The notes beneath the pieces were generated by a model. It saw only the letters and a list, made by a program, of their open reading frames with translations, did not search any database and had not been told where the DNA came from. A stretch of 64,000 bases of DNA, taken from IMG/VR virus record IMGVR_UViG_3300036770_003016. One strand, given 5' to 3'. The position numbers were made by a program, and so were the translations under genes. Below are positions 1 to 64,000 of the stretch, piece after piece. This DNA comes from a virus. Numbering within the stretch: position 1 is the stretch's first letter; every line of letters begins with the position of its first letter.

Positions 1-279
1 TTCAATAGCTTTGTCAACAACATCTTTCCCATAAACCTTGGATTCGGAGTAATACAGCTTCCCCGCCATATCCAGCCTTATTTTTATTGACTTTCCGCCT
101 ACAATCCACGCCGCAGGCTCTTGCTTCTCTGCCTGCTCGATGGCTTGGCGTAGTGCGGTGATAACTCCGTTATACCAATCAGTGCCTTCTGGGTGCTTAA
201 TCTTTTCTCGTGTGGTCACAAATATGCGACTATTTTCTAAAGCCTCCAATGCTTGCTTCATTGCTTTGATACTACTCAT
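1..279 (-). CDS. Hypothetical phage protein (runs off the window edge)
   Basis: Read manually: MSSIKAMKQALEALENSR...ALRQAIEQAEKQEPAAW, open to position 1; ATG overlaps the stop of the upstream ORF. Confidence 0.65.
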   Translation of the reverse strand, partial: MSSIKAMKQALEALENSRIFVTTREKIKHPEGTDWYNGVITALRQAIEQAEKQEPAAWIVGGKSIKIRLDMAGKLYYSESKVYGKDVVDKAIE

Positions 280-481
280 TAATATTATCCAACCTTTCTT
301 TCCACATTCTTATCGCAATGTCCAACTGCCGGATCTGAGAAAGCCTAATGTCATCCATGATATTCATACTAACATACTCAGAATTCATATTTCGTTCTGT
401 CATACTCCAAAGTAAATCTCTCTCTTTTTGTAGAGTATGAAGCACCACATCATAATCGTCACTCATTGTCTTTTCTTCCAT
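272..481 (-). CDS. Hypothetical protein (likely start 466)
   Basis: ORF track; tightly packed in the minus-strand operon. Confidence 0.6.
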   Translation of the reverse strand: MEEKTMSDDYDVVLHTLQKERDLLWSMTERNMNSEYVSMNIMDDIRLSQIRQLDIAIRMWKERLDNINE

Positions 482-552
482 AGTTCTTCATATACAATAA
501 TACAGATTCCTAGAATGAGACCAACAATCAATCCCATTAGAAAGGTGGTCAT
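463..552 (-). CDS. Small membrane protein (29 aa)
   Basis: Manual translation MTTFLMGLIVGLILGICIIVYEELWKKRQ; ATGA overlaps at both ends. Confidence 0.5.
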   Translation of the reverse strand: MTTFLMGLIVGLILGICIIVYEELWKKRQ

Positions 553-764
553 TCTTTTATTCCAAAATGTCGTTTGATGGCATCACTACATTCTTTAGCA
601 AATCTGGCTGTAGGTGCCTCATCGTGGAGAAATCTACCACCTTCTACTACACCAATACACTCTTGCACAATCAACTCAGCGAATTTCTCCTCGCTGAACA
701 TTACGATGCCCATGTCATCTTCATTGTGAGCCTGTCGAACAAGTTCACGAATTCTTTCGTTCAT
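549..764 (-). CDS. Hypothetical protein, KFAELIVxEC family, paralog 1
   Basis: Shares KFAELIV.EC and A.K.xFG.xE with 877..1095. Confidence 0.7.
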   Translation of the reverse strand: MNERIRELVRQAHNEDDMGIVMFSEEKFAELIVQECIGVVEGGRFLHDEAPTARFAKECSDAIKRHFGIKE

Positions 765-880
765 TCTTTTTCTCCAAATAATTTCATGTAAGCCTCAACT
801 TCATCCCAGTAATATAGGATTGTATCATCCCATGATACCTGGTAAAAATCCATAATAAAACGAATAGCCTGTTCCATCAT
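761..880 (-). CDS. Small hypothetical protein (39 aa)
   Basis: Manual translation MMEQAIRFIMDFYQVSWDDTILYYWDEVEAYMKLFGEKE; fills the gap with ATGA coupling. Confidence 0.55.
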   Translation of the reverse strand: MMEQAIRFIMDFYQVSWDDTILYYWDEVEAYMKLFGEKE

Positions 881-1095
881 TCAACTCCAAACCTTTCTTT
901 CATAGCCCAACTCATTCTATTCTTAAATGTAGGATCAACATCTTGAGACTCAATTATACTAGCACATTCACATACAATCAACTCTGCAAACTTTTGTAAC
1001 CATTGATCCTTAGTCAAGACACCACAGTCAAAAGGTTCATTGTGAATTGCTTCTTGAACAAATTCTTGCATGCGATTGTTCATAATCACATCCAA
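877..1095 (-). CDS. Hypothetical protein, KFAELIVxEC family, paralog 2
   Basis: Motifs shared with 549..764. Confidence 0.7.
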   Translation of the reverse strand: MDVIMNNRMQEFVQEAIHNEPFDCGVLTKDQWLQKFAELIVCECASIIESQDVDPTFKNRMSWAMKERFGVE

Positions 1096-1193
1096 AAAAT
1101 ATATTTCACAAGAGCAATCATGGCAAGGATATAAGTCAATCCTTTACCAATGGACGCCATCGCCAGTAATATTTCCTCATGTGTAAGTTTCAT
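1086..1193 (-). CDS. Small membrane protein (35 aa)
   Basis: Manual translation MKLTHEEILLAMASIGKGLTYILAMIALVKYIFWM. Confidence 0.5.
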   Translation of the reverse strand: MKLTHEEILLAMASIGKGLTYILAMIALVKYIFWM

Positions 1194-1417
1194 TTGTTCT
1201 TGTCCTTTACCCATAAACAATCAAAACAGATACGCATCATCCAACGAGCAAACCAATTTGGTTCGTTACCTTTTGTTGGTCTGTAAATCATACCCGATTT
1301 ACCAGGACGATTGCCAAATAAGTAACATTGCCAGTTTGAGAGTTCTGGACTGAAAATTGTGCCAATGTTGTGTTTAGGGACAAAGATTTTTGTTCCATCT
1401 GAAAATTCATCCACCAT
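1190..1417 (-). CDS. Hypothetical protein
   Basis: ORF track, operon packing. Confidence 0.6.
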   Translation of the reverse strand: MVDEFSDGTKIFVPKHNIGTIFSPELSNWQCYLFGNRPGKSGMIYRPTKGNEPNWFARWMMRICFDCLWVKDKNK

Positions 1418-1616
1418 TCTTCTCCTTTAGTTTTGCTTCTATTATAGTCCAGCAGTCTTCTAAATCTTCTAACCCATCGACTGCTTGCTCAAACTCCGCT
1501 CTTGTCAACCCAACCCAACGCTTTGAAGAAATCTGAGCATCACGAATAGTAAATCCACGCCTACGGACTTCTTCAATCAAAGCATCGTCAGTTACATTTT
1601 TCCATTCAAAACTCAT
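1407..1616 (-). CDS. Hypothetical protein
   Basis: ORF track; WVGLT...IEAKLKEKNG C-terminus typical of small phage ORFs. Confidence 0.65.
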   Translation of the reverse strand: MSFEWKNVTDDALIEEVRRRGFTIRDAQISSKRWVGLTRAEFEQAVDGLEDLEDCWTIIEAKLKEKNGG

Positions 1617-1933
1617 TCTGCATTATCCCAGTCAGCAATATCAAAACTCACTCGTAACCACAAGAATCCATCTGGATATAGTTTTCCCTCAAAACGAAAC
1701 CCACCACATGCCTCAATGTACTCACCACCCGTATCTTTTCGTTCTAATGTACCAATAATTACATTTTGTAGATACTTTCTGCAAAATTTACGCATGTCGG
1801 ATGTCGATGGTACACCTACATCAGCCCATTTCCAATCAAGAAATTCCATCACTTTATGTACTTGCTCAAAATTAAACTCATCTAAGCAGTCCATAATTGT
1901 ATCATAATGCTTTGATTCTAGTTCCATTACCAA
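1613..1933 (-). CDS. Hypothetical protein
   Basis: ORF track, operon packing. Confidence 0.7.
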   Translation of the reverse strand: MVMELESKHYDTIMDCLDEFNFEQVHKVMEFLDWKWADVGVPSTSDMRKFCRKYLQNVIIGTLERKDTGGEYIEACGGFRFEGKLYPDGFLWLRVSFDIADWDNAE

Positions 1934-2136
1934 TCGCTTTCATCAGTTATTGTTACAGTAAATTCACCTTCTGTATCTTTATGGGTTACATAGAAGGTGG
2001 CCGTTAGCGTAGTTCCTATACTATTATCACCAGTTTGTGCAAGAGTAACAGAACCATAATCTTCAGATTCATTCATTACATCAAATAGTTTATAGAGTTT
2101 TTCCAACTCTCTACGACTTAATCTTACGGTGTTCAT
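1927..2136 (-). CDS. Hypothetical protein
   Basis: ORF track, operon packing. Confidence 0.65.
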   Translation of the reverse strand: MNTVRLSRRELEKLYKLFDVMNESEDYGSVTLAQTGDNSIGTTLTATFYVTHKDTEGEFTVTITDESDW

Positions 2137-2360
2137 TCTATCAAAGTCCTATTCTGTATATCAAAATAATTCTCAATTGCTTTCTTGGCATATTCCATAT
2201 TAATGTAATGGCCAATCAACTCATCTGTAACCATTAGCTTGGCACCCCAGATATCGGTATGAGCCATATTGTATACTTGAGCAATGACCCGTCCATCTAT
2301 AGAATCGTAATAATATGAACCAGTACCTCTTGCATAGTCAGACCATTTACCTATAATCAT
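2133..2360 (-). CDS. Hypothetical protein
   Basis: ORF track, ATGA coupling. Confidence 0.65.
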   Translation of the reverse strand: MIIGKWSDYARGTGSYYYDSIDGRVIAQVYNMAHTDIWGAKLMVTDELIGHYINMEYAKKAIENYFDIQNRTLIE

Positions 2361-2749
2361 TTCTCACTCTCCAATAGTTTAGTGTACTCGTACTGCCTTG
2401 CTTTTGCTTTCATATAATGATCAGCACAGAGAGTTTTCATCCATGATAAATCTCCTCTTGTTTTCCCCTGTTTACCACATTCTTCACAGATATGCTCACT
2501 CATTGCTTCTGTAAGATCAAATACACCATCAATGTATTCTGAGTACATTGAATGATCGGTAAAATAGATTCTGAGACCGCCAAACTTTTCTTTGACTTGA
2601 TCTAGTGTTATATGACCAGCATTAGGATTAGACATATGCTTCCGATGTAGATGATTGTCAATAATAGTGAGTGCGGTTTCAATGAGTGGAATCCAACCAG
2701 GACCACACTCAAACTCTACTAATCCAATATGTTTATAGTTTCTGTTCAT
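2357..2749 (-). CDS. Conserved phage protein with QVKEKFGGLR motif and C-terminal Zn-binding CxxC
   Basis: GW.PLI, QVKEKFGGLRIY, CEECG...KTLC..H. Confidence 0.75.
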   Translation of the reverse strand: MNRNYKHIGLVEFECGPGWIPLIETALTIIDNHLHRKHMSNPNAGHITLDQVKEKFGGLRIYFTDHSMYSEYIDGVFDLTEAMSEHICEECGKQGKTRGDLSWMKTLCADHYMKAKARQYEYTKLLESEK

Positions 2750-2906
2750 TATCTTTACTCATCAATTCTTCAATACGATTTGCAGCCTCTTCCAATAGAT
2801 CAGCAATACGGTCAGGTTGCCCTTCCTGTACTGATTTCCTTGTTGGTATCTGTCTGCGAATCTCGGCACGCTTACGAAGCCGATATACTAGGTCATCATT
2901 GCTCAT
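2733..2906 (-). CDS. Hypothetical protein (57 aa)
   Basis: Manual translation MSNDDLVYRLRKRAEIRRQIPTRKSVQEGQPDRIADLLEEAANRIEELMSKDNEQKL. Confidence 0.7.
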   Translation of the reverse strand: MSNDDLVYRLRKRAEIRRQIPTRKSVQEGQPDRIADLLEEAANRIEELMSKDNEQKL

Positions 2907-3096
2907 CTAAACTATCAATCCATTTATTATAATCAGTAGGTGACATGTAGTATTGTAAAACTGTTCGGATGGCATCCTTACATTTACTACTATATTCATC
3001 ACTAAATTCTTCATTCAAAGAATCATATGATACTTTAAGGTCGTGTGCAACCAGTTTTGTTACTTCTTCTGCATCAAGTGTAATTTGATAACTCAT
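2896..3096 (-). CDS. Hypothetical protein
   Basis: ORF track. Confidence 0.6.
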   Translation of the reverse strand: MSYQITLDAEEVTKLVAHDLKVSYDSLNEEFSDEYSSKCKDAIRTVLQYYMSPTDYNKWIDSLDEQ

Positions 3097-3350
3097 AGTT
3101 TAGTTTCCTCATAGGCTTTAGGAGATGGTAGATCACTATAATGATCCCACATTGGTTTATTAGATACAATATCAGGTGCTGACTCTGCAATACGATCTAT
3201 GTCAAACTTGGTAGGATAATGCTTGAGTGTAGCTCGTGCTCGATAACGAATCGCAGCAGGCACTTTAGGTGTTACCTTTGGGTTGCATAGATCCAATAGG
3301 AATTGTTCAGCACATTTCATTGCACGGTATCGCTCATCAGGTAAGGTCAT
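3093..3350 (-). CDS. BPSL0761-like small protein
   Basis: MTLPDERYRA...FL.DL...IR..A...LKHYP pattern; GAGGA RBS before ATG at 3350. Confidence 0.6.
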   Translation of the reverse strand: MTLPDERYRAMKCAEQFLLDLCNPKVTPKVPAAIRYRARATLKHYPTKFDIDRIAESAPDIVSNKPMWDHYSDLPSPKAYEETKL

Positions 3351-3427
3351 TTTATTCCTCGTCAAAAAATATGGCAAGTATACCGAGATAAACAAGATAC
3401 ATGCCGATAACTATATGTATTGCATCC

Positions 3428-3456
3428 ATTGTACTACATTCATTGCCATTTGTCAA
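3428..3456 (-). promoter_or_regulatory. Sigma70-type early promoter
   Basis: TTGACA-17 nt-TACAAT on the minus strand; the -35 overlaps the stop codon of 3453..3890. Confidence 0.7.
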
Positions 3457-3890
3457 GCGTCTCGTTCGGCAATTTCAAAGATTAGATTCTGCACAAACTT
3501 ATGATCCAACTCTGTAGAATTATTATCTTCAAATGGTATAACTGATACCTCATCAGAATTTACATCATACCAGCACCATAGGCAGACTTCTTCTTTAGGC
3601 CTATGTATGAGAGCCCAAGGTGTCTGTACATGTTCTGGAAATTCTTCGGTCAATGAGGTTTTATGTACGAACACAGCAAAAGATAATGTATTTAAATCAT
3701 TCTCTTCATCTGTTTCTTCATTATACCCATACCCATCAAAAATTATCTTGATGCCATTAGGCGTATCACCAGAATCATTTCCAGGACTACCATTGCCATC
3801 AAATATATCTTCATCCATTGTTGCAATGAAATCTCGTACCCATTGCTCTACAATGGCACTATAATCACGGTCATCATTCGTGTAAATCAT
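3453..3890 (-). CDS. Acidic hypothetical protein
   Basis: ORF track. Confidence 0.7.
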   Translation of the reverse strand: MIYTNDDRDYSAIVEQWVRDFIATMDEDIFDGNGSPGNDSGDTPNGIKIIFDGYGYNEETDEENDLNTLSFAVFVHKTSLTEEFPEHVQTPWALIHRPKEEVCLWCWYDVNSDEVSVIPFEDNNSTELDHKFVQNLIFEIAERDA

Positions 3891-3943
3891 ATTCTTCTTC
3901 CATCATTTGTTGTTGATTAATAGGACCTGGTAGATAATACTCA

Positions 3944-4360
3944 TCAGGCTTCCTGGGCAAGAAACTGGGCATATAGTTCTTTGCCTCTTGATTCTGCTTC
4001 AATTTCCCAGGGTTGTTGTTCATAGGGGATTGTGTCTGAATTAACATATTCTCCTCTCCAATAGGTCATTTGTTCATTCAATTCATTTCGAGCATATTGT
4101 TTTACATGCACAAGTTCATGAGCCAATGATATCAATTTAGTTTCAGCATTATCTGAACGATTGATTTCGATTATGAATGATCTTGGTGAACCTAATACAT
4201 TATAATCCTCAACAGTAACTAATCCATGATGATAATCAGCAAACTTTACAAATTTAACTGTTATCTCTATATGTTTTTGTAATTGTGGAGTAAATAGATT
4301 CGATGCATAATATTCTAATGCACGAATCTGCCTTTTATTGAGTTTTCCATTGATAACCAT
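3944..4360 (-). CDS. Zn metallopeptidase-like protein (HExxH)
   Basis: LAHELVHVKQY followed by PWEIEA. Confidence 0.75.
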   Translation of the reverse strand: MVINGKLNKRQIRALEYYASNLFTPQLQKHIEITVKFVKFADYHHGLVTVEDYNVLGSPRSFIIEINRSDNAETKLISLAHELVHVKQYARNELNEQMTYWRGEYVNSDTIPYEQQPWEIEAESRGKELYAQFLAQEA

Positions 4361-4366
4361 AATACT

Positions 4367-4395
4367 ATTATATCATGGTCGGTTTGAATTGTCAA
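4367..4395 (-). promoter_or_regulatory. Sigma70-type early promoter
   Basis: TTGACA-17 nt-TATAAT (perfect consensus); ATG at 4360 lies 6 nt downstream of the -10, so the mRNA may be leaderless. Confidence 0.8.
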
Positions 4396-4742
4396 GCGTC
4401 TTGAGGATCAATAGGAGAGAGTTTCTCCAGATGCTTTAGATTACCCTTAACAAAATATGCCGATATTTCTTCCCATATTTTGTAGTCTTTATCTAAATTT
4501 CGGTAAAATACAATCTCGCCAGTATAATTAGATAATTGTTCCCATACATGATTAAAATGATTTATATACCCACCAAGAAAGGCATTTGCATCTTCTATCC
4601 ATTCGGTATCATACTTTTCAACCCAAAGTGTTCCGTCTTCCCGAATTTCATAATTATCCATTAATTGATTCGGTGTATCTTTGGTTTGGTATTCGTGTTG
4701 GTTGTACCGTATATAATCAAACATTCCCATTTTATAACTCAT
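4392..4742 (-). CDS. Hypothetical protein
   Basis: MGMFDYI...YQTKD motif, ORF track. Confidence 0.7.
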   Translation of the reverse strand: MSYKMGMFDYIRYNQHEYQTKDTPNQLMDNYEIREDGTLWVEKYDTEWIEDANAFLGGYINHFNHVWEQLSNYTGEIVFYRNLDKDYKIWEEISAYFVKGNLKHLEKLSPIDPQDA

Positions 4743-4989
4743 AAGTGTTGGCTGGGTCTAATTCTAACAGTATATTCAGGAACAAGCAAGCATCTTCTTC
4801 ATTGGTATATTGCCGAATGAATAATTGCCCTGTAATATCTGATCGTACCAATAACATAATTTGAGTGTCACGGTACATAGAGAATTTAACGACCCAGCCG
4901 TTTCTATTAACGGCAGAAAAAGATTTAGTCTTTGTTGCTATCTCTAGAAACTTTTTGGAAGGCACCGGCTGTAATGAATTGTTTTGCAT
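4732..4989 (-). CDS. Hypothetical protein
   Basis: ORF track. Confidence 0.6.
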   Translation of the reverse strand: MQNNSLQPVPSKKFLEIATKTKSFSAVNRNGWVVKFSMYRDTQIMLLVRSDITGQLFIRQYTNEEDACLFLNILLELDPANTYEL

Positions 4990-5149
4990 TTTCAGAAATT
5001 TGATTAAATACTTCTAGACCTTTCTGATTATATGTATGCATTTCTTTATTTACAGTTTCTACTGCCTTATTGACGAAATCTTTTTGAAGATCAATGGCCA
5101 TTGTGGCGTACTTGGTCATATCTTGGATGGTTGGAATATTAGTAAACAT
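4925..5149 (-). CDS. Small amphipathic helical protein (phasin-like composition)
   Basis: AAGGAG RBS; amphipathic helical sequence. Confidence 0.55.
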   Translation of the reverse strand: MFTNIPTIQDMTKYATMAIDLQKDFVNKAVETVNKEMHTYNQKGLEVFNQISENAKQFITAGAFQKVSRDSNKD

Positions 5150-5172
5150 AGTTATCTCCTTTAGACGATAGT

Positions 5173-5280
5173 TTAATATTGTTTGGAATAAATTTTTGCA
5201 ATTCTTTCTGCTCTTCTCATTTGCATTTCAGCAAAAGCACGGTAGAATTCAACAAAAAAAGTTTTGATTTTCTGTAACAT
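5173..5280 (-). CDS. Small basic protein (35 aa)
   Basis: Manual translation MLQKIKTFFVEFYRAFAEMQMRRAERIAKIYSKQY; AAGGAGG RBS; late-promoter-like CATAAATA at 5309-5316. Confidence 0.65.
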   Translation of the reverse strand: MLQKIKTFFVEFYRAFAEMQMRRAERIAKIYSKQY

Positions 5281-5332
5281 GTAACCTCCTTGTTAAGCGT
5301 TACATGGTTATTTATGTTGCAAGAGCACAATC

Positions 5333-6037
5333 CTAGAGAATTTTATTGAAAAGTTTACATTTATCGCCGTGATATCTAGCATAGTTACCTAAATCTAAAA
5401 CACGATTACAATGAATACAGGTCTTTTTTGGTCTGTTTTTTGTTTCTTCACTCATCTTTTTTAGTCTATCTTCATCGTATTTTATACCTTTATTTGGATG
5501 AACATAATTTGGATCATCTAATGTTTTTCTCAATGAGGCAATTTGTTTCTTAACTGATTCTGGGTCTTTTTTAACACCTTTAAATTTCTCACTAACAATT
5601 CTTCTTTGATTATCTGATTGTTTTTTACCATACATACCAACTTTTTTTTCTTGATGCAATCTTTTAACCAAGTCACTCTTTTTTTCTTTTATTTTTAGTT
5701 GACCTAATTTTAGTTTTTCACAAGTTTCTTCGTACATAGGGTGTTCTTTGTATAAGACTGTTACGCCTCCTTTACCACCCAATGATATGTTATAATAGTC
5801 TTCATCACCAATTATTTTTTCATTGACCAATTCTTTTTCTTTTTTGTTCATATCTTCTTCATTATCAAAAATAAACAATATTTTCTTCTGAAAATTGTCT
5901 TTACCATATTTTTTTATGGCATTTTTTAAATATATTCCAGAGCCTAGATAACTGTCATCTATTTTTTCTGTTATATGTTTACCAATATATTTTTTATTCG
6001 TCAATAAATTGGTCGTTTCGTAAATAGTATAAAACAT
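5333..6037 (-). mobile_element. Free-standing GIY-YIG (Seg-like) homing endonuclease
   Basis: TIYETTNL..KKYIGKH, YLGSG, YYNISLGG, basic NUMOD-like tract, C-terminal CxxC..YHGDKC; GGAGG RBS precedes ATG at 6037. Confidence 0.9.
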
Positions 6038-6090
6038 AGTTTCCTCCATATTTTATACTATTTATTAAAATTTAACTTTAGAGGAGATTT

Positions 6091-6843
6091 TTAAACATCA
6101 ATATCTAAATTATTACAAGCAATGATCCAGTCCCTCACCAAAGAACTTCTACAGATATCATCTACTGTAAATTCTATGAGTGTGAAGTCTTTCATAGTTT
6201 TGGCTACATCCAAAAACTGTTTAATACCAGAAACATCACTACTCTTTTTATTCAAATCATTCTGTCTGTAGTCACCACACCAAATAATCTTTGACCTATA
6301 CCCGACCCTGGTCATCACAGTAGAAATTTCACTCCAATTCATGTTCTGACATTCATCCACTATGATTATAGCGTCATCAAAAGACATACCACGAATGAAA
6401 CTGGTACTAATGAAACTGATATGGCCTTGTTCATCTAGTCTCTGATATGCATCACGGCGACCAAATAGTGTCTCGCATATCTGCCTGTATGGTTGTTCAT
6501 AGATTTCCATTTTCTCTGATGCATCACCAGGCAGATGGCCAATCTCTCTTGATTGTACTGCCGAACGAACTATGATTATTTTATTGAATGGGTTTGATTT
6601 GTCAAGAACTTCTTCTAATGCCTTGTAAAGTGCAATAAATGTCTTGCCTGTTCCTGCAACGCCATGTAATGCTATAAAATAGTCACCTCGTTTATAGGCG
6701 TCAAAGAATTGTTTCTGATGGTCTGTAAGTGGGTCAAATGTTTTTAAATCGTCTATTCTTATTTTAAGATGGTGGTTTGTATTACCGTTCTTAGGTGTAG
6801 TGGTGTTCTCTGTTTCTGTATTTGCGGTCTGTTTACGGGCCAT
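6091..6843 (-). CDS. phoH: PhoH-like ATPase
   Basis: GVAGTGKT Walker A, RSAV, IGHLPG, FIRGMSF, DECQN, GDYRQNDL. Confidence 0.95.
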   Translation of the reverse strand: MARKQTANTETENTTTPKNGNTNHHLKIRIDDLKTFDPLTDHQKQFFDAYKRGDYFIALHGVAGTGKTFIALYKALEEVLDKSNPFNKIIIVRSAVQSREIGHLPGDASEKMEIYEQPYRQICETLFGRRDAYQRLDEQGHISFISTSFIRGMSFDDAIIIVDECQNMNWSEISTVMTRVGYRSKIIWCGDYRQNDLNKKSSDVSGIKQFLDVAKTMKDFTLIEFTVDDICRSSLVRDWIIACNNLDIDV

Positions 6844-7264
6844 GAGATTCCTTTTCTTCGGTTAACATATTTTTTAAATGCTCTTTTCTTACTCTCACCA
6901 TCAACCAATCATTATAATAATTATCACTTAGCAAAGCACCAAGCGTAATGATGTAGTGCGTTTCCCAATACGCACATTCGGATCTTGTTTTACAGAGTTT
7001 GAGGATTGTTCTACAGAAAGTGTCTGGGCCAAATGATTTGACCTCTTCTTGAATGACTTTGTTTGAACCATAATAATCTTTCCAATCACTTTTTTTGCGA
7101 GTTTTCTTTTTCTTACCATTTACTTGCTTACTACCGGCTTTGGTAAAGAATTTTTTGCCAATATATTTTCTCCCAGAAACTATGTTTTCTATCACATATA
7201 CAAACCCATAGTTATCTTCTATATCGTTTTCAGTAAATAATGTATTTTTATAGTACCAACTCAT
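6833..7264 (-). CDS. GIY-YIG domain protein
   Basis: GFVYVIEN..GRKYIGKK, DWKDYYGS, YYN. Confidence 0.85.
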   Translation of the reverse strand: MSWYYKNTLFTENDIEDNYGFVYVIENIVSGRKYIGKKFFTKAGSKQVNGKKKKTRKKSDWKDYYGSNKVIQEEVKSFGPDTFCRTILKLCKTRSECAYWETHYIITLGALLSDNYYNDWLMVRVRKEHLKNMLTEEKESHGP

Positions 7265-7413
7265 TCATCGTCTTCTTCAATTTCTTCCTCATCTTCGATT
7301 ATATATGAACTACAGAACGGGCAGTAGGTTGGCCTGTCTTCTACCTGTTCTTCGTCATATTTAATTTTAAATTCAGAATCGCAATCGCTACATGTATGAC
7401 TTAATGTTGCCAT
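7261..7413 (-). CDS. Small zinc-ribbon protein with acidic tail (50 aa)
   Basis: Manual translation: CSDC...CPFC, then EDEEEIEEDDE. Confidence 0.75.
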   Translation of the reverse strand: MATLSHTCSDCDSEFKIKYDEEQVEDRPTYCPFCSSYIIEDEEEIEEDDE

Positions 7414-7832
7414 TAATTACACCATGATGACTTCTTTTCACCGTGATAGGGTCTTGCATGGCCATTTGCAATTAATAGTTCTGATAACTTTTTCCCATCA
7501 AGGATTACATCACCTAATACCCTTCCACCATACTTATCATGGGACTCTAGAAGGATTTGTGTGACTTTGGCATTTTTTACAGCATTTTTAGTAAATTCTG
7601 ATGCAGCAATGGCAGCCTTGGCCTCTTTATCACATTGAGCTCTATGACCCTTCTCAGGAGTATCAACACCAAGAACACGAATTGAAAGTAATGGTTTTAA
7701 TGGTGCAGGCATAAATGGTGCTTCAAATTCTACTGTATCACCATCAATGACCCTTGTGATTTTATAATTGTATGGATTAGCAAGTGATGCCGAACCCATC
7801 ATCATAAAAATTAGAAAAATTATTTTTTTCAA
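7413..7832 (-). CDS. Thermonuclease (SNase-like) with signal peptide
   Basis: RVIDGDT, IRVLGVDTPE, DKYGGRVLG; TTG start at 7832 after AAGGAG. Confidence 0.9.
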   Translation of the reverse strand: MKKIIFLIFMMMGSASLANPYNYKITRVIDGDTVEFEAPFMPAPLKPLLSIRVLGVDTPEKGHRAQCDKEAKAAIAASEFTKNAVKNAKVTQILLESHDKYGGRVLGDVILDGKKLSELLIANGHARPYHGEKKSSWCN

Positions 7833-7846
7833 AGTTTTAACTCCTT

Positions 7847-7942
7847 CTAAAATATTTCCCATAGCATCCATAGTACGATGAGTCCTATAAGACCTACGAG
7901 AAAAGTGCCTATTATATCCACTAGTAACATATTGAAAAACAT
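7847..7942 (-). CDS. Small membrane protein (31 aa)
   Basis: Manual translation MFFNMLLVDIIGTFLVGLIGLIVLWMLWEIF. Confidence 0.5.
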   Translation of the reverse strand: MFFNMLLVDIIGTFLVGLIGLIVLWMLWEIF

Positions 7943-8946
7943 TATGCTGCTTTGCCCCATACATCTTCCCATGTTCCAGACAATGCACCTTTGGCGTAGT
8001 CTGTAACACGGTTCTCAAAGAAATTACCGTGAATAGGTGCATTGAGTATTTCTTCTACCCAAGGCAATGGATTCTTTTTGACTTTGAAAATGCCTTTCAT
8101 TCCCATGCTAATTAATCTACGGTCAGCAATATAACGAATGTATTGTTTAACATCTTGTGCGGTCAAGTTTGGCATGTCTCCCATATCAAATGCAAGGTCA
8201 ATAAATTTGTCTTCAAGTTCAACCATTCGTGTTGCAATGGTATATATTTTACCTTTCAGGTCATCATTCCAAATCTCTTTGTTCTCCTCTATATATGTTC
8301 TAAAGAGTTTAATCATAGACTCAGTGTGCATTGTTTCATCAACAATAGACCATGTAACGATTTGACCCATACCCTTCATAAGGCCATGGCGTGGGAAGTT
8401 TAACAACATTATAAACGACGAAAATAATTGCATGCCTTCTGTAAAAGCACTAAAGGCAGCAATATGGGCAGCAGTAGACTCAATAGTGCCGTTTTTTGAA
8501 GATAGGTCCAGAATGTACTCATGTTTCTCTCTCATTTGTGCGTATTCTAGAAATTCGTCATATGTAGAGTCTGGCATGCCAAGTGTTTCGATCAAGTGCG
8601 AATATGCTGCAATATGTAATGCTTCCCTTGCGGCGAAGCCAAGTAACATCATGCGAACTTCTGGTTGTGGAAAATAGGGTAGATAGTTATTAACATAACC
8701 TCCTGCAACATCAACATCGCCTTGTGTGAAGAAACGAAAGATGTTTGTAAGGAATTGTTTTTGTGATGCTGTAAGTTTATTCTTCCAATCTTTTACATCT
8801 TCAAGCATTGGAACTTCTGAGTGTAACCAGTGAGCCTGTTCGTGCTTTAACCATGCCTCGTAAGCCCATGGATAATTAAATGGTTTAAAACTGTTTCTCT
8901 CGTCTGTTAGTCTTGTTTTTGCTTTCTTGATCATTTCTATCTCCAA
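7942..8946 (-). CDS. nrdB: Ribonucleotide reductase class Ia beta subunit
   Basis: FFTQGD, REALHIAAY, EGMQLFSSF, DETMH, NFFE motifs. Confidence 0.95.
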   Translation of the reverse strand: MEIEMIKKAKTRLTDERNSFKPFNYPWAYEAWLKHEQAHWLHSEVPMLEDVKDWKNKLTASQKQFLTNIFRFFTQGDVDVAGGYVNNYLPYFPQPEVRMMLLGFAAREALHIAAYSHLIETLGMPDSTYDEFLEYAQMREKHEYILDLSSKNGTIESTAAHIAAFSAFTEGMQLFSSFIMLLNFPRHGLMKGMGQIVTWSIVDETMHTESMIKLFRTYIEENKEIWNDDLKGKIYTIATRMVELEDKFIDLAFDMGDMPNLTAQDVKQYIRYIADRRLISMGMKGIFKVKKNPLPWVEEILNAPIHGNFFENRVTDYAKGALSGTWEDVWGKAA

Positions 8947-9647
8947 TAATTAGAATAGTCTATACTATCCCAGTATTTTTTGTTGTTGCGGTTCCAAAAA
9001 TTCTTAATCAGATACCAGGCCATGCCAAAATATCCCATCTTTTTAAATCTTCTACTATCTTGTCCAAAGTAATGTTTGAGTAGTTTAAACTTTTTAGGGT
9101 CATACATTTTTGATAAAAAGAAATCTTCACTTGTTTGGTACTTTGCAGGGAATCTACCGAGTTCTTCAAATTTTGATCTTCTTGTCAAAAAGAAAGCACC
9201 TACAGCAAATGGTACCCAAGGTTTCATTATACGATTGATAATATTGAATAGTGAAAAACCAATTTTTGTTCTGATATCATCATCATAACATTTTATATAG
9301 AGGCCAATCAAGTCTAAATTGTTGTTTTCTATTTCATTTACCGAATCTTGTATGACAGTATTACTGAAAAATCTCACATCACTATCTATAAACAAAATAT
9401 ATGGTGTAGTGACCAATTTTGCACCATTATTCTTGGCAATTGAAACTGGCCCACCATCAATTATCTCAACATTCAAATCACCTTTATTTTTTTCTATGAC
9501 ATTTCTGGTGTTATCAGTAGATGCGTCAGCGATGATGATTCTGGTACTTCCTATGTTTTGAAGTCGCAAATCATTTAGTAGATGATGTATGTAATCCTCT
9601 TCATTTTTACAAGGAACAACAATCGTTATTTTTTCTGATAGATTCAT
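8937..9647 (-). CDS. Glycosyltransferase family 2
   Basis: IVVPCKNEE, DASTDNT, FIDSD (DxD), SEDFF, SRRF. Confidence 0.9.
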   Translation of the reverse strand: MNLSEKITIVVPCKNEEDYIHHLLNDLRLQNIGSTRIIIADASTDNTRNVIEKNKGDLNVEIIDGGPVSIAKNNGAKLVTTPYILFIDSDVRFFSNTVIQDSVNEIENNNLDLIGLYIKCYDDDIRTKIGFSLFNIINRIMKPWVPFAVGAFFLTRRSKFEELGRFPAKYQTSEDFFLSKMYDPKKFKLLKHYFGQDSRRFKKMGYFGMAWYLIKNFWNRNNKKYWDSIDYSNYWR

Positions 9648-9868
9648 TTAAGTAACTCGTTTATGTTTTTGACTTGTTCTTCGACATCGTATTTATTTCC
9701 TACAGTAACAGGCACACACATACCACCTTTGTATTGTTTTGCATACTTCTCGCATGGTTCTTTTGTCTGCCAGGCCTCTACAAATACTGGTTTGGCACCA
9801 ACATGTGCAACAATTACGATTGCCCATATGATGTTCATACAATATCTTTCCAGAAAACTAGTTCCCAC
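9644..9868 (-). CDS. Small secreted/membrane hypothetical protein
   Basis: Hydrophobic N-terminal segment, Cys pair. Confidence 0.55.
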   Translation of the reverse strand: MGTSFLERYCMNIIWAIVIVAHVGAKPVFVEAWQTKEPCEKYAKQYKGGMCVPVTVGNKYDVEEQVKNINELLK

Positions 9869-10578
9869 TTACCATCTGTATGCTCAACTAGTGCAGAACA
9901 GCTTTCGACCCAATCGCCATCATTCATATAGACCACACCATCAATATCTTTAATCTCTGCGGTGTGTATATGACCACAAATTACACCATCATAACCTTTT
10001 CTTTTGCAATATGAAGAAAGGTTAGATTCAAATTTAAAAACAAAATCAACTGCTCTTTTTACTCTTGATTTTAAATATTTACTGAGTGACCAATAACCAA
10101 AACCAAGTCTGTGGCGAACAGCATTAAATTTAGTATTCAGTGCAAGTACAAAATCATAAGCCTTATCACCTAGAAATGAGATCCACGGTGCAAGGCGTGT
10201 AATACCGTCGAATAAGTCTCCATGAGTGACCAAATAGTGCTTGCCATCAACGCCAATGTGTTCAAACTGATTGTAGATTTCAACATTTCCAAAACTGAAA
10301 CCGTATGGCAACATTGGTCTGAGAAATTCATCATGGTTTCCCGCAATGTAGATAACTCTTGTGCCCCTCTTTGCATAACCTAATATCCTTCTGACTACAT
10401 TTGTATGACTTTGTTTCCATCGCCATTTGTTTTGTTGAATTTTCCAACCATCAATTATATCACCTATAAGATATAAAGTGTCACAAGTATTGTTCTTAAG
10501 AAAATTATTTAATAAATCTGCTTTACAATCTTTAGTTCCCAAATGCACATCACTAATGAATATGCTTTTGTAGTGCAT
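9835..10578 (-). CDS. Metallophosphoesterase, PlcP-like phospholipase C (LpxH superfamily)
   Basis: SDVHLG, GDIIDGW, WKQSHTNVV, GNHD, HGDLFD, CGHIH, NDGDWVESCSALVE. Confidence 0.85.
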   Translation of the reverse strand: MHYKSIFISDVHLGTKDCKADLLNNFLKNNTCDTLYLIGDIIDGWKIQQNKWRWKQSHTNVVRRILGYAKRGTRVIYIAGNHDEFLRPMLPYGFSFGNVEIYNQFEHIGVDGKHYLVTHGDLFDGITRLAPWISFLGDKAYDFVLALNTKFNAVRHRLGFGYWSLSKYLKSRVKRAVDFVFKFESNLSSYCKRKGYDGVICGHIHTAEIKDIDGVVYMNDGDWVESCSALVEHTDGKWELVFWKDIV

Positions 10579-10587
10579 TTTTTTCCT

Positions 10588-11220
10588 TTAAGCTAAGATT
10601 ATTTTGCAAATATGTTCTAATCTTTCAATGTGTTCAAATGCTCTCCATGGCGAAGAATCAATTGAAACAACACCATGACGATCTATTCCCACAATATCAT
10701 ACTTAATTAAGCCTTTATACAACTCAAGATTCTTAACTGTTGCATTGGCTAATTCTTGTGAAATTGGTGCAACTTCTGGTACTGTTGGTGCTACACTTGT
10801 ATATCTACCTAGTTCTGGAAACTCTGATACAAGTTTTGTTAAATCAATTCCTTTATACATCGCTGCAACTGTGTATGTTGGATGCATATGTAGTACAACA
10901 CGAATTTCTGTTCTTGGTGAAAGTTCTTTTTGCAGTTCAAAATGCAAAGGTATTTCACCTGATGGTTTTAGACCAGAAGAAATTGGAGTGTACTCTATTT
11001 CTTGCCATGTGTGTTCCATTATTGGTGGTTGACCAAAGTAACCACTTTCTATATGTATTTTCTTAAACATTTCTGGCTGTAAATGTTGTTTTCTGACACC
11101 AGAAGGAGTTATAAAAAAGTGTTTTTGATCCCTGTGACGTATAGATGCATTACCATCACGAGCAGATATCCAACCTCTCTGATAACCTTCTTTGAACACT
11201 TCGCATATAGTTTCTAACAT
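10588..11220 (-). CDS. Class II aldolase/adducin family protein
   Basis: DGNASIR, ITPSG, KPSGEIPLH, HMHP, HGVV. Confidence 0.85.
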   Translation of the reverse strand: MLETICEVFKEGYQRGWISARDGNASIRHRDQKHFFITPSGVRKQHLQPEMFKKIHIESGYFGQPPIMEHTWQEIEYTPISSGLKPSGEIPLHFELQKELSPRTEIRVVLHMHPTYTVAAMYKGIDLTKLVSEFPELGRYTSVAPTVPEVAPISQELANATVKNLELYKGLIKYDIVGIDRHGVVSIDSSPWRAFEHIERLEHICKIILA

Positions 11221-11239
11221 TTTTTCTCTAATCTCTCTA

Positions 11240-13033
11240 TTATTGACATGCTAAACATTCATCCCCTTCTGCAATTGCTTTCATATCAATTTCTTCAATT
11301 ACTTTTCTCTCAATCTGTTTTGACACTTTATCTGCCTTTGCCAATTTCTCTGAACGGCAGTAGTACAATGTCTTGAGGCCTTTCTTCCATGCTAGAAAGT
11401 GTGCAGCATGTAGATACTGGACATTTACATCTGGCCGAAAAAAGAGGTTAACGGATTGCGCTTGGTCAATGTAACTCTGTCTGTCAGCTGCGTGCTCCAC
11501 GATCCATCGTTGGTCAATCTCCATGCTCGTTTTAAATACATCCTTGGTCCACTCGTCAAGGAACTCAAGGTGTTGAACGGATCCATCGTTCGCAATGATA
11601 CTTGACCAAATGTCTGAGTAATCGAGGGTTGTGTCAGCATTACATTTCTCCTGAATTATTTTGTCGAGGTATTTGTTTTTGTTAAGGAAAGCTCCCGATA
11701 GTGTGTCTTGCCTATAAGCATTAGCACGATAAGGCTCAATAGAAGGACTTGTGTTACCCATGATGATTGAACTACTAGCATTAGGAGCAATTGCCATAAC
11801 ATGGCTAAAACGCAGGCCAGTACCAACAGCATCGGGAGCTTCACCTCTTTCTGCACCAAGTTCTTTATTTGCAACATTTAATTTCTCTCTTATGTTCTTA
11901 AAGATTTGTAGATTTCTAGACTTTGCTAGTGCTGACTCAAATGCAACATTATTTTTCTGCAAATAAGCATGGAAACCAAGAGCACCAATACCAATAGAAC
12001 GCTCACGGGTAGCAGAATACTTTGCACGATACACAGAATTAGGTGCTTTATCAATAAAATACTGTAGAACATTATCGAGCATCTCTGCAACATCTTTGAG
12101 GAATAAATTATCATTTTTCCATTCATCATAGTATTCTAAATTGACAGAAGACAAGCAACAAACAGCTGTTCGTTCTTTATCTGTTGGTAGAATAATCTCA
12201 GAGCACAGATTTGATTGTTTGATACTTAGACCAAGTTTCTTTTGAAACTCAGGCATTTCACGATTACTGGTATCAATGAAGTGTAGATAAGGTTCACCAG
12301 TCTGCATACGAATCTCTAGAATTCTCTGCCATAGTTCTTTTGCAGGTACAGAATCACGAACACTACCATCGTGTGGGTCTTTTAGATACCATGTATCATC
12401 TGCATGTGGGTCTTTCATACACTTTTCAATTAACTGCATGAAGTCATCTGTAATGTTGATGCCATGGTGTAGATTCAAGCAACGCATATTCTGGTCGCCT
12501 GTTGGTTTTCTCATTTCTAAAAAGATAAGAATATCGGGATGAGATATATCAAGGTAAGCAGCATAGCTACCACGCCTGGTCCTACCTTGTCTATACGCAA
12601 GACTAGACGCATCATATGTGCGAAGATGAGGCATAACACCAACAGACTTATCATCAGCGGATCTGATACCAATTCCAATTCCAACACCTCCTCCTAACAT
12701 TGACAACCAATTTACTTCTGAAAGGGTGTCAACAAGGCCCTCAGCAGAGTCGTCCAAATATGGCAAAAAGCAAGATATAGGAAGCCCACGCTTACTCCTA
12801 CCATAAGATAGAATAGGAGTGGAATAGCTGAGCCAATGTCTACTACTATATTCATAAAGTCTCTGAGCATGTCCAGGATTTGATCCAAAAGCCTTTGAAA
12901 CATATGCGAACCTTTCTTGTGGAGAGTTTTCATCTTCTCTCATGTAACTTTCTCTTAATCTTTTTTTACCTAGTTCATCAAATAACGAATCTCTAGTGAA
13001 ATCAACGGTAATGCCGTGAACTATGTCAGCCAT
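11240..13033 (-). CDS. nrdA: Ribonucleotide reductase class Ia alpha subunit
   Basis: PISCF, GGGVG, QSNLCSEI, APNASSS, TLYY, C-terminal CLAC. Confidence 0.95.
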   Translation of the reverse strand: MADIVHGITVDFTRDSLFDELGKKRLRESYMREDENSPQERFAYVSKAFGSNPGHAQRLYEYSSRHWLSYSTPILSYGRSKRGLPISCFLPYLDDSAEGLVDTLSEVNWLSMLGGGVGIGIGIRSADDKSVGVMPHLRTYDASSLAYRQGRTRRGSYAAYLDISHPDILIFLEMRKPTGDQNMRCLNLHHGINITDDFMQLIEKCMKDPHADDTWYLKDPHDGSVRDSVPAKELWQRILEIRMQTGEPYLHFIDTSNREMPEFQKKLGLSIKQSNLCSEIILPTDKERTAVCCLSSVNLEYYDEWKNDNLFLKDVAEMLDNVLQYFIDKAPNSVYRAKYSATRERSIGIGALGFHAYLQKNNVAFESALAKSRNLQIFKNIREKLNVANKELGAERGEAPDAVGTGLRFSHVMAIAPNASSSIIMGNTSPSIEPYRANAYRQDTLSGAFLNKNKYLDKIIQEKCNADTTLDYSDIWSSIIANDGSVQHLEFLDEWTKDVFKTSMEIDQRWIVEHAADRQSYIDQAQSVNLFFRPDVNVQYLHAAHFLAWKKGLKTLYYCRSEKLAKADKVSKQIERKVIEEIDMKAIAEGDECLACQ

Positions 13034-13048
13034 AAAATACTCCAGTTA

Positions 13049-13705
13049 TTATTGTTCTACGAATTCTTTTGCCATGGGAAATACCTTGGCAATTACTTCA
13101 GCGCAGGCCTTTGCGACCTCTATGTGTTCTTTCTGTGTTCCGTTGCCAGAACGCAATTGTATGTAGTGGATCCATGATCTAAGTGTGCCATTCATGTATA
13201 ATCTTGATACTGTTAATCCTTCAGGTAATACTGCACGAGCTTGTTCTTTTGCAATTCCGTTTTTGATTGCCCAATCATATTCTCTTTTTGCGGCAAATAA
13301 AACTCTTTTCTGAGCTCTTTCCCATTCAATCTGTAACATATTGTCATCAGTTTCAATACTATTTTGACGATTCTTCTCGTCTTGTAATCTTGCCTCACGA
13401 ATTACAAAATCCAAGTCTTTTGTTGGGTCTGCGTATCGTTGACTAAACTCTTGAAACGAAAATGAACGATGCCTTAACATTTGTCTTGCAATATCTCTTG
13501 TTGTAGTAATTTCCAAACACATATTTACCATTTCTAATGGTGAAAAATGGCAATTTTTAATCAAATAACGAACCAATTTTTCACTCGTTTCTCTATTATT
13601 TTGATTACTTGGATTTGAAACTCTTGCACAAAACGCAACCAATTCTGTCATATTTTCTGCAAAATATTCTGACGGTTGACTATAACTAATCAATTCTACT
13701 TTCAT
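13049..13705 (-). CDS. thyX: Flavin-dependent thymidylate synthase
   Basis: RHRSFSFQEFSQRY ThyX motif. Confidence 0.95.
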   Translation of the reverse strand: MKVELISYSQPSEYFAENMTELVAFCARVSNPSNQNNRETSEKLVRYLIKNCHFSPLEMVNMCLEITTTRDIARQMLRHRSFSFQEFSQRYADPTKDLDFVIREARLQDEKNRQNSIETDDNMLQIEWERAQKRVLFAAKREYDWAIKNGIAKEQARAVLPEGLTVSRLYMNGTLRSWIHYIQLRSGNGTQKEHIEVAKACAEVIAKVFPMAKEFVEQ

Positions 13706-13706
13706 T

Positions 13707-14738
13707 CTATACCTTTTTCCAAAATGTAAATCTTGTTTGCGCTTCTAGACCTCTAAATGTGTTACTACTTATAATACTTTCTATTTCATCAGGTGATAAA
13801 CCATTCATTACCATCTCATTTATATCTTTTCCTTGCATGTGATTAGGCCATATTACAACAAAATGATCGGATCGTATTGCATCCTGCATCATCTTCACGA
13901 TTTCTTTATTCCTGGGTTCATTGTCAAAGATCAAAATCTTTTCATTTGCATTAACCATTTTTGCCGTTAATGAAAGATTGGCATCACCACTTGCAAGACA
14001 ATTATTTAGAAAAAGAGAATCTAGAGGGCCTTCTACTATCTTTACAGGTTTCATTAGATCAACTCTATCCATACCATATATCAGTTTATCTTCTGCATCA
14101 TTTGTGCGAAGAGTGACATATCGCAAAGTCTTATCACTAGTTTCCAATGCACGACCAGACACAGCAATCAATTCATTATACTCGTTATAGAATGGAATTA
14201 CAAGCCTTGCATCATCATATAATTGTTTACCATGATCAGGTACAAGTGTCGTAACGAACTGATTATAATGCTGTGTAAAGAGTAGTTTGTCGTAAAATTT
14301 TAGTGGAATCTGCCTTTTTGTCGCATATTCTAGGCAAAAATGTCCACTCGGTAGTTTACTAAGCCACTCTGCGTGTTCGAAGTATGATTTCTTTTTGAGT
14401 TTGTCAAATCTTGTTGGTGTGACTTGTAGTATCTTGGAAACTGTGTTGGAGTTATTGGTTTCACCAGATTTGAATCTGTCGAGTACATACTCTTTATATA
14501 GAGATGGGTCGACATGTTTGACAAGGTTACCCACATTTGTTCCTACTCCACAATTATGGCATTTATAGAACAAATCATTAATTTTTTGGTAAACATAACC
14601 ACGAGCCTTTGTTAAGTTCTTTTTCGAATCACCACAAATAGGGCAACTAAATTGGTAAGTATTTTCCTTCTTCTGCTTGAAATTACGCAGCCGAGAGGAA
14701 ACTAAGCGGATGTATTTATTATCAATGTGTAGAGACAT
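13707..14738 (-). CDS. 61: DNA primase (T4 gp61-like)
   Basis: CPICGDS..KARG, CHNC, VEGPLDSLF, DNEPRN, KDINEM. Confidence 0.95.
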   Translation of the reverse strand: MSLHIDNKYIRLVSSRLRNFKQKKENTYQFSCPICGDSKKNLTKARGYVYQKINDLFYKCHNCGVGTNVGNLVKHVDPSLYKEYVLDRFKSGETNNSNTVSKILQVTPTRFDKLKKKSYFEHAEWLSKLPSGHFCLEYATKRQIPLKFYDKLLFTQHYNQFVTTLVPDHGKQLYDDARLVIPFYNEYNELIAVSGRALETSDKTLRYVTLRTNDAEDKLIYGMDRVDLMKPVKIVEGPLDSLFLNNCLASGDANLSLTAKMVNANEKILIFDNEPRNKEIVKMMQDAIRSDHFVVIWPNHMQGKDINEMVMNGLSPDEIESIISSNTFRGLEAQTRFTFWKKV

Positions 14739-14746
14739 AGTACCAT

Positions 14747-14775
14747 AATATAACAGAAAATCAAGTTGAAGTCAA
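14747..14775 (-). promoter_or_regulatory. Sigma70-type promoter for primase
   Basis: TTGACT-17 nt-TATATT with TG extension. Confidence 0.6.
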
Positions 14776-14776
14776 G

Positions 14777-15259
14777 CTATTTTAATAGCATACCGATAAT
14801 ATCCGTATTAATGTGCCCAAGTGCAAAACCGGTTGCAATTGCCACTCCTAATATCAAATATTTGTAGTTCTCTATTCTACTCAATATTTCATTAATTTTC
14901 AACTTATTTTTGGTCTCATCATTGCCTTCATGATTTTTTAATTCATTTCTTAAGGCATCTATTTTATCACCTAAATGTTTTTCGGTAGAATCAATTTTAT
15001 CATGTAATTCTCTAGTTACTGTAGTAATTCTAGAGTGTAATTCTTTAATATCATCTTTCAATTCGTTTTCCGTTTTTGTATGGATATCATGCTTTTGATC
15101 ATGCAAAGATATCATTCTCAGTAAATTACCATTCAACTCTTGAATTTTATCAATTGAATCAGATAATTTGTTAGTAATTGTAGTTAGTAGTTCATTATCT
15201 TTTTTGAGAAGACCTATTTCCAATTTTAGGTCATGTAATTTTGTCTCTTCTGGATACAT
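14777..15259 (-). CDS. Coiled-coil protein with C-terminal TM helix (possible lysis accessory or holin)
   Basis: Heptad repeats plus LILGVAIATGFALG; directly downstream of the spanins. Confidence 0.6.
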   Translation of the reverse strand: MYPEETKLHDLKLEIGLLKKDNELLTTITNKLSDSIDKIQELNGNLLRMISLHDQKHDIHTKTENELKDDIKELHSRITTVTRELHDKIDSTEKHLGDKIDALRNELKNHEGNDETKNKLKINEILSRIENYKYLILGVAIATGFALGHINTDIIGMLLK

Positions 15260-15261
15260 TT

Positions 15262-15651
15262 CTATTTACCTTTTTCTGATGACTTTGGGGGCTCATAGTA
15301 ATTTTTATATTGTAATATAATTGTTCTCTGTTGTGCAATAAAATTACGCAATTCTGCCATTGTTATTGCCAACGATTCGTACCCGTCATCAGTCAAGGCA
15401 AACAAAACTAAATCTGTGTTTTCTTGGGTTAATTTTTGCCAAACTTGTTCGGCATTTTGTGGTGTTATTACTACCCATTTAATTTCCCTACCCTTTAATG
15501 GAGTAGGATCTGCTATATTTAAAGGTGTCCTTTCTACTTGTTTTGTTTGTATCTCTATTGGTTTAACTTCATCTCTTTTAAACCATGATAAAGCAGAGCA
15601 ACCACTAATTAGGGGAACTATAAGCAGGATTAATAAGTGATGGACATTCAC
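15262..15651 (-). CDS. Outer-membrane spanin lipoprotein (o-spanin)
   Basis: GTG start after GAGG; LLILLIVPLISG-C lipobox; overlaps the i-spanin 3' end. Confidence 0.75.
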   Translation of the reverse strand: MNVHHLLILLIVPLISGCSALSWFKRDEVKPIEIQTKQVERTPLNIADPTPLKGREIKWVVITPQNAEQVWQKLTQENTDLVLFALTDDGYESLAITMAELRNFIAQQRTIILQYKNYYEPPKSSEKGK

Positions 15652-16078
15652 GATTGGCCTCTGTTGGTGTTTTAGCGTTTTTTTCTTGTTCATTGAGTGG
15701 GGCACCTGACGCCAATTCCATACACCTAATTGCATTTTGGGTTCCACGATTCACAAGTCTCTCTACTACATTTGGTTTCTCTGATGCCAGAGCACCAAAA
15801 TCTCTTTTACTAAATTTTGTTGTAAGTGCTTCTTTATCTTTACTTAATTGTTCTTTTTGTTGATTTAATTCATCATTTATTTTTTTGATGGCTTCAATGT
15901 CAACTCTCATTTTTTCCATCAGTTCATGCTGATCTTTTATTCCTTGCTCAAGTTTAGCATTATTTGCCTGTGATACAGCAAGATCAGCTTTTAAATTTGT
16001 TACATGAAAAAACCCACCAGCTAATATTAGTATGATGATGAGGTATATAATTGGTTTTACAAATGCAAGTGGGTTCAT
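15605..16078 (-). CDS. Inner-membrane spanin (i-spanin)
   Basis: N-terminal TM helix, long coiled coil, C-terminal cysteines. Confidence 0.75.
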   Translation of the reverse strand: MNPLAFVKPIIYLIIILILAGGFFHVTNLKADLAVSQANNAKLEQGIKDQHELMEKMRVDIEAIKKINDELNQQKEQLSKDKEALTTKFSKRDFGALASEKPNVVERLVNRGTQNAIRCMELASGAPLNEQEKNAKTPTEANRECPSLINPAYSSPN

Positions 16079-17640
16079 TTTGGTTTTCTTGTGAACATGT
16101 TAAATGGAATAACTTTTTTCTTGTTCTTCTTATTGATACCTGGTTCACCTTGATCGCCAATTCCAAGACCTGCAATCTGACCACCACCAACATTGTTGAC
16201 TGATACTCCACCAACCATTCCACCAAATTCTTCAGGCATTGATGCTAGTTTTCTTGCATCTACATTAGGGAATGATCTGGCAACTTGTGCTGCATAGTAT
16301 AGTTTATCATGTCTTTTATCATTCTTTCTCTTTAAGAGGTCTGATAATGTTTTCTTGGCTTTATCATATTCATCAGAATGAATGTGTGGACTCAAAGCTT
16401 TCATAATTCCAAAATCTTCATCTAACTCAACTTCTTCATTCAAACCCTCTTTGCCAGGTGGCTGAATATTGTGTCTTGGTGAAGAGTTACCAAATGCAGA
16501 TGATGTCTTGACTTGTTCAGAGAATAAATGCACTCTTTTGTGACCTGTGACACTACCTTTTGTATCTTTTTGTGGAACATGTGCATGATAATGGATATAT
16601 TTGTCACCTGTTGGGGCTCTAGACACTTCTAATCTTGTCTCTGGGTCTCTAAGAAGATTAGATACTTTAGATTCGTGTGGAACTTCTACTTTTGATGTGA
16701 TACCTGTCTTTGCAGTACCATTTGTTGTTACTTTAGAATATGGCATTGGTGGTGTCTCAGAAGGTTCATCGTCTTTACCACCAGCATTTAAATAGTTATT
16801 CAGTAAAAAGTCTTTTACTTTTTGATGACCCTCAGGGCCAGAATTGATCATGCCCTGTAGATGATCAACTATATGATTTCTTATTCTGGCGTGACTATCA
16901 CTCTTTATCTTTTCATATTGTTGATGAAAGGCTTCATGTTCAGGTTTAGGCGATATAGGTTTACTCTTGTCACGATTGATTCGATTGCCACTTAGTTTTC
17001 TTAGTGCTTCTTTCTTCTCATTATTGGTCATTGAAGAAAAACCAGGCATAATTTTGTTTACATGTTTGTGTAGGTCATCATGTGCTTGTTGCCATAGTTT
17101 AGTTGTTGAAGAACCTAGCGCAGCATCCATGTGTTTGGGTGATGGATTTTTGAAACCAATATCACCTTTTGCTTTTTGTGTAGACTTGAGTGAGATGCCA
17201 TGGTAAATCATCTTACCAGTTTTCTTGTGCCTTAACCCAATTGTAACATCAGAAGGATTTAAAAGACCACTATCTTTGTGTTTACCTTTTGTTGCCTTTT
17301 CAATAGCACCATCTACATTTGTATGATGGACTTCTACCAGTTCATGATCTGGATATAATTCTCCCAAATGACTTTTAATTCTTTCTGCCTGTGCGAAACC
17401 ATGATTCTTACGATTCTCTAGATCGTCTTTACTCAACCTTGGAGATGCAGTATCATAGACAGATTTAGCTCTAGTTAATGTTTCTTGATTTTCTGGTCGT
17501 TTGAAATGTTTTGGGTGCAGATGTTTATGTATCAAAGCAGCTGCAGCAATAGTTTCAGTTACAGCACCAACTGATTGTTGTGTACCTTGTCCTGAAACTT
17601 TTTCTTCTTTTTCAATTAAAAATTCTGTGAAACGATTCAT
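16075..17640 (-). CDS. Probable head-internal protein with PD-(D/E)xK-like nuclease domain
   Basis: N-terminus MNRFTEFLIE; PSD...GISLK motif; internal EEVELDE. Confidence 0.6.
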   Translation of the reverse strand: MNRFTEFLIEKEEKVSGQGTQQSVGAVTETIAAAALIHKHLHPKHFKRPENQETLTRAKSVYDTASPRLSKDDLENRKNHGFAQAERIKSHLGELYPDHELVEVHHTNVDGAIEKATKGKHKDSGLLNPSDVTIGLRHKKTGKMIYHGISLKSTQKAKGDIGFKNPSPKHMDAALGSSTTKLWQQAHDDLHKHVNKIMPGFSSMTNNEKKEALRKLSGNRINRDKSKPISPKPEHEAFHQQYEKIKSDSHARIRNHIVDHLQGMINSGPEGHQKVKDFLLNNYLNAGGKDDEPSETPPMPYSKVTTNGTAKTGITSKVEVPHESKVSNLLRDPETRLEVSRAPTGDKYIHYHAHVPQKDTKGSVTGHKRVHLFSEQVKTSSAFGNSSPRHNIQPPGKEGLNEEVELDEDFGIMKALSPHIHSDEYDKAKKTLSDLLKRKNDKRHDKLYYAAQVARSFPNVDARKLASMPEEFGGMVGGVSVNNVGGGQIAGLGIGDQGEPGINKKNKKKVIPFNMFTRKPK

Positions 17641-18029
17641 TTAATTTTCCTTAGAGCGTTTGCTATGTTCATGTCAACTTCTATGCTTGAAGACATTATA
17701 TCACATCCTTTTATACCTTTTACTACATTTGGCATTATATTGAGAAACAACAAATATGTTTTTAGAGCAGAATAATCTTCTTTAGACATTTTATAGAACA
17801 ACATTCGTACAGCAGGTTCGGGACCGAAGACATTATATAAAACGACTAGATGATTTAGTACTAATTGTTCTTTAAGATCGTTGTTTTTGCGATACTTGTG
17901 AAACAATCTTTTAATATAGTTAAATCTTTTCATATCTTCTTTAAATTCACTCATGATAGTGTTAGGTTTATCATAACACTTCATTGCAAACATTAAGAAG
18001 TTTTCATTTGTTAAATCATCAAAAGCCAT
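17637..18029 (-). CDS. Conserved T4-like hypothetical protein
   Basis: ENF..FAMK.YD.P, EF.ED.KRF.YIKRL, LNHL..LYNVFG. Confidence 0.8.
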   Translation of the reverse strand: MAFDDLTNENFLMFAMKCYDKPNTIMSEFKEDMKRFNYIKRLFHKYRKNNDLKEQLVLNHLVVLYNVFGPEPAVRMLFYKMSKEDYSALKTYLLFLNIMPNVVKGIKGCDIMSSSIEVDMNIANALRKIK

Positions 18030-18466
18030 TAATTTTCTTCTTCGTCTTCCTCCTCATCCGACAGTAGTTCTTCCATACGAGCATCGTCTCCTACTTCAGC
18101 ATAAAACTCATAGTGACCTTCATCGGTGAGATAATATAAAACATATAAATTTGTCGTAAGATTTTCTTGCCCAAACTGATTTATATCAAGTACAAATTCA
18201 TCTCCTTCTGGATCAGCATCGTAAAGTGCTGGCAGATCAAAACCGTATCTGTGCAGCACTTTACGAATTGCCTGTATGCCACCTTCTGGAGAAAGAAATG
18301 GTTGATACAACTCGTTCATAAAGCGATAATTCATTTCCATTTGAACTTTTGAATTGTCAATATCGGATCTGGCCTCGCCAGTAGGCTCATGAGCCTCTTC
18401 TGCTTGACCAGCCTCGATATTTTTCAAATCAAGTTCTTGAAGATATTGTTTGAATCTCATTATCAA
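18029..18466 (-). CDS. Probable head-internal acidic protein
   Basis: N-terminus (MI)MRFKQYLQE. Confidence 0.65.
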   Translation of the reverse strand: MIMRFKQYLQELDLKNIEAGQAEEAHEPTGEARSDIDNSKVQMEMNYRFMNELYQPFLSPEGGIQAIRKVLHRYGFDLPALYDADPEGDEFVLDINQFGQENLTTNLYVLYYLTDEGHYEFYAEVGDDARMEELLSDEEEDEEEN

Positions 18467-19020
18467 TTGACAGTTAATGTTGCAGGATCAGATGTCACTG
18501 TGTCAGCACCTGTTGCAGAAACAGCAACTCTAAATTCATTTCCATTAGCATACCAAGAGTCAGTGCTCTCAACAGTTAATGTCTGAGAAGTAGCACCATT
18601 AATCTCTGTCCATGTTACACCAGAGTCATTGGTATAAGACCACTGATAAGAAACTGTTGCGCCACGGGTAGCTGTAGCTGAAGAAGTAAATACTGCTTCT
18701 GCTGGACTTGTAACTGTTGTATTTGCTGGTGGTGTTCCAATAGTAATAACTGGATCTGGATCGATAGTATCGTTATCAGTAACGATAGAACCCATTGCAA
18801 CTAGGCATTGATATGTTACACGACCTTCACGACCGCCAGTTCCCTCAGTACGAAGGTTCCAACCTGCGAGTGCGCTGTTAGTTACAGCTTCTTCTGGATC
18901 TAAAGCAAATGTTCCAACTGGTGTTTGTCCATAAGCCTCAACACCAGTCGCACCATTTGTAGTATCTACTGTGTGCTTTGGTGCAGAAGATGCTTCATCT
19001 GTATTTGACCATAAAGCCAT
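18463..19020 (-). CDS. Ig-like domain virion protein
   Basis: C-terminal Ig fold pattern: ITIGTPP, VSYQW, INGATSQTLTV, FRVAVS, TSDPATLTV. Confidence 0.8.
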   Translation of the reverse strand: MALWSNTDEASSAPKHTVDTTNGATGVEAYGQTPVGTFALDPEEAVTNSALAGWNLRTEGTGGREGRVTYQCLVAMGSIVTDNDTIDPDPVITIGTPPANTTVTSPAEAVFTSSATATRGATVSYQWSYTNDSGVTWTEINGATSQTLTVESTDSWYANGNEFRVAVSATGADTVTSDPATLTVN

Positions 19021-19044
19021 TTTTTTCTCCTTGAAATTTATGTT

Positions 19045-20058
19045 TTATTTATCTTCTTTTACTATCTCACTTGAAAGCACAGGTTTTTCCTGATATGTTT
19101 CTGAATCATTCTTTTTCTTTTTGACAATCTCTTTGATGATCTCTGATCTGCGAGATTCTTCTAAAGATTCTTTAACTGGTTTTGTATACTTCTTCATCGC
19201 CTGTCTTGCAAGGTGGCGTGCTGTAGAATAACCAGCACCTTGTTTACCAGCAATTGCTTGTTTCTTTGGTTTGTCTGGTGTAAATGGTGGTTTGAGTCTC
19301 TCTGTCTCTTGTCTTTCAATCTCTTGATTCTTATAGTATCCTTCTTCAAGATCAACTTCTTCTTTCTTCATGTCTTCAATTTCTTTTTTCTTTTGATCAC
19401 GAAGTTTTAGATAGTAGTCAGGATCAGGAAGACCTCTTCTCTTTCTTTCATCATCATGTGCTTTTTGTAGAGATTTTGATGCTGGAACTGAATCATATTC
19501 TTCTTCAGTAATTTCAACTGATTCACTATAATGTTGAGCATTTCCAGTACTTAGATGTTTCTTAAGTGCGTTGTGTATTTTACTTAGACCTGCTCTGATA
19601 TGATTCTCAGCCATTTCACCAGCAGCATAACCATGATGTCTTAGAATTTCACCATGCATATGATCTATTTTGTTTCCAATGAATTGACCAACACCACCTG
19701 CGGCAGTACCAAGAAGACTTTCATCAATCTCTTCTTCTTTAACCATACCAGTACGGCGTTTCTCACCCTCAATGAAAGAATGGAGACTTTCAAACTCACT
19801 AAAAGATTTAGCAACTTTTACTTGATACCACTCTTCTACTTCACCACCCTTTTCAATGTATTCCAAAATTTCTTTACATGCATATGAAATAAAATGTAGT
19901 TGAGATTGTGTCATCTCAACTTTTTCTGTAGTATCAGTTTCTTCCTTCATTTTCTGCATTGGTTCTTTATTTGGTTTCTGCTTATAAGTCATAGCAGCCA
20001 TAGAAGGCATATCTGGTTCTACATTAGTTTCTCGTACTAACTGTCTAAACTTTTTCAT
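19045..20058 (-). CDS. Probable head-internal modular protein
   Basis: MKKFRQLVRE; EEEIDE, VEITE, EEVDLEE spacers. Confidence 0.65.
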   Translation of the reverse strand: MKKFRQLVRETNVEPDMPSMAAMTYKQKPNKEPMQKMKEETDTTEKVEMTQSQLHFISYACKEILEYIEKGGEVEEWYQVKVAKSFSEFESLHSFIEGEKRRTGMVKEEEIDESLLGTAAGGVGQFIGNKIDHMHGEILRHHGYAAGEMAENHIRAGLSKIHNALKKHLSTGNAQHYSESVEITEEEYDSVPASKSLQKAHDDERKRRGLPDPDYYLKLRDQKKKEIEDMKKEEVDLEEGYYKNQEIERQETERLKPPFTPDKPKKQAIAGKQGAGYSTARHLARQAMKKYTKPVKESLEESRRSEIIKEIVKKKKNDSETYQEKPVLSSEIVKEDK

Positions 20059-21314
20059 GCCTTCTCCTTCGCAATTTTTGTAGCAGTGGCGTACATTACA
20101 CTTTTTGCACGATCACCATATCTTGCTTTGAACCCTTGTACATTCTTTTTCATTGACTTAACAATCTCTTCTTTCTTAGCAGTTTCTGGTTCAGAAAGTG
20201 TTTTCTCTTCTAGTTCAACTTCTTCTTGTTTTACTGCTTGCACAGAAGCCTTAGCAACTTCAGGTTGTTTCTTTTTTCCTTCCATACTTTTCTTTTGATC
20301 TTCTACTTCTTTAGTAAATTCTTCATTATCTGGTTCTTCTTTCATCATTGCAGCAATGAATTTTAAACCATGTGAATCATATGCTTCTAGAATATCTGTA
20401 AAACCAACTTGAACATCATCTTTTAATTCTCTGCCAGAAACTCTTCTAGAACGAACATAGTTCTGTCTGGCACCATATTTACCTCTTTTTGGTTTCTCAT
20501 CATCTTTTTTATAAGATGATTCACCATGCTCTTCTTCTTTACCTTGATAACCATAGTCTTGTGTCTTTCTTCTTTGACCTGGTTTAGAATCTTTTGGAAA
20601 CTTTTTCTCATATTCTGGTGTTCCTGGCCATAGTGCTTCGTCAAGTTCAACTTCTTCTTTTATTTTCTTTTCATCAGAACTCTTACCAAAAGTGCCATGT
20701 ACTAGTTTATCTAGTTTCTTATGAAATTTGTTTTCTTGAGTCTTAGAAGCTTCTTGAATATCTTCTTTTACTTGTTGACCATGCTTCATAGAGTTTGCTT
20801 TTTCTTTTTCTTTTTGAGCACGAAGAAGTTTAAAGTCATGTGCATCAACTTTTCCATTTTTGTTTGCATCAATCTTATGTTGATTGCCTTTTAATTCCTC
20901 ATCAATTTCTTCTTCCTCTTTAACAGGAACACAATTAGGTACTTTGCGACCATTTTTCATCTTCATGCCAACAGCAGTATACCCTTTCCAACATGCATCT
21001 TTGAGACTACCAGTTGGTTCTTTTACATCTTCTTTATGCATTGCCTTTTCATGTTTAGCAACTTCACCTTTTTTACCATGCATTTTCTTTTCATGTTTGT
21101 CTACGGCTTCTTCTGCCTCGTCTTCACATGATTCTTCTTTTTCTTCTTTTCTCAATACACCACGACCAATCAACACATCTTTGTGTGTGATCTTATCTTT
21201 TGGGTGACCCATTGCAGCAAGTTCTTTTTCCTTTTCTGTTTTTGGAGTAGAACCTTCTAAAATTCTTGCTGCTTCTTCAGCAACTTTTCTAGTGATATCA
21301 TTATTGAATTGCAT
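20055..21314 (-). CDS. Probable head-internal modular protein (K/E rich)
   Basis: EEEIDE, EEVELDE, EEVELEE spacers; CWKGY..VPNCVP module; EF-hand-like DANKNGKVDAHD. Confidence 0.65.
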   Translation of the reverse strand: MQFNNDITRKVAEEAARILEGSTPKTEKEKELAAMGHPKDKITHKDVLIGRGVLRKEEKEESCEDEAEEAVDKHEKKMHGKKGEVAKHEKAMHKEDVKEPTGSLKDACWKGYTAVGMKMKNGRKVPNCVPVKEEEEIDEELKGNQHKIDANKNGKVDAHDFKLLRAQKEKEKANSMKHGQQVKEDIQEASKTQENKFHKKLDKLVHGTFGKSSDEKKIKEEVELDEALWPGTPEYEKKFPKDSKPGQRRKTQDYGYQGKEEEHGESSYKKDDEKPKRGKYGARQNYVRSRRVSGRELKDDVQVGFTDILEAYDSHGLKFIAAMMKEEPDNEEFTKEVEDQKKSMEGKKKQPEVAKASVQAVKQEEVELEEKTLSEPETAKKEEIVKSMKKNVQGFKARYGDRAKSVMYATATKIAKEKA

Positions 21315-21331
21315 TTTAGTTCTCCTGAGTT

Positions 21332-22600
21332 TTAGTTATATTCTTCCCATGTCAATGACGCCACGGCATCATCGTTGTTTGTTGTTGCAATAGCTGATAC
21401 AACAAAAGTTTCCATAGTTCCATCTATTGTTGTTCTTAACTGATAACTTGAATTGTATTTTTTGAAGTCTACATTGGTTTGATTGACACCTGCACCACCC
21501 ATAAACATACCTTGTAACAAATTATCCCCACCAGACAAAGCAGTTCCAGTGATATTATATTCTACATGACTTTCTGGACCAGCACTTACCCATGTGCCGC
21601 CAGTAACAGTTGCATTTTGCAACATTCTGTAATTGAATGGTGTTGATTGTAACCCATATAAGTCTGCTGCGACTGGAACAACAACGCCGCCTGGTCTGTC
21701 TACTTTCAAACGAATTGCAATCATTGGTCTTGAAGTTACATTTGATAACTCAATACCTGTAAGTGGTGTTGATACTGCATGTGTAACTACTCTTGGACTA
21801 TGACCACCTTCTGATATGACCGTATTACAAATGTGTTCTAATGTGGTATTACTTGCAGTTGTTCCTGTATTTGTAATTTCATATCGTAAAGGTAAAGTTG
21901 CAGTTGTCATGTAAACAGAAGTAATCTTGTTTGCATGATGAAATTTGTGTGCAGTTAAAATGCGACCATCAACAACAAAACCAATGCGAATTGTACCAGC
22001 ACCTAACCATTCAAAATCAGACCAAAAGATTTGTGTCTTTGAAAAATCAAGAGTTACTTTACTGTAACCTGTTCCATCAAATTTATCTTCAGACCATTGC
22101 GATTGTGGAATTCTTTCTTCTTCAACAGAACCAGTTCTGAAACTTCTTTTTACAATGTATGCAGTTGTGCCATCATGTTCCAAATAAACACCATTTCTTG
22201 TATCAAAATAACCAATTCTTTGACGAACATTGGCCTTTGGTTGCATTGTACCAGTACTGAGTGTAAGTAAACTTTTTCCTGGTTGATAATGAAAGTATCT
22301 TTTTGTTTGACGAATAACTGAATCATTGTTCGCAGTACCAACTGTCATCAATACAGATGAAGTATTTGGTGAATGAACAACTGTTGTGTTTGCAGTATTT
22401 GATATAGACCAATTTCTTGTATCATCAGTATATCTCAATGTACTATCAAAAATTGTATGTGGTTCGGAAACACGAATACGACCAAAAGCATCACGAATTG
22501 TACCACCAGGTGATAGCTGATCGTCAAGCATGAACACCTCAAAACGAGTTGTTACTTGACCTGAATCAATAATCTTAAGATCGTTACGATATTGTGCCAC
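21332..22600 (-). CDS. Beta-rich virion structural protein (lectin-like)
   Basis: Thr/Val/Gly-rich; DAFGRIRVS, YQPGKS, EWLGAG motifs; GTG start. Confidence 0.65.
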   Translation of the reverse strand: MAQYRNDLKIIDSGQVTTRFEVFMLDDQLSPGGTIRDAFGRIRVSEPHTIFDSTLRYTDDTRNWSISNTANTTVVHSPNTSSVLMTVGTANNDSVIRQTKRYFHYQPGKSLLTLSTGTMQPKANVRQRIGYFDTRNGVYLEHDGTTAYIVKRSFRTGSVEEERIPQSQWSEDKFDGTGYSKVTLDFSKTQIFWSDFEWLGAGTIRIGFVVDGRILTAHKFHHANKITSVYMTTATLPLRYEITNTGTTASNTTLEHICNTVISEGGHSPRVVTHAVSTPLTGIELSNVTSRPMIAIRLKVDRPGGVVVPVAADLYGLQSTPFNYRMLQNATVTGGTWVSAGPESHVEYNITGTALSGGDNLLQGMFMGGAGVNQTNVDFKKYNSSYQLRTTIDGTMETFVVSAIATTNNDDAVASLTWEEYN

Positions 22601-23518
22601 TTAGCAATTCCACTTTCTTAATGCTTTGTTAATACGAGAATCTGGATCATTTGCTGTCTTAGCAGATGTCAATCGTTTTTTCATGCCACCCATTCTGGCA
22701 CAAAATGATTTGCGTCTCTTTGCAGACTTAGAATCTGGGTCTAGTTTAGATGGTTTTGTAGTCACAGCAGTCTGTAACTTTGAACCTGGATTCTCACGGC
22801 GATATGATTCAACACCTTTTTGATTCAGACCACCTTCAGGATTTTTACCTTCTTTTCTCTGCCATGCTGCAACCTCATCAAGTTCAACTTCTTCTTTTAC
22901 TTTTTTATATTGTTTCTGCAATACTTTTAATGCATCTTTTGTTACTTTATCAGTTTTTTCTGGTTTTGCTTTTTTACCTACTGGCAATCCTTCTGCACCA
23001 CGACTGGAAGATGGTTGAGATTTATCCATTTCATCAAGTTCAACTTCTTCACTATATGAACGATTACTTTTTGGATCATAACCACCTAAAGGATATGCTG
23101 AAGGTGATGGGGGACGAGGAGCAATTGGTTTCTTTGCAGCTGCTTCATGTCTCTTTTTTACTTCTTCTGCATCTTTTGCTCTTGACTCTGGTGTTGAAAC
23201 TTTTGCATTAGGAAATCTCTCTTTTGCAAATTTAGCAACATAAGAATCTTCTTCTTTGATATGGCCATATTTTTTCTTATACCAATTAGGCATACCATTT
23301 TTTTGTCTGAAATATCTAACTGTTGCAGAATCATTTGCTTGATCACGATACTTGTTTTCTGCTTGAGTATTGTGTCCTTTCATTGCTTCTGCTGCTTTAT
23401 GAGCATCTTTAGCAATATAAACAAGTTCTGCATCTGTTTTGCGATGGTATTCGTGTCCTTCAAGTGGGTGTCTTTGAGAAGGGCGACCTTCTGTTATGTA
23501 AGATTTAAATGACTTCAT
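22601..23518 (-). CDS. Probable head-internal modular protein with conserved C-terminal basic domain (DUF6321-like)
   Basis: MKSFKSYITE; two EEVELDE; WQRKEGKNPEGGLN...RRKSFCARM..DSRINKALRKWNC. Confidence 0.7.
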   Translation of the reverse strand: MKSFKSYITEGRPSQRHPLEGHEYHRKTDAELVYIAKDAHKAAEAMKGHNTQAENKYRDQANDSATVRYFRQKNGMPNWYKKKYGHIKEEDSYVAKFAKERFPNAKVSTPESRAKDAEEVKKRHEAAAKKPIAPRPPSPSAYPLGGYDPKSNRSYSEEVELDEMDKSQPSSSRGAEGLPVGKKAKPEKTDKVTKDALKVLQKQYKKVKEEVELDEVAAWQRKEGKNPEGGLNQKGVESYRRENPGSKLQTAVTTKPSKLDPDSKSAKRRKSFCARMGGMKKRLTSAKTANDPDSRINKALRKWNC

Positions 23519-25848
23519 CCTATTGGCCTCTTTGATCTAAATGTTTTTAGGTTCATACCTTTTTTCTTTAAACCATCTTCAACTTGTGCAGATATAGATG
23601 CAGTTGTTTCATCACCAGTAAGTTCTTCTAATGGTTTTTTAATTTGTTTTACTTTTAATGTACCACGACTCATGTTCTCACCTGATGCAGCCATTGAAAG
23701 ACCAGGTTCTATCCCCTTGTCGATCTCGCTGAGGGTTTCTTCTTGAAGTTTCTCTTTTTTTGCCCTGATTTCTGCGAGGGTAATTTTTGTGGTTCTGGTT
23801 TCTTGGCTGGTTTCTTTTGTGTTACTGAGTCTGTAATCTGATCGTTCACTGAGGAGGGCAGAGACTTCTTGTTGATCTTTGGTTCTACCCGAATATTCGG
23901 TGGAATCTCTGAGTACTTGTTGACTTTCTCTGTTGCTGCCCTCACTGGACCATCCAATGGATGACTCTGTGGTTTCTCTTCCGTCATTCCAAAAAATTTC
24001 TGTAATAGTTTCATTAACATCGTTATTCTCCTTTAATTGCACGACATAACCGTTTTTGTATCTCAAGACCAATCCATTGTGTGTATGTGCTTCTTTTGCT
24101 GCAGCAGCTCTTAACATAAACACACGAACACGACCAGTCTTATCTTTCATTAACTTAGGTTCTTTTTCTTCACCTATCTTAAAATCATGTTCATCAATTG
24201 CATTACCAAGCAATAATAGATTCAATGCAGATGAGTCTGATAGTTCATATGATTCTTTGAACATCTTATCAAAAGCACTAAGTCTTGGTTTTGATTTTTT
24301 ATTCTCAACCTTTGGTTTAGGTTTAGATTTTGGTGTACCAGATGAACTAGAAATAGGTATCTTTTGTTGTTTTTGTTCTTGTGGTTTTACTTCGACAAGT
24401 TTATCATGTACAGAACGATGTGTCACTCTTCCATTTTTGCCGTATCTACCAAACCCGTAATACTTAAGTCCCAATTCTTTTGCCTGTTCTGCTGCTCTAG
24501 AACCTTCATGTGGAACAATCTCTTTACTTGTGTCTACTTTATATGTGTCTTTTTTATCTAGTTCTGCTGCAACCCATTCTTTTGCAGCTTTATTCTTAGG
24601 TGGTGCCGTAACAAATTTTTGTACAGTTTTAAATAACTCTGTAATTTCTTTTTCTTTTTGTTGCACTACTTCTGGTGGTGCATTTCTTAAATCTTCTGAG
24701 TTATCAAACTCTGTATAGTTTTGTCCAAACAATTTTGCATATTCAGGTCTTGCAGCCTGTACAGCATCCCATTTCTGTTTACGAATGTCTTCTGGTACTG
24801 TGCGACCACCTCTTTGTCCTCTTTCTACATTCCTTGCAGCAGAGACTTCATCATCAGTATTGACCATGATTCCACTTGTTTCATAACCATGTTTCTCAAG
24901 ACTACTTTTAATTCTTTTAATCTTTTCTACATCATCACCTGTACCATTAATAATGAGTCCATTCTTTCCAACAAGTGCCAAGTATTGTTTTAATTCAGTA
25001 ACATTTTTTGCACGACTACGAACAGCATTTCTAACTTCTGTTTCGGATTTAGGCATTGTCTTATCAAGACCTTCTTTGTCCATAAGAAACTCAAATGCTT
25101 TATCAGAATTAATTTCAATCAGACCTTGATTATCGAGTGTTCTAGATAACACATAATCTTTTCCAGAACCTGGGCCACCAAAAAGAAATACTGCTTTGAA
25201 TATAGATTTATCGTGAACACCTTCTACCAAGAATTCTTCAAACTCTTCGTTAATGTCTTCTCTAATCATCATTCCTTTGCGAACATCATTGTACATTGCC
25301 TTGACTGTATCAAGTGGCATCGTAGATGGAGCACCTTTTTTAAATTTTGCAAATTTTCCTTGTGCAGCAAACTCACGCATTTTAGATGCAGAAATACCAG
25401 CAACTCCATCTGCATCAGGGTCTCTTTCTCCAGCAGAATGAACTTCTATCTTTTTGAATTTGAAAAGATCACCATTGTAAGTATTAAGTAATCTTTTGAA
25501 TTCTGGCACACGATCAGAACCACCTACCATGTGTAGATGTGTATAACCTGCCTTATACAGGTCTGCGGCTTGTGATAGGAAATTAGGGGAAGTTGCGTTT
25601 GAAGATTTGAATGTGACGCCAGGAAAAGACATCTTGGCGTATTTGACTTTTTGTGCTGCGGAGAGTGGATTTTTCTTTTTATCTTGTGTGTGGGAAAGAA
25701 TTATGATTGCTTTTCCACCAACTTCTTGTGCTACAGCCTTGACTTTTTTAACCAATTCTTGGTGGCCGTTGGTAATAGGATTCATGCGGCCAAATGCCAT
25801 AACCACATGTTTTTCTTCTTTTTCAGTAAGGTATTCTTTAAATCTCAT
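23515..25848 (-). CDS. Cytidyltransferase-like (HIGH-class) nucleotidyltransferase fused to a P-loop kinase (PNK/zeta-toxin-like)
   Basis: FGRMNPITNGH, GSDR, SASKMR; GGPGSGK, INSD, RNVER..RTVPE; N-terminus MRFKEYLTE. Confidence 0.8.
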   Translation of the reverse strand: MRFKEYLTEKEEKHVVMAFGRMNPITNGHQELVKKVKAVAQEVGGKAIIILSHTQDKKKNPLSAAQKVKYAKMSFPGVTFKSSNATSPNFLSQAADLYKAGYTHLHMVGGSDRVPEFKRLLNTYNGDLFKFKKIEVHSAGERDPDADGVAGISASKMREFAAQGKFAKFKKGAPSTMPLDTVKAMYNDVRKGMMIREDINEEFEEFLVEGVHDKSIFKAVFLFGGPGSGKDYVLSRTLDNQGLIEINSDKAFEFLMDKEGLDKTMPKSETEVRNAVRSRAKNVTELKQYLALVGKNGLIINGTGDDVEKIKRIKSSLEKHGYETSGIMVNTDDEVSAARNVERGQRGGRTVPEDIRKQKWDAVQAARPEYAKLFGQNYTEFDNSEDLRNAPPEVVQQKEKEITELFKTVQKFVTAPPKNKAAKEWVAAELDKKDTYKVDTSKEIVPHEGSRAAEQAKELGLKYYGFGRYGKNGRVTHRSVHDKLVEVKPQEQKQQKIPISSSSGTPKSKPKPKVENKKSKPRLSAFDKMFKESYELSDSSALNLLLLGNAIDEHDFKIGEEKEPKLMKDKTGRVRVFMLRAAAAKEAHTHNGLVLRYKNGYVVQLKENNDVNETITEIFWNDGRETTESSIGWSSEGSNRESQQVLRDSTEYSGRTKDQQEVSALLSERSDYRLSNTKETSQETRTTKITLAEIRAKKEKLQEETLSEIDKGIEPGLSMAASGENMSRGTLKVKQIKKPLEELTGDETTASISAQVEDGLKKKGMNLKTFRSKRPIG
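23709..24020 (-). CDS. Nested +1-frame basic protein inside 23515..25848
   Basis: AAGGAG 7 nt before ATG; natural-looking sequence MLMKLLQKFFG...KKPAKKP. Confidence 0.6.
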   Translation of the reverse strand: MLMKLLQKFFGMTEEKPQSHPLDGPVRAATEKVNKYSEIPPNIRVEPKINKKSLPSSVNDQITDSVTQKKPAKKPEPQKLPSQKSGQKKRNFKKKPSARSTRG

Positions 25849-25878
25849 CTCCGCCTCTACAGCAGTTGTTTAATGTAC

Positions 25879-25886
25879 TATTTATA
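25879..25886 (-). promoter_or_regulatory. T4-type late promoter
   Basis: TATAAATA about 30 nt upstream of 25848. Confidence 0.8.
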
Positions 25887-25907
25887 TAATTTACTCTTTA
25901 CGAACTT

Positions 25908-26810
25908 TCAAATTGTATTTCCATGCAGTTTCAAATATTGTTTGATATCTTTAACAGGATTCCATCCTAACATGTTCTTAGCTTTATCATTATTTGCAAG
26001 TGTTTCTCTTGATTCAGCAGGCCTTGGTGGAATAAATTTTATTAGTGAAGAAATCATTTTTGCTAATTCTAAAATAGAATAATTTTTACCAGTTCCAATG
26101 TTAAAAGTTTCACCAGAAATATTTTTATATTCACCCATAGCTAAAATATTTGCATCAACAACATCACTCACATGAGTAAAATCACGGCGTTGTAATCCAT
26201 CACCAACAATCGTAAGTGGTTCTCCTGCTTTAGCCTGTCGTATAAAGAGACCAACTACTGGTGCATAAGGACCCTTTAATGGTTCTCTTGGACCATAGAC
26301 ATTGAAGTAACGAAAAATAACAGTCTCAAGACCAAACAGTTTTGAATACATTTTACACATTTCTTCACCAGCAGTTTTAGCAACAGAATACGGATTTAGA
26401 CAATCGTTAGGCATTGTTTCTGTTAAAGGTAGAGTATTTTTAAGACCATATGCTGAAGATGTGGAAGAATAAATTACTCTTTTTACTTTTGCTTCTCTCG
26501 CACATTGAAGAACTACGCCAGTTCCATATGCGTTTGTATTAAAACAAAGTAAAGGATTTTGAATTGCAGGCTGAATTCGTGATTCTGCTGCTAGATGAAA
26601 AACATAATCTACACCTTCAAATAAATGTCGTATTCCACAATAATCTGATATATCATTCTTGTAGTATTTGGCACTTGAGTTATACCAAAAATTTTCATGT
26701 GAAGTTGCAGATTCATTATCAATCACAATTACTTCATGGCCAAGTTCACACAATTTATCTACAATGTGACTTCCAATAAATCCTGCTCCACCAGTTACTA
26801 TACTTTTCAT
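25908..26810 (-). CDS. NAD-dependent epimerase/dehydratase
   Basis: GGAGFIGS, YSVAK (YxxxK), YFNVYGP, RDFTHVSD. Confidence 0.92.
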   Translation of the reverse strand: MKSIVTGGAGFIGSHIVDKLCELGHEVIVIDNESATSHENFWYNSSAKYYKNDISDYCGIRHLFEGVDYVFHLAAESRIQPAIQNPLLCFNTNAYGTGVVLQCAREAKVKRVIYSSTSSAYGLKNTLPLTETMPNDCLNPYSVAKTAGEEMCKMYSKLFGLETVIFRYFNVYGPREPLKGPYAPVVGLFIRQAKAGEPLTIVGDGLQRRDFTHVSDVVDANILAMGEYKNISGETFNIGTGKNYSILELAKMISSLIKFIPPRPAESRETLANNDKAKNMLGWNPVKDIKQYLKLHGNTI

Positions 26811-27662
26811 TTAACCACCATATTTAACATTAATTATATTTTCCCAATCCAATATTCTATCATACTGATGAACAATAGGATAAGGCACACCTTTGCTCGT
26901 ACAAACTAAACCATCAATCATTTTGGGTGAAGGTTCAGTCAAATATGTTTTATCATATTTTGGAGCATGAATGTGTAATTGACATGCAAACCCATCTTCA
27001 CTTTTATTAAAGTTTGTAATATTTTTATATGGATTCATCGACATTAAAATATTCAAACTACTTTGATCTTGTATGTACTTTATTCTCTTATCATACATTA
27101 AAGATAAAGTAGTGAATAGATCAAGAACATAATCAAATTCTCCAGATACAATACCAACATTCATCACCAAATCATTTGCAGTTTTATCAAGGAATCTTTG
27201 ACCAAAAACACCTAACATCGTTTCTCTATTCCAAGGCTCATCTTTAACTAATATTGATTCACAACAGATATTTAATTTTTTGTCTCCAATATTATTTTCT
27301 AACCAAACAGAAGGATTTGATTGGAAAATCACATCTCTCACATCAGTAGAAATGATATATCTAAATTTTTCTTCTTTTGCTAAACTTTTCAGAAAGAATG
27401 GTATGTGTTCAAATCGATCATTATTAATATTTAATGGATTTTTATAAACTAGTTTTCTGTTTTCATCATCTCTATCAAATGCAAGAACAATATAATTTCT
27501 TTCATTTAATTTCTCAACAACATCATAATCAATGTTATAGCATACCATTATTTTTTTACCAGTAAACCCACAATTGTCTAGTGAATTTACCCAATTTTTT
27601 ATTTTGTCCCAACCATAATTAGTTATAGCACCAATCACAATATCATTCATACTATTCTCCAA
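26811..27662 (-). CDS. GT-A fold glycosyltransferase-like protein
   Basis: TDVRDVIFQSNP, DQSSLN, IVHQYDR. Confidence 0.7.
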   Translation of the reverse strand: MENSMNDIVIGAITNYGWDKIKNWVNSLDNCGFTGKKIMVCYNIDYDVVEKLNERNYIVLAFDRDDENRKLVYKNPLNINNDRFEHIPFFLKSLAKEEKFRYIISTDVRDVIFQSNPSVWLENNIGDKKLNICCESILVKDEPWNRETMLGVFGQRFLDKTANDLVMNVGIVSGEFDYVLDLFTTLSLMYDKRIKYIQDQSSLNILMSMNPYKNITNFNKSEDGFACQLHIHAPKYDKTYLTEPSPKMIDGLVCTSKGVPYPIVHQYDRILDWENIINVKYGG

Positions 27663-27665
27663 TAA

Positions 27666-27938
27666 TTAACCTCTTGTCAATTTCAAAATCTTTTGCATTT
27701 GTTGTTCTAATACAGGACCACGATTGGGCCAATGTATATATGGTTGAGATGCAGACTTGTAAAGATTAGTTAGGAATGGCATGACAATCTTTTCAACTTG
27801 TGCTAATCTTTGTTTATATTCTTCCACAGTTTCATCTTTTTGAGCAATTACAGCTTCATACTCTGCCTCATCTACAGCTGTAAAACCAAAATCTTGATCA
27901 CCATATTCAGACAGTATTTTATTTAGATCATATGCCAT
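27666..27938 (-). CDS. Conserved hypothetical protein
   Basis: DFGFTAVDE, PFL.NL, YIHWPNR. Confidence 0.75.
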   Translation of the reverse strand: MAYDLNKILSEYGDQDFGFTAVDEAEYEAVIAQKDETVEEYKQRLAQVEKIVMPFLTNLYKSASQPYIHWPNRGPVLEQQMQKILKLTRG

Positions 27939-29170
27939 TACTTACTCCAATTCTTTGCAGCATTAAAATTATTTTTACTGAATTCTAATCTATCTATAAG
28001 TTTTAAAGCACCACCACTCAATCTATCAACAGCAACAAATCCTTCTGGGCCTGTAACTTTGAAACCATCATCAGTTTTCACAAATGTATCTACAGAAGAT
28101 TTTATAGTTTCCAATTTCTTAACTATAATATTTTTTGCTTCAACGATAGAGTTCATTAGATCAAATATAAGTTTTAGTTGTGCTGCATTTGTTCTATAGA
28201 ACCTCATCAGATCATTTTTTTCTGTTAATCGTTTTTGTTTCGTATCTTCTTTTTTAGATGCTAGAATTTCTTTGTTCAATCTTTCTTCAACCCATTTTTG
28301 CAATTCAGTCACATGTCTGGCTGTATTTGTGATTGCTTTACCTTCACGAACTTTAGTATTATTGAAAGTTTTAATTTGCATAAGAATTGTTGGAGATGCA
28401 GCGATACGATTTAGAACTAATGGTGTTATTGATCTAAATGTTCTACCTGCATCAGAAAGAATAGAAGTTATTTCTTTAGTTTCATCTTTAGTAAAAGTTG
28501 CTGTACCAGAAGCATCAACAAAAGACGCATCACGAAACCAAACATCTTTTGTTGTTTTAAAATGACCAATATCTATGTTAAAAGTTGCCTTCAAAGTATC
28601 CATAGATTTACCAAAGTATGCCGTATGAAACACAATACCAATTTGTGCATCCAACATTTTACGAGCCATTATCGTATCAGAAGGAATAGCATATACGATA
28701 GTGTTTGGTTGAAATGTTATATATGAAGTTCCATCTATTTGTCTTCTATCTATATCACCTTTAGTGAACAATAGATCACCCTGATAGATTCCATTGAAAC
28801 CAAGTTTAGGTAAAAATGCAAGTGCAGTTTTAAGTTTAGAATTTAAACCTGGATTAGGATGATTGTTATCAATGTCTTCATCTGTATAGTTTAGTTTGCC
28901 TTCTTTATTGAATACTGATTTAGTACCAACGAAGAACTTTCCGTTATCTGGATTAATACCACAGATAACAGCAGGTGCACCATCCCATTTTGTTGTGACA
29001 TTTATTTTACTTTGAGAATGACCAGCCAACATGTCACGAAGAGATTGAAGAAAGTTTATCGATTCTCTAGCACCCATGATGCCACGATTAAGAACATTAT
29101 CTTCCAAATGTTCAAGATGAAGGTTGGCGCCTTCTTTAGAAGACTCTTTTAAATAATCTTTGAATTTCAT
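27938..29170 (-). CDS. Conserved T4-like protein (DUF6267-like) with KxDG ligase-like motif
   Basis: HLEHLED, TTKWDGAPA, QGDLLF, PEGFVA, LKLIDRLEFS; N-terminus MKFKDYLKE. Confidence 0.75.
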   Translation of the reverse strand: MKFKDYLKESSKEGANLHLEHLEDNVLNRGIMGARESINFLQSLRDMLAGHSQSKINVTTKWDGAPAVICGINPDNGKFFVGTKSVFNKEGKLNYTDEDIDNNHPNPGLNSKLKTALAFLPKLGFNGIYQGDLLFTKGDIDRRQIDGTSYITFQPNTIVYAIPSDTIMARKMLDAQIGIVFHTAYFGKSMDTLKATFNIDIGHFKTTKDVWFRDASFVDASGTATFTKDETKEITSILSDAGRTFRSITPLVLNRIAASPTILMQIKTFNNTKVREGKAITNTARHVTELQKWVEERLNKEILASKKEDTKQKRLTEKNDLMRFYRTNAAQLKLIFDLMNSIVEAKNIIVKKLETIKSSVDTFVKTDDGFKVTGPEGFVAVDRLSGGALKLIDRLEFSKNNFNAAKNWSK

Positions 29171-29196
29171 ATTATCCTTCTTTAATTCGAATAGTA

Positions 29197-29204
29197 TATT
29201 TATG
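29197..29204 (-). promoter_or_regulatory. Late-promoter variant
   Basis: CATAAATA about 27 nt upstream of 29170. Confidence 0.6.
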
Positions 29205-30489
29205 CGAAGAAAGAATCTAAGGCTCCTTTGTTTAGATACTTATCAATCAAATCAAACTTACCTTGTTTCTTACTAAAAGTCCAAACTGGTTCAATATAGA
29301 TTTTATCCATAAACTCATCCAACTGTTCTTTTGGAATGTTCTTTGGCCTTTGCATGATACGCATACCTAATTGACCACAGAAATTGGCTCCATTCTTTAC
29401 CATGTCATCAATCAAGTCATCAGATGCAAAATATCTTTTTGTTTTGATCTTAGGGTCCATGATGTTGACAAACTGATAACCATTCTCACTTAAACATTCA
29501 AATGTTTTACGATTAACGGGCAGATAAAAACCATCTCTCCATTGTTCATATGTAGTGTATCTTGACCATGATTGTTCATCTGCATGTTTGCCATCTGTAT
29601 TGTACTTCTCTGTCGCAAAGTATGGCGGTGAAGTAAACGCACAATCAATTGGTGGAAGAATAGAGTAGTCGAAGTCTTCAGCAGGCTTACGATGTATCTC
29701 TACTCGTTTGGCACCTTCGACAATAAAGAAATCGTCAGTCTTATGTACAGATGGATTACCTTCTAAAAACTTTTCATATTCAATACATTGCTCGAAATAC
29801 TTTTCATATGTTTGATCATTTGGATCAGTACCATAATATTGTTGTGCAGATGAGCAATAAAAACCTGCAAGACGATCACCCCAACCACATGAAGAATCAA
29901 ATACTGTCTTTGCATTTGAAATTTCATAAAGTATTTTGGCAACTTGTGGTTTAAATTGTGTTGCAATATAGGCACTCAAACGAAATGCCATGACATATGA
30001 ATCAACACTCAATTGGTTATTACCAAGACGCCACAACGCAAGAAATACATTACGAAGATTGTCTGAGTTGTTCCAACGATAGATAGGAGATTTGTAACCC
30101 CATGCATCACAATTATATCTAAGTTCTTGATGGAAAAAATTACTTACATCATTAAATGTTGATCCCATCTGAATGACACCAAGACCATAATCTTTATATG
30201 GCCTACCGTAGTCTTCAAACTTCTCTAGAACTTTTACTTTGGCAACATCATGAGGTATCAATATGTGCTTTAAATTAGCCCATGTCAAAGACCAGAATGT
30301 ATGCTTCATTGCTTCATAATTAATGGTACGAAGTGGGCATTTTGGTTTGGTAGTTTCAATAAGACGAATGAGCTCAGATATGATATCTTCTTTATCATAA
30401 CTATCATTTAGTGCTTTCCATTCATCTTTATTCAGAATTGGAACACCATCTACTCTCTTCGACAAAAGATAATTGTACAGATCAGACAT
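29200..30489 (-). CDS. SAM-dependent amino-methyltransferase (N6A/N4C-type), copy 1
   Basis: FDSSCGWGDRL, GTDPN, FTSPPYF. Confidence 0.8.
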   Translation of the reverse strand: MSDLYNYLLSKRVDGVPILNKDEWKALNDSYDKEDIISELIRLIETTKPKCPLRTINYEAMKHTFWSLTWANLKHILIPHDVAKVKVLEKFEDYGRPYKDYGLGVIQMGSTFNDVSNFFHQELRYNCDAWGYKSPIYRWNNSDNLRNVFLALWRLGNNQLSVDSYVMAFRLSAYIATQFKPQVAKILYEISNAKTVFDSSCGWGDRLAGFYCSSAQQYYGTDPNDQTYEKYFEQCIEYEKFLEGNPSVHKTDDFFIVEGAKRVEIHRKPAEDFDYSILPPIDCAFTSPPYFATEKYNTDGKHADEQSWSRYTTYEQWRDGFYLPVNRKTFECLSENGYQFVNIMDPKIKTKRYFASDDLIDDMVKNGANFCGQLGMRIMQRPKNIPKEQLDEFMDKIYIEPVWTFSKKQGKFDLIDKYLNKGALDSFFA

Positions 30490-31045
30490 AATGTAAATAA
30501 CCACCTATAATATATTTAGGACCACTAATTGGTTTCATTCCTATGTGTGGGTGTGTCCACAAAGGAGGAAACATTAACAACCTGCCACAAACAGGTTTCA
30601 CTTTTTGAAGTATAATCGAATCTCTATTGTATTGAAATGCAGTCTCGCCACCTTTATCAACATCGTTCAGATAAAAGAAGTATACAAGAAAACGCCTTGC
30701 AGTGGCGTAATCTTGTACATCGACATGAAACTGAAATTCATCTTCATCATTTGGTAAATATCTTTTGATGCGAAACATTTCGTAACCGACTTGTTCTGGC
30801 CATGCCATAGAATCAATATTGAACTGAGTCATGTACTTGCCTAAATTATACTGCATTACATCTAATAATTTATTTTGTACATCTTCCCACTCTTTATGTT
30901 TTGTAATATTGATTTCTTTGAAAGAACGATGATCTTTTAAAACTGTAGACTCTTGTTGATCTACATTCTTTTCAAATCTTTCAATAATACTTTGACAAAA
31001 TTCTTTTTCCAAAGCATTGTCATAATAAGTTACATAGTGCATCAT
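30482..31045 (-). CDS. 2OG-Fe(II) oxygenase
   Basis: HVD, YLNDV..GGET, FPPLWTHPH, KYI. Confidence 0.9.
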   Translation of the reverse strand: MMHYVTYYDNALEKEFCQSIIERFEKNVDQQESTVLKDHRSFKEINITKHKEWEDVQNKLLDVMQYNLGKYMTQFNIDSMAWPEQVGYEMFRIKRYLPNDEDEFQFHVDVQDYATARRFLVYFFYLNDVDKGGETAFQYNRDSIILQKVKPVCGRLLMFPPLWTHPHIGMKPISGPKYIIGGYLHYV

Positions 31046-32448
31046 ACTTTTAAGTTATTAAAGTTTCTAGTGAATTTACCTTCACGCATACCAAATGTAT
31101 TGATTGGGCCAGTATCTTCATCTTGACCAGAATCTACAATATCAGCTTGTGCAGATACTTCAGCATCATACAGTTTCATCTTCTCTCTGTCAACACCAAT
31201 CACAAATCGTTTAAAATGATTTGGATCACCAAAACGATTCTTCAATTGTTTGACCATCATCTGATTCAGTTGTTGCAATTCTTCATTTGTAATAAGTGCG
31301 AACATGAAGTCAGCCGTTGCAGGTAGACCAAATGACTCTGAAGTATCTTCAAGACCTGGATCAGAATTTGTATAACCACTTCTTGTAGTTTGTGTTGCAC
31401 TAAAGATTGGCAAATCAAACTCTACAGCAAGACCACGAAGTTCTTCAGCAATTGCTTTGATATAACTATACGAGTTTACATTTGCACCAGGTTTCAATCT
31501 TGATGATGTACAAATATTTAGATAGTCGATAAAAATGATTTGTGGTTTGAAATTCTTCTTCAGATTCAATTCATTAAGTAATGATCTAAAATGCAATGAA
31601 TTAGCAGATGCAGTTGGATATTCTTTAATGATTAATTTGCCATGTGTTTTAACTCTGAGTGCTTCAAACTTTCTATCATATTCATTCTTGGTCATGGAAT
31701 GTAAATCTTGCATACTTACATTTAGAAGATTGGCATCAATTCGTTCTGCAATTCTTTCTTCTGCCATTTCCAAAGTAATATACAACACATTCAATCCCTG
31801 CGAAAGACAGGCTGCAGCCATATGACACATGAACATAGATTTACCAACACCAGTACCAGCAAGACAAATACTCAATGTCTTGTTTGGTATTCCACCTTTA
31901 GTTATCTTATTAAAATAATCTAGGTCAAAAGGTATTCTTGATTCTTGTTTGTGGTAAAAATCAAATCGTTCAATATAATCATTTATATAATCGTGACCAA
32001 TATGTGAGTCAAATGATACTGCCAAAGCATTACTTAATAGTTTTGGAATCTCACCTTTAGTTTTAGTTGATGTCGTTCGATTGTCTAATATCTGAACAGA
32101 TTCCATGATCGCATTGTATATTGCCTTATCTTGGCAAAATTTTTCTGTGTTATCGATCAGCCATCGTTCATCAGTATTTACATCACGATCATTTTCTATG
32201 TCATTCAGAATTTCAACAGCATCTTTCAATTGACTTTCTGTTAAATTTCTAGATTCAGTCAGATTGATGATAATAGATTCTTTGCTTGGCAAAGAATTAT
32301 ACTTGTTGATGAATTCTTGAATTTCTAAAAATAAAGTTTTTTCTGAGTTGTTTGTAAAGTAAGTTGGTTGTAAAAATGGAAGGACTTTTCGTGTGTATTC
32401 TTCACTGAAAAGTAGGTTTTTCAAAATTATCGATTCTATTCTGTTCAT
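31042..32448 (-). CDS. 41: Replicative helicase (gp41)
   Basis: AGTGVGKS, LEMAEE, IDYLNIC, SESFGLPATAD, KQLKNR. Confidence 0.97.
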   Translation of the reverse strand: MNRIESIILKNLLFSEEYTRKVLPFLQPTYFTNNSEKTLFLEIQEFINKYNSLPSKESIIINLTESRNLTESQLKDAVEILNDIENDRDVNTDERWLIDNTEKFCQDKAIYNAIMESVQILDNRTTSTKTKGEIPKLLSNALAVSFDSHIGHDYINDYIERFDFYHKQESRIPFDLDYFNKITKGGIPNKTLSICLAGTGVGKSMFMCHMAAACLSQGLNVLYITLEMAEERIAERIDANLLNVSMQDLHSMTKNEYDRKFEALRVKTHGKLIIKEYPTASANSLHFRSLLNELNLKKNFKPQIIFIDYLNICTSSRLKPGANVNSYSYIKAIAEELRGLAVEFDLPIFSATQTTRSGYTNSDPGLEDTSESFGLPATADFMFALITNEELQQLNQMMVKQLKNRFGDPNHFKRFVIGVDREKMKLYDAEVSAQADIVDSGQDEDTGPINTFGMREGKFTRNFNNLKV

Positions 32449-32722
32449 CTTCTATTTGTTTCATTAATAATGTAGTTAAGATATCACCCATCACTTTATG
32501 GAAATCTTGATTGGTGTTGAGTTCATCTATATCCCAATTGCCAGGTTCAACTATTGTGTATTCAAAGTTCATTTTACCTTGGCCATCTTCTTCGGTAACA
32601 CGAACTTTGTGATAATGATACAATACATCTCTGTAATCGTCAAGTAATAATTTTATACCATCGATAGTTTCATCAACCTTAACGAATTCGTAATGCACAT
32701 TTTCATAATATGTATTATGCAT
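32402..32722 (-). CDS. Hypothetical protein at the gp40 position
   Basis: Between uvsX and 41; probable start MHNTYY at 32722. Confidence 0.55.
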   Translation of the reverse strand: MHNTYYENVHYEFVKVDETIDGIKLLLDDYRDVLYHYHKVRVTEEDGQGKMNFEYTIVEPGNWDIDELNTNQDFHKVMGDILTTLLMKQIEDEQNRIDNFEKPTFQ

Positions 32723-33767
32723 TTTCGGTTTCTGGTTCTTCGACTTGAAGAATACTTCCAAAAGAAATTGAATACCTTTGTTTAATAAATTCTTTAAACT
32801 TTTCACTCTTTAAAATGTCCTTCCAAAACTCTTTTGTGTTTGTATCAGCTTCACGATACTTTTCACTTGCGACTTCGCCAGTGTCTTGATCTACCTTTGC
32901 ATACCAACCAGGAGATGGTTTAGCAACAAACTTTCCTTCCATCGCAATTTCAAGAAGACCAGAATACTTGTTGATACCACCATCAAAAGATACGGTGATA
33001 GGAATCTTAGACTTCTCACGAACATATCTAGACTTCTCAATATTGATGATGAAGTTATAGCCGGATAGTTCTGTTCCAGTTTTTTCTTGTTGGCGACCAA
33101 GAATCCAAATCGTATCAGCAGAATAATAAGAACCTGTACCACCACCAACAATATCTTTTGGAAACATACCAATTTCTTTGTATGTGTGATTGACAACAAC
33201 CATTGGTATATCTTTGATTGTCAAATGTGGTGTAATCATACGAAACAGAGATTTGATTTGTTTAGCACGGGTCATGTCTGCAACTGATTTGCCTTCTAAA
33301 CTATCTTCGACTTCTTTTCGTGATGCAAGATTACCAATTGAATCAAGAATGAGAATAACTTTATCATCTTTGGCAAGGCCTTGCAATTGATTCATCACAT
33401 CGTGTTTCAATTCTTCAACATCAGTAATTGGGGTATGAAGAACACGACCCATATCAATATCAAATGTTTCAAAATATTTTTGTGGTGTTCCAAATTCAGA
33501 ATCATAGAACAACACAACAGCATCTTTATATTTTTTAAGATATGCTGATGCCATCAGAAGTGCAAATGCAGTCTTAAAATGTTTTGATGGACCAGCCAAC
33601 ATTGTAAGACCAGGTGTTAAACCACCTTCAAGATTACCAGAGAGTGCAACATTAATCATTGGCACATCTGTGGGAATCATATCTTTCTCGGTAAAGAATT
33701 TAGATTTATCAAGTATAGAAGAATCTTTGATTGTAGTATTCTTCTTCAATTTATCAAGTAATGACAT
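32715..33767 (-). CDS. uvsX: RecA-like recombinase UvsX
   Basis: GPSKHFKT, YDSEFG, DSIGNLAS, DMTRAK, GGTG. Confidence 0.97.
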   Translation of the reverse strand: MSLLDKLKKNTTIKDSSILDKSKFFTEKDMIPTDVPMINVALSGNLEGGLTPGLTMLAGPSKHFKTAFALLMASAYLKKYKDAVVLFYDSEFGTPQKYFETFDIDMGRVLHTPITDVEELKHDVMNQLQGLAKDDKVILILDSIGNLASRKEVEDSLEGKSVADMTRAKQIKSLFRMITPHLTIKDIPMVVVNHTYKEIGMFPKDIVGGGTGSYYSADTIWILGRQQEKTGTELSGYNFIINIEKSRYVREKSKIPITVSFDGGINKYSGLLEIAMEGKFVAKPSPGWYAKVDQDTGEVASEKYREADTNTKEFWKDILKSEKFKEFIKQRYSISFGSILQVEEPETENA

Positions 33768-34558
33768 TAAAAAGTACCTCCATTCATATTGGCAATTTTA
33801 GATTTAGGGACGATCTCGTTATCTTCTAATGATACACTATTTGTAGTGCGTTTGTCAAGCCTTTTAGTCTTTCTTTTATTGGTTACATTCAATCTTTTAT
33901 ATGTTTGATTTGCGGCAATCAATAACAATACTGCCAAAGGATCAAAAACAAATATGATTACCAATATTACAACTCGTACTGCTTTGTCTATAAAGTCTGG
34001 GTCTTCTTTAGTATATAGCATTTCTGCAATGTACTTGATTGGCCCAACTTCTGCCATTAGTTTATTTTCTTCTGTAAGTAATGGCAATTTTTCTTGGCTA
34101 ATTCGTTTTAGTTCTGCCTGTGTTTCTTGTATGGCACGATCTGTTGCTCTAGTTATTCTTTCTGGATCATCACCTGCTTTTTTCAGAAGATAATCTAATC
34201 TTTCTTTGGCAATCTTTTCTTGTGAATTTAATATATCTAATTGTACAGTGTTTGCGCCAACAACAATATTAGATTCAATGTGAGCTCTAGATAGAAAACC
34301 AAATATTCCCATCGAAGTAATGAGCATCAGAAGAACAATTGCTGTTATAAAATAATAACGCATTGCTCGCACAGTAACATTCCAATTGTTATATAACCAG
34401 GATACTGTTACTAACTTTGCAACCTCTAGTACAGTGCCCATGATTACAACTGGCAGAAAAGAACCAGGAAAAATCTGTGCAAGACCAATTACAGAATAAA
34501 ATGCCGCAATAGCCGACAAAGCTATTGCGGTCAGAAAAGGTAATAGTGCTTGCATCAT
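33767..34558 (-). CDS. Multi-pass membrane protein with coiled coil
   Basis: Four hydrophobic segments; ITSMGIFGFLS, GPIKY, FDPLAV. Confidence 0.8.
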   Translation of the reverse strand: MMQALLPFLTAIALSAIAAFYSVIGLAQIFPGSFLPVVIMGTVLEVAKLVTVSWLYNNWNVTVRAMRYYFITAIVLLMLITSMGIFGFLSRAHIESNIVVGANTVQLDILNSQEKIAKERLDYLLKKAGDDPERITRATDRAIQETQAELKRISQEKLPLLTEENKLMAEVGPIKYIAEMLYTKEDPDFIDKAVRVVILVIIFVFDPLAVLLLIAANQTYKRLNVTNKRKTKRLDKRTTNSVSLEDNEIVPKSKIANMNGGTF

Positions 34559-37089
34559 GAGAAGAAACTATCTAATGTATTTCGTTTCTCTACATCCCAG
34601 CCAATACAATTCAAAATGATCTTGATTGGTTCGATGAAAGATTTCTGAAACTGCATTTCATAATCAACATAAGTTTGCAATTCTAATTCCTTTGGCATCC
34701 TAAGTGGATAAGATATGACATTCTCTTTGACTGGATTAGGAGTCTTGAGATATGTGAATCTCAATTTTTCTCCCTCTTTAATCATAGGATATTTTTTATC
34801 TAGTCCAAACTTTTCTAAGTAGTGATTATATAGAATTGCACCTTTGACATGTATTGGAGTTCCTTTCTTGTACATGGTAACTGAATCTGAATACTCAGAG
34901 ATACCATTTACACTTCTAGGAAAAGAAATCTCTTCTACAGGTAATTTTCTAAACTCTTCGTGGAATTCTTCAATATAATCTTGTACTGTACTTTCATCAG
35001 AATTAATAATCAAGCGAATCACTTCTCGCATCTTCTCTTTCACAGCAGCAGGCGTAGAAGATTTGACAACTTCTAGACCCATGATCTTCATATCTGGTTC
35101 GTTGTACTGTACACCTTCGTTATTGTAAACATTCAACACATATCGTTTCTTGGCAGTCCATATTCCTTTGTCTGCAAGAGCCTCTCGTTTCATTTGCATT
35201 TTTTGTTGAAACGCATTGACATACTCAGCAAGTTCCTCGTAGCTCTTATCAATATACGGTTGAATTTTATCCTCACATACCTTATCCATGAAGGCGATGA
35301 TTTTCTTAGTATCGCTTGTTTCTGTGAACACAGAACCCACCAAAGATGAAAGATTGAGATAGATCGAGTCAGTATCCGATGCAATAACATAATCGTTATC
35401 CGTTTTGAGAATTTTGTTTAGATATTGATTTAGTTTCCCTTCGATCCAACGAATAGACAATTGACCAGCAAGTGTGATCGCAAGAGCCTGTCGCAGATCG
35501 TAGAATCTGAAATATTTAGACCCCATTGCACCATAAGCAGAGTTCAAAGAAACTTTTTTTGCAAGTTGAAGATTATTATATCTTGCAACTAGTTTTTCAA
35601 TTTCAATCTTCTTTTTAGGATCTTTCTCGTTCTCGTAATCTTGTTTTGCCTTCAGCATCAACTTCTTAAACTTCTTACGATCTTCATACATCTCTTCCAT
35701 CATCTTAGGTAAGAAACCTTGAATGTCAGTTCTGAAGAATTGGCCATTTGGTGTTAGACATGCATTTTTTAATCCACACTCTTTGATTCGTACTTCTTTG
35801 TTCAACAGTCTTTCTACACTTACACCTTGACCAAGAATATGCATCATAGGTGGTGTATAATCAGAAGTTTCGATCAAAGTCTCTGGTGAGATATTGTACT
35901 GAATCATCAGGTGAGGATACAGACTGTTCAAGTCAAACGATGCGACCCAGTTGTGTAAACCTACCTGTGGGTCTTTTACATATGCACCTTCATATGCTGC
36001 ATCTTTTTCCTTTCTTTCTTTTGGCGGAATAAGAATATTCTTTTCAAGAAGATAAGAATAGATCAGAGAGTCCCACATTCTTGTCTGAGCAAAAACATCT
36101 TCATAATTTGTTTTTGTATCATAGGCAAGAGTGAGAGCCAACTCAATCAATTTCAGTTTGTCTTCAAGTTCAAAAATAAGTTCAACGTCAACGATATTAT
36201 ACTCAATAAATTTTTGAAAGTTTCTTTTGTAGAGGGTATGCAGATTATCATATTCTGAATAGTCTACTTTCTCTTTGTTGAGTTCTGAATATGCAATGTG
36301 ATTCAGAGTATAGTTTTCTTGTGACTTGCCATTTGGAGCATACCATCTGTAAAGATGAATATAGTCTAATAGAGCAACACCAAGAATACCATAACTCTTT
36401 TTGAGTTTGCCTTTGACCATAACTTCTCTCTCAGAAACATAATTCCAAGGCGAGAGTTTTCTACATTCTTGTTCACCAAGAATACGATTGAAACGATTGA
36501 TGATGTATGGAATATCAAAGAATTCCGTATTCCAGCCAGACAAAACATCTGGGCAATATTCTTGCCACCACATCAGAAACTTTTTACATAGAGTGTATTC
36601 ATCAGGACACTCTACATATTTTTCATTTCCTTTTGTGGTGTATTTGCCACAACCAAAAACAATCGTCTCACCACTTAAGTATTTTAAGCAGATTGAAACG
36701 ATTGGTTCTGTTGCCTTGTATGGGTCAGGAAATCCATTCTCTGATCCAACTTCGATATCGATTACAGCAATAGAGATATTATTAATATCCCATTCGATAG
36801 ATCCTTTGTGATGATCAGCAATAAAAGCATACTCATACCTATCATTGCCATAAATTTTAAAGTTCTCAACTTCTTCATACCTTTTTACAAAATCTTTAGC
36901 CTCACGAATAGTTTCAAACTTTTTAGCCTCTAGTGGCTCATTGAAAAGAGTTTTAAACTCTGTTTGTTTTTTAGTTGGCAAATATAAAACTGGAGAGTAC
37001 TCTATTCTATCTTGAATTCGTTTACCATTTTTTATGCCACGATATAGAACATTGTTACCCTGAACTGCTATATTTGTATAATATTTCAT
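34555..37089 (-). CDS. 43: Family B DNA polymerase (gp43)
   Basis: DIEV exonuclease motif, SFDLNSLYP, KVSLNSAYG, SDTDS, KKRY. Confidence 0.98.
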   Translation of the reverse strand: MKYYTNIAVQGNNVLYRGIKNGKRIQDRIEYSPVLYLPTKKQTEFKTLFNEPLEAKKFETIREAKDFVKRYEEVENFKIYGNDRYEYAFIADHHKGSIEWDINNISIAVIDIEVGSENGFPDPYKATEPIVSICLKYLSGETIVFGCGKYTTKGNEKYVECPDEYTLCKKFLMWWQEYCPDVLSGWNTEFFDIPYIINRFNRILGEQECRKLSPWNYVSEREVMVKGKLKKSYGILGVALLDYIHLYRWYAPNGKSQENYTLNHIAYSELNKEKVDYSEYDNLHTLYKRNFQKFIEYNIVDVELIFELEDKLKLIELALTLAYDTKTNYEDVFAQTRMWDSLIYSYLLEKNILIPPKERKEKDAAYEGAYVKDPQVGLHNWVASFDLNSLYPHLMIQYNISPETLIETSDYTPPMMHILGQGVSVERLLNKEVRIKECGLKNACLTPNGQFFRTDIQGFLPKMMEEMYEDRKKFKKLMLKAKQDYENEKDPKKKIEIEKLVARYNNLQLAKKVSLNSAYGAMGSKYFRFYDLRQALAITLAGQLSIRWIEGKLNQYLNKILKTDNDYVIASDTDSIYLNLSSLVGSVFTETSDTKKIIAFMDKVCEDKIQPYIDKSYEELAEYVNAFQQKMQMKREALADKGIWTAKKRYVLNVYNNEGVQYNEPDMKIMGLEVVKSSTPAAVKEKMREVIRLIINSDESTVQDYIEEFHEEFRKLPVEEISFPRSVNGISEYSDSVTMYKKGTPIHVKGAILYNHYLEKFGLDKKYPMIKEGEKLRFTYLKTPNPVKENVISYPLRMPKELELQTYVDYEMQFQKSFIEPIKIILNCIGWDVEKRNTLDSFFS

Positions 37090-37388
37090 TAGATTTTGGG
37101 AATTGCTGATGCTATTGTAATACCTGAACCAAAAATTTTACTGTACTCATTTTCAAGTTCAGTAACCGGATTGTTAATAGTAAGAATGTCAATTATATTG
37201 AAAGTAATTCCTGTTTTAAACTCTTGACTAAACTCTAGAAATGGAACAAATCCCATCATTGGACCATCTTTACTAGGTTGTACAATTACTTGTACAGGCT
37301 CTTTAATAGTAATAGTTTCTTTACTCTGATCAACAACATTACCAATCAATGTTTGATTGGTTTTAAATGTAATTAATTTATTGCTCAT
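37089..37388 (-). CDS. Sm-like small beta protein
   Basis: Typical T4-like ORF upstream of gp43; Y.KIFGSGI tail. Confidence 0.65.
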   Translation of the reverse strand: MSNKLITFKTNQTLIGNVVDQSKETITIKEPVQVIVQPSKDGPMMGFVPFLEFSQEFKTGITFNIIDILTINNPVTELENEYSKIFGSGITIASAIPKI

Positions 37389-37609
37389 GTTGGAATCTCC
37401 GTTTCATAATCAAATACTTTAAGTGTTACCCAGCGTTTAGGGAACAACATTTCTTTTCCAACAAAATCTTTGATGTTGTAATTTGGATCAGGAACTAATC
37501 CAATCAACTCAATTTTGTTATCATAATCTCTGAGATAGAGATCATACTTGTCAGCAGCAATAGTTCTATTCCTAATGGCCAACTTCTTTGCAATTTCTTG
37601 TATACTCAT
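37385..37609 (-). CDS. Hypothetical protein
   Basis: ORF track; EMLFPKRWVT. Confidence 0.65.
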   Translation of the reverse strand: MSIQEIAKKLAIRNRTIAADKYDLYLRDYDNKIELIGLVPDPNYNIKDFVGKEMLFPKRWVTLKVFDYETEIPT

Positions 37610-37983
37610 ACTTTTTCTCCATTAACAAACTTACTAAAATCAGGTGGTTGCCAACCTTCAGGTTTCAAAATTTTACCATCATCTCTACGCAAAACTTGTT
37701 TGGTATCTTTATCAATTTTCCTTAGATTGCTCAATGCACCTTCATCCCAAATTTTATCACAATCCCAGCCTTTTGACAACATATATCCTACAATTACCCA
37801 AATCATATCGAAACAAGCATCGATCTCTTCTACTTCATCATTATTTAAACGAGCATCAGTAAACTCATTGAATTCTTCAACAATAAGTTTATGATAAAGT
37901 TTTGCTTGTGTGGGATTGTTTACAATTGTAGATTGACCTGCAGCTTGCATGAAGACTTGTACATCAGAAAACACTTTAGTCAT
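37606..37983 (-). CDS. MazG-like nucleotide pyrophosphohydrolase
   Basis: LIVEEFNE, EEIDACFD, SNL.K, RRDDGKILKP; GAGG RBS before ATG at 37983. Confidence 0.85.
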   Translation of the reverse strand: MTKVFSDVQVFMQAAGQSTIVNNPTQAKLYHKLIVEEFNEFTDARLNNDEVEEIDACFDMIWVIVGYMLSKGWDCDKIWDEGALSNLRKIDKDTKQVLRRDDGKILKPEGWQPPDFSKFVNGEKV

Positions 37984-38004
37984 TATAACCTCATAAAAAA
38001 AGTA

Positions 38005-38069
38005 ACCCCGAATGGTGCGCTTTGCCATTCCGCTAGTGGAATGTATCACAGTCAAGAGGCGTTCGGGGT
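38005..38069. ncRNA. Candidate structured intergenic RNA
   Basis: Outer stem ACCCCGAATG/CGTTCGGGGT enclosing the hairpin ATTCCG-CTAG-TGGAAT; flanked by TATAAATA (38081-38088, minus) and a T7 run (minus). Confidence 0.45.
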
Positions 38070-38080
38070 GTTGTTAAATC

Positions 38081-38088
38081 TATTTATA
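38081..38088 (-). promoter_or_regulatory. T4-type late promoter
   Basis: TATAAATA. Confidence 0.7.
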
Positions 38089-38518
38089 CTTCGGCTTTAT
38101 ATTTCTCTAAAGTCTTAGTGAATTTACCTGCGTGACTGCGTTCTGCTTTTGCAAGAGTTTCAAACCAATCTGCAATCTCATCAAAACCTTCATCACGGGC
38201 AGTCTTTGCCATTCCTGGATACATGTCAGTGTATTCATGTGTCTCACCTTCAATTGCTGAATGTAATGCCTCTGCGACTGAATTTACTTGTTCACCAGTA
38301 CCTGGATCACCTGCGCCACCTTTGAGTAGATACTCCATGTGACCGTGTGCGTGACCAGTTTCACCTTCTGCCGTGTTACGAAATACTGAGGCAACTTCTG
38401 GCGCACCCTCAATATCTGCCATGTTTGCAAAATATAGATATCTGCGGTTGGCCATTGATTCACCTGCAAAAGCCTCTTTTAAGCACTCAGCAGTTTTAGT
38501 TCCTTTTAATGTTGGCAT
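38084..38518 (-). CDS. Rubrerythrin (short, no rubredoxin domain)
   Basis: [35 protein letters not shown]. Confidence 0.92.
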
Positions 38519-38534
38519 AATATTTTTTCTCCTA

Positions 38535-38651
38535 TCATTTGCCTTTTAATTGACGAATTACTTCTTCGATCTCGCCTCGGATACTTTCGTTTGAGGAGGG
38601 TATCCAAGGCAAAATATGTTGCAATAATCTAATTACATCTTGTGGGTTCAT
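38535..38651 (-). CDS. Small hypothetical protein (38 aa)
   Basis: Manual translation MNPQDVIRLLQHILPWIPSSNESIRGEIEEVIRQLKGK; ATGA-coupled to pstS. Confidence 0.55.
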   Translation of the reverse strand: MNPQDVIRLLQHILPWIPSSNESIRGEIEEVIRQLKGK

Positions 38652-39664
38652 TTGTTATTAATCTGACTCCAAACTTTTTCACGAATCTGTTTTGTTAGTA
38701 TATCAGGAAGTGGAACATAGTCAAGCTCTAATGCTAACTGTTTGCCATTCTTAAATGCCCAATCAAAGAACTTTAGAACTTCTTGTGACTGTGCTTTGTC
38801 TGCTGGATCTTTGTACATAATAATAAATGATGCAGTAGAAACTGGCCATGCATCTTTACCTTTCTGATCTACAATACTCAAACCCATACCTGGTACTGAG
38901 AACCAATCAGCACCTGCAGCTGCAGCAGCAAAAGTCTTGTCATCTGGATCTACAAACACACCATCTTTGTTTTGTAGTTTCAAATGAGGAATCTTATTCT
39001 TCTTAGCATATGCATACTCAACATATCCAATAGAACCTTTGATTCGTGACACATTTGCAGCGACACCTTCGTTACCTTTACCACCTACACTACTTGCTGC
39101 TGGCCATTTTACTGCTGCACCTCTTCCAACCTTCTCTGCCCACTCTTTACTCACAACAGTAAGATAGTCAGTCCAGTTAAAAGTTGTGCCAGAACCATCA
39201 GCACGGTGAACTACTGTAATTGCAAGGTCTGGTAGTTTCTTACCAGGATTTAATGCAGCAAGTTTTGGATCATTCCAATTTGTAATAGTTCCCATAAACA
39301 ATTCTGCAAGGATTGGTCCAGTAACTCTCAACTCACCAGGAGCAAATCCATCTAAGTTAATAACTGGAACAGTACCACCAATAACTGCTGGGAATTGCAC
39401 CTGGCCATTCTTATCTAAATCTTCTCCTTTTACTGGAGCGTCAGAAGCACCAAAAGTAACTGTCTTTGCATTGATCTGTCTAATACCACCAGAGCTACCA
39501 ATACTCTGATAGTTTAATCCAACACCAGTTTCTTTCTTATATGCCTCTGCCCACTTAGCATAGATTGGATATGGGAAAGTAGCACCAGCACCTGTAATAT
39601 CTGCGGCAAAAGCAGAAACAGATACTACAGATGCAACGAAAACACTTAACAATTTATTAATCAA
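38648..39664 (-). CDS. pstS: Phosphate ABC transporter substrate-binding protein
   Basis: Signal peptide; GAGATFPYP, YQSIGSSGG, RADGSGTT, GKGNEGV. Confidence 0.97.
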   Translation of the reverse strand: MINKLLSVFVASVVSVSAFAADITGAGATFPYPIYAKWAEAYKKETGVGLNYQSIGSSGGIRQINAKTVTFGASDAPVKGEDLDKNGQVQFPAVIGGTVPVINLDGFAPGELRVTGPILAELFMGTITNWNDPKLAALNPGKKLPDLAITVVHRADGSGTTFNWTDYLTVVSKEWAEKVGRGAAVKWPAASSVGGKGNEGVAANVSRIKGSIGYVEYAYAKKNKIPHLKLQNKDGVFVDPDDKTFAAAAAGADWFSVPGMGLSIVDQKGKDAWPVSTASFIIMYKDPADKAQSQEVLKFFDWAFKNGKQLALELDYVPLPDILTKQIREKVWSQINNK

Positions 39665-39754
39665 TTTTTTCTCCTTTATTCAAATTCAGTGACAATTGTA
39701 ATAATTGTCATAATTATTTAACATGACGAACATCAAAAAACAGCGTTTTCAAAT

Positions 39755-39772
39755 ATTAAATTTTTGTTACAA
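39755..39772 (-). promoter_or_regulatory. Pho-box-like direct repeat upstream of pstS
   Basis: TTGTAAC-AAAA-ATTTAAT with half-sites 11 nt apart. Confidence 0.4.
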
Positions 39773-39774
39773 TA

Positions 39775-40251
39775 CTATGCGATGATGCCAGGCTTGTAAA
39801 CAGTTTTTCCATTCTCTTTCATCGCTGTCATTACCTGCTTTTTCAAATTAGACTTATCATAGCTAACATGAACCCAACCAGAATCAGGAACACCAGGAGT
39901 GTAAAATTCAAGAATGAGTTGAGTAAATTCCAAATTGTCTTTAATCCATTCTGCAAGATCCGCATTTGCTACTCCTGGTATTTCAATGTCTGCTGCCTGT
40001 CCTTTGCAATGGTCAGAAGTCTTTGAACCTCCAACTGCCGCATTTACTTCTGGATGTCTAAAACCAGAATTTACTTTGACGCCTTTTTTGTAATGTTCAC
40101 GAACTGGTTGTAAAACTTTTTCAGCAAGAAGTTTAAGATTGTCTACCTCTGTTTGACCTGGAATATTATCTAATCCATGTCTAAGAGCTGTCTCACTCTT
40201 TACCATCTCCGACAATGTGAAGTTTTCGCTGAGTTTTTGTTTTAGGTCCAT
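39775..40251 (-). CDS. Peptidase M15 (D-Ala-D-Ala carboxypeptidase-like; candidate endolysin)
   Basis: SGFR, SDHCKGQAADI, WVHVSY. Confidence 0.88.
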   Translation of the reverse strand: MDLKQKLSENFTLSEMVKSETALRHGLDNIPGQTEVDNLKLLAEKVLQPVREHYKKGVKVNSGFRHPEVNAAVGGSKTSDHCKGQAADIEIPGVANADLAEWIKDNLEFTQLILEFYTPGVPDSGWVHVSYDKSNLKKQVMTAMKENGKTVYKPGIIA

Positions 40252-40432
40252 TTTTATTATCCTTTGTTATATTAGTTATTTGAACACCATTATCTAACAT
40301 ATCAAAGTTTAATTCGTCACCTATATTCCAATCAAGCACATCAATCAATTCTTCTGGTATTTCAATGACTGCATCACCATTATCTAGTATTTCTAGAACT
40401 TTGGATTCATACTTTTTCAATTGCAACACCAC
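40193..40432 (-). CDS. AbrB/MazE-like small DNA-binding protein
   Basis: GDAVIEIPEEL...LDWNIGDEL pattern. Confidence 0.6.
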   Translation of the reverse strand: MVLQLKKYESKVLEILDNGDAVIEIPEELIDVLDWNIGDELNFDMLDNGVQITNITKDNKNGPKTKTQRKLHIVGDGKE

Positions 40433-40850
40433 ATTTCTCCAAAAATTTTAAGCCATCTTCTGTTCTATAAGTATTTCTGTAGAAGATTTTTCTGATACCA
40501 GATTGAAAAAGAGACTTTGCACATTCTATACATGGTGCATGTGTGATAAACATGTCTGCACCATCAGAAGAATTTGTCGATCTGGCAACTTTACTGATTG
40601 CATTTATCTCAGCATGAATGACTTCTTTTTTAGTTTTTAGTATTGGGCCATCACCTTGTAAGTATGGTAATGTTGGTGTATCAACTTCTTCACAAACATT
40701 ATCCCAACCAGAAGGCATGCCATTGTAACCAATACCAATAATAGTATCATTCTTTACAATCACACACCCAACCTTAAGTCTTGTTGCTGAAGACAAATTG
40801 GCATAAGTCTCAGCGACCTTCATGTGTGCATCAATAAATTTACTCTTCAT
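40407..40850 (-). CDS. dCMP deaminase
   Basis: HAEINAI, PCIEC, GYNG. Confidence 0.92.
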   Translation of the reverse strand: MKSKFIDAHMKVAETYANLSSATRLKVGCVIVKNDTIIGIGYNGMPSGWDNVCEEVDTPTLPYLQGDGPILKTKKEVIHAEINAISKVARSTNSSDGADMFITHAPCIECAKSLFQSGIRKIFYRNTYRTEDGLKFLEKCGVAIEKV

Positions 40851-41040
40851 CTTCTACTTTAACTTTTCGTTTACCTTTTTTCTTCTCTTTTGGTGGTTCA
40901 ATAGACCCCAAAATTATACCACGAATGATTTCTTTTTTAAACATCGTAGCATAACTTGGCTCCATAAATGCCATCATACGCTTGGTTGCTTTAGGTAAAC
41001 GAAAGTTTTTGTCTTGTTTTAGCATAATATAAATCTCCAA
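40840..41040 (-). CDS. Small basic hypothetical protein
   Basis: ORF track. Confidence 0.6.
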   Translation of the reverse strand: MEIYIMLKQDKNFRLPKATKRMMAFMEPSYATMFKKEIIRGIILGSIEPPKEKKKGKRKVKVEDEE

Positions 41041-41059
41041 AAAGGGGACCGAAGTCCCC
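41039..41059 (-). terminator. Rho-independent terminator after hsp20
   Basis: GGGGAC-TTCG-GTCCCC followed by a T run. Confidence 0.9.
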
Positions 41060-41064
41060 GTTGA

Positions 41065-41541
41065 TTAAGCAGCCTTCTGTGCCTCTTGTAGAAGCTGAGG
41101 TTTGAACTCTTTCAGTTCAGTACCAATTTCAATCTTGCGTGGCTTCTTATGTTCTGGAATGATGTTCTCAAGTCCAATACGCAGAATACCATCTTTGAAT
41201 TCAGCACCTTTGACCTCAATAGTGTCTGCAATGGTAAGTGTTTTTGTAAATGATCTAGTACCAATACCACGGTGTAGATACTGTGCATCAGGTGTTTTTT
41301 CTTCTTTTTCACCTTTGATTGTAAGCACACTATCTTTTACTGTGATATCGATTTCATCTTTACTAAACCCAGCAATAGCAAGTTCAACGACATAATGACT
41401 GTCATCTAACTTGAGAATATTGTGTGGTGGAAAAGATGTTGTGGGCTTTACATCAGACTCTAGAAGTCTCTCAACTTCATTAAAGAAACGATCAAAACCA
41501 AGAGTGTTGTTGTAAAGTGGACCAAATGAAATACGAGTCAT
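41065..41541 (-). CDS. Small heat-shock protein Hsp20/IbpA-like
   Basis: FPPHNI, ELAIAGF, YLHRGI..RSF, DGILRI, PRKIEI; AAGGAG before ATG at 41541. Confidence 0.95.
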   Translation of the reverse strand: MTRISFGPLYNNTLGFDRFFNEVERLLESDVKPTTSFPPHNILKLDDSHYVVELAIAGFSKDEIDITVKDSVLTIKGEKEEKTPDAQYLHRGIGTRSFTKTLTIADTIEVKGAEFKDGILRIGLENIIPEHKKPRKIEIGTELKEFKPQLLQEAQKAA

Positions 41542-41597
41542 GTTTTTCTCCTTTTTAAGCAAGTTATATGAAGTGTGATCCATTAGGCATCACACCT

Positions 41598-41780
41598 TTA
41601 TTTATCCAAAATATCAAATGCAGCCTTATTGGCTAAATAAGTTCTTTCTGGATTCTTTTCATTGTATACACGAATGAAGTCCATACCCCCTTGAGTATAA
41701 ACATCTTCTAAATCTTTCGTGAATACAATATCGTTCGTATATTTATTTTTCAAACGGACAAATTTTTCTTGTAGTTCCAT
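41598..41780 (-). CDS. Hypothetical protein
   Basis: ORF track. Confidence 0.65.
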   Translation of the reverse strand: MELQEKFVRLKNKYTNDIVFTKDLEDVYTQGGMDFIRVYNEKNPERTYLANKAAFDILDK

Positions 41781-41782
41781 AA

Positions 41783-42199
41783 TTAGTACTCAATTTTTTT
41801 CTTTCCAATTGTGTATTTACTCTGCAAATCCCATTCGTCTTTTTCTTTATAAGAGATAATTTTTATCTGATGTAGTGGAGCTAAATTTCCTTCAATTTTC
41901 TCTTTTTCATCTTTAAAAATTTTAAGTAATCCCCATTCTTCCAAAAGGGTTACTATGGCATTTCTTCGTTGTATGTCATTGTCAGTAATCGTAGACATCT
42001 TACCATCTAATTTAAATAGTTCTTTAAAATGTAGTATAACATAACGACCCTGCTTATGCAATATGTGACAAGACTGATATAGAACTTTCTCCTTTCTCGA
42101 TGAAACTCCAATTCTAGTTAAAGTTTCCCTGACTTTTAAAAAGGCATCTTCATTCTCTAGTTCAATCTCAACACCCACTCCTTTAAAAATATCTTCCAT
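41783..42199 (-). CDS. regA: Translational repressor RegA
   Basis: FLKVRETLTRIG, LYQSCHILHKQG, HFKELF. Confidence 0.97.
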   Translation of the reverse strand: MEDIFKGVGVEIELENEDAFLKVRETLTRIGVSSRKEKVLYQSCHILHKQGRYVILHFKELFKLDGKMSTITDNDIQRRNAIVTLLEEWGLLKIFKDEKEKIEGNLAPLHQIKIISYKEKDEWDLQSKYTIGKKKIEY

Positions 42200-42200
42200 A

Positions 42201-42587
42201 TCATTTCCTTAATCCACCCGTAAGGGTTTGTTCTTTTAGTTTTTGGATCTCTTCTTTGCTTAGTAGACTTAAAGCCTCTAGTGCTTTAGTATCTGAATAG
42301 CCATAGGCTGTTTTGATAAATGATATGTCATCGTTTTCTTCAGATTTTGCCCACTTCACATATGGTCTTTTTTTAGACCTGACTGTATTTATAAAAAAAT
42401 CATTTTGAAGTTTTTTATCTATGAAATGACGCCTGTTCATCTCATTTGCATACAATACAGTATCGAAATGATAAGATAAAGACCTGTTTACAATAAAAGG
42501 AGAATAGTTTTTCTCAGATTCTTCATCAACAATAAGATTCTTTTTGCCATAAAGTATCTCATTTACATAGTCAAATACTTTAGGCAT
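42201..42587 (-). CDS. 62: Clamp loader small subunit (gp62)
   Basis: Y.PFIVNRSLS, ANEMN, KWAK; synteny 45-44-62-regA. Confidence 0.92.
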   Translation of the reverse strand: MPKVFDYVNEILYGKKNLIVDEESEKNYSPFIVNRSLSYHFDTVLYANEMNRRHFIDKKLQNDFFINTVRSKKRPYVKWAKSEENDDISFIKTAYGYSDTKALEALSLLSKEEIQKLKEQTLTGGLRK

Positions 42588-42588
42588 A

Positions 42589-43533
42589 TTAATCTTTCAA
42601 CTCACAATTAACCATGATCTCAGTCAGACATGCAACAAGATTGATTTCACTATCAGCCACAAATGCTTGCTTATATTGATAGTCAGCAAGTATCAGAACT
42701 GCCTGTGGAATCGAAGCAGGTTTCATAACATCATACAGAGAATCATAAATCTGGCGAAAGACTGTATTTGAATCATAATCACCAGTGGCAACCCACTTGC
42801 GAATAGAACCAAAATCTTTCTCTTTAATGTACTTTACGATTTCAGTAATGTTTACATTGGCAATTTGTGCAAGTATACCTGTATCGATTTTACCAAACTG
42901 GGAGTAACGCTGCAACTCGTTTAGCACACGACGAAAATCGGGAAAGTACTTTTTGACTAATTCTGCAATTACAGGTTCATCATAGTCAATTTTTTCACTT
43001 TGCAAAATTGATTGAATTCTCTTAAAGAACGATGCAGCCATCTTAGCCTTCTCACCATTCTTTAAATTGAATTCTACAACTGCACAACGAGAATGTAATG
43101 GTTCTATGATACGATTCTTGTAATTACAGGTAAAGATAAAAGAACAGTTACCTGAGAACTCTTCGATTGCATTACGCAAAGCAGGTTGAGTAGAATTTGG
43201 ATTAAGATAATCTGCCTCGTCAATGATGATGACCTTGCGGCCACCAGAAAGACTCATTGACGATGCATAGTTTTTAATCTTCGTTCTAAATGTATCAATG
43301 CCACTCTCATCAGAACCATTGATTACTAGAAAGTCGCAACCGATTTCGTTGCACATTGCTTTCGCAACTGTCGTTTTTCCAATTCCTGGTCCGCCAGCCA
43401 GAAGAAGATTTGGTATGCTCTTCTGATTGACGTACTCTTGAAATGGTTTCTTCAACCTTTCTGGTAGAATACAGTCCTGAATTGTTTTTGGACGATACTT
43501 CTCTGTGAACAACAAGTGTTCTAGATTTGTCAT
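42589..43533 (-). CDS. 44: Clamp loader large subunit (gp44)
   Basis: EKYRP, GPGIGKTT, IIDEAD, PLHSRC. Confidence 0.97.
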   Translation of the reverse strand: MTNLEHLLFTEKYRPKTIQDCILPERLKKPFQEYVNQKSIPNLLLAGGPGIGKTTVAKAMCNEIGCDFLVINGSDESGIDTFRTKIKNYASSMSLSGGRKVIIIDEADYLNPNSTQPALRNAIEEFSGNCSFIFTCNYKNRIIEPLHSRCAVVEFNLKNGEKAKMAASFFKRIQSILQSEKIDYDEPVIAELVKKYFPDFRRVLNELQRYSQFGKIDTGILAQIANVNITEIVKYIKEKDFGSIRKWVATGDYDSNTVFRQIYDSLYDVMKPASIPQAVLILADYQYKQAFVADSEINLVACLTEIMVNCELKD

Positions 43534-43566
43534 TATATAAATCCTTCATCAAATAAATCATTGAAA

Positions 43567-43743
43567 TTAAAACTCACTCAACCTCGTAACAGCCATCATG
43601 TAGTTCTCTGTCACTACAACATAAGAATTATTAGTGAAAAGAATTCTTGTTCCTAGTGGAGAATCTTCTACAAGATATACTTCATCTGGATTGATGGCTA
43701 TACTAACATTTTTTTCTTTATCAATAAAGTATTTGAATCTCAT
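43567..43743 (-). CDS. Small beta protein (58 aa, FlbD-like pattern)
   Basis: Manual translation MRFKYFIDKEKNVSIAINPDEVYLVEDSPLGTRILFTNNSYVVVTENYMMAVTRLSEF. Confidence 0.6.
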   Translation of the reverse strand: MRFKYFIDKEKNVSIAINPDEVYLVEDSPLGTRILFTNNSYVVVTENYMMAVTRLSEF

Positions 43744-44429
43744 TTCTTAGCCTCAAATGTAGAACCAACTTCAGTAGTAATGTAATACTCAATCGAAAAC
43801 TTTGTGTTTTTGAAATGAGCAATGCCTTTAGATGAAATAGAAAGATCATATGCACCGGTCAAAAGTTTCTGAATGTTTTCCGTTTTGAAAATCATACGAT
43901 ACTTATTACCATTGCCTTCAGATTCTAATTCAAGTGACTGTGTGTGTGCAGAATCGTTTGCGAGATCGATGGTAAGTACTTTGACTGTACTACCATCAGA
44001 TTCTACAGCGATCTGAGGTGACCCCAAAACATTTGCAGAGTCCAAAATCCAACGAAAATCTTCAGCCGAAAGTTTGACTTGAATTTCAGGACTTGGCATC
44101 TGCAAATCTTTTTCTGGAGGGGTCACGATCATTGTAGGTTCACAAAACCGATACTTAATTTTACTACGGCCTTTTTGCCCAGATATAATTACATTCTTCT
44201 CATCAAACTCCAACTCAAGGTCGTTTTTGTGTAGAGAAAGAACAGACAAAAATTCATTGATATCATAGATACCAAAGTCTTTTGGTAGTTCGTCTGTAAT
44301 TGTAGCCTTAGCAAAAATGTTTTTAAGATTGGAAACAGTTTTCAAGGTCTTCCCTTTCTTCAAGAAAAGACCTTGATTGATGGTTCCAAAGTTTTTCAAA
44401 ACAGCCAATGTAGTATCAGATAATTTCAT
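43740..44429 (-). CDS. 45: Sliding clamp (gp45)
   Basis: MKLS..TL.VLKNF..IN, FGIYD..EFL. Confidence 0.95.
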   Translation of the reverse strand: MKLSDTTLAVLKNFGTINQGLFLKKGKTLKTVSNLKNIFAKATITDELPKDFGIYDINEFLSVLSLHKNDLELEFDEKNVIISGQKGRSKIKYRFCEPTMIVTPPEKDLQMPSPEIQVKLSAEDFRWILDSANVLGSPQIAVESDGSTVKVLTIDLANDSAHTQSLELESEGNGNKYRMIFKTENIQKLLTGAYDLSISSKGIAHFKNTKFSIEYYITTEVGSTFEAKK

Positions 44430-44449
44430 AATATAATTTTTCCTTTAAA

Positions 44450-45616
44450 TTAAACTTCTTCCGAATCTTCTTCGTCTTCTTCAATAAACTTTGAATATAA
44501 ACTTTTGTTTGTTAAGTATTGTGTTGTGATGTTCTGATCGTTCTTACCAAACACAATTAATTTTCCATCATCAGGACAAAGCCCTTCCAAATTAGCAGGA
44601 ACTACACCATATAATTTGATTTTGAAATCAGAAGTGCTTTTTCCATCAAAGAAACCGGAACTGATGTAGCTCAATTTCTCATACCACATTTCTTTGAATC
44701 GTAGTACTCTGGTGATGAAAGTTGATTCCAATGAAGCGCCAGACAACAGACCAGTGTGAATAACAACACGAACTTCTTTTGTGGGGTTCATAAGTGATAC
44801 TTTTGCAGCATCAAAGATTGATTTCGAAACAGTACTGTAAGATACAGGAAAATAAATTACTGTGTTTGTATCGATGTATTTGTTCTGTTTCAACCAAGAA
44901 TCTACATTCCCAAATTTCCACTCTTTTGGTTCAAGACCAGTTCTTGCAGAATAAGCAGAGTGATCAAAAATGAGACTAGTCATTCGTTCGATTTTTGAAG
45001 GTGTGAAATCTGCACCAACAACTTTTACCCAACTCTCAACAACATCACGGTTGAATGAAAGAGAACCTTCAGCAACAAGCTTCTTTCCAACACTAATGAT
45101 ATCATCGAGTTTTACAGTACCAGAAGGACCGTTCTCTTTATTTGCGTTGAGTCCAAATGTTAATGTAGCAAATGAACGAACACTTGTATCTTTTGTTGTG
45201 TATTTGTACAAAGCGACGATGCGGTTTCGTACTTTCAGAGTTGGCAACTCAAGAATAGAATCTTTTGTGCGTCCATCTAAAAGTGTATATGAACCTTTGT
45301 CTTCTTCAACAACACAGATTGGTCGACCATGTAGTCTCCATCCATTTGTTGTGAGGTCATGCAAGTGATCTGCATAACGATCATTACCACCCCCATGTCG
45401 AACAAACTGACTGTTTGACTGAGCAGAAGAGCGGGAGATTGAATCAGTTTCCATCAAGATGAAATCTACGAATTCCAATCCTTCAGGAAGTAATTCCCCA
45501 AAGAGTTCTGGATAAGCTGGATAAGATTCTTTTTTGATTGACTGTTTTACGAATTCTAAGTGATCGTCAGTAAATCTGAAGTTTTTTGATAATGCTACAA
45601 TAGGTTTTACAGCCAT
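44450..45616 (-). CDS. Hypothetical protein with ParB/Srx-like motif
   Basis: RPICVVE...YTLLDGRTK. Confidence 0.55.
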   Translation of the reverse strand: MAVKPIVALSKNFRFTDDHLEFVKQSIKKESYPAYPELFGELLPEGLEFVDFILMETDSISRSSAQSNSQFVRHGGGNDRYADHLHDLTTNGWRLHGRPICVVEEDKGSYTLLDGRTKDSILELPTLKVRNRIVALYKYTTKDTSVRSFATLTFGLNANKENGPSGTVKLDDIISVGKKLVAEGSLSFNRDVVESWVKVVGADFTPSKIERMTSLIFDHSAYSARTGLEPKEWKFGNVDSWLKQNKYIDTNTVIYFPVSYSTVSKSIFDAAKVSLMNPTKEVRVVIHTGLLSGASLESTFITRVLRFKEMWYEKLSYISSGFFDGKSTSDFKIKLYGVVPANLEGLCPDDGKLIVFGKNDQNITTQYLTNKSLYSKFIEEDEEDSEEV

Positions 45617-45704
45617 GGTAATTCTCCTTTTTAAGGGTTAAAGTTTTAAATACCTGTTTTTCGACAGGGTCACAACAAAGTGTGATTTTACTCACACTAA
45701 CAGT

Positions 45705-45977
45705 CTAATTTCTTTTTAGACTGTCATGATTATATAGTAAAATTAATCCGTAATGCAACACTTTTAGCAAATCTTTTCGGTTATAACCACCTTTTTTGCC
45801 GTATCTTTGTGCATACTTCATAATATTTCCTATACAAAATCCGTCACCATGGCCAGCATCAAGAATAAATTCAGTTGCCTGAAACTTATTCATTGAGTAA
45901 TGCTCGCCATAAGTGCTATCTATATAGTCTTTGAATTCTTTCAAAAGACGATCTTCATCATATTTGTAATCAATCAT
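45705..45977 (-). CDS. DUF3310-like protein
   Basis: HY, GFCIGNIMKYAQRYGKK, DLLK..HY. Confidence 0.8.
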   Translation of the reverse strand: MIDYKYDEDRLLKEFKDYIDSTYGEHYSMNKFQATEFILDAGHGDGFCIGNIMKYAQRYGKKGGYNRKDLLKVLHYGLILLYNHDSLKRN

Positions 45978-46789
45978 AGTTTACCTGTATAATTGGCAAC
46001 AGCAGGCATATTACCATTGAAAGCGTAAGTGCCAATATGTTGAGTTTTCATCCAAGGACACAAGAAAATCTGTCCACCAATTTTACGCCACATCTGACAG
46101 AACATATAGTCTTCACTTAGGTAACGATCTGAACCACCACCAGTAATAGATTCTTTGTAGTCAATTACAGTATCAAAGAAAGCATGAATATACCTTGAAC
46201 CGTCAAAGTTTTTCTGGCCAACATGATCTGGTTTATAATGAATCATTGGATAAGCTTCTTTCATCTTATCAAAAACTTCTCGTTTAATCATCATATAACC
46301 AGTACCAATTTCCATCACTTCAAGAGGTTCTGTTACAGAAAATGATTTAGTACCTTTCACTACATTGAATACATAGTCACCAACAAGTTTCTGAACTTCA
46401 TCAACTTCGATATCAGGATTCTTTTTGATGGCTTCAATAATGTTACGCCAATTAATTGCCTTCTTTGGATATGGGGCACCAATAACTTCTTTATCTAATG
46501 CTAGAAGAGCAAGAACATCTTGAGCTGAATAACCAATATCAGAATCAAGAAACAACATATGTGTACAATTTGATCTGAGAAATTCATCAACGAGATAATT
46601 TCTAGCCCTAGTGATCAAAGATTCATTAAATAGAAATGAAAATTTACATTCAATTCCATATTTGTTCATTACATTTTGCAAATCTAACGAAGACTTCATA
46701 TAAAGACCATGTGCCATTCCACCGTACATTGGTGTAGCAACAAATAGTTTATTCTGTCTTAGTTTTTCAATATCAACTTTAATTTCCAT
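45974..46789 (-). CDS. GT-A fold glycosyltransferase-like protein
   Basis: ATPMYGG, ESLITRARN, FLDSDI, GTGYM, LSEDY.FC. Confidence 0.75.
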   Translation of the reverse strand: MEIKVDIEKLRQNKLFVATPMYGGMAHGLYMKSSLDLQNVMNKYGIECKFSFLFNESLITRARNYLVDEFLRSNCTHMLFLDSDIGYSAQDVLALLALDKEVIGAPYPKKAINWRNIIEAIKKNPDIEVDEVQKLVGDYVFNVVKGTKSFSVTEPLEVMEIGTGYMMIKREVFDKMKEAYPMIHYKPDHVGQKNFDGSRYIHAFFDTVIDYKESITGGGSDRYLSEDYMFCQMWRKIGGQIFLCPWMKTQHIGTYAFNGNMPAVANYTGKL

Positions 46790-46805
46790 AATTCACCCAT
46801 AAACG

Positions 46806-46846
46806 AAAAAAGAGGAAGCATACACTTGTATATATGCTTCCTCTTT
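46806..46846 (-). terminator. Rho-independent terminator
   Basis: AAAGAGGAAGCATA/TATGCTTCCTCTTT inverted repeat plus T run. Confidence 0.8.
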
Positions 46847-46862
46847 GTTTTTTTACTACTTC

Positions 46863-47132
46863 TTAAGCAAAAGTACGAACTCCTGCCGAGCGCAGAGCAG
46901 AGATGCCTGCAGCAATCATTCGTTTAGTAGGTGTACCCAAACGATAGAAAGAAACTTTCTCGCCGTTCACAATGCGGCTGTTCAGGTAGATTGCATGACC
47001 TTCATTGCGAAGATCATTAATGGTTGCGGAGGGATTTGCAACACCGAACATGCTCTGCATCTTTGCAGGGGTCAGGGTGTTGTAACCAGTGGACTTGGAC
47101 AGATAGTTAAGAACTTTAGATTTAACAGACAT
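46863..47132 (-). CDS. Winged helix-turn-helix protein
   Basis: FGVANPSATINDLRNEG..I, YRLG. Confidence 0.75.
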   Translation of the reverse strand: MSVKSKVLNYLSKSTGYNTLTPAKMQSMFGVANPSATINDLRNEGHAIYLNSRIVNGEKVSFYRLGTPTKRMIAAGISALRSAGVRTFA

Positions 47133-47156
47133 TCAAAATACTCCATAAAGTAAAAT

Positions 47157-47206
47157 AGTCGCAGGTTAGAAACATGTCTGAAAGGCGACTGTTCTCTCAG
47201 ACATGT
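47157..47206 (-). promoter_or_regulatory. Predicted H-type pseudoknot in the 5' leader of the HTH gene
   Basis: 13-bp stem ACAUGUCUGAGAG/CUUUCAGACAUGU; loop AGUCGC complementary to downstream GCGACU. Confidence 0.6.
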
Positions 47207-47210
47207 GTAC

Positions 47211-47239
47211 ATCATACTACAGGGTCATACATTTGTCAA
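47211..47239 (-). promoter_or_regulatory. Sigma70-type promoter
   Basis: TTGACA-17 nt-TATGAT. Confidence 0.75.
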
Positions 47240-47255
47240 TACTTTTTAAGGCAAA

Positions 47256-48440
47256 TTAGAAAGGAATATCTTCTTTGCCAATCTCTTCAGGCACAGGTTG
47301 TGTTTGTGTCATCAGAGTTTCAGTGTTGGCACCGGCATCTACTTTAGTGTAGAGATCAAGGAAAGAAATCTTTGTATCATCATCGAAACGATTCAAACAA
47401 AGCGTAATTGCCTTAATGCGATCTCCGAACACAGAGTAGGTCTTGGCAATATGCACAAGACGGCGAGTGGAAATCACTTCGTCAACACCGCCTTCAACAA
47501 AGGTTTTGCGAATGACTTCTGCCCAAGTAACAAGTTTCTGAGCAAATTCATCATCAGCACGACCAAGAGATTCAAGTTCTTTCTTAAGAATCTTTTGTTC
47601 AGTTTTGTTGGAAGGCCATTCTTGTTCGTAAGTATTGAGAAAACGCTCAAGAAATGCTTCGTTCAGAACATTGGTGAACATGTAACGACCATCTTCTGAA
47701 CCTTTACCTTTTGTGTTCGCAGTGGCAACAACTGTAAAACCAGGTGCAGGTTGAATCAGTTCATTCTTCTTTTTAAGCAAGAATGGTTTGCCTTCAAGAA
47801 CACGCTGCAAACTGGAAAGGTTTTGTGAACCGTAGTCAATCTCATCAATACAGAGTACTGCACCTTGACGAGCAGCAACAGTCACAGGACCATCACGCCA
47901 TTCCATTTGACCATTGATCAAAACGAAATTACCGAACAGATCACTTTCATCAGTTTCAGGTGTCATAGAGACGCAAACGAATTTGCGTTTTAGTTTGGCA
48001 CAAGCCTGTTCAACAGACATTGTTTTACCATTACCTGATTGACCAGTAATGAAGATCGGATAGAATCGATTCGAACCGATGATCGAAACGAGATCGTCAA
48101 AATGACCGAACGGTACATAATTTTTGTATACATTCGGTACAAGGTTTTCGACCTCAAGATCAGTCACAACCGAACTGATACGATTTTTAGAAGTTTGCAT
48201 AGGAATAACCTGAGCTTGCATTTCAATAGTTACGGGAGCAGCTGTTGCAGGTTTTGCAACAGCAGTGGGTACTTTATATAGTCCACGCTTCAGACGATTT
48301 TGTTCGTCACTGGTAAACCATTGAATACTTCCAATTCCTACTTTTTTGGCAACATCTTTGACTTCAGTACGAGTCAAAGAAGTTTTACCGGTTGCAACAA
48401 GGGCGTCAATGAAAAGTTGGCGATTAATAGTGCGAGGCAT
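47256..48440 (-). CDS. cobS: MoxR/CobS-like AAA+ ATPase
   Basis: GQSGNGKT, IDEID, TANTKGKG, NEAFLERF, ISTRRL. Confidence 0.88.
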   Translation of the reverse strand: MPRTINRQLFIDALVATGKTSLTRTEVKDVAKKVGIGSIQWFTSDEQNRLKRGLYKVPTAVAKPATAAPVTIEMQAQVIPMQTSKNRISSVVTDLEVENLVPNVYKNYVPFGHFDDLVSIIGSNRFYPIFITGQSGNGKTMSVEQACAKLKRKFVCVSMTPETDESDLFGNFVLINGQMEWRDGPVTVAARQGAVLCIDEIDYGSQNLSSLQRVLEGKPFLLKKKNELIQPAPGFTVVATANTKGKGSEDGRYMFTNVLNEAFLERFLNTYEQEWPSNKTEQKILKKELESLGRADDEFAQKLVTWAEVIRKTFVEGGVDEVISTRRLVHIAKTYSVFGDRIKAITLCLNRFDDDTKISFLDLYTKVDAGANTETLMTQTQPVPEEIGKEDIPF

Positions 48441-48471
48441 AATATAGAACTCCTATCAAAGTATATAAAAC

Positions 48472-48525
48472 ATTATAACGAAAAAAGGGGGAATTGTCAA
48501 CCCCCTCTGTTGTATAAAAACAACA
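48472..48525 (-). promoter_or_regulatory. Early promoter with upstream palindrome, copy 1
   Basis: TGTTGTTTTTATACAACA-7 nt-TTGACA-17 nt-TATAAT. Confidence 0.85.
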
Positions 48526-48527
48526 CT

Positions 48528-50765
48528 CTAGACCGCAATCCCATCAATGAATTTAGAGACTAGGACACGGCTTACTTGGCGTTTTTGATTGTGTTTCAGA
48601 AACGCATTGGCAAGTTTTGATGCAGTAACTTTGCCTTCTACAGTAAAATCTTCATCTTCAATCTTAAGGTCTTTGCCACCAGAAATCAGAAAGAACTTAT
48701 TGTAACCAGGTTTGTACGAGATCAAAAGTTTTTCTTTCTTGAATTCTTTCACAAGAAGATTCACTTTCTCTTTAGATGATTCCCAATCTTTGTAAATGGA
48801 ACGATTGTTCAGATCAATACCTTTTTCATCAACATAGTGATCACGAATCATAGCTGGAATAGTAGAACGACTACCAGAAGAAACAAAGAAACCGAAAATC
48901 TTTGAACCAGTTTTATCTGAATACCAGTTCATGATCTGTGGTTGAATATCTTCTGATTGTTTAATCTGATATTCTTTCTTAGTAGTCTTGTCAACAATAA
49001 AGACATTGGTGTATGAGTAACTAATACCGTTTACTTGCCAAGACTTTTCGATGGTAGGGTTGTAGTAGTAACTGCAAAAATCAGAATCACCATCGTGAAT
49101 CAAAACGGTGTTTACAATGTCAAGATTGTTCACTTTGCGAAACTCGTTAGTGAGGTCAGAAAGAGCAATCATAGCCTGATTCATTGGTGTATTACTCAAT
49201 GATTCAGACATTGCAGCAGTAAACAAACGATCAGGGCCATACGAATTCATCAATTGAACCATGTTACGAAGTACTTTAGTGTACTCTGAATTGGACATTT
49301 TAGAATTCATATACTCACGCAAAAATACGGTACCCATTTGAAGTTCTTTCGGGTTCATACTAAAGCAAGTAATACGCTCTTTAGCATTAGGCGAAAACTC
49401 ATTCGGAAAGTCACAAGTATTACGAACGAGAACTTGATCACCGAAACCGTAAACGACAAAGGGAATATTCACTTTGCGGCAAAATGATGTAAGCACAAGA
49501 ATCTGTTCAATAGAACCAGCCATGTTCTCAGTCATAGAACCAGAACGATCAAGAAGAAGCACAAGACCGTGCGATTTACCTTTGGGTACACGCATTACTT
49601 TACGGAAGATATTGTCATCTACCTGATATTTGTAAATGCGAGATACATCAATATCACCAGTGTTCGCAACTTTTGCCTTTGCAAAACGAGATGCAGCCTT
49701 CTTCATCTCAAATTCTTTGACAAGAAGCGAAACATATTTCTCATTGCGTTTCTTGAACTCTTGAATCAAAGACTCAAGTTTGCACTTTTGTGCATCAGAG
49801 AATCGTGCATTACGATCTTGTTCGATCTGCTCATGAACTCGTTTTGCAGGTGTGACAATCTGTTTCATAACAGGTTTTGGTAATGTCAGATACAGATAGT
49901 CTTTTGATTTGGCATCAAGAAGATCACCCTCACGATTACGAAAGTTATCGTCAGTTTCACAAGTAGGTTCATCAAAAGAATCACAAGGCGATGAATCTTT
50001 GAAACGATTGATTTGATTGCCTTCTTCATCAATATCATCATCACCATCGTCATCAGTATCGCCTTCAGCTTTACCTTGACCTTCAACATCTTCTGATTCG
50101 TCATAATCATCACCGAAAGATTCGCCGTCATCTGATTCTTCACCTTCAGAGAATTCAGCATCATCCATAGGTGAATCATAATTGAAATTGAATTGTTCTT
50201 CTTGTTCTTTCTTGGAATAATCCCAGACTTCACCAGTGATTTTGATTACATCATCCCAGGTTTCACAAGCACGAACACGGTCAACCAAATCTTTTTCTTC
50301 TGCACCAAAAGTAACAGGCAGAGTATAGTCAGATTTAGTATAGAGATTCAAACGGTTAATGAAAGACAGATCATTGATATCTTTGTTTCCAATACCAAAG
50401 AAGTCTTGATCTATTAGAGTTTTGTATGCACGGACAAAAGAAGGACGCAAACCAGGATACTTGCGTTTGATTTTCTTCTCAATACGGGCATCTTCAATAA
50501 CATTCAAAAATGCTTTGAAATTCTTACCATTGTCACAAACGGCATCATGCCAACCTTGTGCAGGTGTATAAAGAGCGTGACCGACTTCATGACCCATCAA
50601 AAGGTCATAAAGATCGCCACTCATATCTTTCCAAATGGGACAGTATAGAACACGGTTCTTAGGATCAAATGCAGCCGTATTCATTTTACGGTGTTCAATA
50701 CGAATATTCTCGGTCGCAAGCAATTTAGCTAGCTGAGATTTAGTTTGGGAAGTAAAAGTAGTCAT
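48528..50765 (-). CDS. CobT-like protein: N-terminal HExxH peptidase-like domain, acidic linker, VWA domain
   Basis: HEVGHAL, NVIEDARIE, LLDRSGSM (MIDAS), TP, HDGD. Confidence 0.85.
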   Translation of the reverse strand: MTTFTSQTKSQLAKLLATENIRIEHRKMNTAAFDPKNRVLYCPIWKDMSGDLYDLLMGHEVGHALYTPAQGWHDAVCDNGKNFKAFLNVIEDARIEKKIKRKYPGLRPSFVRAYKTLIDQDFFGIGNKDINDLSFINRLNLYTKSDYTLPVTFGAEEKDLVDRVRACETWDDVIKITGEVWDYSKKEQEEQFNFNYDSPMDDAEFSEGEESDDGESFGDDYDESEDVEGQGKAEGDTDDDGDDDIDEEGNQINRFKDSSPCDSFDEPTCETDDNFRNREGDLLDAKSKDYLYLTLPKPVMKQIVTPAKRVHEQIEQDRNARFSDAQKCKLESLIQEFKKRNEKYVSLLVKEFEMKKAASRFAKAKVANTGDIDVSRIYKYQVDDNIFRKVMRVPKGKSHGLVLLLDRSGSMTENMAGSIEQILVLTSFCRKVNIPFVVYGFGDQVLVRNTCDFPNEFSPNAKERITCFSMNPKELQMGTVFLREYMNSKMSNSEYTKVLRNMVQLMNSYGPDRLFTAAMSESLSNTPMNQAMIALSDLTNEFRKVNNLDIVNTVLIHDGDSDFCSYYYNPTIEKSWQVNGISYSYTNVFIVDKTTKKEYQIKQSEDIQPQIMNWYSDKTGSKIFGFFVSSGSRSTIPAMIRDHYVDEKGIDLNNRSIYKDWESSKEKVNLLVKEFKKEKLLISYKPGYNKFFLISGGKDLKIEDEDFTVEGKVTASKLANAFLKHNQKRQVSRVLVSKFIDGIAV

Positions 50766-50790
50766 AACAGTTCCTATCGAATATACGACT

Positions 50791-50843
50791 ATTATATCAG
50801 AAATGGGGGAATTGTCAATACGAGATGTTGTATAAAAACAACA
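50791..50843 (-). promoter_or_regulatory. Early promoter with upstream palindrome, copy 2
   Basis: TGTTGTTTTTATACAACA-7 nt-TTGACA-16 nt-TATAAT with TGn extension. Confidence 0.85.
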
Positions 50844-50879
50844 GTACTGCTACTATATATTGTAGTAAGTTAGTACTCA

Positions 50880-52457
50880 CTAACCCTTGTAAAATACGAA
50901 AATCGGTTCATATTTGAGCCAGAGACCGTTTACTTTACAGAAGTTTTTAGATTTTGGCAACCCCGTTTCGGCATCAACTCTGTTACCACCAGGCATTTGT
51001 GCCAAACTCATTTTAAGTTTGCCTTTGTATTGCATACCTAAAGATTGCAAAATATCGATAGAGTCTTGTTCAAGAGGCAACATTTCTCCACCAAATTCTG
51101 CATCGGCAATATTCCAAAGAAGATACCGATCTGATGCAAGCCATTCGACACAAGTTTCTAATGTCTTGCGAAGAAAACCTTCTCTCCACAATTCATACTG
51201 ATTGAATTTCTTGTATGACTGTTCGGCATCTTGTGAGTATGCTTCTTTTGCAAAATATGGTGGAGAAGTAAATATCAAATCAAGTTTACCTTTATACTTC
51301 TGAAAGTTTTTGTTCTTGTGTATTTCTTCTGAACCTAATTGGTAAATTTCATATGTGTGTGTCTTAGGAAACAAACCTACTGCACGATATGTTTTTGTAT
51401 TGAAGAAATCAGCAAACTCATGGTACTTAGTTCTACCATTCTCTGTATTGTGATCTGTATTTGGATCAGTACCAATGTAGTGAATGTTTCTTGCATCATC
51501 TACAGATAGAGCTCCAAGTAAACGACCACCCCAACCAGAAGATGGATCATAGATGTTTATTTGTTCTTGTGCCTTAATATGTTCAGTATATCTTTCATAC
51601 AGATATTTTGCAGTCAGTGGGGGAAAGTTTACTGCATATTGACAAAAAGAAACACGAAAGGCTTTAAATCCTACAGGAAATATTTTACTTCCCTTTTTGA
51701 ACAAACGAATACGAAATGTTTGAGCCTCTTTATGATCAACATTTGTTTTGCATTGATCAGGTACATTTAGTTTGAGAAGATCGTTCTTTGAAATCAAAAC
51801 ATACTTTTGATTCTTTAGTTCTTCACAATAACCAGTGTACTCATTATCACCAGATGTTCCTTCAAACCAGTAATCATGTGTATCGTACTTACGAGCTGTT
51901 GTTTCGAACCACTCAACAAAACTTTCAACAGATGTTACTTTGAATGGTACAGAACCTATGTTCGAAATTACTTGACCTTCTTTTACTGGTGTTGAATGAC
52001 TGTAGAAAGAATCTCTTTTGAAATGTCGTGATGCATATGTAACAAATGTTTCAAGCAATTCATCTTTGGCAAAGTAATCATAGATTGATTTGCCTTTCTC
52101 AACATCTTTCGTATAGTTGATCTTTGTTTTCATCATGGTTGGAAACCATTGATTAACAGCATTACCAGTAATACTAGTGTTACGAATTACATCTAACTCA
52201 TTTGTCAATTCATCTTTCATAAGAAACTTATGGACAGGATATGTTGACATCTCATTGAACTGATCAATGATCTCATTCTCATTACAGCCTACTCTTGGTG
52301 GTTGTCCTTGTTCATCCCAAAGACGAACTACTTCCTTTCGCATATCAATTACCCATTGACGAAAATCATCCATAGACATCCATAGAATCTCTTCAAATGA
52401 TTTGTTAAGGCTTGAATTTAGAAAGTCGGTATTTCGTTCGTAAAAATATTTTGTCAT
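50880..52457 (-). CDS. SAM-dependent amino-methyltransferase (N6A/N4C-type), copy 2
   Basis: YDPSSGWGGRL, GTDPN, FTSPPYF. Confidence 0.8.
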   Translation of the reverse strand: MTKYFYERNTDFLNSSLNKSFEEILWMSMDDFRQWVIDMRKEVVRLWDEQGQPPRVGCNENEIIDQFNEMSTYPVHKFLMKDELTNELDVIRNTSITGNAVNQWFPTMMKTKINYTKDVEKGKSIYDYFAKDELLETFVTYASRHFKRDSFYSHSTPVKEGQVISNIGSVPFKVTSVESFVEWFETTARKYDTHDYWFEGTSGDNEYTGYCEELKNQKYVLISKNDLLKLNVPDQCKTNVDHKEAQTFRIRLFKKGSKIFPVGFKAFRVSFCQYAVNFPPLTAKYLYERYTEHIKAQEQINIYDPSSGWGGRLLGALSVDDARNIHYIGTDPNTDHNTENGRTKYHEFADFFNTKTYRAVGLFPKTHTYEIYQLGSEEIHKNKNFQKYKGKLDLIFTSPPYFAKEAYSQDAEQSYKKFNQYELWREGFLRKTLETCVEWLASDRYLLWNIADAEFGGEMLPLEQDSIDILQSLGMQYKGKLKMSLAQMPGGNRVDAETGLPKSKNFCKVNGLWLKYEPIFVFYKG

Positions 52458-52579
52458 ATCTATATCACTTCTGGTTGTGTCATTTTTTTATACATAATTA
52501 TTTAGGAGGAACAAATGAACTCACTCATTATAACACTATTGTTGAACACAACGCAAGCACCACCACCGGTAGTAATTAA

Positions 52580-53044
52580 TCAACCAGTAGTTACCGAAGA
52601 AAAATCAGCATGTGCTGGAGATGAATAGAGGTAGACAACACCTGGTATCTTACCGTCAGACCAACTAATCATGCCGACTTCTTTCATACCGTTTTTACCA
52701 TAGAACAATCTTGCTCTAAGATTTTCGGCACGAACTGTAAGCCAAACATTCGTTTTCATTTCGGCAAAAAATTTTTGTAATACTTTAGACGCAACACCAT
52801 TGCCTTGTTCTAAGGTAACAATTTGACCAATGTGTGCATCACCTTTTTGAGCTTCAGTGTTGCCTATCTTTTGTTTTCTTTTATACACACCAAAGATGAT
52901 CACTACTCCATCTTCATAAACCACATTACCACTTTGAATCTTTCTTGCAATGTAATCAGAACGAATGTGTGGAAAATATGTTTTTTGATATGGTGCAAAA
53001 GTAAGTTTTACAGAATCTAAATTTTCAAGTGTTGCAATTTTCAT
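52580..53044 (-). CDS. GNAT acetyltransferase
   Basis: QGNGVAS acetyl-CoA loop, LTVRAEN.RA..FY.KNGM. Confidence 0.85.
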   Translation of the reverse strand: MKIATLENLDSVKLTFAPYQKTYFPHIRSDYIARKIQSGNVVYEDGVVIIFGVYKRKQKIGNTEAQKGDAHIGQIVTLEQGNGVASKVLQKFFAEMKTNVWLTVRAENLRARLFYGKNGMKEVGMISWSDGKIPGVVYLYSSPAHADFSSVTTG

Positions 53045-53649
53045 TCTAGAATTAATTTCCTAATTGTTGGGTTTGAATAGCAGTCGACTACTAAATGTAG
53101 TCGATCTTGATCCCATGTGTTATGTACTTCATGAGCTTTGGTCACATCTGCATAGTAGTAATGGCCTTTCTCAAAAAAGAAGTCGATCTTTTCTTTTCCT
53201 TCATACAAAGAGAAGATAACTTTGGGATCAGTTTTGATTGGAATGTGTATACGAACAATTTGTCCATCATCAAATCCAATACTCTTATCTATCTTATCGG
53301 TATGTTTTTCTATCTTAGTACCTGCCTTCAAACGCATCACACGAACTCGTTCAAAGGTTGCAGGTATTTTATATAGTATTTCATTTAAGGCTTGCATCTC
53401 TGGTAATCTTCTCAGAGAAGTATCTTGTAGTTCTGATTCATCAATACCTGACTTTAATACACCAGGTTTTAAAATATTTTCTGGATCAGAACTATAACCT
53501 CTCAACGAGATAGCTTCCCAATTACCATCATTGTATTTTGTCTTAACTAAAGACAGAGACATGTTTTCAATATACTTTACAGCAATATCAAGTTTATCAT
53601 CACCTTCATACTTTGGTATATTTAATTTTTTAGCAACTGGCCTTTTCAT
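53041..53649 (-). CDS. Aspartyl/asparaginyl beta-hydroxylase-like 2OG oxygenase
   Basis: HTD, RIHIPIKT, HEVHN, RLHLVVD. Confidence 0.85.
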   Translation of the reverse strand: MKRPVAKKLNIPKYEGDDKLDIAVKYIENMSLSLVKTKYNDGNWEAISLRGYSSDPENILKPGVLKSGIDESELQDTSLRRLPEMQALNEILYKIPATFERVRVMRLKAGTKIEKHTDKIDKSIGFDDGQIVRIHIPIKTDPKVIFSLYEGKEKIDFFFEKGHYYYADVTKAHEVHNTWDQDRLHLVVDCYSNPTIRKLILE

Positions 53650-54215
53650 TTGCGTCTCTGTGCCCTTTTAATTATCTTGGTTTGTTTCCTACGACCTTGA
53701 GAAAGAGAAACTTTACCTACTTTAGAAGTAAACTTAACACCGTTCATATGATCTAGTTCATGAAGGTAACATCTTGCAGTCAAACCGTCAAGCCATTTCC
53801 TTTGTACTTGTCCTTGTTCATCAATATATTCTGCATGTACAGACACAGGCCTCTCTACTTTCAAAAACAAACCTGGAAAAGAAAGACAACCTTCATTGTC
53901 CTTGGCAACTCCACCAGAAACTTCTAGTACTTTTGGATTGATACACGCCATCTGAAACTGATCTGTACCAATTACAAACACTCTTTCATATACACCACAT
54001 TGATTTGCAGAAAGACCAACACCACCATACAGTTTCATCGTCATCTTCAATCGTGCAATCAATTTATTCATTACAGGATTAGGTAACTGATCTGTATACT
54101 CAGGTATCTCATCATCTAACATTACATAGTTTTCACCATATAAAGGTAATGGTTCTATTGTCTCTTGTTTCTTAACTACTTCTTCAGAAGTATCAATTGT
54201 TAAAATTTCACTCAT
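53646..54215 (-). CDS. def: Peptide deformylase
   Basis: GVGLSANQ, EGCLS, HELDH. Confidence 0.95.
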   Translation of the reverse strand: MSEILTIDTSEEVVKKQETIEPLPLYGENYVMLDDEIPEYTDQLPNPVMNKLIARLKMTMKLYGGVGLSANQCGVYERVFVIGTDQFQMACINPKVLEVSGGVAKDNEGCLSFPGLFLKVERPVSVHAEYIDEQGQVQRKWLDGLTARCYLHELDHMNGVKFTSKVGKVSLSQGRRKQTKIIKRAQRRK

Positions 54216-55924
54216 TTTATTATCTTTGAAAAATTCTTTACCTTCTCAAAACGAATTACATTACTAAACTTATCTTGTAGTATATCACCTTTATGCGATA
54301 TCACAAAGATATTTACACCTTCTAACATATGTAACAACTTCATCAACTCTTCTGTGCCGTTTGCATCAAGTGAAGAATCAAATGTCTCATCTAGTATCAG
54401 TAGATTTGTATTTGCAGAATTCTTCAGTTTAGCTACAGCACGCCAAGTCAACATCAATGCCATATCAATTCTTTGTTTCTCACCCTCAGAAAAGTTATGG
54501 TACGAAAAATCGTCACGATGTCTGGACTTAATTGATTCTTTAAACGATTCATCAAGGTTAAAGTTTACAAAGAAATCTAGTGACGATAAATACTTGTTTA
54601 CTAACTTATTGATTACTGGCAAGTACTGTTTTATGATTTTGGTTTTGATACCAGTATCTTTTAACAAATTAGAGGATACCTCATAATATGTATTTTCTTG
54701 CAATAATTCTTTTAAGTGCGATTGCTGTTTTATCAAACTCTCCCGTAGTTCTTGCAGCAGTTGTTCTTCTTGCGTGGACGATACTGACGTTGCTTTAAGA
54801 TCAGCAATCATTTTTCTCAAACGATCAATCAATTTATTTGTCTCAGTGATTGTTGTATTTGTCTTTGCAATCTCTACTTGTTTCTCAGTTATCTCTTTCT
54901 GAATATCAGCAATCTCGTTTAACTTAGTCTGTTCTTCATTCAGTTTCTTTTCGAGTTCTGAGAGACCATGTTTGCAACTAGTGACTTTAGCGGAGAGATC
55001 ATTAAGTTCTTCCTCTTTAAATTCACTGGCAATGGTTTGCCTACATGTTGGGCAATTATCATGTGTCTGAAAGAAACTGATATCTTTCTGAAATTTGGAT
55101 AAGTTGCTTTCAATCTGCGATTCAAGTTTTGTAATTTTCTTGACTTTAGCCTCTGTGTCAATTTTACTTGCAGTAACCAATTGCAATCCTCTTGTCTGTT
55201 GGGTAAGTGTTGCAACAGTTTCGAGTAAGGAGGATACGGTATTGCTATGACATTCAATCTCACTTTCATATTCTTTCACCTTGTCTTCATTGTTTTGTTT
55301 CAATTGATCTAGATGTTTCTTCTGTAGATCATACTTCTGTTTGTTCAATTCAAGTTCATGCTTTAAATCAACAATCAAAGTTTTATTGGCAGACAGTCTT
55401 TCTTTCACCAAAGAATTCATTGTAGAAAAGATTTGAATGTCTAACAAGTCTTCAATGATTGCACGGCGATCTGATGCAGACAATTGCATGAAAGGTGTGA
55501 ATGAAGCTGAACCAAGAATTACGATCTGTGTAAATGATTTGTAGTTTAGTTTCAGTACAAATCGTTCAAGGTATTCTTGATAGTCTCTAGATGCCGCATC
55601 TTGATTCAGTAGTTCATTGTTGCAGTAGATTTCAAAAACATTTGGTTTAATACCACGAACAATTTTATATGACTTGTTATTGGTATTAAACTCTAACTCT
55701 ACAACACAATCTTTACCATTGATTGAATTAATCAGATTAGGTTTGTTGATATTGCGAAAGGCTTTACCGAACAATGCAAAACACAATGCATCAAGTAAGG
55801 TTGACTTACCTGATCCATTTGAACCCACTATCAATGTATTGGCGTTAGTGTTAAGATTAACTTCTGTAAAGTGATTGCCTGTTGATAGTAAGTTTTTCCA
55901 TTTAATTGTTCGGAATATAATCAT
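54212..55924 (-). CDS. 46: Recombination endonuclease ATPase subunit (gp46, Rad50/SbcC-like)
   Basis: GSNGSGKS, CPTC hook, FSEGE, LDETFD. Confidence 0.97.
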   Translation of the reverse strand: MIIFRTIKWKNLLSTGNHFTEVNLNTNANTLIVGSNGSGKSTLLDALCFALFGKAFRNINKPNLINSINGKDCVVELEFNTNNKSYKIVRGIKPNVFEIYCNNELLNQDAASRDYQEYLERFVLKLNYKSFTQIVILGSASFTPFMQLSASDRRAIIEDLLDIQIFSTMNSLVKERLSANKTLIVDLKHELELNKQKYDLQKKHLDQLKQNNEDKVKEYESEIECHSNTVSSLLETVATLTQQTRGLQLVTASKIDTEAKVKKITKLESQIESNLSKFQKDISFFQTHDNCPTCRQTIASEFKEEELNDLSAKVTSCKHGLSELEKKLNEEQTKLNEIADIQKEITEKQVEIAKTNTTITETNKLIDRLRKMIADLKATSVSSTQEEQLLQELRESLIKQQSHLKELLQENTYYEVSSNLLKDTGIKTKIIKQYLPVINKLVNKYLSSLDFFVNFNLDESFKESIKSRHRDDFSYHNFSEGEKQRIDMALMLTWRAVAKLKNSANTNLLILDETFDSSLDANGTEELMKLLHMLEGVNIFVISHKGDILQDKFSNVIRFEKVKNFSKIIK

Positions 55925-56565
55925 ATTTTATTTTTACAATTATCAAAATGATATCTTTTCATCGAGTTAGAACCACCAGTTTTTTTACAATGTGGACATT
56001 CAATAGTTTCATATTTTAATCCTTTATTATAGGGTATTTGACCTTTGTGGGCATTACTCATATTTGTTCTTGATTTATCAGAATGAATTCGTCCTCTATT
56101 GTATGTGTGTCCTAAATGTGCCAATCTATTTTTTTCTTTAGATTCTTCAGAATGTTTTTTGCCAGCAATCCAAGGTTTTTGACCTTTTTTTCCTTTTGAA
56201 ATATTTTCTTTCCATTCATCAGTAAAATTTCTTTTTTGTCCTATTAATTTATTTCTTCTCTTTTCTATTGTTTCTGGTTTTTGTTTTTTGCCAGTTAGTT
56301 TTTTAACAATTTTTTCTATTGCTTCAGGTTTTTTCTTTTTTCCCAAATGCGTTTTTCTTTGAATTTCTCTGATTATATCTTCTTTTCCTATTCTTCCACT
56401 CAAAGCTTTCCAAGCAATTTCATCTTGCCAACATCCATGATTTTCCCAAAGCAATTTATGTGCTTCAGCGTGTTCTTCTATTGTCAATTCAACAATATTT
56501 GATGGGTCATCGGTTCCACCCATATGTTTAGGTATAATATGATGTTTATGAGTTTTGATCGACAT
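55921..56565 (-). mobile_element. Free-standing HNH homing endonuclease with NUMOD3-like repeats
   Basis: HKHHIIPKHMGG.D...N...LT.EEHAEAH; KKHSEESK repeats; inserted between 47 and 46. Confidence 0.9.
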
Positions 56566-57616
56566 TTAAAGCCTCTAAGTATATTTCTTTTATAATAGAC
56601 TTCATTTTTTTTGGATCAATATCTTCCGTCAAATTGTCTATTACCTTATTTATAATAGTTAGAGTATCTTCTGCCTGATCTATTAGTTCTTGATCGTCTT
56701 CTAGAATCAGATCATTAAAGTCTTCAACAATAGACAAATCAGCCACACCAGTTTTGTAAATCAAATCTACTACATGATCAAAGAGAAATGGGTTTTGTTT
56801 ATTCACTACAACAACTTTCACATAGGTATCTTTGAGTGACGAGAAATCATAATTCTTCCAAGATTCAAAGTCTGTTTTAGTGTCATCATATACTACTTTA
56901 TTAAACATAGTATTAGTATTCTTCACAAACTGCATCTCTCTAGTAGCAGTATCAAATATATGAAACCCTTTTGGATCATTGTGATCTGCCCATGTCATTT
57001 CGTATGGCGTACCAACATAGGTAATATTACCGTCTGTAGATTTGTGATGAAAATGCCCAGACAGAACTATATCATACTTGGAAAGAACCTTTTTGTCAAG
57101 CCCATGATCACAAACATTGCCTTTATCCATTTCAAAGCCTGCAATCTCAAAGTGACCAAAACATATCTCAGACTTTGTTTTTTTCATTTTCTGAAAGATT
57201 TGTTTCTCATTCTCGTCACACATCCAAGGTACGATATCAATCGGCACACCATCAAATTCTACGGTATCAAAAACGTCATAGTATTTGATACACTGGTATT
57301 CATTTAACAATAGACCAGTTGAGTTTACCTCAAGTGTATTTTTAAATGCAACATCGTGATTGCCAAGTAGTGTATGTAGTTTGATGCCAAGATTTTCACA
57401 ACGATCAAAAAAGTATCTACGGCAGAGATGTAGTGTATTGAAGTTGATGAATTTTCTGCGATCAAACAAATCACCCATCTGAAATATAACTTCAATATCA
57501 TTTGCCTTTAGATAAGGAAAGAATATCTCATCATAAAATTTTTTGAAGTAATTGTGAAAGTCTAACGAATCACCTCTAGCCCCAAAGTGTGTGTCACCGA
57601 GTATACAAAGTTTCAT
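56546..57616 (-). CDS. 47: Recombination endonuclease subunit (gp47, Mre11/SbcD-like)
   Basis: GDTHFG, GDLFD, GNHD, SGHFH. Confidence 0.96.
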   Translation of the reverse strand: MKLCILGDTHFGARGDSLDFHNYFKKFYDEIFFPYLKANDIEVIFQMGDLFDRRKFINFNTLHLCRRYFFDRCENLGIKLHTLLGNHDVAFKNTLEVNSTGLLLNEYQCIKYYDVFDTVEFDGVPIDIVPWMCDENEKQIFQKMKKTKSEICFGHFEIAGFEMDKGNVCDHGLDKKVLSKYDIVLSGHFHHKSTDGNITYVGTPYEMTWADHNDPKGFHIFDTATREMQFVKNTNTMFNKVVYDDTKTDFESWKNYDFSSLKDTYVKVVVVNKQNPFLFDHVVDLIYKTGVADLSIVEDFNDLILEDDQELIDQAEDTLTIINKVIDNLTEDIDPKKMKSIIKEIYLEALNVDQNS

Positions 57617-57794
57617 GTTGTAATTGTGTCTTCAAATGTTCAATTTCTGTTTTTAATTGCAACTTCTTTTTCTTCATTGAGGTAACAAGTGCATCATTAC
57701 CATAATGTTTTTCTTCTTTAATTATTTCGGCATCTAGTTCACGATGTACTTTCTCTAAGTGTACCAGATGATGTTCAAGTTTTTCTTTATCCAT
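57594..57794 (-). CDS. DUF465/YdcH-like coiled-coil protein
   Basis: H.ELD.EI, KKKKLQLK.EI. Confidence 0.7.
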   Translation of the reverse strand: MDKEKLEHHLVHLEKVHRELDAEIIKEEKHYGNDALVTSMKKKKLQLKTEIEHLKTQLQHETLYTR

Positions 57795-57807
57795 AATATT
57801 TTCCTAT

Positions 57808-58314
57808 TCATGCTTTTTGTTTCTTTTTGTTTTCTTTTGCTTCTTCAAAGTTATGAATGAATTCAGAGATGTTGTCATAAAGTTGAAACTGTTGCATATG
57901 GCCATCTGCGTCTTCAAACATTTCCATTTCATCAAATATGCCAAATTGTTCTGTTGCCTTATACTTGACATATAGTTGCTTTTTTTCTCTAACTATTCTT
58001 CTTAGAAAAGCATAATATATGATTTGAGTAAAATATGCAAATGGATTGTTACTCTTTGCCGGGTTAAAGTTACGAAAGTACATAAGGCAATTTTCTATAC
58101 CATCTGAAATCATTTCATCTCTAAAAGAATAGGATACAAAATTTGGTTTACGAGAAAGGTGATCAGCTATCTTTAGAAAACATTCACCAATATAATTTGG
58201 TATAGGTGGGTCTGGTCTATTCTCTTTTTCAGCTACAGTACATGCCTCTTTGTAATCTATAAGGGCTTTTAGGAAGTCTGGGTTGTTAATGTAATGATTT
58301 GTTTTTCTACTCAT
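57808..58314 (-). CDS. 55: Late transcription sigma factor (gp55)
   Basis: HYINN, YIGECF.KIA, PNF..Y, NPFAYFTQI. Confidence 0.96.
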   Translation of the reverse strand: MSRKTNHYINNPDFLKALIDYKEACTVAEKENRPDPPIPNYIGECFLKIADHLSRKPNFVSYSFRDEMISDGIENCLMYFRNFNPAKSNNPFAYFTQIIYYAFLRRIVREKKQLYVKYKATEQFGIFDEMEMFEDADGHMQQFQLYDNISEFIHNFEEAKENKKKQKA

Positions 58315-58341
58315 GATATAGGCAATCTTGGTTAAATGTTG

Positions 58342-58370
58342 TTGACATGGAGCTTGACAGGTGTTATAGT
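58342..58370 (+). promoter_or_regulatory. Plus-strand (antisense) sigma70-like promoter
   Basis: TTGACA-17 nt-TATAGT with TG extension. Confidence 0.55.
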
Positions 58371-58390
58371 CTGGGTGTCCCGTTTGAAAA

Positions 58391-58822
58391 TTAATGTAGC
58401 TTATTATTCTTTTGCTCTTTCATTATCTCTTGCATCTCTTCTAAAGTTAGTTGTTGTTCTTCCTCATCGTAGTACTCATCTTCATCTTCTTCATCAGACA
58501 TCATTAAAGATTCACCAATCTGTTCATCCCCAAGTAGTTCTTCTGTTTGAAAAGCTGCATTGATATAATAAGAAACAAGTTCATCTCTTGGTTCTACAAT
58601 AGTAAGAATGTCAGATGCATCAATAATTGCTGAATTCTCTTTAATGAGTTCAACAGGTAACCAAGGCATCATCATCATAACAGTTTTACCAGTAGGTAAT
58701 CTTTTAAAGACAACATGCATTGGCTTATCTAGTAGAACCATATCATTATCTTTATCATCAGAATAATTTGCAATGATATCTTCACCAGATTGTAGTCGAA
58801 CTATTTTTATGTTATTTTCCAT
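58391..58822 (-). CDS. Conserved Sm-like T4-type hypothetical protein
   Basis: IVRLQSGEDIIA, MPWLP; acidic tail; between uvsW and 55. Confidence 0.75.
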   Translation of the reverse strand: MENNIKIVRLQSGEDIIANYSDDKDNDMVLLDKPMHVVFKRLPTGKTVMMMMPWLPVELIKENSAIIDASDILTIVEPRDELVSYYINAAFQTEELLGDEQIGESLMMSDEEDEDEYYDEEEQQLTLEEMQEIMKEQKNNKLH

Positions 58823-60281
58823 CTTTTAACTCTATGTTGTAAAATTTATAATTGAACTTCTCTTCATCATAGATTATACACCTAGCAATGAAATGTTTCA
58901 AGGTGTAATTGGCATATTTGCCTATACGAAAATCATCTGTGATATCAAATAAAGTTGCTTCTTCTTTGTTATCACCTTTACGAAGCCCACGACCTATGGA
59001 CTGAAGATTACGGATACGAGACTTGGAAGGAGAAGCAAAAACAATGTTGTGAAGATTACGAATGTTAATACCTGTGCTGAATGTTCCATAAGATGCCACA
59101 ATGATTGCATTGTTTTCTTTTTCTGTGATTTCTCTGACTGATTCTCTGACTTCGACATCTGTGCCTCCAAACACAAAAAATACATGTCTTTTACTTGCGG
59201 CTTCTTTAATCAATGAGTGTAATTGTCTGCCATGTTTATCTACAAGATTAAACAACACAAGTGTATTGCCTTCTAAAGAAAGAGTTAAATTCTTAATGAA
59301 TTCATTTCTTTTAGTGTTACTTACTATGTAGTTAATCTCTGTTTGATAGTCCCATTTCGTTGCTTGTTTGCAAATTTCTTCTGGGTACTTAAGTATTAAA
59401 CACTTGATCTTAAAATCTGCCAAATGTTTTTGTTCAATCAATTCTGAAGTTGTTGTTGATTGATATACAGGCCCAAACAATCCTTCTAGTACGAGTCTAT
59501 GTGTTTGTGTTCCATCAAGTGTACCTGTTGTGCCAATTCTATATTTGGCATTAGTGCAACCTGTTAGAATAGTGGTAAGTGATTTTGCTTTGAACTGGTG
59601 TGCTTCGTCACCAAGAACAAAATCAAACTGTTCAAAATATTCAGGATCATTTTTGTAGATAGATTGCCATGTAGATATAGTAAGAAACTTATCTATCGTG
59701 CGATCTTTACCTGAATACAATCTATGGCAATATTCATCTGAATCAAAACCGTATGATGAAAAATCTTTAAACATCTGTTCAACAAGAGAAGTTGTTGGTA
59801 CAATCAACAGGCCTTTCTTGTAGTCAGCCTCTAATAGGTATCTTACAATTAGATATATGATAAGTGATTTACCTGATGCCGTAGGAGATACGAGCAACAT
59901 TCTTTTGTTTCTTACAGAATGTACAAAAGATTTTAATTGATAGTCACGAACTTCATGTGGTATATTTAATGTATCGATAAATGCTTTTGCTTCAACTAAC
60001 GAATAATTCTCAGTAGTTGACACATCAGAATCTATTTCTAATGTGTATTCTCTTTCTTTACAAAATTTTTCAACATACGGTACTAATCCAAAATACAAAG
60101 TCTGTTCTCGTAATGAAAACAGACGAATGTATCCATCCCACATTTTATTTTTGTATGCAGGTACAAATTGAAATCCTGGTACTCTAAAAGAAAAGTATTG
60201 ATGTAACTCTTGAGCAAAATGTTTCTCACATTCTATGCGTATGTAAGACTCATTTATTTTATGTAGAACTAAATCTGCCAA
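58812..60281 (-). CDS. uvsW: SF2 helicase UvsW
   Basis: SPTASGKS, DEAH, TGT, QSIGRGLR. Confidence 0.96.
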   Translation of the reverse strand: MADLVLHKINESYIRIECEKHFAQELHQYFSFRVPGFQFVPAYKNKMWDGYIRLFSLREQTLYFGLVPYVEKFCKEREYTLEIDSDVSTTENYSLVEAKAFIDTLNIPHEVRDYQLKSFVHSVRNKRMLLVSPTASGKSLIIYLIVRYLLEADYKKGLLIVPTTSLVEQMFKDFSSYGFDSDEYCHRLYSGKDRTIDKFLTISTWQSIYKNDPEYFEQFDFVLGDEAHQFKAKSLTTILTGCTNAKYRIGTTGTLDGTQTHRLVLEGLFGPVYQSTTTSELIEQKHLADFKIKCLILKYPEEICKQATKWDYQTEINYIVSNTKRNEFIKNLTLSLEGNTLVLFNLVDKHGRQLHSLIKEAASKRHVFFVFGGTDVEVRESVREITEKENNAIIVASYGTFSTGINIRNLHNIVFASPSKSRIRNLQSIGRGLRKGDNKEEATLFDITDDFRIGKYANYTLKHFIARCIIYDEEKFNYKFYNIELKDGK

Positions 60282-60716
60282 TTAAACACCTTGTATAAAT
60301 TTTTCATACTCTATGAATCCTCTCAATTGATATGTTCTACTATTTAGCTCTTTTATAATGCTGATGCAAACCTCAACGATTTCTTCATACATAATTTTTT
60401 GAGCCTTGTACTTGTTCATATCTTCATCACTATCTAAGTATGTAGTGATATCGGATTTAAGTACAAAAGGAAATGGTTCCCAACCATACTGTTTCAGTTG
60501 AGCATCATCTAATTTGCCAGTATAGTATTCCCACTTTAACTTCTTCATCTTGTTATACTTAAACTCAGAGTCACGAATTGCTAGACGATAATGAGAAAGT
60601 ATGTTAAGATATTTACTGTGAAGTTTTGGAATGTCTAGAAGTGCTTTACCTGGTTCAGTACGATCAATCTCACTATCTTTACCCCACATCTCTAAAAGTT
60701 CATTTAATTTAACCAT
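60282..60716 (-). CDS. uvsY: Recombination mediator UvsY
   Basis: IPKLHSKYL, EYYTGK; synteny. Confidence 0.9.
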   Translation of the reverse strand: MVKLNELLEMWGKDSEIDRTEPGKALLDIPKLHSKYLNILSHYRLAIRDSEFKYNKMKKLKWEYYTGKLDDAQLKQYGWEPFPFVLKSDITTYLDSDEDMNKYKAQKIMYEEIVEVCISIIKELNSRTYQLRGFIEYEKFIQGV

Positions 60717-60734
60717 AGTTATCCTCCTATCTAT

Positions 60735-60763
60735 AGGATAACATAAACAATATTAGTTGTCAA
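60735..60763 (-). promoter_or_regulatory. Sigma70-type promoter for uvsY
   Basis: TTGACA-17 nt-TATCCT; the -35 overlaps the gp3 stop. Confidence 0.6.
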
Positions 60764-61314
60764 GCAGTATTTGCAGTTTCTACTTTTTCTACATCAAACA
60801 ATGTAAAACGGAATGTTGCATCTGCCGTTATGATAGAATCTGGACTTTCGGTAGTTGAAACAACAAATGATGATACCGAAATGGGGAATACATCATAGAA
60901 TTTGAAACGAATACTTGGCTGATTAGAAGAAGTCAATAAGGTAAGTGTTGCGTCAGAATATTGAGGCAATCTTGTGTTGATTGATCTGGCATATGAATTT
61001 AATTGAGGCAATGCTTTATATTCATCATAGTTAAATGGGAATGTCATTGCACGAATCCAATCGTGTATTTCTTTCCAAGCTGTTAGTTCTTCGTCAACAT
61101 AGAATGTAATATTCAATACATCGTATACTGGTTTTTCTCCAGGTAAATATATTTCAACAAATGGATTTGTTTGAGGCACTTCAGATGTTGCTATACCTGG
61201 TACATTTATTGTTTGGCAAAAGAATTGTAAATTTGGCGCTCTTGCGAACGACAAAAGAAATTTGTTTGATTGATATAGATTTGGATTTTTTGGATTTCTA
61301 ACTATTGCTGTCAT
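60760..61314 (-). CDS. 3: Tail completion/sheath stabiliser (gp3-like)
   Basis: FFCQ..NVPG, F.VDE.L..W.EI..W, SDATL, FP. Confidence 0.85.
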   Translation of the reverse strand: MTAIVRNPKNPNLYQSNKFLLSFARAPNLQFFCQTINVPGIATSEVPQTNPFVEIYLPGEKPVYDVLNITFYVDEELTAWKEIHDWIRAMTFPFNYDEYKALPQLNSYARSINTRLPQYSDATLTLLTSSNQPSIRFKFYDVFPISVSSFVVSTTESPDSIITADATFRFTLFDVEKVETANTA

Positions 61315-61517
61315 GTAGTTTTCTTTATATGAAGTGCTATGTCTATGATTTGTTCTTGCTCTATCATAGTTATAATCTTACTTGTTAAGCTTATTTCTTG
61401 TTGAATGAACAACATTTTCAACTGAAGTTCTTTCAATTGTTGATTATAGAATTCTAGCTCTTGTTGTTTTCTTGCCCGCATGTCGAGCAAATCTGTTATC
61501 ATTAGTATCTCGCTCAT
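61311..61517 (-). CDS. Coiled-coil hypothetical protein
   Basis: ORF track; follows a late promoter. Confidence 0.65.
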   Translation of the reverse strand: MSEILMITDLLDMRARKQQELEFYNQQLKELQLKMLFIQQEISLTSKIITMIEQEQIIDIALHIKKTT

Positions 61518-61522
61518 ACCAT

Positions 61523-61530
61523 TATTTATA
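61523..61530 (-). promoter_or_regulatory. T4-type late promoter
   Basis: TATAAATA. Confidence 0.75.
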
Positions 61531-61532
61531 AT

Positions 61533-61563
61533 AAAAAAAGGGAACTATTTCTAGTTCCCTTTT
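61533..61563 (-). terminator. Rho-independent terminator after gp23
   Basis: AAAGGGAACTA/TAGTTCCCTTT inverted repeat plus T run. Confidence 0.85.
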
Positions 61564-61601
61564 AAAGTCTCTTATTGTTATAAGAATAATTTGAGACTGA
61601 A

Positions 61602-62957
61602 TTACATTAAGTTTGCAATCTTGAAGCCACGGTAGTATACGTTGCTCATAGCACCAAGAGCGCCAAGACCTTGTGTAGTACCTTCTGCAAATGGGTTGGC
61701 AACTAGACCGTAACGAGTCTTGAAACCAATCTTTGGTTGGAAAGTACCTGTATCAACTGCACGAACCATTTGCAATGGTACGTATGGGCAGTAGAACATA
61801 CCAGCGTCATAGGCATTAGAACCTTTGTAACCAACAACTGCGAACTCAGATGTTGCACCAACTGGGAAATATGGGTCGATATAAACTTTGATACGACCAA
61901 ACAATGTACCAGCGTATGTGTTACCTGTATCGTCAACTGTTAGATTAACTTGACCTTGTAGAGCAGACTGATAATCAAGAATACCAGCCATTGCAAATGC
62001 GGAAGCAACATCAGAAGAACAAATCATGATGTTACCTTTCCCTCTACGAGTAAGTTTTGCAATTGTGTTTGCTTCTCTTTCGATTTGGAAAGCAAGACCT
62101 TTAACTTTTTCAACCATCCAGCGACCATTTGAATCTGTGTCAAGGTTGAAAGTACCGGCAGTTGTTGTACCTACTTGAGCACCAACTTTGGCAATCTTGT
62201 AGATTGTACGAATAACTTCACGGTTGATCTCTGCAAGAATTTCAGAAGAAAGAATATTTGCGAGTTCTGTTTCAGCGTCAAGACCATGAACTGCCTTAAG
62301 GTCTTGTGCGAGTTCCATAGAGTACTCAGCCTTAAGAGCACGGGTCTTAGCAGTAACAGTGACTTTCTCAATTGAGAAGGCCATTTCATTAAAGTCTGCG
62401 GAACCACCAGCAACATCTCCAAGAGATTCAGCTGTAGCAGTTGCCATACCAGCACCAGCAGCAACAGATGCAGATGTAAATGTGTTACCAGAACCTAATG
62501 CAGTATTAGCAGCAAGTGCGAGATCAGTCTGTGATGTACCTGCACCAGAGAATACTGTATTTGCTTCATTGTAGAAGGCTTCAGTATTAGTATTTGCCTG
62601 ACCGTCGTAACGAGTTCTCATTGCAAAAATAAGTCCTGTTGGACCTGTCATTGGCTGAACGCCGCAAACATCATAAGCAATAAGATTTGGTAAAGAACGG
62701 CGAACTAAAGAAATAAGAATTGGGTCGAAACCTGCAACTGGGCCGTATGCATCAGCAGAACCACCAAAACCGCCTGTGCCTACTTGTGATGTTGGACCTG
62801 CTTCTGTAAGAATATTAGAAGCTTTCTTCATTTCTACAGCTTGGTTCTCAAGAATAACAGCTGTAACTGCCTTACGATAAGGATCAGAAATTTTTGGAAG
62901 GTCTGGGTGCTCTAATACACCTTCCCATTTCTTTTGAAGTTGTTCTGAAAGATACAT
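61602..62957 (-). CDS. 23: Major capsid protein (gp23)
   Basis: LENQ, GVQPMTGPTGLIFAMR, LAQDLKAVHGLDAE, FYCPYVPL, GFKTRYG. Confidence 0.99.
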   Translation of the reverse strand: MYLSEQLQKKWEGVLEHPDLPKISDPYRKAVTAVILENQAVEMKKASNILTEAGPTSQVGTGGFGGSADAYGPVAGFDPILISLVRRSLPNLIAYDVCGVQPMTGPTGLIFAMRTRYDGQANTNTEAFYNEANTVFSGAGTSQTDLALAANTALGSGNTFTSASVAAGAGMATATAESLGDVAGGSADFNEMAFSIEKVTVTAKTRALKAEYSMELAQDLKAVHGLDAETELANILSSEILAEINREVIRTIYKIAKVGAQVGTTTAGTFNLDTDSNGRWMVEKVKGLAFQIEREANTIAKLTRRGKGNIMICSSDVASAFAMAGILDYQSALQGQVNLTVDDTGNTYAGTLFGRIKVYIDPYFPVGATSEFAVVGYKGSNAYDAGMFYCPYVPLQMVRAVDTGTFQPKIGFKTRYGLVANPFAEGTTQGLGALGAMSNVYYRGFKIANLM

Positions 62958-62971
62958 AAAATACTCCTTAA

Positions 62972-63991
62972 TTAAATTTTAGTTTTAGAAATTGCTTTTG
63001 ATACTGCGGCAACAAAAGGATCATTGATATTTTTGTTTGCATCTTCAGTATCTTCTACTTGTTCATGAAGTTGTTCTGCATCTGCCTTTTTAACGCCAGA
63101 TGGGAAATAGTTTTCACGGATTGTTTCAAGTTTTTCTTTGTACTCTTCCTCTGTGGAAAACTCTACACTCTCTGCGAGTGATTTGATTTTTTCAACTTGA
63201 GTTGCCGTTAAACCATCACATACTTCATAAGTAATTTGGGATTTGACAGACTCGACAAGAGCCTTTTTATACTCAACTGCACGCTCAATCTCTTCATTAA
63301 GTTTACCTTCAAGTTCTTCAACTTTACCAGCAAGTTCATCAACGAGATCGACTTTTTCAGCAGGAACATCAATATAATGTTCTGCAAATAGATTACGAAG
63401 ACCAGCAATAAATTCCTCAGAGAGTTCTGCACGAAGACCTGATTCAATTGCCAATTCGTTTTCTTTTAACCACTGCTCAACAACATAGTTGAGATAGTCA
63501 TCAACCTTTTCGGTTAATTCTGTTTTGATTGTTTCTACTGCTTCTTCAAGCATAGAAGCATAATCAGCTTCTAATTGTTCTTGAATCTGAAGAACTCTGT
63601 CATTAACACGAGCTTCAAAAATTGTAGAAACTTTTGATCTGAAATCTTCAGAGATTGTAGAATCATCACCAAAGATTGCATCTACATCTTCTTTAATAGA
63701 GTTTTGAAACTCTTCTTCAGAATCAATTAATTCTTGATCTTCATCAGTCTCTTCTTCTTCTTTTCTCAAGTTAGTAGAAGGCATTGCTGAAGATGCATCA
63801 GAAGGTTTTGTTGTTGGTGCAGTTGCACTCTTAGCTGCCTTTGTTGTATGAATCTTGTTAGAATCATCATCAGGTTTGCTATTTTGTGGAGTTGGACCGC
63901 CAAGGTCTACAACACCACCTTCTAATTTTTGTGGAGGCATTGCTGTAGCTTTACTCTTGCTTCCTGCAAGAATTTCTGCTGCTGCTTCCAT
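62972..63991 (-). CDS. 22: Prohead core scaffold protein (gp22); true start may lie beyond the window
   Basis: TIFEA, KVDDYLNYVVEQW, LFAEHYIDVP, RENYF; upstream of 23. Confidence 0.93.
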   Translation of the reverse strand: MEAAAEILAGSKSKATAMPPQKLEGGVVDLGGPTPQNSKPDDDSNKIHTTKAAKSATAPTTKPSDASSAMPSTNLRKEEEETDEDQELIDSEEEFQNSIKEDVDAIFGDDSTISEDFRSKVSTIFEARVNDRVLQIQEQLEADYASMLEEAVETIKTELTEKVDDYLNYVVEQWLKENELAIESGLRAELSEEFIAGLRNLFAEHYIDVPAEKVDLVDELAGKVEELEGKLNEEIERAVEYKKALVESVKSQITYEVCDGLTATQVEKIKSLAESVEFSTEEEYKEKLETIRENYFPSGVKKADAEQLHEQVEDTEDANKNINDPFVAAVSKAISKTKI

Positions 63992-64000
63992 TAGTTGATT

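Follow-up and report, generated by a model that had tools for sequence, protein, structure and literature searches.

A three-gene cassette of a T4-like phage as a predicted viral form of the bacterial PlcP-Agt lipid-renovation pathway

The ribonucleotide reductase (RNR) operon of a T4-like phage contains three coupled genes, which code for a metallophosphoesterase of the PlcP family, a small protein of 64 aa and a family 2 glycosyltransferase (GT2). We regard it as probable that they form a phage counterpart of bacterial PlcP-Agt lipid renovation, with the GT2 in the place of Agt. Judged from the sequences, the phage probably converts host phospholipids to phosphorus-free glycolipids in infection.

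The window analysed here is a stretch of 64,000 nucleotides. Its source is a T4-like myovirus with homologues of gp23, gp43, gp44 and gp46, of which gp23 and gp43 are 64% and 51% identical, respectively, to those of cultured phages. The phage is aquatic, T4-like and lytic. On the minus strand, nrdA is followed by a class II aldolase-like gene, the phosphoesterase gene, the 64-aa ORF, the GT2 gene and nrdB; hardly any DNA separates these genes. All genes named in the initial annotation, including pstS and phoH, were located on this strand:

11240..13033, minus strand: nrdA, class I ribonucleotide reductase alpha (NF006577, 762 bits, above cut-off)
10588..11220, minus strand: class II aldolase/adducin-family protein, 210 aa (PF00596, E=5e-29)
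9835..10578, minus strand: metallophosphoesterase of the PlcP family, 247 aa, predicted to be a metal-dependent phospholipase C (Pfam Metallophos, E=1.5e-14)
9644..9838, minus strand: small ORF specific to viruses, 64 aa, which completes the cassette (ATGA overlaps on both sides)
8937..9647, minus strand: GT2, GT-A fold, 236 aa, proposed diacylglycerol glycosyltransferase (PF00535, E=6e-20)
7942..8934, minus strand: nrdB, ribonucleotide reductase beta (NF007186, 436 bits, above cut-off)
6091..6843, minus strand: phoH, context (phrog_170, E=2.6e-84)
38648..39664, minus strand: pstS, context, 28 kb away from the cassette (phrog_5385, E=1.9e-65)

The start codon of nrdB is most likely the ATG at 8934, 2 bases past the GT2 stop codon, rather than the TTG at 8946. 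The GT2 gene had been described as following the phosphoesterase gene; it does lie downstream on the same strand, but not directly, because the 64-aa ORF is situated in between. Start/stop overlaps of the type ATGA couple this ORF to both the phosphoesterase and the GT2 gene.

The metal-binding motifs of calcineurin-like phosphoesterases (DxH, GD, GNHD, HGD, GHxH) are complete in the phosphoesterase. Its translation contains SDVHLG, GDIIDGW, WRWKQSHTNVV, GNHD, HGD, GHIH and NDGDWVESCSALVE, and every motif listed in the initial annotation, including GNHD and the last of this series, can be read in it. Residues D10, H12, D40, N81, H82, D83, H119, H203 and H205 are invariant among 30 family members. 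GNHD is likewise kept throughout these members, whereas LpxH has GNRD; this difference from E. coli LpxH, which had been pointed out before, was confirmed at the aligned position.

JGI entries of near-identical proteins and the GenBank entries of homologues from the phages Mosig and S-SRM01 are labelled LpxH. A true LpxH (UDP-2,3-diacylglucosamine diphosphatase) would boost or redirect the lipid A synthesis of the host, and the structure could be read in the same direction: the AF2 model (pLDDT 89) features an LpxH-type core with a helical cap, and LpxH structures account for each of the top 24 matches in the PDB, which makes LpxH the closest solved structure. The fold as modelled fits a lipid substrate. 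However, the scores obtained for the NCBIfam equivalogs of LpxH, 45.4 bits for NF003743 and 37.3 bits for TIGR01854, fall below the cut-offs of 134 and 190. The identity to E. coli LpxH is 23%, compared to 53% to plcP-operon proteins, and the arginine of GNRD is absent. In the phylogenetic tree, a long starred branch separates LpxH from all other rows, and the phosphoesterase is found on its far side. In addition, true LpxH and this PlcP family coexist in genomes of Pseudomonas, Chromobacterium, Thiomicrorhabdus and Acidovorax; Thalassospira features only the PlcP-like family, without a true LpxH. Based on these scores, the GNHD motif, the low identity, the split in the tree and the coexistence with true LpxH, we rejected the identification as LpxH and consider such a function highly improbable. 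The viral phosphoesterase is usually mis-annotated as LpxH in databases.

The genomic context of the bacterial relatives provides an additional means of assigning the phosphoesterase. Proteobacterial relatives show identities of 49-57% across its full length. In 62 of 80 bacterial relatives, an Agt-like GT4 gene is located directly downstream, with a gene for diacylglycerol (DAG) kinase found in 23 and for BtaA in four. Their gene neighbourhood marks the nearest bacterial relatives as plcP genes, since this layout matches the plcP-agt-dagK operon, which has been characterised experimentally (PMC13691135, PMC4796936). Proteins encoded in plcP-agt operons are nearer to the phosphoesterase than LpxH is, PlcP orthology being based here on operon context. 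The LpxH cut-offs, the tree and this context support the original proposal of a PlcP-like enzyme rather than LpxH. In a quick tree, the viral sequences form a clade that appears to branch off just outside bacterial PlcP, at moderate support (SH-aLRT 83-88). The viral clade thus seems neither nested in the bacterial PlcP sequences nor placed beside sequence G279, which is labelled SAR11-like from its GC content of 30% and the content of its locus.

Of the 80 viral loci nearest to that of the window, 47 carry this GT2 and 24 an Agt-like GT4 in the equivalent slot, downstream of the phosphoesterase gene and on the same strand. A glycosyltransferase is a fixed partner of the viral phosphoesterase, which bears out the linkage proposed initially from the window. 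In the tree of phosphoesterases, both types of partner are mixed, having changed at least 13 times, and alternate between near-identical phosphoesterase genes: of the nearest relatives of the enzyme of the window, L109 features GT2, while GT4 is present in L110 and L111. GT2 and the Agt-like GT4 look interchangeable because they are intermixed in this way. The viral GT4 is 36-40% identical to bacterial Agt encoded next to plcP and carries FPSxTDTFG, the motif of Agt-type GT4 (PMC8231724). Sibling phage L105 encodes a GT4 with both the Agt fold and this motif. The surroundings of the phosphoesterase-GT2 pair vary and include a 359-kb phage contig, on which the pair is not near the RNR genes.

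The 64-aa ORF has a hydrophobic N-terminus and two conserved cysteines. In sibling phages it is 69-76% identical, whether the partner is GT2 or GT4. An HMM of the ORF matched 45 of 80 loci from IMG/VR, while no match was obtained in 87 bacterial plcP loci; the ORF is virus-specific. Searches of Pfam and PHROG yielded no match. An assignment to DUF1482, which came from an Atlas lead (0.87), was dropped, as the Pfam search did not confirm it.

The GT2 domain was detected at 72 bits, where the cut-off is 23 (PF00535), and its DxD motif is D88-S-D90. The structure model (pLDDT 80) has a GT-A fold. In the PDB, this model matches GT-A enzymes of a generic kind, the best being teichoic-acid and polysaccharide GT2s, which do not indicate the acceptor. 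The C-terminal 41 residues include 12 aromatic and 9 basic ones. Homologues of the GT2 were found neither in the 80 bacterial plcP loci nor in 301 sampled genomes of alphaproteobacteria. Model PF13506 reached 26 bits, which is barely above its cut-off, and is also positive in 10 of 14 control genomes. Since this model is unspecific and BLASTP gave no similarity to a strong GT21 protein of Mesorhizobium, an assignment to Pgt/GT21 was rejected. Assignment to Agt was rejected as well, the enzyme being a GT2 of GT-A fold and not a GT-B GT4 with FPSxTDTFG.

The missing relationship to Agt and Pgt would also be expected if the phosphoesterase alone acted on lipids and the GT2 modified LPS/O-antigen, protein or phage DNA. 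Weak matches in PHROGs to GtrB-like proteins of O-antigen conversion, the teichoic-acid and polysaccharide enzymes among the best PDB matches and the placement of the gene among nucleotide-metabolism genes point in this direction. We nevertheless consider it distinctly unlikely, as the GT2 shares translational coupling with the phosphoesterase and the small ORF, follows the phosphoesterase in more than half of the viral loci despite their varied surroundings, the 359-kb contig included, and alternates with an Agt-like GT4 beside near-identical phosphoesterase genes. The aromatic and basic C-terminal tail would suit a membrane interface. Use of diacylglycerol by the GT2, as suggested at the outset, is supported indirectly by the exchange with the Agt-like GT4 in sibling phages, while the lack of relationship to Agt (GT4) and Pgt (GT21) speaks against it.

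The aldolase gene had been named along with the pair, and co-expression with RNR had been proposed. For the aldolase-like protein, all NCBIfam equivalogs scored below their cut-offs. Its gene lies between nrdA and nrdB in L107, where the cassette is absent, and after nrdB, apart from the cassette, in L105; we therefore rejected it as a member of the cassette. In relatives, the cassette is found outside nrdA-nrdB or beside pstS (L007, Mosig). A functional tie between cassette and RNR was rejected because the position of the cassette differs among related phages. Both the presence of the aldolase gene and the location within the RNR operon are incidental, since related phages position them independently. 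The gap between nrdA and nrdB is a slot that accepts inserts.

The gaps upstream of the cassette are 9 and 19 nt, and the cassette has no promoter of its own. A scan for sigma-70 promoters and terminators yielded nothing beyond the shuffled expectation inside the operon. A search of the window for Pho boxes of the E. coli type gave no matches, although this consensus may not be that of the host.

By homology, we predict that the phosphoesterase splits glycerophospholipids of the host on the cytoplasmic side of the inner membrane, yielding diacylglycerol and a phospho-head group. Linkage and the exchange with GT4 suggest that the GT2 would then use a nucleotide sugar to glycosylate the diacylglycerol; the product would be a glycolipid free of phosphorus, and the bilayer would stay intact. 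The 64-aa protein may be an accessory subunit. Because the cassette is located inside the thyX-nrdA-nrdB operon, it would be produced along with the enzymes of nucleotide synthesis. The benefit would probably be that less phosphorus is held in membrane lipid, or that phosphorus is released, during phage DNA synthesis. PlcP yields phospho-head groups and not free phosphate, such that a phosphatase is still required; the cassette contains no phosphatase gene.

The same activities could serve another aim, i.e. a rebuilt envelope against superinfection, membrane stability until lysis or a change of the cell surface, and not phosphorus. As neither a Pho box nor a separate promoter was found, expression of the cassette would be constitutive, along with that of early or middle genes, which fits such an aim. 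Glycosyltransferases of pelagimyophages have been proposed to change the host surface against co-infection (PMC7029224), and two studies describe lipid remodelling in bacteria as affecting interactions with predators and phages (PMC9457565, PMC9938194). On the other hand, pstS and phoH share the window with the cassette. Co-occurrence with pstS had been named as a check: in Mosig, pstS adjoins the phosphoesterase gene, and of the 80 viral loci nearest to ours, 10, or about one eighth, have pstS no more than 5 kb from it. In a Gram-negative cell, glycolipids of the inner membrane are moreover not exposed at the surface. We therefore consider an aim other than phosphorus fairly unlikely and favour the conversion of phospholipids for the sake of phosphorus economy.

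A further-reaching proposal is put forward only tentatively. The cassette may be a three-part system that evolved in viruses instead of a borrowed operon, with a deep-branching PlcP-type enzyme, a virus-only subunit and a GT2 making a glycolipid of its own. T4-like and jumbo phages would have exchanged it among one another, and much of the 'PlcP' or 'lpxH' signal in low-phosphate waters would be viral.

To our knowledge, phages are known to control the phosphorus of their hosts at the level of uptake (pstS), whereas no such control of the membrane is known. As a rough estimate, the phospholipids of a small marine cell contain about the same number of phosphorus atoms as its genome, which is enough for several phage genomes of 170 kb. 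Our literature search found no paper on a PlcP function of phages or on membrane lipids as a phage target, in agreement with the initial statement that this is not a characterised phage function. The cassette would thus constitute a new viral form of a known lipid-renovation pathway, its activities being predicted. The viral phosphoesterase gene is common, with relatives in at least 598 IMG/VR contigs. If phages turn the phospholipid pool into glycolipid, phage yield in phosphate-poor waters hinges on this step, and glycolipid markers of bacterial phosphorus stress could in part reflect infection. Metagenomic counts of PlcP, for which BLASTP with E<1e-40 was used (PMC4796936, PMC6030836), could then also be affected, as viral copies are expected to pass this threshold. 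Likewise, the viral genes listed as 'lpxH, LPS biosynthesis' in a survey of auxiliary metabolic genes in viromes (PMC10653327) would need re-reading.

Compared to bacterial PlcP-Agt(-DagK) systems, examples of which are S. meliloti SMc00171, Phaeobacter MED193_17359, SAR11 HTCC7211 PB7211_983/960, PlcP/Agt1/Agt2 of P. aeruginosa and B. cenocepacia BCAL2364-2366, the phage phosphoesterase belongs to the same family at the identity given above and features all metal-binding motifs. A glycosyltransferase gene is likewise located just downstream on the same strand, the slot being taken by an Agt-like GT4 in sibling phages. In contrast to these systems, the partner in the window is a GT2 (GT-A) that has no equivalent in bacterial PlcP loci, the two genes are separated by one for an additional virus-specific protein, and the cassette comes without a DAG kinase and without a detected Pho box or promoter of its own. 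The phage phosphoesterase is also shorter (247 aa) than the bacterial proteins, which have N- and C-terminal extensions; its carrier is a lytic T4-like phage, and the viral clade appears to branch outside the bacterial one.

With LpxH, the phosphoesterase shares the calcineurin-like fold and a helical lipid-binding cap, but it differs by its 23% identity, scores under the cut-offs, GNHD in place of GNRD and its separate clade. Among cultured T4-like phages, Pelagibacter phage Mosig EXVC030M encodes a homologue of 53% identity (Mosig_00120), located divergently beside pstS, and the 'UDP-2,3-diacylglucosamine diphosphatase' of Synechococcus phage S-SRM01 is a homologue of 37% identity. Unlike in the window, no GT2 or GT4 gene adjoins these two homologues and no match to the HMM of the small ORF was found. 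The cassette resembles the phage genes pstS, phoH and phoA of cyanophages and pelagiphages in being host-derived, in its occurrence in T4-like phages of marine or other aquatic origin and in its relation to phosphorus economy. While those genes act in uptake or at unknown steps, the cassette would target the membrane lipids of the host.

Judged by its gene sequences, the window belongs to the genome of a T4-like myovirus. It encodes homologues of the T4-like core proteins gp23 (major head protein), gp43 (DNA polymerase), gp44 (clamp loader) and gp46, with best identities to cultured phages of 64% for gp23 and 51% for gp43; the nearest are cyanophages and Methylophilales or Pelagibacter myophages. 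The phosphoesterase gene, a small ORF and the glycosyltransferase gene GT2 form a cassette within the following gene run; the GT2 sequence is present on a contig of 173,929 bp.

13049-13705, minus strand, thyX
11240-13033, minus strand, nrdA
10588-11220, minus strand, class II aldolase-family gene
9835-10578, minus strand, calcineurin-like phosphoesterase, 247 aa
9644-9838, minus strand, small ORF, 64 aa
8937-9647, minus strand, GT2, 236 aa
7942-8934, minus strand, nrdB
7413-8042, minus strand, SNase-domain gene, directly after nrdB in the same run

From thyX to the SNase-like gene the run is nearly gapless. Direct reading of the sequence gave junctions of 19 nt between nrdA and the aldolase gene and of 9 nt between the aldolase and phosphoesterase genes, where an AGGA ribosome-binding site lies. 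The small ORF is joined to the phosphoesterase gene and to GT2 by ATGA overlaps, which couple all three genes of the cassette in translation, and the ATG of nrdB follows 2 nt after the GT2 stop. Since a site scan found no prominent promoter-like or terminator-like sites within the run, it reads as a single operon. The phosphoesterase motifs listed in the initial annotation were all recovered in translation, and phoH and pstS do lie within the window. A homing-endonuclease-like gene (phrog_314, 5333-6049) adjoins phoH. About 25-45 nt 5' of the pstS start, a 9-bp inverted repeat (ATGACAATT ... AATTGTCAC, 8/9 complementary, 39689-39711, minus strand) is a possible operator; it does not fit an E. 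coli-type Pho box.

Database annotations label near-identical metagenomic proteins, as well as the homologues in the cultured T4-like phages Mosig (Pelagibacter phage EXVC030M) and S-SRM01 (Synechococcus phage), as LpxH, the lipid A-pathway enzyme. The AlphaFold model of the phosphoesterase (pLDDT 89) has the phosphoesterase core and a long helical insertion, which in LpxH is the lipid-binding cap; LpxH structures fill the top 24 places among its PDB matches, which include no PlcP structure. At sequence level, however, the two NCBIfam LpxH models gave the protein 45 and 37 bits, far short of their cut-offs of 134 and 190, PDB LpxH chains matched it at an E-value of about 1e-3 only, and E. coli LpxH is only 23% identical, with GNRD in place of GNHD. 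In the maximum-likelihood tree, five LpxH sequences split from every other row on a long branch with 100% SH-aLRT. We therefore regard a true LpxH as very improbable.

Membership in the family of PlcP, the bacterial phospholipase C of lipid renovation, is well supported. An exhaustive profile-free search returned 939 cluster representatives at E<1e-30, and a scan of species genomes found proteobacterial relatives with 49-57% identity over the whole length. Homologues occur in 109 of 301 sampled alphaproteobacterial genomes (top identity 57%), a count that includes one unpublished genome (G246) on which no other result depends. Genomes of Pseudomonas, Chromobacterium, Thiomicrorhabdus and Acidovorax contain both this family and a true LpxH over the cut-off, while that of Thalassospira has this family only. 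The phylogeny against PlcP and LpxH suggested in the initial annotation set LpxH clearly apart. The window's seven-member viral clade branches, at moderate SH-aLRT values of 83-88, immediately outside bacterial PlcP; this quick tree shows it neither nested within that group nor beside the SAR11-like sequence. Homology at the 50% level leads us to predict phospholipase C activity.

The gene context of the bacterial relatives is that of plcP. Among 80 loci, an Agt-like GT4 gene lies directly downstream in 62, a DAG kinase gene is present in 23 and BtaA in four. In Thalassospira and Mesorhizobium the homologue is followed by GT4, with a divergent DAG kinase gene upstream in the former and DUF3419/BtaA next after GT4 in the latter; a SAR11-like genome (1.16 Mb, 30% GC) has the order OlsB-like acyltransferase, GT4, homologue, DAG kinase. 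Genes in this plcP-agt(-dagK) arrangement carry out lipid renovation, as established by mutagenesis and heterologous expression (PMC4796936; PMC13691135).

A scan of IMG/VR confirmed at least 598 viral relatives of the phosphoesterase. For the best 80 of these (77-91% identical), the same-strand gene following the phosphoesterase was a window-type GT2 in 47 loci, a GT4 in 24 and neither, with room to see, in five; a contig end intervened in the remaining four. A sibling phage (L105) has the order nrdA, phosphoesterase (75% identical), small ORF (69% identical), GT4, nrdB. Its GT4 is 36-40% identical to those beside bacterial plcP and contains FPSxTDTFG, the motif of the Agt/GTcp group (PMC8231724). 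Both partners are intermixed on the viral phosphoesterase tree, with at least 13 changes by parsimony and at least four forced by well-supported branches; the window's nearest relatives, at about 90% identity, include one locus with GT2 (L109) and two with GT4 (L110, L111). The two glycosyltransferases are thus interchanged. That one has repeatedly replaced the other beside an almost unchanged phosphoesterase is the strongest evidence in this analysis that GT2 would do the job of Agt.

The GT2 protein itself, a GT-A enzyme that carries a DxD motif, lacks homologues in the 80 bacterial plcP loci and has no close relative among GenBank phages and only partial N-terminal matches (25-35% identity) in 301 alphaproteobacterial genomes. 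Assignment to GT21 was rejected, as it is unlike the strong GT21 protein of Mesorhizobium. Fold comparison gave only matches of a generic kind (TarS, TarP, hyaluronan synthase, an archaeal mannosyltransferase). That it acts on a non-lipid acceptor seems rather unlikely to us. Two weaker hints would suit an acceptor that is lipophilic and bound to the membrane, namely the last 41 residues, with 12 aromatic and nine basic residues and no transmembrane segment, and language-model look-alikes that include, as a lead only, carotenoid and GT21-type lipid glycosyltransferase clusters.

The initial annotation had placed GT2 directly after the phosphoesterase gene, overlooking the 64-aa ORF, whose product is hydrophobic over an N-terminal stretch and contains two cysteines. 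The commoner form has 55 aa, with a well conserved pattern around the cysteines, and follows the phosphoesterase in GT2 and GT4 cassettes alike. An HMM of the small ORF matched the window, 45 of the best 80 loci and related viral loci (L003-L009, L105-L106), none of 87 bacterial plcP loci, and neither Mosig nor S-SRM01; we treat it as virus-specific. Neither Pfam nor PHROG gave a match, and DUF1482, an Atlas lead, was not confirmed. In jumbo-phage contigs, a called 294-aa 'LpxH' protein has a low-complexity C-terminal extension that overlies the small ORF in the +1 frame (6728-6900 in L003; about 5700-5930 in L161, L119 and L120). L120 has stops in the extension frame but an intact small ORF, so the longer gene call is likely to be an annotation artefact. 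We infer a role for the small protein in the cassette.

The aldolase gene, which in the initial annotation splits the RNR operon together with the phosphoesterase-GT2 pair, has a history of its own: it is the sole gene between nrdA and nrdB in one related phage (L107, 4001-4627) and stands after nrdB, apart from the cassette, in L105 (4001-4633), where the SNase gene comes after it. Related phages repeatedly carry it beside nrdA/nrdB, whether the cassette is there or not; it is 66-96% identical in many contigs of 100-190 kb and appears to retain the Zn ligands (His-x-His and a distal His); scores against the NCBIfam equivalogs MtnB, FucA, AraD and OtnC were all far under cut-off. Of the best 80 loci, 13 have the cassette in the nrdA-nrdB gap; in other phages it is 3' of nrdB, such as L007, where that gap contains a GT9-like gene and a 105-aa ORF (2133-3337). 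Inserts seen in this gap are the latter pair, the aldolase gene alone, the cassette with GT4, or aldolase plus the cassette with GT2. Because the position of the cassette varies, we consider the gap an insert-accepting slot, a hot spot in this phage group. Apart from co-transcription in this phage, we see no functional meaning in the split RNR operon.

Contigs of 359 kb that IMG/VR lists as viral (L003 / L161) share 82% identity with the window's phosphoesterase and 75% with its GT2, far above the core-gene identities to cultured phages. This suggests that phages as different as T4-like and jumbo ones have recently exchanged the cassette. We hold it to be moderately probable that the cassette turns host phospholipid into glycolipid. 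The phosphoesterase would release diacylglycerol and a phospho-head group, GT2 would convert the diacylglycerol to glycolipid, and both would be expressed along with the nucleotide-synthesis genes, to a presumed phosphorus benefit. pstS lies near the cassette in 10 of the best 80 loci and near the phosphoesterase gene in Mosig. Identical chemistry with a purpose other than phosphorus is an unlikely alternative.

In keeping with the initial annotation, phage-encoded PlcP is not known as a characterised function: full-text searches found no paper on it, and a pelagimyophage survey does not mention it (PMC7029224). In a virome survey, lpxH is one of the 'lipopolysaccharide biosynthesis' AMGs named as typical of oligotrophic surface water (PMC10653327), which fits mislabelling of viral PlcP-family genes. 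The cassette described here is a further instance of a viral trait that recurs and is apparently unpublished. New from this analysis are the GT2/GT4 interchange measured on the tree, the virus-specific small ORF, and the finding that the aldolase gene and the RNR position are incidental to the cassette.

Follow-up and report, generated by a model that had tools for sequence, protein, structure and literature searches.

Two genes probably overprinted in the +1 frame of gp46 and of a nucleotidyltransferase-kinase gene in a T4-like phage

Nested +1 open reading frames in the window

The window, a 64,000-nucleotide stretch of viral DNA (IMG/VR record IMGVR_UViG_3300036770_003016), probably contains two real genes nested in the +1 frame of larger genes, one within a nucleotidyltransferase-kinase (NT) gene and the other within gp46. 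Four to five further +1 stretches are uncertain, and the rest appear to be by-products of an open +1 frame. The first-pass annotation of this DNA listed eight such ORFs and read them as systematic overprinting of small genes. All eight are present, lying on the minus strand (as do the NT and gp46 host genes and the SD sequences and second-tier stretches described below) and internal to their host genes in the +1 frame, and each has the start codon, stop codon, SD string and spacing that had been described. That reading is supported in part, with overprinting found at some loci but not shown to be a general rule. Each comparative test that could be applied to the ORFs in NT and gp46 came out in their favour; those in nrdA (12712-12903), gp43 and uvsW avoid stops beyond controls but without synonymous constraint; and those in a putative primase, in uvsX and in the C-terminal half of nrdA (11425-11640) match background.

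Pfam searches confirmed the hosts as nrdA, a gene with CTP_transf_like and Zeta_toxin/AAA_33 domains, gp46 (SMC_N/AAA_23), UvsW, a family-B polymerase and UvsX, and gave no match for the putative primase. The ORFs listed at 12712-12903 in nrdA and 58994-59158 in uvsW do not begin at the first in-frame ATG, which is located at 12933 and 59185, respectively, but at one further inside.

Compared with 1000 synonymous-codon shuffles, neither the number nor the length of +1 ORFs in the window is in excess. The +1 frame contains 1340 stops (1326±16 in the shuffles) and 20 ATG-initiated ORFs of at least 54 aa (18±3), the longest of 109 aa (128±27). As had been cautioned, +1 is intrinsically the more open alternative frame, with 20-34 ORFs of at least 50 aa against none in +2. 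By contrast, open +1 stretches with an SD-led ATG and at least 54 codons downstream number 11, versus 4.5±1.7 after shuffling (p ~0.002), so that the codon-shuffled controls, proposed earlier as a possible refutation, yield fewer SD-led ORFs than the window itself. Varying the length threshold over 50-60 aa and applying four SD definitions leaves this excess in place; elsewhere it is weaker. Two SD-led ORFs reach at least 100 aa, where 0.2 are found in the shuffles, and they are exactly the NT-nested and gp46-nested ones.

A probable nested gene in the nucleotidyltransferase-kinase gene

Comparative evidence strongly supports the ORF at 23709-24020 as a protein-coding overprinted gene. It is preceded by the SD sequence AAGGAG (24028-24033), 7 nt upstream of its ATG, and its predicted product of 103 aa (pI 10.4) is rich in Lys, Pro, Gln and Ser, with an N-terminal amphipathic helix and no Cys. 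The host gene (23515-25848), identified by Pfam and encoding 777 aa, consists of a cytidylyltransferase-like domain, a Zeta-toxin/AAA_33 kinase-like domain, a low-complexity linker of varying length and a C-terminal module with the conserved motif KITLxxIR...IDKGI. The overlapped part is the linker (codons 610-714), which in the host frame would tie the enzyme to the C-terminal module.

The +1 ORF and its ATG are kept in 11 lineages that share 37-54% host identity, and the overlap, summed over these lineages, has 0 stops in +1 against 25.5 expected (P ~9e-12); frame 0 is likewise stop-free in 11/11. In every one of the 11, the ATG follows an SD sequence, (A/G)AGGAG(A) or AAGGAA/AGAGGA, at a distance of 7-8 nt. 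The nested proteins share the motifs M[LF]xxL[IL]NLFK and SHPLDGxTRVAQE and a basic KSGxxKKK tail. Pairwise identity over the overlap is low in both frames (0.28 for +1 versus 0.25 for frame 0), and the region is too diverged and length-variable for synonymous-site comparison.

A profile built from the NT-nested proteins finds six called small proteins. One of them, the homologue P0006, is a free-standing 68-aa gene among unrelated neighbours and overlaps no other ORF. It starts at the same Met as the NT-nested protein, and hhalign matches the two with 96% probability and an E value of 1e-9, the match being confined to the N-terminal 29 residues. In the likeliest history, the long host ORF would have grown over an older small gene.

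A probable nested gene in gp46

Within gp46, a Rad50/SbcC-like host gene of 570 aa (54212-55924), the ORF at 54940-55269 is also strongly supported as a protein-coding overprinted gene. Its ATG follows the SD sequence AAGGTG (55277-55282) by 7 nt, and the product is 109 aa long here and 105 aa in most relatives, with a pI of 11.7. The ORF covers host codons 219-328, which encode the coiled coil and the zinc hook including the CPTC hook, an unexpected place for a second conserved protein. The conserved core of the product reads LQNLNRKLKATYPNF..ISVSF..M.IVQ.VGKPLPW, and its AF2 model is compact (pLDDT 70.5, pTM 0.53).

The nested frame stays open for at least 102 codons in most of 77 orthologs. 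Relatives of at least 70% gp46 identity carry 0.70 +1 stops per sequence instead of the 5.14 expected, and 98% of them keep the ATG. The SD core AAGGT is kept, via a Lys AAG codon, in most orthologs, and in lineages L058 and L062-064 the SD is lost (AAAGT) and the ORF is broken. A +1 stop, TGA at 55276-55278, lies immediately upstream of the ORF in the window, and nearly all orthologs have a +1 stop at host codon 216, ahead of the nested ATG.

The avoidance is specific to triplets that would create +1 stops. NTA/NTG codons followed by C or T are equally frequent inside and outside the region (61.5% versus 61.3%), whereas those followed by A or G fall to 13% inside from 50% outside. Within single alignment columns the host codon changes with the next base, TTG|G being tolerated and TTA|G and TTG|A avoided. 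In 26 independent sister pairs, stop-involving changes account for 29/189 inside the region and 513/908 outside. In a reference-free scan the region was the sole outlier, with 4.76 stops expected per sequence across 104 codons, and none of twelve pseudo-stop sets was comparable in density. Synonymous identity in the overlap is raised as well, at 0.641 versus 0.553±0.006. The earlier remark that host genes use C-ending codons at these places is borne out for gp46, where CTC makes up 4/12 Leu codons (7% window-wide) and GTC 2/5 Val codons (11% window-wide).

The gp46-nested ORF is absent from relatives more distant than ~70% gp46 identity. Since ~17-30% of close relatives carry a stop inside it, the protein is dispensable in those relatives. 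No homologue was found outside its position in gp46. The clade has no close cultured relative, the nearest cultured phages being ~48% identical in gp46. Most likely the gene would have been born de novo, in a part of gp46 where synonymous and conservative substitutions are tolerated. Gene birth of this kind in a large dsDNA phage could be tested on this example, and the NT gene would represent the reverse route.

Further open stretches in nrdA, gp43 and uvsW

Stop avoidance was also assessed by a sister-pair stop test with a partner-triplet control set, under the criterion of an own z of at most -4.4 and a partner z above -2. The z-scores are over-dispersed, and uncorrected controls reach -7.1. 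Stop-specific depletion was found in 6/26 real stretches compared with 2/371 control stretches. Real and spurious nested ORFs, which single-genome statistics could not separate, are split by this test and its controls, and it could be usable at scale.

Five second-tier stretches avoid stops by this measure, while their coding status is uncertain. Three are in nrdA. The first, 12517-12693 (host codons 114-172; z -10.4, partner -1.6), was absent from the earlier list; it has context-dependent codons, and its GTG start is conserved in just 30% of relatives. The second, 12712-12939 (z -7.3, partner +0.4), holds the listed ORF 12712-12903, with the ATG kept in 80% of relatives, the frame open in 84% and 0.28 stops observed against 1.41 expected. 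The third, 11926-12135, was likewise not on that list and shows weaker avoidance (z -4.5, partner -1.4). The gp43 stretch 35190-35417 (z -6.5, partner -1.3) holds the listed ORF 35190-35390; its ATG is kept in 93% of relatives, its SD in 15%, and its frame is open in 42-60%. Avoidance is again weaker in the uvsW stretch 58994-59209 (z -4.9, partner -0.7), which holds the listed ORF 58994-59158; among relatives at 70-78% identity 65% keep its frame open, compared with 8% of those below 60%. The second-tier ORFs are broken in 16-58% of relatives, and in the reference-free scan these stretches fall inside the control range. Synonymous constraint beyond the rest of the gene was found over none of the nrdA, gp43, uvsW and primase stretches. 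In the checks proposed with the original claim, synonymous constraint appears in gp46 only, and +1 stop depletion across orthologs holds for NT and gp46, with nrdA, gp43 and uvsW showing it in the sister-pair test only. These stretches may represent ORFs that are under weak selection or whose translation is recent.

The remaining listed ORFs are not supported as genes and are best explained as by-products of a +1 frame that is open by nature. For the one in the putative primase (14330-14536), relatives keep the ATG in 24% and the open frame in 39% of cases, with 2.03 stops observed versus 2.80 expected and a median first stop at codon 18. Of 33 uvsX orthologs, 9% keep the frame of the TTG-start ORF (32891-33199) open, and the median first stop is at codon 16. 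The nrdA ORF at 11425-11640 keeps its ATG in 61% of relatives and has 0.96 stops versus 2.43 expected, but its z of -3.9 falls short of the control-calibrated threshold, leaving it indistinguishable from background. Three other SD-led ORFs (10170-10376, 57325-57501 and 49886-50233) are unconserved as well, with observed/expected stop ratios of ~1 or more. Start codon and open frame, whose loss across orthologs was the other half of the refutation proposed with the original claim, are preserved for some of the listed ORFs and not for others, and that refutation fails.

Alternative explanations

We consider it unlikely that the window encodes a systematic hidden proteome in which all or nearly all of the listed +1 ORFs, and similar ones, are functional. 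SD-led +1 ORFs do occur at ~2.4 times the shuffled expectation, stop-specific avoidance is far more frequent in long +1 stretches than in controls, and z is at most -3.9 in 6/8 testable SD-led stretches. However, the total of +1 stops and the ORF lengths are as expected under the null, the primase, uvsX and several SD-led ORFs have observed/expected stops near or above 1, and neither the restriction of synonymous constraint to gp46 nor the poorly kept GTG start in nrdA fits such a proteome. A narrower version, that this freshwater T4-like clade keeps at least six to seven +1 nested frames open by selection (in nrdA, gp43, uvsW, gp46 and the NT-kinase gene), is possible, though we hold it only tentatively. 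If true, core DNA-metabolism genes would contain a partly young hidden proteome invisible to gene callers, and for some nested frames selection would act on openness alone, leaving the sequence of these proto-genes or peptides free.

Ribosomal frameshifting, in which ribosomes slip from the host frame so that shortened gp46 or NT proteins end in a different C-terminus, would also select for an open frame downstream of a host-frame segment, and frameshifted copies do exist in metagenome contigs (P0001, L340). These copies, however, have their shift in an A-run or resemble single-contig indels. The conserved +1 stop two codons before the gp46-nested ATG leaves almost no room for a shift site, ATG and canonically spaced SD are conserved in both NT and gp46, and the NT-nested family also occurs as a separate gene with the same starting Met; a programmed frameshift product is thus very improbable. 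Least probable of all is that every nested ORF, the two strong ones included, arose by chance from the open +1 frame, host composition and ancestry: the null-like ORF lengths agree with it, and the gp46 contrast of 3.4% versus 44% is overstated because the region was picked from the window (~21% is seen at background sites that are likewise stop-free in the window), but shared ancestry is excluded by the changes within sister pairs, codon bias and region choice are excluded by the pseudo-stop and partner-triplet controls, and the NT ORF survives deep host divergence with its SD, ATG and free-standing homologue.

For the two genes in NT and gp46, we propose that the internal SD-ATG on the host transcript would serve as an independent start for ribosomes, which would then translate the +1 frame, and one DNA stretch would give two proteins, the host and the nested product. 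Neither nested protein matched a known family or fold. Because both are very basic, one might guess, weakly, at nucleic-acid binding or an accessory role in DNA metabolism.

Comparison with known overlapping genes

Embedded same-strand +1 pairs are exemplified by the Rz/Rz1 spanins of phage lambda and by E within D and B within A of phiX174, for which the review PMC8227390 cites Barrell 1976. As in those pairs, a larger gene here entirely encloses a small one that is read from the same strand in a different frame; the small genes of the known pairs have their own SD and ATG on the same mRNA, a likeness that is predicted here from sequence. The hosts differ, being a Rad50-like nuclease subunit and a nucleotidyltransferase-kinase rather than lysis or scaffold genes. 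Unlike Rz/Rz1, the nested products lack both a lipoprotein signal and a membrane anchor, and the single Cys of the gp46-nested protein is outside any lipobox. A spanin pair of the Rz/Rz1 type was accordingly rejected, given the gp46 and NT-kinase hosts and nested proteins lacking a signal peptide or lipobox. Saving space is also a weak motive in a T4-like phage, whose dsDNA genome is large.

De novo overprinted viral genes have been reviewed by Pavesi 2021 (PMC8227390), most documented cases being from small RNA or ssDNA viruses. The gp46-nested gene fits the usual profile of young ones, as a basic orphan confined to one clade over a loosely constrained host segment. Overprinted genes can be detected from a single genome (Schlub et al. 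2018, PMC6188560), but such an ORF-length test would miss those described here because their length equals the null; they become visible only through the comparative signal. In Pseudomonas aeruginosa, long overlapping genes under purifying selection (PMC8850804) are likewise embedded ORFs backed by open-frame conservation. They are antisense and have Ribo-seq support, whereas the sense-strand +1 ORFs here are known from comparative genomics.

Long overlaps on the same strand are disallowed in annotation pipelines, and the nested genes are therefore missing from every database. In searches of 5.8 billion and 1.8 billion proteins, the only matches were calls where the host gene is frameshifted, plus one or two free-standing relatives, such as P0006 on L341.

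Nested +1-frame ORFs exceed a synonymous-shuffle null when led by an SD

The minus strand carries all sizeable genes of the window (GC ~35%). Pfam search confirmed the hosts nrdA, the nucleotidyltransferase-kinase gene (NT gene, 23515-25848), gp46 (SMC_N/AAA_23), UvsW, family-B DNA polymerase and UvsX, and gave no match for the putative "primase" host. The closest cultured phages by gp46, which are only ~48% identical, are S-CREM1, Sinorhizobium phiM/phiN and Melnitz.

The first-pass annotation had proposed systematic overprinting of small genes from eight +1-frame ORFs with their own SD inside core genes. Each of the eight is present on the minus strand at +1 to its host, with the SD string and spacing as quoted, and the starts of 12712-12903 and 58994-59158 are internal ATGs within slightly longer ORFs. 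In the null, synonymous codons were permuted inside each of 86 genes, with the next base either preserved or not. The window contains 1340 +1 stop codons compared to 1326±16 in shuffles, 20 ATG ORFs of at least 54 aa in the +1 frame compared to 18±3, and a longest +1 ORF of 109 aa compared to 128±27 aa. As these lengths and stops match the shuffles, and the +2 frame of the window genes has no ORF of at least 50 aa, the caveat that the +1 frame is the naturally open one holds. The SD-led subset is nevertheless beyond chance: 11 open stretches have an SD-led ATG with 54 or more codons downstream (4.5±1.7 in shuffles, p ~0.002), two of them at 100 aa or more (0.2 in shuffles). This excess over shuffled controls is real; the controls do not give equally many SD-led +1 ORFs, the outcome named beforehand as speaking against overprinting, so that this objection falls away. 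Overall, neither SD motifs nor +1 ATGs are enriched in the window genes. Internal SD-like tetramers in the minus-strand genes (window 1-64000) number 1140, slightly below the 1200±17 of synonymous shuffles, in line with a mild avoidance of such motifs within genes.

Comparative tests controlled for codon bias

Hundreds of IMG/VR relatives share 65-88% identity; 336 loci were fetched in five scans, and 54 window genes were codon-aligned with their orthologs after sequences at least 95% identical were dropped. Several tests were needed, since a naive comparison is biased once its regions have been picked for being open in the window. Our first contrast for gp46 (stop-making codons, 3.4% versus 44%) was overstated for this reason, and it shrinks when background sites must also be stop-free in the window. 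It was replaced by tests conditioned on a stop-free window and tests leaving the window out. The reference-free scan collects runs in which every junction has a +1 stop in <10% of orthologs, scores each run by how many stops codon usage would predict, and uses twelve pseudo-stop triplet sets as controls. The sister-pair test is restricted to changes at codon junctions between sister pairs that are phylogenetically independent, the window excluded.

Plain sister-pair z-scores are over-dispersed, as pseudo-stop stretches reach -7.1; these extremes reflect general codon bias, given that depletion extends to the partner set (same codons, other next base). We counted depletion only where the partner set is undepleted, and ran the same test on stretches defined by the pseudo-stop sets. 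With this control, z ≤ -4.4 is reached by 2 of 371 control stretches versus 6 of 26 for real stops, and z ≤ -6.3 by 0/371 versus 4/26. The association of an intact ORF with the presence of ATG and SD is confounded by phylogeny and was not counted as evidence. Separately, 61602-62957, 47256-48440 and 62972-63991 display strong general codon bias, with both real and pseudo-stop triplets depleted in relatives. Bias of this kind typifies genes with high expression, probably structural ones, and without a control it looks like frame conservation.

A putative nested gene in the NT gene

The 777-aa NT product fuses cytidylyltransferase-like and Zeta-toxin/AAA_33 kinase-like domains by Pfam and continues into a long C-terminal extension. 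The annotation of Pelagibacter phage HTVC008M splits the corresponding region into two genes, and the C-terminal part is absent there. All orthologs with a host identity of only 37-54% have a +1 counterpart of 57-90 aa to the nested ORF (23709-24020), ending ~180-245 nt upstream of the host stop. In 11/11 lineages the nested ATG is preceded at 7-8 nt by an AGGAG-type SD, which in one subgroup is supplied by an upstream coding run, ATG-AGG-AGA. Summed over the lineages, 25.5 +1 stops are expected and none is observed (Poisson P ~9e-12), while frame 0 is also stop-free in all 11 lineages. The product retains an N-terminal M[LF]xxL[IL]NLFK helix, a SHPLDGxTRVAQE motif and a basic tail, and AF2 predicts two short helices followed by disorder. 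Across the overlap, the host frame encodes a S/T/E/G-rich linker of variable length, then a conserved C-terminal module.

A profile search against 1.84 billion proteins retrieved six called small proteins. Among the homologues, P0006 is a free-standing 68-aa protein (L341:3001-3207; NCBI GCA_046464045.1, a 158-kb contig), aligned by hhalign with 96% probability and an E of 1e-9 over the N-terminal 29 residues. Its neighbours, DUF7207, DUF7201 and Lipase_3 among them, are small unrelated genes, and neither an overlapping ORF nor an NT-like gene lies nearby. Being free-standing, P0006 provides independent evidence that the NT +1 frame encodes a real protein family, and suggests that the long NT ORF extended across an older small gene.

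Close database matches to the nested ORFs are only "proteins" called on contigs with a frameshifted host gene. Accordingly, P0001 (gp46) and P0002 (NT) were rejected as independent genes, both deriving from such host genes on single contigs. P0001, from a JGI contig, begins in the gp46 frame and runs on in the +1 frame. At L340:2380-2435 the NT gene is one A short in the TACAAAAAC run, and this loss is why a small protein was called there. Either sequencing errors or genuine inactivating indels explain the L340 and P0001 frameshifts. Searches with the nested products gave nothing below E 0.04 in Pfam and PHROGs, Foldseek hits in PDB at E 0.9 or worse, a best VIA-align Z of 4.9 to common ferredoxin/RRM-like arrangements, and an ESM Atlas feature score of 0.77, under the recognition level. 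Inspection by eye showed no late-promoter-like TATAAATA immediately 5' of the NT or gp46 nested start.

A putative, probably young nested gene in gp46

In the Rad50/SbcC-like gp46 (54212-55924), most of 77 orthologs keep the nested ORF (54940-55269) open over 102-109 codons; 76 of the 77 have its ATG and most have AAGGT, and the lineages with a broken ORF (L058, L062-064) have lost the SD too. Within the overlap, the codon at single alignment columns changes according to the base that follows: ATA, TTA and GTA stand before C/T, and ATT, CTC and GTT before A/G. Junctions reading TGG (TTG|G, GTG|G) are tolerated, whereas TTA|G and TTG|A are avoided, so that the switching matches stop-codon logic exactly. 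Before C/T, the share of L/I/V codons ending in A/G is 61.5% inside the region and 61.3% outside. Among sister pairs, stop-involving changes number 29/189 inside versus 513/908 outside, and 1/66 versus 186/349 in pairs below 20% divergence. In the reference-free scan the ORF alone is an outlier, its 104 codons being expected to contain 4.76 stops per sequence. Synonymous codon identity in the overlap is 0.641 versus 0.553±0.006 in the gene's other windows, with a maximum of 0.74-0.76 at host codons 253-305, where the host protein is less conserved than elsewhere.

The product has a conserved core and a pI of 11.7, and its AF2 model adopts a compact beta-alpha-beta-beta-alpha-beta fold (pLDDT 70.5, pTM 0.53); the searches run revealed no significant sequence or structural relative. 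Conservation of the ORF drops with gp46 distance from the window. In relatives of at least 70% identity it is open in 70%, with 0.70 stops observed against 5.14 expected and the ATG kept in 98%; at 55-70% identity the values are 14%, 3.43 against 5.09, and 71%, and below 55% they are 0%, 7.67 against 4.97, and 17%. At the homologous position, phiM12 and S-IOM18 have a closed +1 frame and Melnitz an only partly open one, and the annotated records of these three phages have no nested CDS in gp46; literature searches likewise returned no report of one. A query for RNA data over 53600-56600 listed none. The distribution suggests that the nested gene is clade-restricted and probably arose de novo.

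Remaining stretches

Five further stretches show stop-specific sister-pair depletion: nrdA 12517-12693 (z -10.4), 12712-12939 (z -7.3) and 11926-12135 (z -4.5), gp43 35190-35417 (z -6.5) and uvsW 58994-59209 (z -4.9). The nrdA columns display context-dependent codon choice as in gp46. Counting against genes, few stops are expected per sequence (0.8-3); in addition, 16-58% of relatives have a broken frame, just 30% retain the nrdA GTG start, synonymous sites lack unusual conservation, and the reference-free scan did not separate these stretches from controls. Their stop avoidance may reflect translation.

Three claimed ORFs found no such backing: the primase ORF keeps its ATG in 24% of relatives, with 2.0 stops observed versus 2.8 expected, the uvsX frame is open in 9% of orthologs, and nrdA 11425-11640 (z -3.9) does not stand out. 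Judged from sequence, overprinting is right for the two putative nested genes in NT and gp46, whose frames are kept in relatives, uncertain for four or five stretches, and mistaken for the remaining ORFs. The unclaimed SD-led ORFs 10170-10376, 49886-50233 and 57325-57501 have observed/expected stops of ~1 or more.

The +2 frame looks conserved at 15605-15747 and 43310-43531 solely because the downstream gene, when called from its longest-ORF start (GTG 15747; ATG 43533), reaches back over the end of the upstream ORF. The pattern likely reflects an over-extended start and not dual coding.

Follow-up and report, generated by a model that had tools for sequence, protein, structure and literature searches.

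A leader resembling the T4 capsid targeting sequence heads enzymes and small proteins in a gene block of an aquatic T4-like myophage

A gene block with a common N-terminal leader

The 64-kb stretch of DNA analysed here, hereafter the window, corresponds to the gp41-gp61 region of a T4-like myophage, an uncultured aquatic phage with Melnitz, HTVC008M and the cyanomyoviruses among its relatives; its nearest isolates are Melnitz, HTVC008M and DLP_6. Six ORFs on the minus strand share the N-terminal motif M-x(1-2)-F-x-x-[FYL]-[LIV]-x-E (Table 1). The leaders end in LIE, LQE, VRE, ITE, LTE and LKE and, counting back from the terminal Glu (P1), all have F at P7 and F, Y or L at P4. Among the 88 window genes 0.001 such leaders would be expected by chance, and all six lie within 13 consecutive genes (P < 2.4e-4). 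A sequence-only reading of this DNA had described the six N-termini and placed them in a single block; each is present on the minus strand, and its regular expression, run on a six-frame translation of all 64 kb, matches these six starts only, with none in the other ~82 window genes. One start had to be moved: the leader of the second ORF is retained, but the TTG at 18466 gives way to the ATG at 18460, which lies 2 nt past the upstream stop and fits the family better. The leaderless genes of the block encode a DUF7207 protein, an Ig-like head protein, a 419-aa polyprotein, the phrog_1645 virion protein, an epimerase, a glycosyltransferase and a 90-aa ORF. In relatives, small leader-bearing ORFs occupy the position of the 90-aa ORF.

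Between the late-promoter box TATAAATA at 25879 and position 16075 the genes overlap or leave little space between them, and the operon that this box heads also holds two virion-protein genes. Late promoters had been proposed at both 25879 and 29197; the former carries TATAAATA, whereas near the latter there is only CATAAATA, with one mismatch. The window holds no excess of TATAAATA (5 copies vs 5.7 expected).

Table 1. Features of the leader block (minus-strand ORFs start at the higher coordinate)
Feature	Position	Strand	Leader or site	Basis or remark
521-aa protein	16075..17640	-	MNRFTEFLIE	Atlas structural neighbours, homologue alignment
143-aa acidic protein (25% D+E)	18029..18460	-	MRFKQYLQE	Sequence
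185-aa 'head protein' family, phrog_613	18463..19020	-	No leader	Same operon
337-aa Lys/Glu-rich protein	19045..20058	-	MKKFRQLVRE; EEVDLEE at nt 19342-19362	Sequence
419-aa Lys/Glu-rich polyprotein	20055..21314	-	No N-terminal leader	Sequence
422-aa virion structural protein, phrog_1645	21332..22600	-	No leader	E 8e-121; same operon
305-aa protein	22601..23518	-	MKSFKSYITE	Sequence, Pfam DUF6321
777-aa polyprotein	23515..25848	-	MRFKEYLTE (nt 25822-25848)	Pfam CTP_transf_like, Zeta_toxin, AAA_33
Internal leader-like site, interdomain linker of 777-aa protein	25222..25242	-	F203-E-E-F206-L207-V-E209/G210	Sequence
TATAAATA, T4-type late-promoter -10 box	25879..25886	-		31 nt upstream of 777-aa gene
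90-aa ORF	27666..27938	-	MAYDLNKILSE, weak aliphatic leader version	Sequence
410-aa DUF6267 protein	27938..29170	-	MKFKDYLKE (nt 29144-29170)	Pfam E 1e-115

Match of the leader to the T4 capsid targeting sequence

Homologues (119-120) were collected by the similarity of their mature domains. In these sets F at P7, F/Y at P4, L/I at P3 and E at P1 are fixed, with 12 different residues at P2. The conserved positions are the four that have been mapped functionally in T4: residues 4 and 7 of the IPIII leader drive targeting, residues 8 and 10 drive processing, and gp21 cleaves after L/I-x-E (PMC9026906). In a control run on the 277 ORFs of T4, the regular expression retrieved IPII, IPIII and gene 61.1 only. 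The leader of T4 IPII and IPIII (MKTYQEFIAE), found also on IPI and Alt, likewise spans ~10 N-terminal residues, with aromatic residues at 4 and 7 and L/I-x-E at 8-10. In T4 as in the window phage, the leader is borne by otherwise unrelated proteins of a T4-type myophage, with an enzyme among the cargo (Alt in T4). In contrast to the T4 internal proteins, to which it is unrelated, the putative cargo here comprises large enzymes and multi-module polyproteins with internal joints, and its genes lie together in a single block, flanked by those for helicase and primase.

Predicted enzymes behind the leader

The sequence-only reading had listed ligase-like, nucleotidyltransferase/kinase and nuclease-like proteins among the cargo, and all three assignments gained support. 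Past its 9-residue leader the 410-aa protein is an RNA-ligase-like nucleotidyltransferase with motif I K61-W-D63-G64, of which K61, D63 and G64 are at least 90% conserved in 115 diverse DUF6267 members; 120 close homologues keep the leader as M-[KN]-F-x-[EDQ]-[FY]-L-x-E. The AF2 model (pLDDT 92) has six RNA ligases and one tRNA ligase as its top seven VIA matches, with modest Z scores of 8.7-6.8 (5cot 8.7, 1xdn 8.3, 6n0t 8.0, T4 Rnl2 7.8; 174-207 residues aligned), and Foldseek alone gave no significant matches for this model. By motif I, with K61 as the predicted nucleotidyl-accepting lysine, and by its modelled nucleotidyltransferase fold, the protein is a putative member of the superfamily of ATP-dependent RNA/DNA ligases (covalent nucleotidyltransferases).

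The 777-aa protein comprises, in order, the leader, a HIGH-superfamily nucleotidyltransferase (residues ~12-197; phrog match cytidyltransferase), then past a disordered linker a P-loop kinase (~212-435), and a C-terminal part that varies. Relatives of this protein add HicA or HD modules. Foldseek matches of its two-domain AF2 model include NadR, ATP sulfurylase-APS kinase, PPAT/NaMNAT and polynucleotide kinase. Residues 1-440, with both domains, align to NadR, a bifunctional NMN adenylyltransferase and ribosylnicotinamide kinase (6gyf and 1lw7, E 1.5e-5), and ATP sulfurylase-APS kinase scores higher still. Taken alone, the nucleotidyltransferase matches PPAT and NaMNAT, and the kinase matches polynucleotide, adenylate and UMP/CMP kinases equally. 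The linker contains a second, leader-like site; in 120 homologues its F (P7), L/F (P4), L/I (P3) and E (P1) are fixed, with seven different residues at P2. HTVC008M, the leaders of which depart from the motif, encodes the kinase as an ORF of its own, beginning MIPFILKE/GLYDP at this very point. The site is a candidate cleavage point that would part nucleotidyltransferase from kinase. In the models of the 410-aa and 777-aa proteins, both leaders, and in the latter the segment that holds the internal site (residues 198-211), have low pLDDT and are not part of the folded domains.

The nuclease-like assignment of the 521-aa protein draws on weaker structural leads. Behind its leader come a predicted restriction-endonuclease-like domain (~19-400) and an EEVELDE sequence (nt 16417-16437), then a variable module and finally a Gly-rich/basic tail; in relatives the sequence past the EEVELDE point is swapped or absent. 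Its Atlas structural neighbours are the restriction endonuclease families HaeIII, MspI, HinP1I and HpaII, with TM scores of 0.35-0.40 by query and 0.45-0.78 by target. All of 20 homologues (34-84% identity) keep E29, D131, S150 and K152, and this E...D...SxK arrangement is, on the pattern of HinP1I and MspI, a putative catalytic set of the PD-(D/E)XK type II restriction endonuclease fold, with its D...(S/Q/N)xK signature.

The leader in related phages and their virions

The leader is found on six unrelated proteins in the window and on more than 25 mutually unrelated families in 80 related IMG/VR contigs, where 107 of 913 same-strand ORFs carry it vs 1 of 179 antisense ORFs. Some diverse DUF6267 proteins have a leader and others start directly at the domain. 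By this distribution, the leader is an optional, portable N-terminal module. The DUF6267 orthologues of cyanophages S-PM2 and S-CRM01 lack it; packaging of the DUF6267 enzyme is therefore not universal.

Five of the six annotated leader genes of cyanophage S-CREM2 are among the 52 of 221 proteins found in CsCl-purified virions in a published proteome (P=0.003), the authors of which note that abundant proteins could co-purify with virions. The five are the SAM lyase gp6, gp13, the kinase gp14, gp136 and the cytidylyltransferase gp154; gp175 (55 aa) was not detected in that proteome. The 777-aa protein is 36% identical to gp154 (E 6e-31), with the homology in its first domain. Virions of S-CRM01 are reported to contain a kinase, and the S-CRM01 kinase g130 starts with MISFDQFLSE. 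NMNAT-like or cytidylyltransferase proteins and kinases are associated with virions of S-CREM2, S-SCSM1, S-CBWM1 and S-CRM01, where they were described as unexplained virion components with no mention of a targeting sequence (PMC10665884, PMC9602691); the S-CREM2 and S-CRM01 kinases bear the leader, as the window proteins do. Unlike these counterparts, the 777-aa protein fuses the nucleotidyltransferase to a P-loop kinase and other modules. A Peptidase_S77 prohead protease is encoded by Melnitz, HTVC008M, DLP_6 and S-CREM2 (gp143), and the 64-kb window holds no gene for such a gp21-type protease. The earlier proposal that the leader is a T4-type capsid targeting sequence is upheld by the match at the four mapped T4 positions, by the portability of the leader and by the mass-spectrometric detection of leader proteins in virions of a related cyanophage.

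Lys/Glu-rich proteins and small cargo

The 305-, 337- and 419-aa proteins have low-complexity sequences with 33-43% charged residues and one to three EEVELDE-type joints in each. In the 305-aa protein a basic region and two EEVELDE copies (nt 23030-23050 and 22874-22894) accompany a C-terminal DUF6321 module, which in relatives also stands alone directly behind a leader. The linker sites of the 419-aa polyprotein are EEEIDE, EEVELDE (nt 20637-20657) and EEVELEE (nt 20205-20225), and a near-identical relative differs from it by an indel of a 64-aa module bracketed by EEVE... sites. The gene of the 143-aa protein lies directly upstream of the DUF7207 gene, as do its counterparts in Melnitz (MKNFKNHIAE) and HTVC008M (MKSFKDFQNVNE).

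Composition and joints of this kind would also suit a different role, in which the leader targets the prohead but most of the cargo, above all the 305-, 337- and 419-aa proteins, serves as accessory core or scaffold or as a source of DNA-associated peptides. Rather than being injected as effectors, these proteins would be chopped and largely expelled or kept as counter-ions, like T4 gp22, gp67 and gp68. In T4 the core proteins are cleaved to numerous fragments, most of which exit the head (PMC9026906), and the 419-aa protein has joints without a leader. However, such a role leaves unexplained why the leader is found on folded enzymes (ligase-like, nucleotidyltransferase-kinase and restriction-endonuclease-like); the leader-bearing SAM lyase and kinase of S-CREM2 were recovered in mature virions; and the modules behind the joints, DUF6321 included, are conserved domains. 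We consider this role rather unlikely.

Discussion

Since six genes begin with the T4 head-loading peptide, the phage very probably packs cargo in its head, namely enzymes and small basic proteins beside the DNA. Common leaders on unrelated phage proteins can mean other things, such as a tag for non-capsid machinery (a modifying enzyme, a chaperone, or a secretion or degradation route). We regard such a tag as very improbable: no candidate partner enzyme is conserved beside the block, the hydrophilic, amphipathic leader is no signal peptide, the T4 sequence is matched at every functionally mapped position (PMC9026906), and leader-bearing proteins are enriched in the S-CREM2 virion proteome. 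The leaders are AT-rich and located at gene starts, but an effect at the level of mRNA or translation initiation (A/T-rich codons following the ATG) or a recent duplication of a 5' gene segment can practically be dismissed, as the six leaders use different synonymous codons and selection therefore acts on the peptide, homologues vary in a position-specific manner at the amino acid level (P2 free; P1, P3, P4 and P7 fixed), the motif recurs at a domain junction inside the 777-aa protein, 600 nt from any start, and other window genes lack it.

For a capsid targeting leader, the T4 precedent suggests the following course. Late in infection the cargo would be expressed from an operon shared with virion-protein genes. 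Through its aromatic residues at P7 and P4 the leader would dock onto the scaffolding core as the prohead assembles, and a gp21-type prohead protease would cut after the Glu of L/I-x-E to free the mature proteins within the head. The same protease may cut the nucleotidyltransferase-kinase fusion at its leader-type linker site and the Lys/Glu-rich polyproteins at their EEVELDE joints; by such cuts one tag could load several modules. The enzymes would be retained once the head is filled with DNA, and would pass into the host along with it. We infer docking, cleavage, retention and ejection for the window phage, and consider the scheme as a whole, from T4-type leader to ejection with the DNA, likely to be correct. 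The capsid-loading mechanism is already known; what is new here is the cargo.

Comparable systems occur elsewhere. Polyvalent virion-embedded effectors of phages and conjugative elements (Iyer et al. 2017, PMC5512222; PMC9503650) likewise combine several enzyme domains in one polypeptide, with predicted delivery alongside the DNA at an early stage of infection, as proposed here; MuF, portal or other head domains typically anchor them, whereas a cleavable T4 leader and protease joints would do the loading in the window phage. In giant phiKZ-like phages (phiKZ, 201phi2-1, SPN3US) a gp21-related protease likewise cleaves many head-internal (ejection or inner-body) proteins behind a Glu, but these phages belong to another phage lineage, use an S/A-x-E cleavage motif and have long propeptides instead of a 10-residue tag.

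More tentatively, and with the odds against it, the leader enzymes might form a pre-packaged repair kit that reverses tRNA or RNA breaks, or the depletion of nucleotide cofactors, caused by abortive-infection systems before expression begins. Such a kit would consist of an RNA-ligase-like sealer, a P-loop (polynucleotide-type) kinase and a HIGH-superfamily nucleotidyltransferase, and in relatives HAD phosphatases and HD and HicA modules would be further parts of it; these domains are fused in varying orders across different phages. Delivered with the DNA, it would act before any phage gene is expressed. On this tentative view, the leader would also allow the proteins injected by abundant aquatic myophages to be read off from sequence alone.

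The cargo block encodes six proteins with a T4-type leader

The sequence-only reading had described six ORFs with a common N-terminus, and all six are present with the N-termini that it listed. The second ORF does carry the leader, but its start is better placed at the ATG at 18460 than at the proposed TTG at 18466. Searched for in all six frames of the window, the expression offered for these N-termini, M-(x)-[KRS]-F-x-[EQSD]-[FYL]-[LIV]-x-E, turns up at these six starts and nowhere else; the other ~82 genes lack it. Chance can be rejected as the source of the shared N-terminus, as the amino-acid composition of the window predicts 0.001 leader starts among 88 genes; the six genes also fall within 13 consecutive genes (chance < 2.4e-4).

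The leader codons differ among the six genes and the pattern is position-specific in the peptide, which rules against an mRNA feature as its origin. To follow individual positions, counted back from the final Glu (P1), we gathered homologues by similarity of the mature domains, so that the leader could not bias the sets. Among 120 close relatives of the 410-aa protein, the pattern M-[KN]-F-x-[EDQ]-[FY]-L-x-E is conserved. In 119 relatives of the 777-aa protein, P7 F and P1 E are invariant, P4 is F or Y and P3 is L or I, with 12 different residues at P2. Counting back from the cleaved Glu, P7, P4, P3, and P1 are the four functional positions of the T4 IPIII leader, in which residues 4 and 7 direct capsid targeting and residues 8 and 10 direct processing; gp21 cleaves after L/I-x-E (PMC9026906). 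These patterns argue that the leader is a peptide signal.

Features of the window and of related loci
Feature	Locus	Coordinates	Strand	Remarks
gp41 helicase	window	31042-32448	-	PHROG scan
410-aa DUF6267 protein	window	27938-29170	-	leader
Nucleotide-sugar epimerase and glycosyltransferase	window	25908-27662	-	leaderless
777-aa protein	window	23515-25848	-	leader
305-aa protein	window	22601-23518	-	leader
419-aa Lys/Glu-rich polyprotein	window	20055-21314	-	no leader; Cys-bracketed motif at residues ~107-129
337-aa protein	window	19045-20058	-	leader
143-aa protein	window	18029-18460	-	leader
521-aa protein	window	16075-17640	-	leader
C-terminal ~40 residues of 521-aa protein	window	16075-16200	-	Gly-rich stretch, then basic tail
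Putative lysis cassette	window	14777-16078	-	end of late operon
Candidate i-spanin, 157 aa	window	15605-16078	-	N-terminal membrane helix and coiled coil
Candidate o-spanin, 161 aa	window	15262-15747	-	lipobox LISGC; overlaps 157-aa ORF
160-aa ORF of putative lysis cassette	window	14777-15259	-	C-terminal membrane helix
gp61 primase	window	13707-14738	-	PHROG scan
Gene 61.1, 54 codons	T4, NC_000866	18966-19130	-	MKTFKEFIKE...
gp12	S-CREM2, L009	7704-10313	-	RFASFMAE followed by AA
g128	S-CRM01, L007	12400-12951		LDSFIKE followed by AA
RimK-like ATP-grasp protein	Melnitz, L002	82-1131		MTQKFSQFITE
RimK-like ATP-grasp protein	L085	216-1289		MTQSFSNFIVE
UDP-glucose dehydrogenase	near-identical relative, L004	12361-14040		region of the sugar islet that has this additional gene
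Insertion with Cys-bracketed motif	near-identical relative, L004	16413-17531		
Leader-bearing small ORF with Cys-bracketed motif	L034	19102-19479		

The block reads as a late operon in a replication region

The window covers the replication region of a T4-like myophage, and every gene in it lies on the minus strand. PHROG scans identified PhoH, NrdA/B, ThyX, UvsX, gp43 polymerase, PstS, the clamp and clamp loader, gp46/47, and UvsW-like proteins. By protein similarity, the closest isolates are Methylophilales phage Melnitz (46%) and Pelagibacter phage HTVC008M (41%), along with Stenotrophomonas phage DLP_6 and cyanomyoviruses. The cargo block lies between the helicase and primase genes, and blocks comparable to it occupy the gp41–gp61 interval of Melnitz, HTVC008M, S-PM2, and S-CRM01. 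The view of DLP_6 was limited to genes downstream of the helicase; in S-CREM2, the block is upstream of the primase and does not adjoin the helicase. No match to the block came up in a megablast search of 50,697 phage records.

The genes from 25848 down to 16075 abut or overlap. Genes for a virion structural protein (phrog_1645) and a head protein (phrog_613) are part of this run, which therefore reads as one late operon. Late promoters had been claimed for two genes of the block: the element TATAAATA is indeed found 31 nt upstream of the 777-aa gene, but the 410-aa gene has CATAAATA upstream instead, and TATAAATA is not enriched across the window overall. A prohead protease gene was not found within the 64-kb window; Melnitz, HTVC008M, DLP_6, and S-CREM2 each have one.

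The end of the late operon looks like a lysis cassette with a spanin pair, and Melnitz and HTVC008M have matching small membrane or lipoprotein ORFs at this position. An epimerase and a glycosyltransferase are inserted between the DUF6267 and 777-aa genes; the additional UDP-glucose dehydrogenase at this site in the near-identical relative marks it as a variable sugar-metabolism islet within the cargo block.

Leader-bearing proteins are enriched in virions of cyanophage S-CREM2

As a control, we applied a general form of the leader expression to the 277 ORFs of T4; it matched only IPII, IPIII, and gene 61.1, which adjoins the primase gene. The position of gene 61.1 is close to that of the cargo block in the window.

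Mass spectrometry of CsCl-purified S-CREM2 virions detected 52 of 221 proteins (PMC10665884). The leader starts six annotated S-CREM2 genes, five of which are on the virion list (hypergeometric P=0.003): SAM lyase gp6, gp13, kinase gp14, gp136, and cytidylyltransferase gp154. The last aligns with the first domain of the 777-aa protein at 36% identity (E 6e-31), and the alignment spans the leader. An S-CRM01 protein annotated as a Ser/Thr kinase begins with MISFDQFLSE, and a passage of PMC10665884, citing Dreher 2011, places a kinase in S-CRM01 virions. NMNAT-like proteins and kinases are recurrent, unexplained virion components (PMC10665884, PMC9602691). The match to the functional positions of T4 IPIII and the S-CREM2 virion enrichment argue against a tag with a role outside the capsid.

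A leader-like site also occurs 18-25 residues into virion-detected S-CREM2 gp12, annotated as Cas9-like but with no Pfam hit, and S-CRM01 g128, which suggests longer propeptides in some cargo.

The cargo includes predicted enzymes

A sequence search of solved structures gave no match for the 410-, 777-, or 521-aa proteins. The DUF6267 model of the 410-aa protein (pLDDT 92) found nothing significant in the PDB with Foldseek, ligases recurring among the weak matches. A consistent answer came only from an exhaustive VIA search, in which the best matches are RNA ligases: Naegleria RNA ligase (Z 8.7), REL1, Trl1, T4 Rnl2, and T4 Rnl1. A KxDG motif is near-invariant in the family. Residues 1-440 of the 777-aa protein are a HIGH-superfamily nucleotidyltransferase followed by a P-loop kinase, an architecture common to NadR and ATP sulfurylase-APS kinase. 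The kinase domain alone matches polynucleotide and NMP kinases, and the fold matches fit NadR-like and polynucleotide-kinase-like readings without discriminating between them. Ligase-like, kinase, and nucleotidyltransferase domains are fused in varying orders in other phages.

The Atlas structural neighbours of the 521-aa protein are MspI/HinP1I/HaeIII-type restriction endonucleases, and residues E29, D131, and S150-x-K152 do not vary among its homologues; a restriction-endonuclease-like fold is a lead rather than proof. BLASTP found no similarity between this protein and the 361-aa leader protein at the equivalent position in Melnitz. Its Gly-rich stretch and basic tail (NNVGGGQIAGLGIGDQGEPGINKKNKKK...) resemble motifs in block-end proteins (the Melnitz 172-aa protein, HTVC008M gp143, S-PM2 p150, and S-CRM01) and in virion-detected S-CREM2 gp160, a resemblance not significant by BLASTP. 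The other leader proteins are small or low-complexity, and basic or acidic; the Lys/Glu-rich polyproteins may serve in the core or as DNA-associated peptides rather than as effectors.

Internal sites may joint the cargo into exchangeable modules

AF2 models residues 1-440 of the 777-aa protein as two confident domains, with low confidence at the leader and at residues 198-211. This linker holds a second leader-like site, F203-E-E-F-L-V-E209 followed by G, whose fixed and free positions in 120 homologues are the same as those of the leader. HTVC008M encodes the kinase in a gene of its own, whose start is this very point (MIPFILKE followed by G).

The window has six copies of a different motif, EEVELDE or a close variant of it, all in the 305-, 337-, 419-, and 521-aa proteins; the Melnitz block has two, and the cyanophage loci examined have none. 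The codons of this motif vary. The near-identical relative has an additional 64-residue module flanked by such a motif, and in homologues of the 521-aa protein all sequence after it is swapped or missing. These joints fit L-x-E and are probably protease cuts between modules; they may also favour recombination. Such arrangements suggest that several modules can be loaded through a single tag, and that phages exchange them at the joints.

In some homologues of the 777-aa protein (P0283, P0286, P0312, P0298), the variable C-terminal part includes a HicA-like domain (PF07927) or an HD domain (PF01966), so the polyprotein tail is a slot for exchangeable modules. A small Cys-bracketed motif (for example, CWKGYTAVGMKMKNGRKVPNC and CWPGYKPVPGKKAFEPGSC) is a mini-module found repeatedly in the polyproteins and also in small, leader-bearing ORFs of relatives.

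The leader moves between protein families

We examined 150 DUF6267 family representatives, clustered at 50% identity; in 116 of them the domain starts within the first 60 residues. In 57 of these the leader precedes the conserved HLEHLED start by a few residues; 20 open with the domain itself, like the S-PM2 and S-CRM01 orthologues; and the N-termini of the other 39 are longer and lack a clean match, some of them having the motif slightly further in. Because cyanophage orthologues lack the leader, packaging of DUF6267 is predicted not to be universal.

Across 80 IMG/VR contigs around DUF6267 genes, the general form of the leader starts 107 of 913 same-strand ORFs versus 1 of 179 antisense ORFs, with an internal background of 0.05 per 1000 residues. 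Its bearers are DUF6267 (53), the nucleotidyltransferase-kinase (13), and more than 25 unrelated clusters, including HAD-type phosphatases and stand-alone DUF6321. This distribution points to the leader as a movable module. The expression is lineage-tuned and undercounts, with no matches in HTVC008M and several evident Melnitz leaders missed.

A RimK-like ATP-grasp protein starts with the leader in Melnitz and at a second locus (L085), which suggests that some relatives also load an enzyme of the peptide-ligase type into the capsid.

Discussion

The T4 capsid targeting sequence has been studied mostly in T-even coliphages. The system described here is very probably that of the T4 internal proteins, leader and gp21 included, as it occurs in a different branch of the T4 superfamily; packaging, cleavage, and ejection are predictions for this phage. 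It differs from T4 in that the cargo is different and larger, with polyproteins predicted to be protease-jointed. Reviews (including PMC9026906) have already suggested that T4-like phages can use the leader to load a variety of proteins, and the concept of 'polyvalent' virion effectors has been published (PMC5512222, PMC9503650). Our literature search found no paper linking the leader to virion-associated enzymes of aquatic T4-like phages; when full texts were searched for 'capsid targeting sequence' in combination with 'cyanophage', the one paper found was a T4 review that names cyanophages only in its references.

The same tag as in T4 marks a block of enzymes in an aquatic T4-like lineage. 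DUF6267 and the nucleotidyltransferase-kinase have thousands of homologues, and the T4-like phages that carry them are very abundant in aquatic metagenomes. The leader offers a simple explanation for the puzzling presence of NMNAT-like enzymes, kinases, and SAM lyase in cyanophage virion proteomes, and the proteins that a phage injects become predictable from its sequence and checkable with existing mass-spectrometry data.
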